IMG/VR virus record: IMGVR_UViG_3300030095_003216
Coordinates: 1 to 30,357 of that record
Length of the DNA: 30,357 nucleotides
Source: a virus
Lineage: Duplodnaviria > Caudoviricetes
Strand: one strand, 5' to 3'
Shown in pieces: positions 1-30,357 of the stretch. The notes beneath the pieces are model-generated. The model searched no databases. It saw only the letters and a list, made by a program, of their open reading frames with translations, and was not told the DNA's origin. Numbering within the stretch: position 1 is the first letter of the stretch; each line of letters opens with the position of its first letter. Position numbers and translations under genes: made by a program.

Positions 1-40
1 AGTGGTAAATTGCATGAAATAATAATGGAGGAGAAAACCA

Positions 41-124
41 ATGAATAACCCATACTTACCAATTATAGAAATAACTGTGTGTGTAGTGTTATCACTACTT
101 ATTTACTTAATAGTTATGGCATAA
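41..124 (+). CDS. small single-pass membrane peptide, 27 aa (MNNPYLPIIEITVCVVLSLLIYLIVMA)
   Basis: Translated by hand (below the ORF-track cutoff). Strong SD GGAGGAG at 27-33, ATG 41, TAA 122-124, and a hydrophobic stretch of about 19 aa. Confidence 0.65.
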   Translation: MNNPYLPIIEITVCVVLSLLIYLIVMA

Positions 125-128
125 CAAT

Positions 129-156
129 TTGACAATAAAAGATGTAGAGGTATACT
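129..156 (+). promoter_or_regulatory. sigma70-like early promoter
   Basis: TTGACA (129-134), 16-nt spacer, TATACT (151-156), upstream of SD GAGGAG and ATG 181. Confidence 0.7.
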
Positions 157-180
157 ATTATTATTGCGAGGAGATTTACT

Positions 181-495
181 ATGACAATTTATTATTACGA
201 TTTAACCGCCAAAAACTTTGGCAAACTATTACGAGAAGATTTACAATCCAACTACGAACTTGGGCACATGAACCCGAGTACTACTATTGAACTAAAAAAA
301 GCTCACCATCTTGTATGGCTTATGAGGCGTATGGTAGACATAGACAAACCAGGCTATGCACTTCTGCCAGACACTTTCAAAAAACTATATGTGCATCAGA
401 TACTTCAAGAAGAAAAACCAGAGTTTTTTTCTGATGAGTATGATAACCTAGAACTTGACCATGATGATGACATGTGGAGAGAGTTAGAAGAATGA
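181..495 (+). CDS. hypothetical early protein with acidic C-terminus
   Basis: ORF track, SD GAGGAG, and stop overlapping the next ATG (ATGA at 492-495). Confidence 0.8.
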   Translation: MTIYYYDLTAKNFGKLLREDLQSNYELGHMNPSTTIELKKAHHLVWLMRRMVDIDKPGYALLPDTFKKLYVHQILQEEKPEFFSDEYDNLELDHDDDMWRELEE

Positions 496-986
496 ACATA
501 TTTATACTACATAAAGACCAATTACAGTGTGCTGAGTACCATTGTGATAAACATGTGGTAAAAATGTTGTTAGAGACATGCCAAATGTTATCTACTGTGT
601 GTCATGAGCACGGTATGACTACAACCTACAAACCAGTGCACAAAAAACATCCGTGTACAAAATGGGCAGGTAGGTCTTTGTCTAACTGGAAATGGTTACT
701 TCAACTAGGGTTTTGTTTACATAGTGAGTATGTGTGGCGGTACGAGCCTCAGATAGAACACAAATGTTACAAAATATTACAAGAGTTAGAAGAAGAACCA
801 CCAAATTTAATTGACTTCGGGTTAACAGAATTTGCCCAAGCCATGCCAGACCAATACAAAAATAAAGATGTGGTAAAAGCCTATCGTGATTATTACATGC
901 ACGAGAAAGCAAAGTTTGCTACGTGGAAACACCCATCAAAAAAACCATCATGGTTTAAGGAGGTTAAACATGTCGAAAAAGATTAA
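492..986 (+). CDS. pyrimidine-dimer DNA glycosylase / endonuclease V-like protein
   Basis: N-terminus MNIFIL..D...CAEYHCDKHVVKMLLETCQMLST, YKPVHKKHPCTKW and FAQAMPDQYK...AYRDYY..EK..FATW are typical of phage Pyr_excise/DenV-like proteins. Start moved to ATG 492 because of the ATGA overlap. Confidence 0.85.
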   Translation: MNIFILHKDQLQCAEYHCDKHVVKMLLETCQMLSTVCHEHGMTTTYKPVHKKHPCTKWAGRSLSNWKWLLQLGFCLHSEYVWRYEPQIEHKCYKILQELEEEPPNLIDFGLTEFAQAMPDQYKNKDVVKAYRDYYMHEKAKFATWKHPSKKPSWFKEVKHVEKD

Positions 987-1131
987 TGGTATGTCGTCAC
1001 GGTTTTGGAAGATAATAAACTATCCACCCCGACATAACGTAGAGAGCTTAGTAGAGTTATCTGACAAAAGAAAGAGAAGTAGTAGTTTCTTTCAGCGTAT
1101 GAGAGATTCATATAAAAAAATAAAAAAATGA
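970..1131 (+). CDS. small basic hypothetical protein (53 aa)
   Basis: SD AAGGAGGT just before ATG 970, in frame with ORF-track 886..1131. Confidence 0.65.
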   Translation: MSKKINGMSSRFWKIINYPPRHNVESLVELSDKRKRSSSFFQRMRDSYKKIKK

Positions 1132-1140
1132 GGTGTTACA

Positions 1141-1212
1141 GTGGAGACAGAGTTTATAGCTTTGTGTGTGTGTACAGTCTTAGCTGTATACCTCACAATG
1201 TATTACGATTAA
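1141..1212 (+). CDS. small single-pass membrane peptide, 23 aa (METEFIALCVCTVLAVYLTMYYD)
   Basis: Translated by hand. SD GAGGTG 1130-1135, GTG start 1141, TAA 1210-1212, hydrophobic core. Confidence 0.55.
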   Translation: METEFIALCVCTVLAVYLTMYYD

Positions 1213-1220
1213 AGTTCTAT

Positions 1221-1248
1221 TTGACAGATTTATATAATAGATTATACT
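1221..1248 (+). promoter_or_regulatory. sigma70-like promoter
   Basis: TTGACA (1221-1226), 16-nt spacer, TATACT (1243-1248), then SD GGGAGGT and ATG 1268. Same layout as the promoter at 129. Confidence 0.7.
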
Positions 1249-1267
1249 ATAATAATAGGGAGGTAAT

Positions 1268-1480
1268 ATGTCAGACGAAGCAACAACAGTATGGATAGAA
1301 AGTGTAATAGAAGTACTTGAAGACATGTGTACGGATATCAAAGTTTTCCGTGCTGCTCTTGAAGGCTACGACAAATATACTTTAGTAGACAAGTTCGGTG
1401 GATACCCGCCACACTATGTCGCTGAAGTACTACTAGAATCTTTACATGAGAAACATGTACAGAAGGAATTAGACAGTTAG
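1268..1480 (+). CDS. hypothetical protein
   Basis: ORF track, with strong SD GGGAGGT. Confidence 0.8.
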   Translation: MSDEATTVWIESVIEVLEDMCTDIKVFRAALEGYDKYTLVDKFGGYPPHYVAEVLLESLHEKHVQKELDS

Positions 1481-1494
1481 GGTACAATACCCGA
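1478..1494. repeat. 17-bp palindromic motif copy (TAGGGTACAATACCCGA)
   Basis: 2 mismatches to TCGGGTACNGTACCCGA. Overlaps the TAG stop at 1478-1480 and runs into SD GAGGAGG. Confidence 0.8.
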
Positions 1495-1504
1495 GGAGGT
1501 TATT

Positions 1505-1780
1505 ATGCTGTTAGAAGATATTAAGATTAAGTACAAACCAGATGAGATGTGGGTTGAGTTACACCAAGAAACACATAAAGTAAAAGTGTTTGCGGATACT
1601 GCCACAGAAGGCGAAGAGTTATTGTACACACATGACTTTGGTACTATGAAGGTGGCTAAGGCTATAGCCAGAAGTATAGGTGTACCTGTGGTTAAGTTTA
1701 TTAGAACACAGGTTACATATTACAATGTAGATGGTAGCAAACGAGGCTACGGTAAGGAGAAACACATTGGGGTATTATAA
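1505..1780 (+). CDS. hypothetical protein
   Basis: ORF track, with SD GAGGAGGT. Confidence 0.8.
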   Translation: MLLEDIKIKYKPDEMWVELHQETHKVKVFADTATEGEELLYTHDFGTMKVAKAIARSIGVPVVKFIRTQVTYYNVDGSKRGYGKEKHIGVL

Positions 1781-1985
1781 AGAGAAACAAGTTAATTATG
1801 AAGAGACTGCTAGGCTACGAGCTGAGGCAGAGAAAGAGAAACAAGAGAGTATTACTATACTTGCTTGTACTAACACCGCTGTAGACATACTGTCACATGG
1901 CTTGAACATTGCGGATGTAGAAAACTTAACAGAAAGGTTACTTATGCATAGAGATAAGTTATTGTATGGTGACCAAAATGACTAG
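1767..1985 (+). CDS. hypothetical protein
   Basis: ORF-track frame 1731..1985. TTG 1767 preceded by AAGGAG is the likelier start. Confidence 0.6.
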   Translation: MGYYKEKQVNYEETARLRAEAEKEKQESITILACTNTAVDILSHGLNIADVENLTERLLMHRDKLLYGDQND

Positions 1986-2059
1986 ATTAATACCAGCCAA
2001 ATACAAAAGTTATATAAGCCCGTGGCAAATAAGAGAATGGGTAGGGAGTAAAAGGATAC

Positions 2060-3106
2060 ATGGAAAACTCGGTATTGAATCTAATGGCATTTCTACTAAA
2101 GAAAGACAGAAGAGTAGCATTAAAACACCAACTAAAAAAGGTAAAGCTAGACGTACCGTTTGATGATTTACTTGAAGAGTTATTTCTGTGTGACACTGAC
2201 TTAACTAAGAATGATTTTATCAATGTAGTTAAAGACAAGTTAAACTCTACACAGTTTAATTTTGTACGAGGAATGCCCGAGTCTGTTACAAGTGCTGTTG
2301 GCTTCCGTTCACTGAAACACTTACGTAGTGTAACACAGTTGGGCGAGGTAGCTGACATACTAAAAGGCAGACTAAAACCCGAGACTAAGTTATCTAAGAT
2401 ACAACGAGCCTCTGATTCGCACAAGTTTGTATCTGTAGCTCAGTCAAAATTGATTAGTAAATTTACGTGTGACAAGTCAAGCGACATCTTTAAGTTGTTT
2501 TACTATGGTCTATGTAAAGAGGAGTTAGCAGTATTGTGTGCTTTTAGTGGTAGAGGTAAAACCACCGTGCTGCTATCTCTGTTACGGGATGCTATTCAAT
2601 TAAAACTCAAGACATTATTTGTGTCTATCCAGGATTTTTCTGAGAGTATGCTTAAAGAAAGACTGGATGGGGCAGATGAGTTCCCAGATTTTTATGCCGT
2701 GTGTTCTGCATCATTTGGAATACCAGAGCTAGAGGTTGAGGTAGATGCCTTGAGACCAGACATTGTTTTTCTAGATTATCTAAGTGTAATGAGTACACCG
2801 CAGATAAAAGAGAAACGATTTCAATTAGAGTATGTGTCTGAGAACTTGAAGAAGTTAGCACAAGAGAAGAACATACTTATAATTACTGCCCATCAATTAA
2901 ATGCTGATGTGGATTTACCAACTGAACGTGAGTTGCTTGAGGCTAAGGCAGGTCTATTAGCACACACTGATTTAGTATTAGGTATAGGCGGTGACATGTA
3001 TGACACCGTACGTAACATAACTACCATCAAATCTAGAAGAGCTGCACCTGTGGATGTGTTCAAGATAGATATTGATTTTGCTAACTTAAAAACATTTATG
3101 TATTAG
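2060..3106 (+). CDS. DnaB-like (SF4) replicative helicase
   Basis: Walker A AFSGRGKTT, Walker B IVFLDYL, the motif LKKLAQEKNILIITAHQLN, and the arginine-finger region IKSRR. Confidence 0.85.
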   Translation: MENSVLNLMAFLLKKDRRVALKHQLKKVKLDVPFDDLLEELFLCDTDLTKNDFINVVKDKLNSTQFNFVRGMPESVTSAVGFRSLKHLRSVTQLGEVADILKGRLKPETKLSKIQRASDSHKFVSVAQSKLISKFTCDKSSDIFKLFYYGLCKEELAVLCAFSGRGKTTVLLSLLRDAIQLKLKTLFVSIQDFSESMLKERLDGADEFPDFYAVCSASFGIPELEVEVDALRPDIVFLDYLSVMSTPQIKEKRFQLEYVSENLKKLAQEKNILIITAHQLNADVDLPTERELLEAKAGLLAHTDLVLGIGGDMYDTVRNITTIKSRRAAPVDVFKIDIDFANLKTFMY

Positions 3107-3120
3107 GGTATTGAACCCGA
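3104..3120. repeat. 17-bp palindromic motif copy (TAGGGTATTGAACCCGA)
   Basis: 3 mismatches to consensus. Overlaps the helicase TAG stop and runs into SD GAGGAGG. Confidence 0.75.
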
Positions 3121-3129
3121 GGAGGAACT

Positions 3130-3309
3130 ATGAAATACACTGTAACTTTAACAGATAGAAGGTACTACGAGGTTGAGATTGAAGCTGAGAATGATGACAT
3201 GGCACATAAGAGAGCTGATGAAATTGACTGGGATTTTTTAATAGCTGAAGGTGCTGATGGTGATTTATATTCTGATGGATTAGAAGTTGAGTCTGTCGAG
3301 GAGGCGTAA
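3130..3309 (+). CDS. small acidic protein, DpnD/PcfM-like (59 aa)
   Basis: Translated by hand: MKYTVTLTDRRYYEVEIEAENDDMAHKRADEIDWDF...EEA. SD GAGGAGG, TAATG overlap with the next gene. The KY.V......VEIEAE....A pattern resembles DpnD/PcfM. Confidence 0.75.
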   Translation: MKYTVTLTDRRYYEVEIEAENDDMAHKRADEIDWDFLIAEGADGDLYSDGLEVESVEEA

Positions 3310-3884
3310 TGGGAGAGCCATTAGAGTATTCAACTATTATAAATACATGCCCATTGAATCAACGTGGAACTTTAGCTAAACACATGTTAGCTTACGAAGT
3401 ATTACAAATACCTGGTTGGGACATAGCATTTCCAGATAATCCTATATCACATATAGATGCTATAGTGTTTAACCAGGATTTTGTGTACAAGTTTCAAGTC
3501 AAACATGTCCACCCTATTTGGAGACAAAGTAAACAATCTAGAAAATATACTGTACCTTTACGTAACCATGTAAAGTACAAGTATAGAAAAGACCAGACAC
3601 TTAAGGACAGAAGTAAAGCGTACAAGTACTTTAACCATGGTATAGATTGTGTGTATGCCTATGATTCTACAGCGGGGTGGATGACTAAAGGCGGTATGTT
3701 TGTGTGGAGTACAACACCACATAAAAGAGACTTGTCTGTGTATACTGTGTCAATTGACCAACCACGTAACAATTCAACCAAGCGGGTATATGTACCCGAA
3801 TTACAGAATTTTAATGCAACACAACGACAGCATGAACATAAAAGATATGCTAGAAATTTAAGACTAGGAACAGGTAATGGGTAA
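3309..3884 (+). CDS. PD-(D/E)XK endonuclease (PDDEXK_5 / homing-endonuclease-like)
   Basis: RGTLAK...IAFPDNPISHIDAIV...KFQVK catalytic pattern and downstream Y....IDCVYAYD. Confidence 0.65.
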   Translation: MGEPLEYSTIINTCPLNQRGTLAKHMLAYEVLQIPGWDIAFPDNPISHIDAIVFNQDFVYKFQVKHVHPIWRQSKQSRKYTVPLRNHVKYKYRKDQTLKDRSKAYKYFNHGIDCVYAYDSTAGWMTKGGMFVWSTTPHKRDLSVYTVSIDQPRNNSTKRVYVPELQNFNATQRQHEHKRYARNLRLGTGNG

Positions 3885-4617
3885 AGTAGTAGCAATAACA
3901 AAATGTCCATACCACGATGACAGTAGTCCGTCTTTGGCTATATATCCAGATGGCTATTATTGTTTTGGTTGTAAGAAATCAGGTAAGTTAGAGCCGTGGA
4001 TGACTGACCTTGTAACTAAGGAAGACTCACGTCCTAAATACAAAACAGAATTAAACAGGGATAAATTTAACATAGACTACAATAACAATGTAAAAAGTTT
4101 CTTTGAGGAACGTGGTATTTCAATCAAACTAGCACAGCTGTACGGCATCACGGCTAATAGTACACAATTGTGTATCCCTGCCTATGATTTTGATGGGAGT
4201 GTACATGGACATCAGATACGTAATCTTTTTTCTGGTCCTAAGTATAAGTCTATACCATACAAAGAAAAGTATGCACGGTACAGTTGGATTGATATGCAAG
4301 TTGTGTCGGACATGCCTATCAAAGGACAACCTGTTTGTATTATAGTTGAGTCTGTGGTTGATGCATTATGTGTGGCTAAGCTAGGTCTACCTGCAATGGC
4401 ATTACTAGGTACAAATATGCCTACAGAAATCATACCATTTTTTAGTGATTACAAAGTGCTTGTATTATTTGACCCTGATGCTACAGTTATCAGTTCATAT
4501 TTGCAAGACGTAATAGGTGCATACGGCATAGATACTAGGTCGGTACCATTAATAAGAAAACCTTACGAGATAGACCCCTTACACTTATACAAAGGCATAC
4601 TCGAGGCAGCAAAATGA
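3877..4617 (+). CDS. DNA primase (CHC2 zinc finger + TOPRIM)
   Basis: CPYHDDSSPS...YYCFGC zinc finger; TOPRIM motifs IVESVVDAL, ALLGT and LFDPD. Confidence 0.9.
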   Translation: MGKVVAITKCPYHDDSSPSLAIYPDGYYCFGCKKSGKLEPWMTDLVTKEDSRPKYKTELNRDKFNIDYNNNVKSFFEERGISIKLAQLYGITANSTQLCIPAYDFDGSVHGHQIRNLFSGPKYKSIPYKEKYARYSWIDMQVVSDMPIKGQPVCIIVESVVDALCVAKLGLPAMALLGTNMPTEIIPFFSDYKVLVLFDPDATVISSYLQDVIGAYGIDTRSVPLIRKPYEIDPLHLYKGILEAAK

Positions 4618-4802
4618 GAGGAGATATTATGACATACTATATAGAGAAATGTACTAAAGAAATTATGACAGGACTAGAGTTAGATAAACGCCCCGATACG
4701 GATACGTTAGCAACTAAGTTGGTTATACAAAGGATACTACACAGGAACATAGACGAACTATTCAAAGTATTATTGGAGTCACAAAAAAAGAATGAAGTAT
4801 AA
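4614..4802 (+). CDS. hypothetical protein
   Basis: ORF track; fills the primase-polymerase gap. Alternative start at ATG 4629 after GAGGAG. Confidence 0.6.
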   Translation: MRGDIMTYYIEKCTKEIMTGLELDKRPDTDTLATKLVIQRILHRNIDELFKVLLESQKKNEV

Positions 4803-6852
4803 AGTACGAAGTGGTACAAGTAAAAAGATTGTGTTAGTTATCATAGATAAACCTGCTAAGTCTTATGAAGCAAATCCTCATAAAACAAAGATAGGTGATG
4901 ACTTACTCAGTATATGCAATGTGTACTTACCTAAGTTAGAGGTACGTTGTTTGTCGGCTGTACCTGTGTGGGTAGAGAAGATAAGTATAAAACAAATACG
5001 AGAACACACTGCTTCTTTTTGGAAAGAATTAGATGAGATAAAACCTACTGTTATTATATCAATGGGTAGTGACAGCCACCGTGCTCTCGCAGAAATCTCG
5101 GTTACAGTACCCGTATTCGAATGCGGTAGTATCCATGATTACTCTGAAAAGAAAATAAGTTTTACTAACGTACATCAGACTTTTACCAGAGCTTATCACA
5201 CACTAAAAGGTACCTTGTTAAAAGTACCTATGACTACAAATCTAAGTAGGATAGTGTTGATGTCTTCAAAGTATAAAGAGTTAGCAGTAGATTTTGAATG
5301 GAACCCAGTCACAGGTATACCACATTCAGTGGGCTTAGCGGCAGGACATGTGGCTGGTGGTTTCTTGTTAGATAACCGAGTCAAGGATGTATTACAAAAA
5401 GCTTTTCAAGACAGGACTATGACTATAGTAGGACACAATATTACTGCTGATTGTAGAAAGATGATTAAGTACATAGGTAACAATATTAAATGTAAATTTA
5501 TAGACACGTTAATATTAAAACGAGAGTTAGATTACAACCATAAACAAAATGGATTAAAACATTTAGCTGACAGATACCTGTTACTAGAGCCATACTGGGA
5601 TGGTATAACAGTAGATGACTTTCATAAACCTAGTCCTAAATTACTTAAGTATACTGCGGGAGATGCCTGGGCTACATTATTGTTATGGAGTAAATTTTAT
5701 GAAGACCATACAGATAAGTGGGAGCATATGAATGTGTCCCGGGAAATAGATATGGAGATGATACTCCCTGTGTCGTACATGATAGAAGGCGGTATAAAAC
5801 TAGACTTAGATAAACTTAATAAACAACGTAAGATACTGAAAGCAAAAGAGATAGAGTTGCTGTCACACTTTGAAACCAAGTATAAATTAAATCCATCTAG
5901 CCCATTGCAAGTATTAACTGAGTTACAAAAGAAACATAAAGTTAAATCATCCGGGGTTGAGGTACTAACTAAACTCAATACAGACTTTGGTAACAGGGTG
6001 TTAGAGTATAGGAAAGTAAAGAAGCTACTTACAACGTACATAGATAAGATACCAGAGATGTCAGATGAGAATAACATTATACATTGTGACCTACATTTGG
6101 GCGGTACTGTGACAGGTAGGATGTCGAGTAGTAAACCTAACATGCAGAATATACCCCCCTCTGTACGTGAGATATTTAAGAGTGTGTTTGACGATGATGG
6201 TGTATTGATTACTGTTGATGCAAGTCAGAGTGAGTTGAGATGTCTAGCATATCTAAGTGGCAGTCCGTACTTAATTGAGTCATATAACAATGGTATAGAC
6301 ATGCATACACTTGTGTCTGACTTAGCACAGATTGATAGAAAGAATGCAAAGGTGCTAAACTTTGCTTATGTATATGGTTCATCAGAGGGTGGACTCATAG
6401 CACAGCTTATCATGTCGGGTGTACCCAAGAGAGAAGCCGGTAGTGTTGTTAAAAAGTTTATGAACACCATGGCTAAGCTTGGTATCAACAAGTACCAACG
6501 AGAGCTACTGGATAAAGCTAAAAAATTAGGGTATACTTATTCCCCATATGGTAGAGTTGGTACAAGATTGAACCCTACTCAAGTTGTTAATTTTCCTATT
6601 CAATCTTTTAGTGCCGATTTAAACAAGGAACGTATAATATATATGTTTAACAAGTTTAAAGAGAACAAACTGGTATCACGTATCTGGATGGAATTCCATG
6701 ATGCAATGGAACTGGATGTATATAAGCCAGAACTAGATACCGTAAGAGAATTATTAGATACGATAGATACTCGTATCCCTGATGTCTTGGGTAAAGGCAT
6801 AAATTTAACACTTCCGTTAGACGTGAAAGAACACGGACCTAATTGGAAATAG
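4792..6852 (+). CDS. polA: family A DNA polymerase with 3'-5' exonuclease and degenerate UDG-like N-terminal domain
   Basis: Exonuclease motifs AVDFE, GHNITAD, IDTL and YTAGDA. Polymerase motifs TGRMSSSKPNMQNIP, DASQSELR (A), RKNAKVLNFAYVYG (B, Phe at the E. coli 762-equivalent), NFPIQS and FHDA (C). Confidence 0.95.
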   Translation: MKYKVRSGTSKKIVLVIIDKPAKSYEANPHKTKIGDDLLSICNVYLPKLEVRCLSAVPVWVEKISIKQIREHTASFWKELDEIKPTVIISMGSDSHRALAEISVTVPVFECGSIHDYSEKKISFTNVHQTFTRAYHTLKGTLLKVPMTTNLSRIVLMSSKYKELAVDFEWNPVTGIPHSVGLAAGHVAGGFLLDNRVKDVLQKAFQDRTMTIVGHNITADCRKMIKYIGNNIKCKFIDTLILKRELDYNHKQNGLKHLADRYLLLEPYWDGITVDDFHKPSPKLLKYTAGDAWATLLLWSKFYEDHTDKWEHMNVSREIDMEMILPVSYMIEGGIKLDLDKLNKQRKILKAKEIELLSHFETKYKLNPSSPLQVLTELQKKHKVKSSGVEVLTKLNTDFGNRVLEYRKVKKLLTTYIDKIPEMSDENNIIHCDLHLGGTVTGRMSSSKPNMQNIPPSVREIFKSVFDDDGVLITVDASQSELRCLAYLSGSPYLIESYNNGIDMHTLVSDLAQIDRKNAKVLNFAYVYGSSEGGLIAQLIMSGVPKREAGSVVKKFMNTMAKLGINKYQRELLDKAKKLGYTYSPYGRVGTRLNPTQVVNFPIQSFSADLNKERIIYMFNKFKENKLVSRIWMEFHDAMELDVYKPELDTVRELLDTIDTRIPDVLGKGINLTLPLDVKEHGPNWK
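5098..5114. repeat. 17-bp palindromic motif copy (TCGGTTACAGTACCCGT)
   Basis: 2 mismatches to consensus, inside the polymerase gene. Confidence 0.75.
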
Positions 6853-6861
6853 GAGGTTACT

Positions 6862-7161
6862 ATGGGAGAATCGTATGGTTCACCAAGAGCATCACGTACA
6901 GGAGGTAGAACTTCTGGTGGTGCAGCAGCTTATAAAAACAATGGTAACTCAGATAAGAAATCTGATTTAGTTAACATTGGTGGTGGCTGGAAGAAAGACT
7001 GGGGTTATTCCTGTGTACTACAGATTGGCAATCGTAAGTACAAAGCATTAGCTTTCTGGAATAAATTTAGGGATGGCAATAACCCGCCTGACTTATCATT
7101 CAGTCTAAGAGCTGACGAAGTAGATGGCGAAGAATCTGAGCCCTACAAACCAAAAGGTTAA
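6862..7161 (+). CDS. putative single-stranded DNA-binding protein (DUF736-like)
   Basis: NIGGGWKK...AFWNKFRDGNNPPDL pattern, acidic tail, position between polymerase and exonuclease, SD AGGAGGT. Confidence 0.5.
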   Translation: MGESYGSPRASRTGGRTSGGAAAYKNNGNSDKKSDLVNIGGGWKKDWGYSCVLQIGNRKYKALAFWNKFRDGNNPPDLSFSLRADEVDGEESEPYKPKG

Positions 7162-7170
7162 GGAGAGAGC

Positions 7171-7995
7171 ATGGGTATTACGGTAAAAAAGATGGTGTCA
7201 GACCCTGGTGAGTTTATTAACGCACTAGAAGATAGCACTGAAATTGTATTGGATGAAGAGTTTGACGCTAGATTTGAAGAGTGGAAAGCTAGAGGTGAGG
7301 GTAAGGACCACATGGTTCGTTCCTCTAGTCTTGGTCAATGTATTAGACAGGCTTACTACTCTTACTTATCTGACGTACCTAGAAGTCCGGTTAGTGACCC
7401 ACTAGCCAGACGTAGAATGTTTCAAGGTTTTGTTAATGAGAATACTATGGGTAGGATTATTGACAAGATGCCTGGAAAAACACATGGGTTGGATAGTATT
7501 GAGCAAAATCAATTTCCAATCCATGTAGAAATGGATGCAGATAAACCAATAGGTTTTGCAGCCACAACTGATTTTGTAAAAGAGTTTGAAGATAAAGATG
7601 GTAATAAGTATTTGATTCCTATGGAACTTAAATCCACAGATATATACAAGTGGAAAGATTTTACTTATTGGAAATACCACTTAAAACAAATATTGTTATG
7701 GGTATACATAGCAAAGCAACTCGGGTACAGAATACCCTATGCTTTGTTACTATATACCAGACGTAGTACGATGGAATATAAGTATTGTATGATTGCAGTA
7801 GATACACCTTACGCAAGAATGGACAGGGTTGTAGAAAATTGGGACCATTGGCAGCCCTATATTCACGACCTCGTGAGTACATTAAGAAGCTCCTCGCAGA
7901 GTAGAACTTTACCGGCTCTACCAACCGATGTGCCTAAATACATCTGTAACTCCTGTCCCCATCGTAACATTTGTGCGGAGAATGGTACATACTAA
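7171..7995 (+). CDS. Cas4-like / PD-(D/E)XK exonuclease with probable Fe-S cysteines
   Basis: SSLGQCIRQAYY, TTD...ELKST, HLKQILLW and C-terminal ICNSCPHRNIC. Confidence 0.85.
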   Translation: MGITVKKMVSDPGEFINALEDSTEIVLDEEFDARFEEWKARGEGKDHMVRSSSLGQCIRQAYYSYLSDVPRSPVSDPLARRRMFQGFVNENTMGRIIDKMPGKTHGLDSIEQNQFPIHVEMDADKPIGFAATTDFVKEFEDKDGNKYLIPMELKSTDIYKWKDFTYWKYHLKQILLWVYIAKQLGYRIPYALLLYTRRSTMEYKYCMIAVDTPYARMDRVVENWDHWQPYIHDLVSTLRSSSQSRTLPALPTDVPKYICNSCPHRNICAENGTY

Positions 7996-8369
7996 TGGTT
8001 AAACGAAACTACAGATACCAAGCAGGGTATAGATTTGAGAAACGTGTGCATAAACATTTAGCAGAACTTCTTGATAAGATGCCCGAAATAAAGTATTACA
8101 TTATTGAGTCACGAGGTAGTAAAGGTAAAGCAGATTTAGTCGTAGGTCTATTTAATTCCTTAGATGGAAGCAGGTTTTGGTTTGGTGTGCAATGTAAGAA
8201 AGGGTACATCAGTAAACCCGAGATACGTAGGGGTGCATACCTAGGAATGAAAGAACACGGTATGTTTCTTTACCATGCTACCTTAGATAAAGATAAGAAG
8301 ATAGTAATAACACCAGAGCTTGGTAATTTTACTGCATCAGATATAGGAGGCTTTGAAGGAACTGAATAG
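7995..8369 (+). CDS. Holliday-junction resolvase, Hjc-like
   Basis: GYRFEKRV...SRGSKGKADLVV...VQCK. Start set at ATG 7995 because of the TAATG overlap. Confidence 0.75.
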   Translation: MVKRNYRYQAGYRFEKRVHKHLAELLDKMPEIKYYIIESRGSKGKADLVVGLFNSLDGSRFWFGVQCKKGYISKPEIRRGAYLGMKEHGMFLYHATLDKDKKIVITPELGNFTASDIGGFEGTE

Positions 8370-8898
8370 AATATATCTACAGATACTACAACGTCTTGGT
8401 ATTATCTGTCTTATGCAAAAAGACAAATTAGGTACAGGCTTATTCTTACCTAGTATGTTACAAGATAGTAGACTCACACACTTCTCTAAGTTGTTGTCTT
8501 TAGTAAATGCAAACTGGAACTCGTTAAATTTGTTTCGATTTTTACCAGATGATACAGACCAACTAATGTTTCTTGAGTGGTGTAATGAGAATCGAATAGA
8601 ATATCTACAAAAAGAAACATACTTACAACTGTCATACAAAATGACAGGACAATTAGCTCCCATAATTGAACTGCCTAGTATTGGGGTTACGGAAACAATG
8701 ACAAAGACTAGGATATATTACAATTTAATACCAGATATAGTGATGTCTGTACTACAACAAGTTAGTATGGAGAAAGTTTTTCCAACAAAGTTTCATATGT
8801 TTGTATGCACACCTGTATGGGAACAAGTACATGAAGCTATGGAAGAGGCACATACGTGGTATAGATTTGATGGAGGCTCGGATGATAACAGTAGTTAG
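8353..8898 (+). CDS. hypothetical protein
   Basis: ORF track; TTG start after AGGAGG. Confidence 0.75.
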   Translation: MKELNRIYLQILQRLGIICLMQKDKLGTGLFLPSMLQDSRLTHFSKLLSLVNANWNSLNLFRFLPDDTDQLMFLEWCNENRIEYLQKETYLQLSYKMTGQLAPIIELPSIGVTETMTKTRIYYNLIPDIVMSVLQQVSMEKVFPTKFHMFVCTPVWEQVHEAMEEAHTWYRFDGGSDDNSS

Positions 8899-9367
8899 TA
8901 ATCTCAGTGATTTGTTTTTGTTAAAACCTTACTGGAGTATATGTGATAACTATGCATCTGTAACAACAGAAGAAATAAAATTTATAATGGAACCTGGATA
9001 CAGTAATATTAAAGACGCACACTTTCCTAGTTTAATGGCTCTTATAGCTATAGAACAAGCAAAGCTTGTGTTCATAGATGGGTACCATCAGAATTTATTT
9101 TATCGTTGTCAAAGATTATTTATAGAAATGTTACGTTACTTATTACCAGATAAACTTGTTATGGAACTAGTACGTAGTAGGGTAATTTATAGACGTGTTG
9201 AAACAGAAAATGAGCAAACAAATACAAAGATAGAAATACTAGAAGACGCTAAAAGTCTCGGGTACGATACCCTAGATTTAGGTGTAGTTACTTGGGAAAC
9301 TTATTCGCAAGAATTGTTCCCTGATTTGTATACGATGACTGAAGTATATAAGAATGAATTAAATTGA
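8882..9367 (+). CDS. hypothetical protein
   Basis: Frame of ORF-track 8801..9367; ATG 8882 preceded by GGAGG. Confidence 0.75.
   Translation: MITVVSNLSDLFLLKPYWSICDNYASVTTEEIKFIMEPGYSNIKDAHFPSLMALIAIEQAKLVFIDGYHQNLFYRCQRLFIEMLRYLLPDKLVMELVRSRVIYRRVETENEQTNTKIEILEDAKSLGYDTLDLGVVTWETYSQELFPDLYTMTEVYKNELN
9258..9274. repeat. 17-bp palindromic motif copy (TCGGGTACGATACCCTA)
   Basis: 2 mismatches to consensus, intragenic. Confidence 0.8.
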
Positions 9368-9455
9368 TAGCAACCTATTAGGGTTTTGTCGTGTCCCTTT
9401 CTCCAGGTTGTTATCTCGGGTAGCCTCTTTTTTGATTGAATTTCAGGGGCTACCT
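9366..9455. terminator. tandem hairpins at the convergence of the two transcription arms
   Basis: GATAGCAACCT (9366-9376) pairs with AGGTTGTTATC (9405-9415). GGGTAGCCTC (9418-9427) pairs with GGGGCTACCT (9446-9455). T6 at 9428-9433. Confidence 0.55.
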
Positions 9456-9689
9456 GTTTCCTAATGGGTTATTAAGTCCTGACCTGAACTCATCAAGTTT
9501 AGCTTCAAGCACTTCTAATTTTTTATCTAAGATAGCCACATCTTTTTGTAGTTGCTCTACAGTGTCACTACCTACAGCAGCAGACACAGCATCTAGCCTA
9601 GTGTTAAACTCACCCCAAGCATAGAACCCACCGCCTATAGCAGTGACTACTCCTAAAATCATGGCATACTTTTGTAATATATCTATCAT
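9450..9689 (-). CDS. small membrane protein with coiled-coil tail
   Basis: N-terminal TM segment YAMILGVVTAIGGGFYAW followed by a heptad pattern; SD AGGAG. Confidence 0.8.
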   Translation of the reverse strand: MIDILQKYAMILGVVTAIGGGFYAWGEFNTRLDAVSAAVGSDTVEQLQKDVAILDKKLEVLEAKLDEFRSGLNNPLGNR

Positions 9690-9690
9690 A

Positions 9691-11241
9691 TTATCTCCTT
9701 AAAATTTCTAATTCTCTTTCTAATTGTATACGCCTAAGCCTAGCGTTCTCTACTTCACGTTGGTATTTAAGCACAGGGTCATTACCAGACATAGCTATTA
9801 ACTTATTGTTTTGTTCTGTATATACATCGACTGCATACTCATCTAATGTACGTGTATCTGTATAATTGTTACCTTGATACAGTTGCCGTACATCAAACAA
9901 GTTTGCATTCTGGTTAGTGTAAGATGACAAGTCAGCTTGATTCTGAGTCAAAGCTCTTGCTGCAACTACACTTACAATCTGTAATTGTTTACTTACTGAG
10001 GCTACAGTAGCTGATACCTTAGCCTCAACATCTGACACATCAACTGAGAACTCTTGTGTTGTTACCTCAACGTCTGCGTCTACGGACGACTCCACTTCAG
10101 ATTCTTCTTTAACTTCTTCCACCTTGGCTGTGCTAGTCTCAGTAGGTTTGTCTTCCACGACCGACTCTTCTGACTCAGTTGGTATCTCGCTAACTTTAGT
10201 TGTTGATGTAGGTTCATTCGGTTCATTGACTTCTTCCTCCTCCATTGCTATAATTTCTTCTTCGGTTACTGTACCCGATAATTCTTCTTGTGTCTCCTCT
10301 GGTTCCTCAACTATTTCTGGTCCTCCGAAAACTTGTAGTATCTCTACTTCCTCGAACTCCTCTTCCAGCTCCTCGAAAGCTTCCTCCAGGTTCGGCAAAG
10401 GTGTGAGTTCTTCTAGGGCTAGTTCTTCTAGCACTTCGAATTCTTCTATAATCTCTATCGGTATTTCCATTATCGGAATAAATGTCGGTTCTTCGAATTG
10501 TTCTTCCCATTCATAAAACTCCTCTATTATTTCTATAATCTCTTCTATAATTTCTGGTTGTACTACTACATTGTCATATGTCATAGTAAGTTTAGCACCA
10601 AGCAAGTTAGGTCCACCAAGGTTAGTATTGTAAGTATCATAACCTAAGTCTACACCCTCCCATGCCCAGTAAAATTGATTACTACCTGTACCTGTATGTG
10701 TAACACTATCAGTATATTTATGTGCATTACTGCCATATCCTGCATCATTGTTACGTACTTGGTTTACAGTAGATAGTACATTCCCATTCTCATCTAGTAT
10801 GCTAACAGTAGTAGTATATGTATCTTGTCCTGGCTTAGCTTGACCACATTGCCAGTTAGAGCCTTGGTACTCACAGTTCTGTACGATTGTAGTAGAGTTA
10901 AGTGTAACCCCGTTGTTTAGTTTGTCTTGGTCAGTAGTATCATCGCCTGTAGTTATACCTACAAGTGAGCCGGTAACATTGATACCACCGGTACCTGTAG
11001 TCTCTAACTCTTGTCCCCAGTTTCTTATGTTACCTGTTGTGTTAAACCCATTAGTTGTAACATTAGGTATAGTAGAATCTACGCTTTGATAATTACTAGC
11101 ATTGTTAGTTCCGTTAGGTAACAAGTTACCAGTAGTTATATCCTCAGCAAAACAAGCCCAAGCTATTACCATAAAACTAATAAGAAAATAAAACCAACCG
11201 AGATAATTAATCTTCATCATCATCATCGCCATACAATTCAA
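9691..11241 (-). CDS. membrane-anchored/secreted protein with long acidic linker
   Basis: N-terminal hydrophobic segment, Thr/Asn/Gly-rich beta-like domain with a Cys pair, Glu-rich linker and helical C-terminus. True start is probably one of the ATGs at 11217-11232. Confidence 0.8.
   Translation of the reverse strand: MNCMAMMMMKINYLGWFYFLISFMVIAWACFAEDITTGNLLPNGTNNASNYQSVDSTIPNVTTNGFNTTGNIRNWGQELETTGTGGINVTGSLVGITTGDDTTDQDKLNNGVTLNSTTIVQNCEYQGSNWQCGQAKPGQDTYTTTVSILDENGNVLSTVNQVRNNDAGYGSNAHKYTDSVTHTGTGSNQFYWAWEGVDLGYDTYNTNLGGPNLLGAKLTMTYDNVVVQPEIIEEIIEIIEEFYEWEEQFEEPTFIPIMEIPIEIIEEFEVLEELALEELTPLPNLEEAFEELEEEFEEVEILQVFGGPEIVEEPEETQEELSGTVTEEEIIAMEEEEVNEPNEPTSTTKVSEIPTESEESVVEDKPTETSTAKVEEVKEESEVESSVDADVEVTTQEFSVDVSDVEAKVSATVASVSKQLQIVSVVAARALTQNQADLSSYTNQNANLFDVRQLYQGNNYTDTRTLDEYAVDVYTEQNNKLIAMSGNDPVLKYQREVENARLRRIQLERELEILRR
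10262..10278. repeat. 17-bp palindromic motif copy (TCGGTTACTGTACCCGA)
   Basis: 1 mismatch to consensus, intragenic. Confidence 0.8.
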
Positions 11242-11872
11242 ATTCTGTATTGACTCGTTTCTCTAATACTTTCTGTAACCTAGCATCTATACTAGCTCGT
11301 CTTCGTAAGTTCTTAATGTACCGTGTATAGTCTGGTCTTTCTACATCATATTTTTTCCACTGGTCTTTAGCCGCCTTACCTATTTGTCCTTCGAATGGAC
11401 ACGGTGTACCTGCATGGTCCATAGCACTAAAGATTCTATCGTCTTGACATAGTATAGCTATAGCTGCAACCCTCATGTTAAAGTCATACAATAGCTTAGA
11501 TAGTTTCATACGTTCACAATTCTCATCGGTAAAGTATGTACCGGTAGCAACACCTATTCCAGGGACTTGAACACCAGCACTAACACCAACAGTACATAAG
11601 TCCTGGGAGTAAGAACTCATACTCGGTGCACTGGCTGTGGGCACAGGTATATCGTTTTTGTTGTTGTTATTGGTGGAGTTGTTATGCGTAGTAGCGTTGG
11701 TCGTTGTGGAGGTTGTGCTGTTAGTTTGACCATCGTTGTTGTTCGTAGTTGTGGAGGTGTAACCACCTGATATACTGGTGTTCGTCCCACTTGTATTTGT
11801 TTGTGTTGCCGTAGAATTATCTGTGGCATAAGCCGGTAATACTAATAGTAAAAATATCAGTATGTATTTCAT
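11207..11872 (-). CDS. secreted protein (signal peptide, Thr/Asn-rich linker, 4-Cys domain)
   Basis: MKYILIFLLLVLPAYA signal peptide; APS....QDLC...G.Q..G.G..G....DENCER.KL..L....M.VAA...LC...GTPCP domain. Confidence 0.85.
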   Translation of the reverse strand: MKYILIFLLLVLPAYATDNSTATQTNTSGTNTSISGGYTSTTTNNNDGQTNSTTSTTTNATTHNNSTNNNNKNDIPVPTASAPSMSSYSQDLCTVGVSAGVQVPGIGVATGTYFTDENCERMKLSKLLYDFNMRVAAIAILCQDDRIFSAMDHAGTPCPFEGQIGKAAKDQWKKYDVERPDYTRYIKNLRRRASIDARLQKVLEKRVNTEFELYGDDDDED

Positions 11873-12111
11873 TGTCGATTTGTTCTCCTTTTAATATTTG
11901 AATTACGGTAGACTGATTGTTCTAAGTAATCTACCTTTAAGACAAGTTCTTTTAATACTAATTCTCTGTTGTTTAACTCTGTGCACAGTTTGTCTAGACT
12001 AGTGCGTAATTTTTCTAAGCTAGAATTTAGTCTGTATAATACAAACAAAGCTACAAGTATAGGGAATCCTAAGTTTGTTATAATACTTTCTATAGAACTT
12101 AAATCATTCAT
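11869..12111 (-). CDS. YvrJ-like holin-type membrane protein
   Basis: ITNLGFPILVALFVLYRLNSSLEKL resembles the YvrJ family; one TM segment plus coiled coil. Confidence 0.6.
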   Translation of the reverse strand: MNDLSSIESIITNLGFPILVALFVLYRLNSSLEKLRTSLDKLCTELNNRELVLKELVLKVDYLEQSVYRNSNIKRRTNRQ

Positions 12112-13621
12112 TTGCAGTTAATTTCCTTAATGCGTCTTGTGTTATAATGCGTTCATTATCGGGTGTAGTACCCGACAAATCAGGTGGTAATTTATCTTTT
12201 TCTACTTTACGCCCAGTGCCTTTGTCTTGTAACAATTTGTTCATATCTATAAACCCAGTGTCGGTTATTCTTTCTTGTAAGTTTTTTTGTTTTTCTACTT
12301 CACTATCAATAGGTACCTTACATAAGTTTACAACTGCATTTTTACCTAGAGAAGCATAATCGCCTGGCTCAGTAGATTTTACTAACGCTTCTCGTAGTCC
12401 TGTCCATCTTTTTGGGTCAACAAATTGGTTTGTAGCAACAGATGCCCAACCTTTTTCGTAACCTTTATGTAAACGTAAGAACTGTTCTTGTTTTTCTAGT
12501 AAATTTTTATGTTCTGCAAACCTATTACGTAGTTGGTTACAAAATTGTATTTTATCGTTCTCATTTAATTTGATGTAATCAGCTTCATACAATTCTCTAG
12601 CCGCAGAATGTAATGCAATCTCAGTATTATTTGCCGGAGCTAACCCTAATCGTGGGTCATTTACATACTCATAATTACCCTTGGGACCATTCATAAGTTT
12701 CTTAGCAAGGTCAAAATAATTTACACCATCATTGTTTTTGTTAGCTAATGTATCAAATAATTCTTTTCGTTCATATCTACTCTTGCCGTTTGCAAATGGT
12801 TTCTCTCTCCATAACGTTCTATTAGAATCCGTTGTATTTATTAAAGGATACCTACCTGGGTTAAAATCAATGTCCGCACCTAGAGCTTCTGGGGTACCAT
12901 ATTGTTGAAGTAAACTATCAATTAAACTATTCCATTTTGCAGTTGTTTCAGAACCTCTCCCATTCTCGTGTAGATTCATAGCCTTTACCAACTCAACAAT
13001 TTGTGCATCACCTACTTCATAACCTAATAACACATCTTCTGGTGCACCTTTTATTCCAGTAAGTTGTTGATACACAGATTGGGTATAAGCCATTACATTA
13101 TTATCATCTGTTCCAGGAGCAAACTTTTTTATTATTTGATATAAATTACCTTCTTTTGCTTCTATATCTTTGAATAGTTGGTAGAACGAAGCCCTAACTG
13201 AATACTCTGCACTGTCCATTATAACAAATTGATGCTTTCTGTCCTGAGCATATGTTTTACCTGACTCACCTATATACCTTCCACTAACCATGTTAAGCAT
13301 ATTGTTTGTATCTGTAACACTAGTTGCACCAGAGGTATCTACACCTGGTTCATAGAAAGGATTTTTGCCTTCTTTTATTCTTCGTTGAGCAGCTTTGAAA
13401 GCGTTTGTAACTATATACCTTGGTATATCTTCTAAGAATTCACCTCTATCATTTACTTCTACGTTTTTTAATGTTTGTATCTCACGAAAAGTAATACCAG
13501 GATATATAACAGGAAACTCTATACCATCTATTTCCATAGAAATTTCAGTCATAATAGTTTTACCGTTTCTATGACGAACTTTGCCAAACCATCCATCTTG
13601 TTCGTTTTTTATTCTACTCAT
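12104..13621 (-). CDS. multi-domain virion/lysis protein with putative lysozyme-like domain
   Basis: Central TNNMLNM...F....SAEYSVRA...IIKKFAP..DDNN..AY..SV...LVKAMNLHENG matches the NNPGNI/WAP/HENG phage family, often annotated as structural protein P5 with a predicted muramidase-like fold. Confidence 0.6.
   Translation of the reverse strand: MSRIKNEQDGWFGKVRHRNGKTIMTEISMEIDGIEFPVIYPGITFREIQTLKNVEVNDRGEFLEDIPRYIVTNAFKAAQRRIKEGKNPFYEPGVDTSGATSVTDTNNMLNMVSGRYIGESGKTYAQDRKHQFVIMDSAEYSVRASFYQLFKDIEAKEGNLYQIIKKFAPGTDDNNVMAYTQSVYQQLTGIKGAPEDVLLGYEVGDAQIVELVKAMNLHENGRGSETTAKWNSLIDSLLQQYGTPEALGADIDFNPGRYPLINTTDSNRTLWREKPFANGKSRYERKELFDTLANKNNDGVNYFDLAKKLMNGPKGNYEYVNDPRLGLAPANNTEIALHSAARELYEADYIKLNENDKIQFCNQLRNRFAEHKNLLEKQEQFLRLHKGYEKGWASVATNQFVDPKRWTGLREALVKSTEPGDYASLGKNAVVNLCKVPIDSEVEKQKNLQERITDTGFIDMNKLLQDKGTGRKVEKDKLPPDLSGTTPDNERIITQDALRKLTANE
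12159..12175. repeat. 17-bp palindromic motif copy (TCGGGTGTAGTACCCGA)
   Basis: 2 mismatches to consensus, intragenic. Confidence 0.8.
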
Positions 13622-13971
13622 ACTAACTCCTTGTTTCGTATCTTATCAATTAACTTAGGGTTGTGTGTTAAAAACCCTGCTAACAACGCAGCCTTACAGT
13701 CTACTTGATTCTCTTCTTCTGTGTGTGTATCACATAAGTCATCAAATGCATGTGTTAATTCATGCAATAAAACAAACTCAGCGGTATTGTGTACAGGCTC
13801 TGAGCTAACGTAGATACTATGGTCATTGCTAACCCAAAGCCCTTCAACTATTTCACCGTCATCATACACACCCAGCTCTTTTGCTTTGTGTTCTAAGGCA
13901 TCTTTACTTACAATAATAACTTCAATTGGTCGGTAAAAATCACCTAAGTCTATCCAGTGTATAACTTCCAT
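13618..13971 (-). CDS. small zincin-like metallopeptidase (HExxH)
   Basis: GLW....SIYV....FVLLHELTHA...EE pattern. Confidence 0.7.
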   Translation of the reverse strand: MEVIHWIDLGDFYRPIEVIIVSKDALEHKAKELGVYDDGEIVEGLWVSNDHSIYVSSEPVHNTAEFVLLHELTHAFDDLCDTHTEEENQVDCKAALLAGFLTHNPKLIDKIRNKELV

Positions 13972-13972
13972 A

Positions 13973-14164
13973 TTATTTTCCTAATAGTTTTTTTACTTCT
14001 TTCATAAAAGTGTCTAGCTCTTCTGGTGTAACTTTGTCGTCTTCAATCATATCTACAAATGTTTCAATGATAACTTTGAACTGACCGTATTTATTCTTAA
14101 ATAAATATCCACCAATTGACATAGCACCTGTTAGTACCCAGGGTACATAACTCATTATATCCAT
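13973..14164 (-). CDS. small membrane protein (possible holin/antiholin)
   Basis: N-terminal TM segment; strong SD AGGAGGT. Confidence 0.7.
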   Translation of the reverse strand: MDIMSYVPWVLTGAMSIGGYLFKNKYGQFKVIIETFVDMIEDDKVTPEELDTFMKEVKKLLGK

Positions 14165-14181
14165 AATAACCTCCTTGTCGT

Positions 14182-17100
14182 TTATCTATCTCTCATAGGA
14201 ACATACTTACCCGTGTTCGGGTCAATTGTTGCCGTATCTAAATCTTGTTGCAACATTAATCTTTCTGCTGCATTTCTTGGTGTCTTTGTAACCTTACCCA
14301 TACCATGTTTAATGACAAAGTTTTCAATCATTTTATTTGTAATTTCATATTCTTGTGCAATATGTTTTATGTCCATCGTCAATCCTTGAACAGTATCTTT
14401 ATCTCCTATAGCTTTGGCTCTTTGTATTTTTACTTGTAATCGTACTATATCTTTCATAGCTCGTTGTTGTCTACCTGCAACTGCTTCAGTTAGTTCTGAC
14501 CTTCTTCGACCACTCTTAGACATTTCATACATAGATTCATCAACAGACTTACCGCCAAGAGCTTTGAAAATACCAGCAGGTAACATGTCCATATAAGAAT
14601 CTGTTTCTCCACTCTTAAATACTTCGTTATATACATTAGATGGTCGCCCTCTATAATCGAGTGGTGCTACTCCTGCGGGTACTGTAAATAATTTCATCAT
14701 CCTATCGGCACCTGGAATAAAACTTGATATACTTTCTAAGACTCTAAGAGCGTAATCATGTTCGCCATCAACATACGCTTTATCTCCCGCATTTGAAATT
14801 ATCTGTTGAGAGTCAGCACTAGTACCGCCCCAATTAAAAGCTCTCATTAGCTTACTTATTTTAATATAAGTGTCACCCATTACTACGTTCATAGCTAAAT
14901 CTGCAGCCCCACTTGTAGACTTAAGAAATCCAGTACCCCTAGGGTCAAAATGACTTGACATATTTACGGCACCGGCTTGACTGAGGTCTAAACCGGCTAT
15001 ACTTGCAACCCCTGTTAAAGCTAATTTTTCAAACCAACTATCTCCTGATGACCTAAGTGCATATTCTGGGTCAAGCAACTCTGGTACAGGTAATCCGCTA
15101 CCTAAGTCGGGTACAATACCCCCTTCTATCATAGATGTTTTGTACAACCAGGAATAAAAGTTTAATATATCTCTAGCAAACGGTATTCCTAACCCACCTG
15201 CGATAGCACCATAACCTGCAATACTACCTACAGCTGCTTCGTATTGACCTTTTTGTACAAGCCCTGTCATCCTTTCAAATTCTTTAACAGCAAATTTTTT
15301 GTACAAGTTATATGCTTTCAAAGTTTGGTTATTCATAAACCCAGTGTTGTTAGCTGAGTTGTATAGATGGTTAGTTTTTTCCTGGAATCTTGTTGCTAAA
15401 TCTTTCTTAAAGTCACGATTAACTTGATAAGTGTAAGTGTTACCTTTTCCTGTTTTAGTAAAATATTTACCCCTACCGGATTTTGTGTATTTACGTGCAG
15501 CAGAGTTTACTATTAACTCCATAGCTGCTTCTTCTAATGGGTTTAATTGACTCATACCTCGTTCTTGTTTTATCATACTTATAATTTTAGTAGAATTGTA
15601 TGTTTCTTTTTGCCAATTCAAATTAAGTTTATTTAATTTAGTAATTACGTTTGTAAATACTTCATCACTTGCAAGGTATGCTATACGTAAAGCTAATTTT
15701 CTTGGTATAATATCACCTTGACGAAACAAAGTAGTAGCCCAATCTCCTATAGCCGCATATTGTTCACCTTTTTTACCAAGCCAACTTTTAGCTTCCCTAC
15801 CTACATCTGATACATGCGTATCGGCTAACAGTAGAGCATGACCCGAGTCTAAGTTTAAGTTATTTTCTTCGTACAATTGAGCCATGTCTTCAATTTCGTC
15901 TCTGTATTTTTTAGGAAATGAATTAAATCTTTTTCGTTTTTGTGCAGTTATAGCTTTTAACTCACCTGTTTGAGCAGCAGGGTTGTTCATAGTTATGTAA
16001 TCACCTACATCTCGTCTGAAATTTTGTCCGTTGTGTTTGGTAAAATGATTCATTAGATATTTACCACCGGCAGCTGGACCAACAGAAGTTACAGCCATAC
16101 TAGTTTGAATTAAAGCAGCCATTGGGTTGATACCAAACTGAGTATAATAATTCATAGTGTTATTAAAATTAACTACTTTACGAAAATCAAGGGGTTCTTT
16201 TAGTTCATTTATGCCTTGTATCTTTCTAGCTCGTGTAGCTAATTCATTAATAGCTTTGTTTAACATTTTTATTGTAGGAGACGGTCTTCCTAAAGCATCA
16301 TCAATTTGTGTAGTTACGGTACTTATATAAGCTGATGCATCTTGTATACCGTCTTTTGCTAATTCTGGTTGTTTTCTTAAATGAGCTATAACAGAATCAG
16401 ATTCAGCTGTAGGTTTAATCATTGCTATGTGTCTAGCTAAACGATTCATATAAATACCTAAAGCGGTAACATGATTTTGTTCGTAATCTGGACGTAAGCC
16501 TAACCTTGGTTTTGACATACTTGGACCTGCTACAAATGCATTGTGATAAAAAGTTTTGAAATCAAAGTTCCCTTCATTTAATAATTTTTTTACTTGACTA
16601 TGATTCATAGCTGTAAGCTGGTCTGTGTCATCTAATAGTAATCTTAATCGTGAAGATACTTCGGGCTGTCCTGTTGCATCTACTCGGTCAATTGGTCTAC
16701 CATTTGGACGGAATGTATACACAATGTCTTCACCCTTTTTTAACTTCATTTTTTCTACATGTAAAGACATACTGTAATGTAAATTTTCTAATGAATGTAC
16801 TTCGTTGCTCTTGTCTAAATATCTAATAGGAACTTTTTGAGCCGGTAATAATTTACCTGTTTTATCTTTTATAGAAAACATAAGAGTATAAGTTTCCTGA
16901 TTGTTTAAGTTAAAGATTCTTGGAAAATAATTATCTCTTCTTTCTATTTTTTGTAAACCTGCCATACCTTCTCGCCAAGGTATCTGTTCACCTATATCAT
17001 CAAATACTGTACCTTTAGCTACCTGTGCTTGTATGTCGTCAATCATTCTATTGTATTGAGCAGCATATTTCCAAGTTAAATCATAGAACTCAGTTAAAAT

Positions 17101-20100
17101 TTCTTGTACTTCTTTTGGTAAAGCATCTAGGAATTTTTGTTTAGTAGCTAAGTAATCTTCATTTTTTTCTATACCTTTTCTCATTGCATTAGTTTCTAGT
17201 TTATCTAATCCAACAATAGCATCATCTACAAATCCTATTAAACTTTTATCACCAATAACTTTACTTCCAATTCTTTCCTCTAATGCTTTAAGTTTATCTT
17301 TAACAAAGGTTTGATAACCATTCAAATCTGTATCTAATGGACCACCTTTCGAAGTAAGTCTTTGTAAAAATTGTAATGCATCTGATACAGATTTATTTAA
17401 GGCTACCATGTAATCTGTGCCAGAATCCTGGAATATTTTATTTTGCCCTTTTAGGAAATAATCATATACATGTTTTTTAAGAAAACCTGGAACGTAAACA
17501 TTGCCCAATTCTGGGTTTAATTCTGGTACAGGTTTGTTTGAAAAAATAGGGTTTTGTATTTTATTTGTTTGATTAATTACATTTAAGATTTGAGATTGAG
17601 TTTGGTTTTGTAACATCACCTCTTTCAACACACCTCTAAGTTCTTTCTGCCCCATAGCCCTGTATACTAATAACAAATTAGAAAAGTTTGAATTCGTAGG
17701 TATAAGAAATTCTTGTAAACGCCTATCTCTAATTATTTCTTGAGCAAGTAATATTTCAGCTTCCTGTTTTCCTTTCTGTGTTTTCTTTTTAAGTAATTGT
17801 TCTATTCGTTCAGTCATAGGTGTATACACAGATGCAAACTCTTCGTTTGTTTTACCAGGTTTGTTCATACGTTTTTTTAATTTTGCCATAAATCTTGGTA
17901 AATCATCTTCAACCATACTTTGTAATGCTTTGAATAAACTTGGTTGTGTTCTTTGTAATGCATTGGCTGATAACCTAGTGCTTTGCATTAAAGTAGTAAT
18001 AACTTCTTCAATATCTTGGACAACCGGATGAGTGTTATTTGAAGTCTTAATGTAGTTTCCTACAAATTTTTGGTAAGCTTTCATTAATTGATAATCTTGT
18101 AACTTGGTTCCCTTCTTAATACTTTTTACTTGTTTAATCATACTTGCTAAATCATCAGCAAAAGTTTCTATTCCTAATTGTCCTTCTAGTAATTTGTTAG
18201 TTGAATTAAATTCAGAAATCATTTTGATACCTTTATTTAATTGAAGCATGTTATCAATTACATCCAGTCTATTACCCATACGTTTAACAGAATTAGTTTT
18301 TAATTCACCAAATAATTCCTGTAATCTTTTCATACTGTTTGCAACTGTATTTCTTGCTCCTGGTGTGCCTAATTTATAAAACTGGTCTACTAATTTTTCT
18401 TGTGCTTTTTGCATTGCTTTTTCTTTTTTAGCTAATCGCTTAAAGTTACCAGGACTTAAATCTGTTGGGTCTAAACCGTAATGAGCTAGTAAAGCTCGAC
18501 TCTTAATGTTATCAATAAATTCTTCTGCTATCTCTTTTAAGTTTCCTTGAGTTGCTTTACCGTTGTTACCGTGTTTACCCGTTAATGCTTTTTGTCCTTG
18601 AAGTATTTTTGTATTTCTAGTAGTTTTAGCTCCATTGTTGTACAATTTTTTTGACATAAACTTTCCAACATTTTTGTTACCTTTTGACATTGCAGTAACA
18701 AGCGGATGTTCTAATATATACAATAAATCTCGTGTAAGTTCTTTTATTTCTCGATAATTCAAAGGAAGAGCTATGTCCTTACCAGTTGGTGCAGCATGTT
18801 TTTCAGTAGTTTTACGCATTAATTTGGACTCTGTTCTTTTAATTACGTTAATTAATTTGTCGTTTTTATTTAATCCAAATGTTCGTGCATAATCTTTTAC
18901 GGCTGTAAGTAAGCGAAAATCTCTTTTAAGTTTATTTGCTGCACTGTTCAATCCTTTTTCTTGTATCAAATAGTTTATATCTGTGAGTAGGTCATCTCCT
19001 TCTCGGAACTTAAGGTTTTTATTTGTTAAACCTAATGTCCGAATAAGAAAATAATATGTCTCTTCGGGAATTATTGCAGTTTGAAAAAACGGTGACACTC
19101 TTAATTTGGCATGTTTTTGGTATCTATAATGGGGTTCTTTGAACTGCGTCTCAAAAGCTAGTGATTTTTTTTCTTCAACAATTTCTTTCAGATTTACTCG
19201 AGCATTGTTAATCTCTTTTTCTCTCGTAGCAAATTGTTCTACTTTTTCTTTAGTAAATCCTCTTGTTTTTTTAACGCCACTAAAATAATCATCCCATCTT
19301 TTTTCTAAGATAGCTAAATTTTCTGCGTCTGTTTTATTAGCGGACACACCCACTGCACTATTCCATTCTTTTAATCTTGTTTCACCCATTCCTAGTTTTT
19401 TCTTATTTTGTATTTTTTTATTCAAAGCTGTTTTGAACATACTTATTAAGGAACTTTGTCCTGTTGGGCTACCTGTAGTACCTCCTGCGGTAAACAAATC
19501 TCTAATAAGTTTATCCCCATTGTAATACGCACTATCTAATTCATTAATAATTGTTTTATGTAATGCTTCTATAGTTTCTGGACTATATTGAAATCCGCCT
19601 TTATTAAACGACATTAACAATGGGTTAACAAATTCATTTATTATATTATCAAATTCATCTAAGGATTGTTCAAATACTGTACTTGCCCGTGCTTTATGTT
19701 CTTTTTCAATTTTTTTATTTAACCTATTAGTTGTATTTTCTATTCCGTTAATAGTAGAAATCTTAGCATTTTTTGGTAAAGGTATATCATGGTTATTTAT
19801 TATTGCACTTATTTTTTTCAAATATACATTCGTAGCTTGTACAACTCCTTGTTCTACTTTTTCTATCAACATATTTATTTCATTAAATACACCTTTGTTT
19901 TCTGTTTTAAGTTGTTTAATTTTATCTAAGAAAGCTACGGTTGCTTCGTCTCCTCCAGCTGCAAACCTAAGTTTTTCTAATTCTTTTTCTGAGGCATTCA
20001 TCATTTCACTGATAGTTTTTAAGTTAAGAGGTTTACCATTTATTTCTAAGGGGTTGCCATCTGGAGATACTATTGACCCGTCTTTTGTAGTGCCAGGAAT

Positions 20101-20991
20101 ATTTGGATGTTGTTTGTTTGTATTTCCGATTAATTTATTTTTTCCGTATTTATAGGCAGTCTTGAATCCTGGAATTAATATATGATTAAATGCTAGAGGA
20201 TAACCTCCTGCATAAAGAACACCATCAATCCATGAGTGATTAAGTGATTTCCATATTCCTGTTTCTAATCCAAAAGCTAGTGCTGTATCTACCGCAGCTT
20301 GTTGCGAACCTAGAGTCTTAGCCGTTGCATCAGATAAACCTTTTAGTCCTGGTACATTTCTTACTTTATTTAATTTGGAAGCTACATTTGCTACAGGTGT
20401 AGTTGCACTAATTAAATTTCGAGCTACTAACGCACCGGCTACCTTACCACTTCCAGCTTTTGACATACGCCATACGCCATAGAACTGTGTAAGTTCTCCC
20501 ATTGCATAAGCTGTAGTTTCCAAAGCACTTTCAACAGAATTGTAAGTGCCCATTTCTTTTCTGTAACGGTCTCGTATTTCTTTATCCGGTATCTGATTAG
20601 TAGTAAGACCTTGAAATAAACCAGAATAAAGTGATTGAAGCATTGTTGGGTCATAGTTTGTTGATTGGTCCATGTTTGGAAAGGCTGAATCTAACCAACG
20701 AGTCAATTGTTGTTTGTTAGTCCAATCACTACTTACAACATAATTTCGAAACTTACCAAGTAATGAGCCTTCTATTTTATTCGTGTTTACAGCTAAGTCA
20801 TCATCTGTATCATCTTCAGTTTGCGGAAATATTATTTCAGGATTACCAGAGGTATTACCATAAATACCTTTGTCTGTACTGTTAATCAGATGATTGTCTA
20901 ATAAATTACCATAGTCTTTACCGGGTGCAGTACCCGAAGACTCTTGTTTAAGTTTGTCCTGTTGTAATTGTTTTAATAAAAGCCTACTCAT
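14182..20991 (-). CDS. very large internal virion / DNA ejection protein (T7 gp16-position analogue)
   Basis: 2269 aa, predominantly helical, last of three ejection-type genes. Contains KTNHLYNSAN...LKAYNLYKKF followed by a hydrophobic Gly/Ala segment, as I recall from podovirus ejection proteins. Confidence 0.7.
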   Translation of the reverse strand: MSRLLLKQLQQDKLKQESSGTAPGKDYGNLLDNHLINSTDKGIYGNTSGNPEIIFPQTEDDTDDDLAVNTNKIEGSLLGKFRNYVVSSDWTNKQQLTRWLDSAFPNMDQSTNYDPTMLQSLYSGLFQGLTTNQIPDKEIRDRYRKEMGTYNSVESALETTAYAMGELTQFYGVWRMSKAGSGKVAGALVARNLISATTPVANVASKLNKVRNVPGLKGLSDATAKTLGSQQAAVDTALAFGLETGIWKSLNHSWIDGVLYAGGYPLAFNHILIPGFKTAYKYGKNKLIGNTNKQHPNIPGTTKDGSIVSPDGNPLEINGKPLNLKTISEMMNASEKELEKLRFAAGGDEATVAFLDKIKQLKTENKGVFNEINMLIEKVEQGVVQATNVYLKKISAIINNHDIPLPKNAKISTINGIENTTNRLNKKIEKEHKARASTVFEQSLDEFDNIINEFVNPLLMSFNKGGFQYSPETIEALHKTIINELDSAYYNGDKLIRDLFTAGGTTGSPTGQSSLISMFKTALNKKIQNKKKLGMGETRLKEWNSAVGVSANKTDAENLAILEKRWDDYFSGVKKTRGFTKEKVEQFATREKEINNARVNLKEIVEEKKSLAFETQFKEPHYRYQKHAKLRVSPFFQTAIIPEETYYFLIRTLGLTNKNLKFREGDDLLTDINYLIQEKGLNSAANKLKRDFRLLTAVKDYARTFGLNKNDKLINVIKRTESKLMRKTTEKHAAPTGKDIALPLNYREIKELTRDLLYILEHPLVTAMSKGNKNVGKFMSKKLYNNGAKTTRNTKILQGQKALTGKHGNNGKATQGNLKEIAEEFIDNIKSRALLAHYGLDPTDLSPGNFKRLAKKEKAMQKAQEKLVDQFYKLGTPGARNTVANSMKRLQELFGELKTNSVKRMGNRLDVIDNMLQLNKGIKMISEFNSTNKLLEGQLGIETFADDLASMIKQVKSIKKGTKLQDYQLMKAYQKFVGNYIKTSNNTHPVVQDIEEVITTLMQSTRLSANALQRTQPSLFKALQSMVEDDLPRFMAKLKKRMNKPGKTNEEFASVYTPMTERIEQLLKKKTQKGKQEAEILLAQEIIRDRRLQEFLIPTNSNFSNLLLVYRAMGQKELRGVLKEVMLQNQTQSQILNVINQTNKIQNPIFSNKPVPELNPELGNVYVPGFLKKHVYDYFLKGQNKIFQDSGTDYMVALNKSVSDALQFLQRLTSKGGPLDTDLNGYQTFVKDKLKALEERIGSKVIGDKSLIGFVDDAIVGLDKLETNAMRKGIEKNEDYLATKQKFLDALPKEVQEILTEFYDLTWKYAAQYNRMIDDIQAQVAKGTVFDDIGEQIPWREGMAGLQKIERRDNYFPRIFNLNNQETYTLMFSIKDKTGKLLPAQKVPIRYLDKSNEVHSLENLHYSMSLHVEKMKLKKGEDIVYTFRPNGRPIDRVDATGQPEVSSRLRLLLDDTDQLTAMNHSQVKKLLNEGNFDFKTFYHNAFVAGPSMSKPRLGLRPDYEQNHVTALGIYMNRLARHIAMIKPTAESDSVIAHLRKQPELAKDGIQDASAYISTVTTQIDDALGRPSPTIKMLNKAINELATRARKIQGINELKEPLDFRKVVNFNNTMNYYTQFGINPMAALIQTSMAVTSVGPAAGGKYLMNHFTKHNGQNFRRDVGDYITMNNPAAQTGELKAITAQKRKRFNSFPKKYRDEIEDMAQLYEENNLNLDSGHALLLADTHVSDVGREAKSWLGKKGEQYAAIGDWATTLFRQGDIIPRKLALRIAYLASDEVFTNVITKLNKLNLNWQKETYNSTKIISMIKQERGMSQLNPLEEAAMELIVNSAARKYTKSGRGKYFTKTGKGNTYTYQVNRDFKKDLATRFQEKTNHLYNSANNTGFMNNQTLKAYNLYKKFAVKEFERMTGLVQKGQYEAAVGSIAGYGAIAGGLGIPFARDILNFYSWLYKTSMIEGGIVPDLGSGLPVPELLDPEYALRSSGDSWFEKLALTGVASIAGLDLSQAGAVNMSSHFDPRGTGFLKSTSGAADLAMNVVMGDTYIKISKLMRAFNWGGTSADSQQIISNAGDKAYVDGEHDYALRVLESISSFIPGADRMMKLFTVPAGVAPLDYRGRPSNVYNEVFKSGETDSYMDMLPAGIFKALGGKSVDESMYEMSKSGRRRSELTEAVAGRQQRAMKDIVRLQVKIQRAKAIGDKDTVQGLTMDIKHIAQEYEITNKMIENFVIKHGMGKVTKTPRNAAERLMLQQDLDTATIDPNTGKYVPMRDR
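15107..15123. repeat. 17-bp palindromic motif copy (TCGGGTACAATACCCCC)
   Basis: 3 mismatches to consensus, intragenic. Confidence 0.7.
20921..20937. repeat. 17-bp palindromic motif copy (CCGGGTGCAGTACCCGA)
   Basis: 2 mismatches to consensus, near the 5' end of the 2269-aa gene. Confidence 0.8.
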
Positions 20992-21003
20992 CCTATCTCC
21001 TGT

Positions 21004-23139
21004 TTACGTGTATGATATCTCACTCAAAATGTCTTGTTCGTATTTTGGGTCTATACCGTTTTCTTGTAAAAATGATTGTAAATATGTGCCTGGGTTTATA
21101 CCTAAAGCTGACAGTTGTGGAAGTTGTGCAGATATTACTGTCGCTATTGTTGTCACATCAGTTGCTGTTAACTCATCTGTTACATCAGTGTCTAAGTCTG
21201 GTTCATCGGGTGTTTCTGCTGTAGCAAACTCTAGTCCTGTAGTATCTCCAATCCCCATAACCATACCACCTGTAGTGTCAGTCTTTCCTAATGCTTCATA
21301 TAATTTAATTAAAGCATCTGTATTACTACTTCCTGGGTGTACTTTTTTAATTAGTTCTTTTTTATCCGCAGAACTTAAACCTACTAATTCAGTAGCTATA
21401 ATCTTAGAAGCATCTTCATCAGAAGAATAATAAGACTTAGCTGTATTATTAGCGTATAAATTAATTGAATCTGTATTTATTGTAGTAGTTTGATTTATTC
21501 TTTTATCTTTAATTTGATTTCTTAAAGCTAGAAACGGTGCAATTTTTTCGTATAATTCACCTTCTATTGTTTTCTTTATTTTTTCATTTCTCGATGTTGT
21601 TCTTTCAAATTTTTCCCCTTCTATTTTCGGTATGTTTGATTTAGCTAATGCTGCTTCACTAGAAATTACACCAATAAAATTGTTAATTTGCAGTATGTCA
21701 CCTGTAAGTAATACTTCTTCAAAAGCTTCTGATAAATTAAATCCTAATTTTTCATTAAGAAAATCTAAGTCATAAGTACTTACAATACCATTGAAAGTAG
21801 CTGAAGCGTTATCAAAATAACCGTATTTATCAGTTGCTAATACTTCATTTGAAAAATCTAATTTTTCTTTATTTTTTAAGTCTGCTGCTGATTTAGCTGT
21901 TGCAACATACTCTCCCATTTCTAGATTAAGATTACGTACATATTGTTCAAAGGTTAAATCTGCTGTACCGTCAATTTCCATTTCTTCTTTGTATTTCTCA
22001 TATCCTTGTACCTGCATTTGGGCTCTTACTGATGCATCTTTATCCAGTAATGTTTCTGCTGAAGCCATTAAAAAATTTTCTGTATCAGCTACTCCTAACA
22101 GTTTACTATTAACTCCGCCATCAGATGTAAGAATCTCATTTTTCATAAAATCAACAAGCATATTTATACCTTCAAGTCTAGTTATTTGACCTTGGTTTAT
22201 TTGATGATTAATTATACTAAGTTGACCTCGAGTTATATTTTCAAACTTATAACCTTTGAAAACTTCCTCATCGTCAAATGCTAATTCTCCTGTAGGTTGA
22301 CCTTTGAAATCTTTTTCATCTACAGTTTCAATTTCAGTTTTACCTATGGATATAGGAATATCTGCGTAGCTTAAGTTTTCTGGAATTCTAAATATAGGTT
22401 TGCCATCTTCATCTCTAATTATTGTTCCCGTACCTGTTTCACCCGATGAAAATATTGTGTAGTTTAAGGCACTTCTTGGTTTAACAAATCTGTCTTTACC
22501 CCTTATTGAAAATCCTCCGGCACCATCTGGAGGTGTAACATCATAATGTTTCTTTTCAAATTTATCATTGTTTTTATTGTATTGTGTTTTTGCATTATTA
22601 ACATCTGTTGTAGTTTGGTCAGACGGTTGAGCCCCATCATGTAATGCTATAAGTTCTCCTATTTGGTTAGTTCTCTCTATATCAGTTAAGGCAGCATTGT
22701 CTTGAATTGCTTTAATTTGAGGACCAAACACAGGGTCATTTGCAACGCTGTCGATACGTTTAGCAATATAAGCTTTCTTAGCATTTATCTGACTTGTAAG
22801 TGCATCTACTGAGCTTATACCTTTTTCTATAGCAAGTTTTGCAGTTGGGTCATCAACACCTTCATTAATTCCTTCAGCTATACCTACACCTGGATTAGTC
22901 ATTGTTGTTACGTCAGCCCCATAAATACCAGAACCACCTTTACTTTCAGCCCCTGTATTTAAGATGTCATAATTTTCATCAGCTCGTGCTACACCAATAC
23001 CAGTTCCGGAAGTTTTATCTTTGAGTCTTTCTAGCTCACCTCTAGCCATTTCAGATACTGCACGTTGCGATTTCTCTTTGTCAGATGGAAAGTTTACGCT
23101 TATCCCGCCTATATTAAAATTTTTTAATTTTATGCCCAT
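21004..23139 (-). CDS. putative internal virion / ejection protein
   Basis: 711-aa ORF with SD AGGAG; function inferred from synteny only. Confidence 0.6.
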   Translation of the reverse strand: MGIKLKNFNIGGISVNFPSDKEKSQRAVSEMARGELERLKDKTSGTGIGVARADENYDILNTGAESKGGSGIYGADVTTMTNPGVGIAEGINEGVDDPTAKLAIEKGISSVDALTSQINAKKAYIAKRIDSVANDPVFGPQIKAIQDNAALTDIERTNQIGELIALHDGAQPSDQTTTDVNNAKTQYNKNNDKFEKKHYDVTPPDGAGGFSIRGKDRFVKPRSALNYTIFSSGETGTGTIIRDEDGKPIFRIPENLSYADIPISIGKTEIETVDEKDFKGQPTGELAFDDEEVFKGYKFENITRGQLSIINHQINQGQITRLEGINMLVDFMKNEILTSDGGVNSKLLGVADTENFLMASAETLLDKDASVRAQMQVQGYEKYKEEMEIDGTADLTFEQYVRNLNLEMGEYVATAKSAADLKNKEKLDFSNEVLATDKYGYFDNASATFNGIVSTYDLDFLNEKLGFNLSEAFEEVLLTGDILQINNFIGVISSEAALAKSNIPKIEGEKFERTTSRNEKIKKTIEGELYEKIAPFLALRNQIKDKRINQTTTINTDSINLYANNTAKSYYSSDEDASKIIATELVGLSSADKKELIKKVHPGSSNTDALIKLYEALGKTDTTGGMVMGIGDTTGLEFATAETPDEPDLDTDVTDELTATDVTTIATVISAQLPQLSALGINPGTYLQSFLQENGIDPKYEQDILSEISYT

Positions 23140-23151
23140 AGTATTATCTCC

Positions 23152-24423
23152 TTAACCACCTATGCCAATACCAAGCTGAATTGGTTGTAGATTAAATGAG
23201 CTACTTCTAGCTGATGATGTTCCATAAGAACTTCCTGGTCCAGCTGTAGCCATGTTACCCATAAATGTGTAAATAAATTGTTGTGTTCTTTCTTTGTTTT
23301 GTTCGACTTGTCTTTGTTCATCGACTGCTATACCAAACAGTTGCATCTGTTGTTGGTTCATTGCTAACTGCATTTGAGTATGTGCATTTATTTTGCTTAA
23401 TTGTTTTGCCGATTCAAGTTCTAACATTTTAATATTCTTAGATAAAGTTAAACTTTGTTGTTGCTCTCCTCGTTGTAATAAATCTGATAGTAATGAAACA
23501 CCAGTTTGTCTAGCCTGGTACAAAGTACCTAGGGCTTGAACTCTTGCTTGAGCTAGTTGAGCATTTGTATTCTTAGCTATATCTAGAACTCCATCTTTAA
23601 TTGCATTTAGTGCAGCACCTGAAGTAGCTATACCTTGAGCAGCAAAATCTCCAAGAGTTGCTTTTAATAAATCTTCCCCTTGGGTTGCAGCTGTTTCATA
23701 TATAGCAGTAGATAATTTATCTAACTCAGCTTCCATACCTGCGTCTGTACTATCGTCAAAAATATTTATCATAAATGAAGTCATTGCATTTGGTAATCCT
23801 TCAAATATTTCTGTCACTTCATCTTGTAATGGAGTTGGGTCTGGTAATGTCATTGCACCGTCTGCTCCAGACATTCTATATATTTCTGACATTTGTTCTG
23901 AACTTGCCGCAACTGGGTCTTGCACCATGTTAATTACATTTGAAGTAAGTTGTCTAGTTTCTTCTGGTAGTTCTCCTGCTTCATACTTTGCAAAGAAGTC
24001 CTTATACTTAGCATCATCAAAACTAGGTAAGATAGATTCTGCTTGGTCTCTTAACTCTTGTTCAGCAGATTCCACTCCAGTAGATAGCTCTTGGTTAGCT
24101 CTTACTCCACGGTCTAATCTAGGGTCTTGACTACTTGCTATAGGACCTGGTGAACCTGGTAATGCAGATTTTCTTGGAGTTGTTAACGTATCAAGATAAT
24201 CTTTAGTACTATCATAACCTTGTGCTACACCATAACCAACTTTTCCCCCATCGGGTCTACGCAGTGCACCTTCTCGTGTACCACTTCTATCAGTTATAAA
24301 TCCTCCTGTATTTGTACTTCCCGGAAAGAAAGCCTCTTGTATCATATTAGAGTAAAATGATTGTTGTGAACTTGGTCCACTAACTGACATTTGTCTACTC
24401 CTTGATTTACTTTTACCACCCAT
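23152..24423 (-). CDS. putative internal virion / ejection (pilot-like) protein
   Basis: MGGKSKSRSRQ N-terminus, Gln/Ala-rich helices, Gly/Ser-rich end; follows the GNAT-like gene. Confidence 0.65.
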   Translation of the reverse strand: MGGKSKSRSRQMSVSGPSSQQSFYSNMIQEAFFPGSTNTGGFITDRSGTREGALRRPDGGKVGYGVAQGYDSTKDYLDTLTTPRKSALPGSPGPIASSQDPRLDRGVRANQELSTGVESAEQELRDQAESILPSFDDAKYKDFFAKYEAGELPEETRQLTSNVINMVQDPVAASSEQMSEIYRMSGADGAMTLPDPTPLQDEVTEIFEGLPNAMTSFMINIFDDSTDAGMEAELDKLSTAIYETAATQGEDLLKATLGDFAAQGIATSGAALNAIKDGVLDIAKNTNAQLAQARVQALGTLYQARQTGVSLLSDLLQRGEQQQSLTLSKNIKMLELESAKQLSKINAHTQMQLAMNQQQMQLFGIAVDEQRQVEQNKERTQQFIYTFMGNMATAGPGSSYGTSSARSSSFNLQPIQLGIGIGG

Positions 24424-24823
24424 AATGTTCTCCTACTTCATCTGCATTTATTTCATATATAAATACTGACGGTTTTTTATTAAATAATTTTTCTATTAAT
24501 CGTTTTGTTCTTCGTGTTCCTTGTATCTCAACTTTTCTAGAACTAAATCTTTTACAAAAGTCAGCAATACGTTTTAACCAAAATTTATACCTAGCTCTAT
24601 ATGCTTTATCTATGTATATAAATTCTAGATATAAATGCGGGTTCGTGTACCCGGATGTTACCATCCTGTAACCTATCATCCCAATAGGGTTTGAACCCCA
24701 TCCAAATTCTGTTAGTACATGCCAAGCTAACCCCTGCATAATAATTTCACGAGTCTGCTCTGGCTTTACCTCATCCATGTATTTGTCTATGTAATCTTCA
24801 AAGACATCTACCTGTTCTTGCAT
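24413..24823 (-). CDS. GNAT-fold acetyltransferase-like virion assembly protein
   Basis: IGMIGYR...LYLEFIYIDKAYR...IADFCKR...KVEIQG pattern; position between tail and ejection genes, as for T7 gp13. Confidence 0.6.
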   Translation of the reverse strand: MQEQVDVFEDYIDKYMDEVKPEQTREIIMQGLAWHVLTEFGWGSNPIGMIGYRMVTSGYTNPHLYLEFIYIDKAYRARYKFWLKRIADFCKRFSSRKVEIQGTRRTKRLIEKLFNKKPSVFIYEINADEVGEHYGW

Positions 24824-24978
24824 TCACATTCCTCAGTACAGTTACATTCTAGTAATTTCCTATATGTAACTATAGCTCCTTGTAAATAAGCTACAGAAGC
24901 TTTTGCTTGTTCAAACTGTTTTTCAAGCTCTTCAACCTCTTTTAGCTGTTCTTCTTTTTTATTGCATTCACAATTCAT
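24808..24978 (-). CDS. small coiled-coil protein with Cys-rich termini (56 aa)
   Basis: Translated by hand: MNCECNKKEEQLKEVEELEKQFEQAKASVAYLQGAIVTYRKLLECNCTEECECKNR. Fills the gap between the flanking genes. Confidence 0.7.
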   Translation of the reverse strand: MNCECNKKEEQLKEVEELEKQFEQAKASVAYLQGAIVTYRKLLECNCTEECECKNR

Positions 24979-24979
24979 G

Positions 24980-26353
24980 TTATACCCTCATCTCTACGGC
25001 AATAGCATTGCCAGTAATTTCTACTGATTTTTTGTTATACCCTATACCACTTGAAATATTGTTGGTAGTAAAATCATTTATTTGCAAAGTGCAGGTATAG
25101 ACTGTATTTGCAGCACTACCAAGACTACCATTAGGACTTACATCAATTGCCGCCAATGAATGACCGAATTGATTAATAATACTGTTATTATTTGAAGCAG
25201 TACTACTTCCGCCCCGTAACACTCCTTGAGCTAATACAGTAGACCCTTTTTTTATTTTAAGTGTTGCATCAAAATTTAGTATTTGCATAGTTATACCTGT
25301 TTCATTAGGTACATCTTTTGCTAAAACTATTGGATTAAAAAATATTAAAATATCACGCCCAATACTACTTACTGTTAACTCAGCTACAGTATTCTCACTT
25401 GAAGTAACAGTAGCACCTTGTTTAAATCCTGTTGCAGTGGGATGGTCACCACCCACTAAAGCAAACTCACCCGATTCATTTGAAGCCAAATCCGGAGTAG
25501 CTACAGTTTGAGTTGTAACAGCTCCTTCAGTAATATTACCTGTAGTTACAAGACTTCCCGTAATTGCCAAAGTTGAGTTATCCCAGTAAATATTGTTTCC
25601 ACCAGAAGGACCAAACCTAAATTTGCCATCGTTGTCAATGTCAATAGTTTGAGTTCCATCTGCCTTAAAGCAATCTAAGCCTGTAGATGTAAACTGTATC
25701 CTTGCCCCACTAGCTGCCGTTCTAAATATATTACCTGTCATTGTAGTTCCTGTGATAGTAGCTCCGTCAATACTTCCTGCTGTAATACTACCCAGGTTAG
25801 CTGTAATAGCTGACAAAGTTGTTGCTGATATCTCATCTGCTGTTACCGAGTTTGCTGCTAGTTCAGTTGCTGTTATAGTTCCTGCTGCAATTTGAGTTGC
25901 TGTTATTGAGTCCGCAGATATAATACCGCCATCTATAAACACACTACTACCTGTTTGAAACTTCACTGTACCACTTGCATCCATAACTTGTATACCGTAG
26001 TTATTAGTACCACTGCCTAACTTACCAAGTTTAACCCTAGTTTGTACAGGGTCCTGTGAATCTTTTATTTCTATTGTATTACTTGGACCATTTAATGCTA
26101 TTTTACTTTCAGCTCCAACATATACGTTATTTGTAAACTGTGTGTTAGATGAAATTTTTTCTGCTGATAAATCAAATATCTGTTCATTGCCTACTAAGAA
26201 TTCTGATTGTACTGCTAGTATAAAATCTAGTAATGCAGAATGCTGTGATTTTAAGAATGTAGGTAATTTAGTATCTACATACTCTAAGTATTCTCCAGCT
26301 TTGAATACAGGCGGACTAGGTAAAGCTACATCATCAAACTTACTGTAAGCCAC
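24980..26353 (-). CDS. tail fibre / spike protein
   Basis: RVKLGKL motif, about 10-aa repeats (ADSITATQIA AGTITATELA ANSVTADEIS), RTAASGARI and a beta-rich C-terminus. Confidence 0.7.
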   Translation of the reverse strand: MAYSKFDDVALPSPPVFKAGEYLEYVDTKLPTFLKSQHSALLDFILAVQSEFLVGNEQIFDLSAEKISSNTQFTNNVYVGAESKIALNGPSNTIEIKDSQDPVQTRVKLGKLGSGTNNYGIQVMDASGTVKFQTGSSVFIDGGIISADSITATQIAAGTITATELAANSVTADEISATTLSAITANLGSITAGSIDGATITGTTMTGNIFRTAASGARIQFTSTGLDCFKADGTQTIDIDNDGKFRFGPSGGNNIYWDNSTLAITGSLVTTGNITEGAVTTQTVATPDLASNESGEFALVGGDHPTATGFKQGATVTSSENTVAELTVSSIGRDILIFFNPIVLAKDVPNETGITMQILNFDATLKIKKGSTVLAQGVLRGGSSTASNNNSIINQFGHSLAAIDVSPNGSLGSAANTVYTCTLQINDFTTNNISSGIGYNKKSVEITGNAIAVEMRV

Positions 26354-27792
26354 TAACTATCTCCTCCTGATTCTACATCACAGACAAACTCTGATACACT
26401 TGTAAAGTTTGTAGCTTTAATTGTTATGTATCTACCAAATTCATTGAAGTCTGCTCTAGGTGCTTTACCATCGGTATCTGTAATTGTTTCGTTTGTATAT
26501 GTAGGACTGTCACTTCCTAAGTCTGCTACACCTACTGATATAGTTGTACTGGCAGGTGTTGCATCAGTTTGTACTCGAGTTACTTGTACATAGTCTGTAG
26601 GTTGCGTACCTTCTGTTGGAGGTAAATCGTAGTTACCATGATATGCTCTAGTTGCTAAAGTACTTGCAATAGCTGCACTTATATCTGTTCCAGATGTATC
26701 TCTTTGATGTACTCGACCACTTGCTGCTCCGTAGTAAACCTCGGGTACTGTAACCGTACGGTATTTGTAAAAACCAGAGAAAGCGGATTGAGTAGATTTA
26801 CTCCACACATTATATTGATAATTCCATATTAATACTGCATTAGGTATCTCACTACTACCTGTTGGATAATGTATATTTACTTCTCTGTTTTTATGGTCTG
26901 TCCAACAATACACATTGTTTTTCCATGTAAAATTTAAGTTTGCAAACATATCATTAACAACTGTGTTATCACCTACTGGTTCTACTGCCGAGCCGTTAAA
27001 TAAATATATACCATCATTACTTACAAATAAATGCGAGTTCGGTACATCTGTTACTGCTTTAGGTCCTATAATACCAATTTGTTGTCTAGCTTTTGGTACA
27101 AAGAATAACGGACTGCCTTGGTCTTGTAATGTTACTACACTATCTGATTTATATACTGCTATCATATTATGACCTAATCTTCTGGCTGATATAATAGGAG
27201 CCATAGAATAATCTAAGTCTACAAAGTTTGTATTAGATATTCTGTCATAATCTAAGGAATCCGTGTACAGTACCCGATAAGGTACGGCACCGTCAGTACC
27301 ATCAGTTACATTAAAAAATAATAATCTAGAATTAAATGCTATAATATTTTTTGCTAAAGTAAGGTTTCTACCACTGCTACTTGTATCCCACGATACCGCA
27401 GTAAAGTTACCTGTAGTAGATACTGCAGGTGCATTCTTACCATCTACTCTATAAATAGAATTATTTATTTCTGCAAAGAATACTTTATCACTAGTTGCTC
27501 TAGTAACGCCTTCTGTTATTAAACTTGTATATGCACTACCGTTCCAGCTATATATTCTAGCCTCAGTAGCAACTAACTGTCTTGCAGCCCCGTCATGTCT
27601 TAATTGGTCTGTTACTTCTATTACATCAGATGTTTCTGTTGTTGCAGCAAGTTGGGCATAACCATCTCGTTTAGTCCATTTACCATTCCTGTATACACAA
27701 TCTGTAGCAACTGATAACTGGTTCTCACCTATTAAATGTGATGGTACAGATAAATTTAACCCACCTGATAAATCTTTTATAAACCGTTTCAT
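26353..27792 (-). CDS. tail nozzle / stabilisation protein (tubular protein B / P22 gp10-like beta-propeller)
   Basis: DLSGGLN...KRDG start, DGKNAP, FVSNDGIYLFNG and WNYQYNVWS; beta-rich, in the expected syntenic position. Confidence 0.75.
   Translation of the reverse strand: MKRFIKDLSGGLNLSVPSHLIGENQLSVATDCVYRNGKWTKRDGYAQLAATTETSDVIEVTDQLRHDGAARQLVATEARIYSWNGSAYTSLITEGVTRATSDKVFFAEINNSIYRVDGKNAPAVSTTGNFTAVSWDTSSSGRNLTLAKNIIAFNSRLLFFNVTDGTDGAVPYRVLYTDSLDYDRISNTNFVDLDYSMAPIISARRLGHNMIAVYKSDSVVTLQDQGSPLFFVPKARQQIGIIGPKAVTDVPNSHLFVSNDGIYLFNGSAVEPVGDNTVVNDMFANLNFTWKNNVYCWTDHKNREVNIHYPTGSSEIPNAVLIWNYQYNVWSKSTQSAFSGFYKYRTVTVPEVYYGAASGRVHQRDTSGTDISAAIASTLATRAYHGNYDLPPTEGTQPTDYVQVTRVQTDATPASTTISVGVADLGSDSPTYTNETITDTDGKAPRADFNEFGRYITIKATNFTSVSEFVCDVESGGDS
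26741..26757. repeat. 17-bp palindromic motif copy (TCGGGTACTGTAACCGT)
   Basis: 2 mismatches to consensus. Its inner 15 bp are the exact reverse complement of 5099-5113. Confidence 0.8.
27261..27277. repeat. 17-bp palindromic motif copy (CCGTGTACAGTACCCGA)
   Basis: 2 mismatches to consensus, intragenic. Confidence 0.75.
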
Positions 27793-28214
27793 AAACTTCC
27801 CTCACCACTAACTTCTGTAAAATCACTGCTTGATGCTGCGGTTACTAATGACATGTCTGTACTTGTAGGTGCTACTACTACAGACCAATCTTTGAATACT
27901 ACAAATGAAGTGCCTATTGTTATAGCATCTGCCAGTCCTGTACAGTTTGCTTGTAATGTACATTTTTCTGTACCAAATACTGTAGGGTCAGATAATCCCG
28001 TAGTGTTTGCCTGTAACTTGGATACTTGTGTACCAAATGCAAATGGGTCTGCTAATCCTGTGTTACTAGCTTGTAGCTTAGCTGTAGCTGTACCCAGTGC
28101 CATAGCATCGGATATACCTGTAAGAGCTCCAACTGTTATCTTGTCAGGTAAAAATGTATGTATGTGACCAGCAGCTGTAAACGAAAAGCTACCAGCAAAA
28201 CTTCCTAATGCCAT
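27789..28214 (-). CDS. virion protein with four 20-aa repeats
   Basis: ORF track; TG(L/I)xD...GT....LQA repeats. Confidence 0.75.
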   Translation of the reverse strand: MALGSFAGSFSFTAAGHIHTFLPDKITVGALTGISDAMALGTATAKLQASNTGLADPFAFGTQVSKLQANTTGLSDPTVFGTEKCTLQANCTGLADAITIGTSFVVFKDWSVVVAPTSTDMSLVTAASSSDFTEVSGEGSL

Positions 28215-28541
28215 TTACTCCACCTTATATAATCTATATGTGTATGCTCTATTTGTTCCACCTGTTTTTTCTATTGTCCAAGTAAAATTTTCTGTACTTG
28301 TTATTGGTGGAAAATGATACAATGGTTCATCTTGTGCACCACTAAATGTATCTTTAATCATTACTCTATCATCACTACCAGCAATTCTAACTTTAATTTT
28401 AATTACTATGGTATCTCCAGTAGCGTTGTTAGTCATATCTAAATAACCTGTATATGCTGCATCATCTGTAACAGCTGAACCTATTGTTTGTTCACTACCA
28501 TCGGTAGTAACAGTACCATTTTGTATTGAACTTACTGCCAT
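28215..28541 (-). CDS. small beta-rich putative virion protein
   Basis: ORF track; translationally coupled within the tail block. Confidence 0.75.
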   Translation of the reverse strand: MAVSSIQNGTVTTDGSEQTIGSAVTDDAAYTGYLDMTNNATGDTIVIKIKVRIAGSDDRVMIKDTFSGAQDEPLYHFPPITSTENFTWTIEKTGGTNRAYTYRLYKVE

Positions 28542-28726
28542 TAGTCTGCCTCCGCTATTGTATTACCTGCTTCTACCCATGCTAGTAATTGCCTGTAATC
28601 TTTATTTTGTGTAGTTTTAGGTACAGTAGATAATACACCATCTGTGTAAGTTACCCTGTACTCATTGAGTTCAGTATCTGTATATTCATCTTTAACTTTT
28701 TTTGCTGACTGTATTGTCCTTGCCAT
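28541..28726 (-). CDS. putative tail-fibre chaperone/accessory protein
   Basis: VP....NKDYRQLLAWVEAGNTIAEAD motif of the small genes that commonly follow such fibre genes. Confidence 0.65.
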   Translation of the reverse strand: MARTIQSAKKVKDEYTDTELNEYRVTYTDGVLSTVPKTTQNKDYRQLLAWVEAGNTIAEAD

Positions 28727-30255
28727 TATAGTTCTGCCTCCGCTGTATAGGCATAGTAATATGCCTCACCATTCTCAAATGCACTTGATTTATTTGCAAA
28801 TAAGAACCCTCTATCCATAGTATGCTGAGCTGCTACCCCTGTTACTTTAGCCCCTACATGAATCGGACCGTATACAGCACCTGCAGTGCCGTCTTGATGG
28901 TATATAGTATACGTTGGTGTAGCTCTTTTTAATATCCTAAGCTGTATACCATCTAGGTTACCAACAGTACCACTAAACGTACTACTTGCATTACCATGTA
29001 CTACTTTCTGTCCTTGGTACTGAGAATCTTCTCCCCATGACATACTGGTTTCATAATATCTTTCACAGTCTGCAATTGTTTGTTGTATAGGTTGTCTTTT
29101 GAATCCGTTAGCTGTTGCACTTTTTTCAAGTTGTACATCTGTAATATATAAGAAATCACCTGCATCTGTATCTGTAACTCCTGACCATATAAATACTATA
29201 ATGTTTGCTCCACTACTTGTATCTACTGATACGTTTTCTATTTTGTATTCTGCCCATGATGTTGTAGGATTAAGGTCAGCAGCTGTATTCTCATAGGTAG
29301 CATTAGTAATTAATGTAGGCACAGTTCCTTCTGCTTCCCACGCATTTACTATATCACTTGTTACACTATCGGCTGTTCCTGACCATGTTACTACTGCTGC
29401 TCTAAGGTCATCTAACTTACCACTCCCTGCTACCTTAGCATGAAACTTTAAGCTAACTGTACCACCTATACCTTCATGACAATTAACATTTTCTATTATC
29501 TGAGCTATGCCAAATTTTTTATCTACTGTTTCTACATCTAGTCTTATACTCTTAGCACTACCACCATCTGGTCCATCAGTTTGTTGTGTAACATCTACAA
29601 TGTTGTCTCCATCTGATAATAGTATCCATCTATCTAATGTATAACTATCATCTGCATTTGTTGTAACTGATACGTCATTAACTATTGCATCTGTTATAGT
29701 AATACCTCTTTGTGCTACAACCATGTCACCATTTATAATCATGTTGTAGTCTGCGTTACTAGTACCACCACCACCAGCTTCTGCCCAGGTTAAACCACCT
29801 GTATCTCCACTTTGTGCTGTTAACATATATCCATTACTAGGACTATTAGATACTTTTAAGTTTGCTTCATCTACTATATTATCTGCTATTACTGTAGCTC
29901 CGTCTGCTGTGGATGTAACCTCACCGCTATGATTAGGGTGAGTATATGCGTTAGCTCCATCAGCTACGTTAATCATTGTACGTAAATTAGCTGGTGTAAT
30001 CTCTTCAATTACTCCTGCACTTGCTGAGTCTCTACCTAGTATTCTATCTGTAGCAGATACGTTTTGTATCTTAGCATATGTGACAGCATCATCTGCAATT
30101 TCATCTGTACCCACAGCATTGTCTGCAAGATGTTCATTATCAATACTAGTTGCAGCATAGTGCTCACTATCTAGTGAGTCATCAGCTACTTTTGTACCAT
30201 CAATTGCATCAGCTTCAATCTTAGCTCTTGTTATCTTATTACCTGCTATTGCCAT
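28726..30255 (-). CDS. tail fibre / receptor-binding protein
   Basis: 10-aa N-terminal repeats, AVTYAKIQNVSATDRILGR and YTHPNHSGEVTS, then NMIINGDMVVAQRG...TLDRW...VQLE...CERYYE carbohydrate-binding-like domain. Confidence 0.8.
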   Translation of the reverse strand: MAIAGNKITRAKIEADAIDGTKVADDSLDSEHYAATSIDNEHLADNAVGTDEIADDAVTYAKIQNVSATDRILGRDSASAGVIEEITPANLRTMINVADGANAYTHPNHSGEVTSTADGATVIADNIVDEANLKVSNSPSNGYMLTAQSGDTGGLTWAEAGGGGTSNADYNMIINGDMVVAQRGITITDAIVNDVSVTTNADDSYTLDRWILLSDGDNIVDVTQQTDGPDGGSAKSIRLDVETVDKKFGIAQIIENVNCHEGIGGTVSLKFHAKVAGSGKLDDLRAAVVTWSGTADSVTSDIVNAWEAEGTVPTLITNATYENTAADLNPTTSWAEYKIENVSVDTSSGANIIVFIWSGVTDTDAGDFLYITDVQLEKSATANGFKRQPIQQTIADCERYYETSMSWGEDSQYQGQKVVHGNASSTFSGTVGNLDGIQLRILKRATPTYTIYHQDGTAGAVYGPIHVGAKVTGVAAQHTMDRGFLFANKSSAFENGEAYYYAYTAEAEL

Positions 30256-30356
30256 TATGCTCTCCTTCTTTTTTTAGCTGTTTGTGCTGAACGCCTAAAA
30301 TTAGCAGCTGTTGGTGCTCCTTTACTTCCAGGCTTTCTCATTTTTTCTCCACTACC
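30255..30356 (-). CDS. 3' end of a small, highly basic phage protein (partial)
   Basis: Reads ...GSGEKMRKPGSKGAPTAANFRRSAQTAKKRRRA*, with a TAATG overlap on the fibre start. Truncated by the window edge. Confidence 0.7.
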   Translation of the reverse strand, partial: GSGEKMRKPGSKGAPTAANFRRSAQTAKKRRRA

Positions 30357-30357
30357 T

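Follow-up and report, generated by a model that had tools for sequence, protein, structure and literature searches.

A genome-wide array of short dyads with a variable centre in a group of tailed phages, and a basic orphan protein as its candidate reader

Cluster O mycobacteriophages carry a dispersed array of 17-bp dyads, about one-third of whose copies lie in coding sequence; recombination between copies has been described and a dimeric binder proposed, and neither a reader nor a function was reported for it (PMC4351075). Cluster A mycobacteriophages, represented by L5 and by the TipsytheTRex repressor, use operators and stoperators, more than 20 sites throughout the genome for one phage protein, which is proposed to block both initiation and elongation and whose specificity diverges among relatives (PMC9283540). 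Coliphage 186 has convergent promoters pR and pL, one of them directed towards the regulator gene, together with distal operators a few hundred base pairs away that act through looping (PMC3675496). RK2 KorB acts at dispersed OB operators distant from promoters and carries its DNA-binding part on a dimeric scaffold (PMC11790492).

The array described here lies in a window of 30,357 nt, the whole stretch of viral DNA analysed (IMG/VR record IMGVR_UViG_3300030095_003216). Some 13 kb of the genome fall outside the window, and the map was filled in from a 99.9% identical contig. A previous sequence-only reading had reported ten copies of a 17-bp palindrome, and all ten are present at the positions it gave, with 1-3 mismatches each. 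One hundred dinucleotide shuffles of the window gave a mean of 0.02 and a maximum of 1. The mismatch distribution has a clean gap, with ten sites at three or fewer mismatches, none at four and three at five. Synonymous-codon shuffling within each gene (n = 1000, up to three mismatches) gave 2.38 copies (maximum 5), of which about two are the copies at gene boundaries that such shuffling leaves unchanged. The exact GGGT-N5-ACCC core occurs six times against 0.2 expected. Scanning 8-bp arms with a centre of 0 to 6 bases yielded 0, 10, 3, 1, 0, 0 and 0 sites, respectively, with at most 0.1 sites per spacer in 20 shuffles. Four additional sites with a 2- or 3-bp centre raise the total in the window to 14 (Table 1); the earlier reading undercounted the array and overlooked its variable centre. 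The full map of ∼43.4 kb contains 23 sites, 14 in the early arm (∼11.6 kb) and nine in late genes. Gaps between neighbouring sites range from 106 to 7112 bp, with no even, lattice-like spacing, and site density is highest around the early promoter.

Table 1. Positions of the dyad sites and the two gene arms in the window.
Feature	Position	Strand	Remarks
Site, 2-bp centre, 3 mismatches	260..277		within ORF 181-495; new; conserved in G002
Site, 1-bp centre	1478..1494		begins in TAG stop of ORF 1268-1480; GGAGG and ORF 1505-1780 come next
Site, 1-bp centre	3104..3120		begins in helicase TAG stop; followed by GGAGG and small acidic ORF 3130-3309
Site, 2-bp centre	3782..3799		within ORF 3309-3884; new
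Site	5098..5114		DNA polymerase A, codon ~105
Site, 3-bp centre	7721..7739		Cas4-like exonuclease, codon ~187; common to clade B; new
Site	9258..9274		ORF 8801-9367, which closes the early arm
Site	10262..10278		ORF 9691-11241, late arm
Site	12159..12175		close to 3' end of ORF 12104-13621
Site	15107..15123		2269-aa protein gene, codon ~1959
Site	20921..20937		2269-aa protein gene near 5' end, codon ~21
Site, 2-bp centre	24637..24654		ORF 24413-24823; new; conserved in G004
Site	26741..26757		virion structural gene 26353-27792, codon ~348
Site	27261..27277		virion structural gene 26353-27792, codon ~175; codon ~430 instead in clade B
Early/replication arm, window part	181..9367	+	helicase, primase, Pol A, exonuclease; 7 sites/9.2 kb
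Late/virion arm, window part	9450..30255	-	7 sites/20.8 kb

Three clades each use a single word throughout the genome, TCGGGTAC-N1-3-GTACCCGA in clade A, GGGTAC-N1-3-GTACCC in clade B and GCGGGA-N3-TCCCGC in clade C. The outgroup (clade D) has no such word or sites. Capsids of clades that differ in word are 88-89% identical. Clade C has only six sites, and these all fall in the early arm's first ∼7.3 kb. No spacer of 4-6 bp occurs in the A/B records. Within the same gene the site shifts position from clade to clade: in DNA polymerase A, clade C likewise has its own word near codon ∼105 and clade B has its site at codon ∼140. The centre also changes at individual sites, being 2 bp in G002 against 1 bp in the window at site 1478, and 2 bp in clade B at site 3104, whose clade C counterpart is that clade's own word before a similar-looking small gene. 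Judged from the sequences, these clade-specific words and the movement of sites within genes would favour a trans-acting reader.

Like the repeats of Cluster O, the dyads are scattered genome-wide, partly in coding sequence, and are denser at one end, in genomes with no integrase or parAB found; Cluster O has invariant 7-bp arms and a fixed 3-bp centre, whereas the present word is another one, with degenerate arms and a centre of 1-3 bp, sister clades re-spell it and one slot gene tracks it (PMC4351075). Given that comparable 17-bp dyad array, the present one is less unprecedented than the sequence-only reading had scored it. New here are the variable spacer, the turnover of sites within genes and a named candidate reader. 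A search of the open-access literature returned nothing relevant on the word or such an array.

The suggestion that selection acts on the nucleic acid rather than on the protein is supported by silent positions. In four genome pairs, fourfold-degenerate positions are conserved at 48 of 49 positions within the arms and at 3480 of 4780 (73%) outside (p = 4e-6). Synonymous recoding produced as good a match with P ≤ 0.003 at each of 12 coding sites, a value to be read with the caveat that the sites had been picked by their match. The eight peptides listed in the sequence-only reading are encoded as given, and the codons it called rare have low shares within their families (TCG 5%, CGG 3%, CTC 2%, ACG 6%, CCC 10% and GGG 10%). 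Eight of its ten copies do lie in coding sequence; they fall in six genes, and six of the eight share one frame. The two non-coding copies (1478 and 3104) run from an upstream stop codon into a GGAGG ribosome site.

No binder gene had been recognised in the window, and this holds; the best candidate sits in the ∼13 kb missing from it. This is a basic 288-aa orphan (G001:10185-11051) that adjoins the early promoter. Its family profile matched four of 15 records, namely all four GGGTAC-word records that cover the slot, and the family is restricted to the two GGGTAC clades (A and B). In the four GCGGGA-word records the slot holds a different basic orphan of 187 aa, absent from the other records of the 15. 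In eight of eight records the first ATG of the slot gene is preceded by a site, at a distance of 44-88 bp, and clade B has an additional site within that gene's 5' end. Nine family members of both slot proteins have a pI of 9.2-9.9. Both gene and word follow the terminase tree, so that their co-occurrence can equally reflect shared ancestry, the three clades not being independent cases; ORFs 1268-1480, 1505-1780 and 3130-3309 also show the A+B pattern, and the basic ORF 3309-3884 occurs in A, B and C.

The homodimer model of the candidate scored 0.50 against 0.00 for the best control; in calibration, 20 of 30 solved pairs attained that mark, as did 1 of 23 single chains. The runs share at least 83% of contacts, pLDDT is 76 or higher, and residues 235-286 provide the best contacts. 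The predicted fold comprises a helical core (residues 78-202), a low-confidence linker (205-225) and C-terminal dimerising helices; a long N-terminal helix is also in the modelled interface. The candidate matched no Pfam or PHROG DNA-binding family, and its family profile retrieved nothing when solved structures were searched by sequence. In fold searches neither the full-length nor the core model (core pLDDT 92) had a clear match, the best being Z 5.5 to a designed helical protein, from which it follows neither that the fold is new nor that a helix-turn-helix (HTH) is missing. No KorB or ParB chain was among the matches listed. KorB is a CTPase clamp of the ParB family, whereas the candidate has no ParB match (PMC11790492). 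A tblastn search of cultured phages with the candidate gave only weak helicase-loader matches (E 0.01 or worse). Homology between the A/B and clade C slot proteins received hhalign probabilities of 0.5% and 0.2%, and comparing the profiles of the slot families with each other, or with a clade D protein of similar appearance, gave nothing significant. For both slot proteins the nearest named Atlas cluster is DUF3102 (PF11300), a family found on 30% of its members; the language-model likeness of 0.90 (134 of 256 features) and 0.86 (107) comes with low shared-feature counts, no PF11300 match above cut-off occurred in protein scans or five genomes, and the likeness is a lead only.

A sigma-70-like facing promoter pair is bracketed by sites in four of four A/B records, and its leftward match, TTGACA-17-TAAACT, is identical in all four; the facing promoter is absent in four clade C records. 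Taken together, promoter-like matches are about as common as in shuffles (16 vs 15.9), so it is conservation alone that supports the promoters. RNA libraries contained only contigs from relatives of 85-99%, which are not informative on transcription or ends. The layout of sites near promoters and ribosome sites is conserved. No site overlaps the −35 or −10 of the early promoter, the nearest lying 78-157 bp away. The arrangement of these promoter-like matches, one of which would point at the candidate gene, resembles pR/pL and CI of coliphage 186; there, CI operators cover pR, the regulator is an HTH 14-mer and few sites are described (PMC3675496), whereas here the early promoter is free of sites, sites occur genome-wide and clade C has no facing promoter. 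Sites both genome-wide and at promoters are shared with the Cluster A stoperators, which are 13-bp, asymmetric, oriented sites for a monomer in temperate phages, in contrast to dyads, a predicted dimer and no integrase found here (PMC9283540).

Our preferred reading, to which we give a probability of roughly one-half, is that the palindromes are operator-type duplex sites for a phage-encoded, predicted dimer that regulates transcription, the likeliest being the 288-aa orphan. The protein would control its own gene and dampen both early transcription and transcription across the genome. Each core would bind one GGGTAY half-site, and the linker could accommodate the variable spacer. Sites 80-160 bp away on either side of the early promoter may repress it through looping or as roadblocks, an idea prompted by the lack of any site over its −35 or −10; another site, which is separated from the opposing promoter by 8-11 bp, might tune the level of the reader itself. 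Other sites would act as transcription roadblocks, either in timing the lytic cycle or in a silent state that needs no integrase. Roadblocks at the nine late-gene sites would impede lytic growth, which counts against this mechanism. The tyrosine integrase (PF00589) was found in none of five records, four of which have a completeness of 90% or more, and in no window scan, so that a silent state is not evident. A fuller version, in which a regulator family of unsolved fold reads the 1-3 bp dyad through a flexible C-terminal dimer, a facing-promoter switch and roadblock network keep an integrase-less marine podovirus silent, a swap of reader re-spells the sites, and a mobile pseudoknotted RNA comes and goes between them, is rather unlikely to hold as a whole.

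If true, a dimer that accepts 1-3 bp at a single site would be out of the ordinary, dimeric regulators mostly requiring fixed spacing. Should the network silence a phage without an integrase, it would point to a carrier-state mechanism in abundant marine viruses. The candidate reader is specific, small and expressible, and the three natural sets of word and protein allow the pairing to be tested directly by swap experiments; the Cluster O array was reported without a reader.

A phage dimer might instead act structurally, in bridging, compaction, shielding, entry, replication or packaging rather than in transcription control. We regard this as unlikely, even though in clades A and B the sites extend over both arms, with gaps of at most 7.1 kb in A, many lie in mid-gene at positions that can shift, and the long N-terminal helix takes part in the modelled interface. 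Clade C manages with its few sites at one end of the early arm, spacing is uneven and densest at the early promoter, and the geometry relative to promoters and ribosome sites is conserved. Segregation, one of the roles raised by the sequence-only reading, found no support, as Pfam scans of 36 window ORFs and 19 further ORFs detected no ParB, including its N-terminal CTPase domain.

Two other phage proteins were considered as the reader, and we think that role improbable for either. ORF 3309-3884 encodes a basic protein of 191 aa with a nuclease-like motif (judged by eye); its homologues occur in clades A, B and C and not in D, and it contains a site, but in other records the gene lacks one, no site of its own lies upstream, and its sole family match is PHROG 5018, of unknown function. 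The terminase-adjacent protein of 161 aa (G001:8886-9371) gave weak HTH matches (E 6e-4), but it is also present in the site-less outgroup with its HKTVKNI helix unchanged.

Binding by a host regulator or nucleoid protein (of the matS, SlmA, Noc or LexA type), for recruitment or as a decoy, is about as improbable. The 34 exact matches in GTDB genomes include two in marine Neomarinimicrobiota, but 34 matches in 596 Gb are fewer than the ∼140 given by uniform composition, and a search allowing up to two mismatches, covering four genomes, gave 1-4 sites against 0-2 in controls. The word differs between clades with capsids as similar as 88-89%, and the 4-6 bp spacers are missing in the A/B records. 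The host-protein and decoy roles put forward earlier are not supported so far, with the word varying among close clades and no host enrichment seen. The best matches of capsid and polymerase to cultured phages are below 30% identity. The cyanobacterial LexA box, a dyad with four bases between tetramers, was rejected, since the 4-bp spacer it needs was never observed.

That the copies work as hairpins in RNA or single-stranded DNA, as processing, pausing or translation signals, is very improbable. A variable centre would suit a loop, GGAGG adjoins several sites (2 of 14 in the window), structured RNA units are flanked by sites in the manner of array repeats, and the polarity of arm position 7 follows transcription. 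The arms do not covary, however: paired positions numbered 138, 110 and 98 against 140, 114 and 102 in column shuffles, with 2, 0 and 0 compensatory changes, a result in favour of a double-stranded site. Clade A has 22 arm positions mismatched on both strands, its flanks pair in 26 of 92 cases (chance level), and the folding energy of some sites is a mere −1 to −2 kcal/mol. The identical G-to-T change occurs on either arm, and the RNA unit is found without palindromes in an unrelated phage. Lone half-sites are not enriched (10 vs 8.8 expected). As the sequence-only reading proposed, the sites thus look like targets of a dimeric protein on duplex DNA. Position 7, with A in 23 of 23 upstream and 11 of 23 downstream arms, is the only polar position of an otherwise dyadic site; a symmetric dimer does not predict it, and an A-rich sense strand may be the explanation.

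It is hardly credible that the sites are recombination points reshuffling early-region cassettes: close strains carry two, one or no copies of the RNA unit between sites, with junctions at sites, and exchange between repeats is also reported for Cluster O (PMC4351075), but the majority of sites are in single-copy genes, in which exchange would be lethal, the search for a tyrosine recombinase found none, and a by-product of repeated sequence suffices as explanation. Of the structure of the RNA unit, which had no credible Rfam match, the outer stem and the pseudoknot count, two of four hand-set helices being out of register.

A mild under-representation of GTAC is seen whether or not a clade has sites, and a link to methylation or restriction was discarded. 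Loci L026 and L028 (93% capsid, late arm only) contain no A, B or C site. Scanning viral contigs for the exact word revealed no array outside the phage group; the remaining matches, single copies or tandem coding repeats of 90 bp, came with neither slot protein. De novo dyad and 11-mer searches showed no array in G003, G007, G008, G014 and the first half of G005, and gave a GGGGG/CCCCC signal in G013 and L049.

All ten copies of the 17-bp palindrome claimed in the sequence-only reading were confirmed, and the window total rose to 14 sites because a variable centre was admitted between the two arms. Spacers of 0 to 6 bp gave 0, 10, 3, 1, 0, 0 and 0 sites, respectively, with at most 0.1 each in shuffled sequences (n = 20). 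The window, an entire virus record of 30,357 bp, is a podovirus-like fragment in which a rightward replication arm and a leftward virion arm meet near position 9400. Contig G001, 99.9% identical to the window across 16.8 kb, provides the parts absent from it (tail-fibre start, capsid, portal, terminase and early region). A second overlap spans 457 bp with 12 differences, and coordinate arithmetic joins the two into a circle of about 43.4 kb. This full map carries 23 sites, separated by 106 to 7112 bp; the 11.6-kb early arm has 14 of them (seven in its first 1.9 kb) and the remainder nine. The centre also varies at single sites. That of the site at 1478 is 1 bp in the window and 2 bp in the relative G002, the extra base being found too in contigs from two other runs; after the helicase gene, the clade A site has a 1-bp centre and its clade B counterpart a 2-bp one. 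At least half of the words in the early stretch were present in 17 public runs, of which 16 carry a marine or seawater label and one carries none; no cultured relative above 30% identity in capsid or polymerase was among the matches listed.

A capsid search returned 51 loci, and 14 records were rebuilt beside the window. Clade A (G000, G001, G002 and G004) carries the word TCGGGTAC-N-GTACCCGA. Clade B (the second half of G005, and G012) carries GGGTAC-N1-3-GTACCC at 17 and 16 sites, most commonly with a 2-bp centre, and clade C (G006, G009, G010 and G011) carries six copies per record of GCGGGA-N3-TCCCGC. No array was found in outgroup D (G003, G007, G008, G013, G014 and the first half of G005). 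In a midpoint-rooted terminase tree of 14 rows, A, B and C form a single branch (support 100/100). The 83.7-kb G005 is a tandem of two different related phage genomes, the first from clade D and the second from clade B, and G006 ends in a portion of a second genome; both are probably chimeric assemblies. Early regions of G007, G008, G013 and G014 are different and contain genes resembling, by eye, a MoxR AAA ATPase and a vWA protein.

The claim that selection acts on the nucleic acid also stood. In four genome pairs, across genes of at least 55% identity, fourfold-degenerate positions were conserved at 48/49 in the core arms versus 3480/4780 outside (p = 4e-6), and random synonymous recoding equalled each of 12 coding sites with P ≤ 0.003; selection is on DNA at the sites. 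The sites turn over within genes. In Pol A, clade A has its site near codon 105, clade C has one at roughly that position with another word and other peptides, and clade B has one at codon ~140; in the virion gene at 26353-27792 the clade A sites fall at codons 175 and 348 and the clade B site at 430. One site, which precedes a GGAGG and a small acidic gene, is retained in all three clades (the clade C gene is similar by eye only). The genome-wide re-spelling of the word suggests a reader acting in trans.

Features with their positions and orientation
Feature	Location	Strand or direction	Remarks
Replication arm	window	rightward	helicase, primase, Pol A, Cas4-like exonuclease
288-aa basic orphan, candidate reader	G001:10185-11051	away from early operon	site 50 bp upstream
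~90-nt units	L009:11444-11530 and 11562-11648	+	early leader, between palindromes
~90-nt unit	L011:1965-2051	-	
~90-nt unit	L089:11719-11813	-	
~90-nt unit	L154:2999-3088	-	

The early control region has the order site, rightward sigma-70-like promoter, leftward promoter, site in all four A/B records. Its leftward promoter-like sequence (TTGACA-17-TAAACT) points at the candidate reader gene, with a site 8-11 bp from the -35 in 4/4 records; the centre of the site ahead of this gene is 1, 2 or 3 bp, depending on the record. The candidate family is small (five representatives in one search, six proteins in another), and its profile matches 4 of 15 records, G001, G002, G005 and G012 only, the slot lying outside the coverage of G000 and G004. 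The clade C slot is occupied by a 187-aa basic orphan in inverted orientation, with clade C sites on either side; a scripted scan placed a site ~22 bp ahead of its promoter-like sequence in 3/4 records, and the early promoter is bracketed by two sites. Profile comparison did not show homology between the two families. The nearest named Atlas neighbour of both proteins is a DUF3102-named cluster, and neither matched PF11300. The candidate's core is far better conserved than its remainder. AlphaFold predicted a confident helical core (pLDDT 92), a low-confidence linker (205-225) and C-terminal helices. The homodimer model scored 0.50 (best control 0.00; contact agreement at least 83%, pLDDT at least 76), with its best modelled contacts at residues 235-286; 20 of 30 solved pairs reached the homodimer mark, compared with 1 of 23 single chains. 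Two cores on flexible linkers could explain the stretchable centre. As caveats, candidate gene and word both track the tree, and other ORFs show the same distribution.

We give about even odds (0.5) that the sites serve a dimeric regulator encoded by the phage, which would set its own level, damp the early promoter and roadblock host polymerase at the scattered sites, serving lytic timing or a silent carrier state. Because none of the sites overlaps the early promoter, repressing it would take looping or a roadblock. In its layout the region resembles the convergent pR/pL switch with distal operators described for phage 186 (PMC3675496), a likeness tempered here by frequent chance promoter-like matches and by the failure to find a tyrosine integrase or ParB. 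A structural function of the proposed dimer is a good deal less probable; all clade C sites fall in the early arm, within its first ~7.3 kb. Reading by another phage protein is doubtful, and reading by a host protein equally so. The 161-aa HTH protein encoded next to the terminase probably does not read the sites, as its predicted recognition helix is identical in the site-less outgroup.

That the sites act as hairpins is very improbable. Arm pairing (138/140, 110/114 and 98/102 in three site sets) showed no excess over column shuffles, compensatory arm changes numbered 2, 0 and 0, and flank pairing was near chance. No enrichment of lone half-sites was seen, and the dyad is therefore the unit. 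These comparisons favour a duplex site rather than a hairpin. Counting against the duplex site, clade A position 7 is A in 23/23 upstream but 11/23 downstream arms; the A-rich sense strand and the same loss of T at clade B position 1 may explain this asymmetry.

Outside the window, G001 carries two ~90-nt structured units (z -5.5) framed by three sites. G002 and G010 have one copy each, the unit is missing from contigs of three runs, where the sites mark the junction, and an unrelated phage that lacks palindromes has a further copy in an intergenic position. The unit comprises an outer stem, inner hairpins and a 5-bp pseudoknot; stem and pseudoknot are fully paired on four sequences with one two-sided change each, and the covariation score was matched by 33/500 shuffles. 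It has no Rfam match and is a candidate ribozyme or riboswitch. Recombination sites are the least probable reading of the palindromes. A 17-bp dyad in more than 30 copies, between which recombination occurs, is described for Cluster O mycobacteriophages, its function not known (PMC4351075).

Cluster A stoperators are described as asymmetric and monomer-read (PMC9283540), and KorB as a CTPase clamp (PMC11790492). A literature search, with most subscription papers outside it, found nothing relevant on this word or arrangement. In Marinobacter persicus (L193 and L194) the word occurs in two exact copies and two with one mismatch; two of the four are separated by 1.3 kb.

A perfect 12/12 sigma-70 consensus precedes the late arm (L009:9697-9726, minus strand); clade B has a full site ~60 bp upstream of the corresponding promoter-like sequence, and clade A has a half-site only. 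Adjoining small ORFs at the head of this arm (L009:9352-9618 and 8886-9371, minus strand) weakly match sigma-70 region 2 (E 0.12) and region 4/HTH (E 0.003), possibly a split sigma-like pair or small terminase. Near a G-rich tract that separates the candidate gene from the late promoter (L001:1537-1874), DNA contigs are broken in three runs but continuous in two; the break may mark a physical end of the genome or an artefact of assembly. Within window 12104-23139, the 505-, 2269- and 711-aa genes are just 26-36% identical in G004, with neighbouring genes at 87-100%, suggesting a swapped module; two of the swapped G004 genes contain sites. A pyrimidine-dimer glycosylase-like gene (PF03013; window 474-986, plus strand) is patchy among clades, independently of the palindrome.
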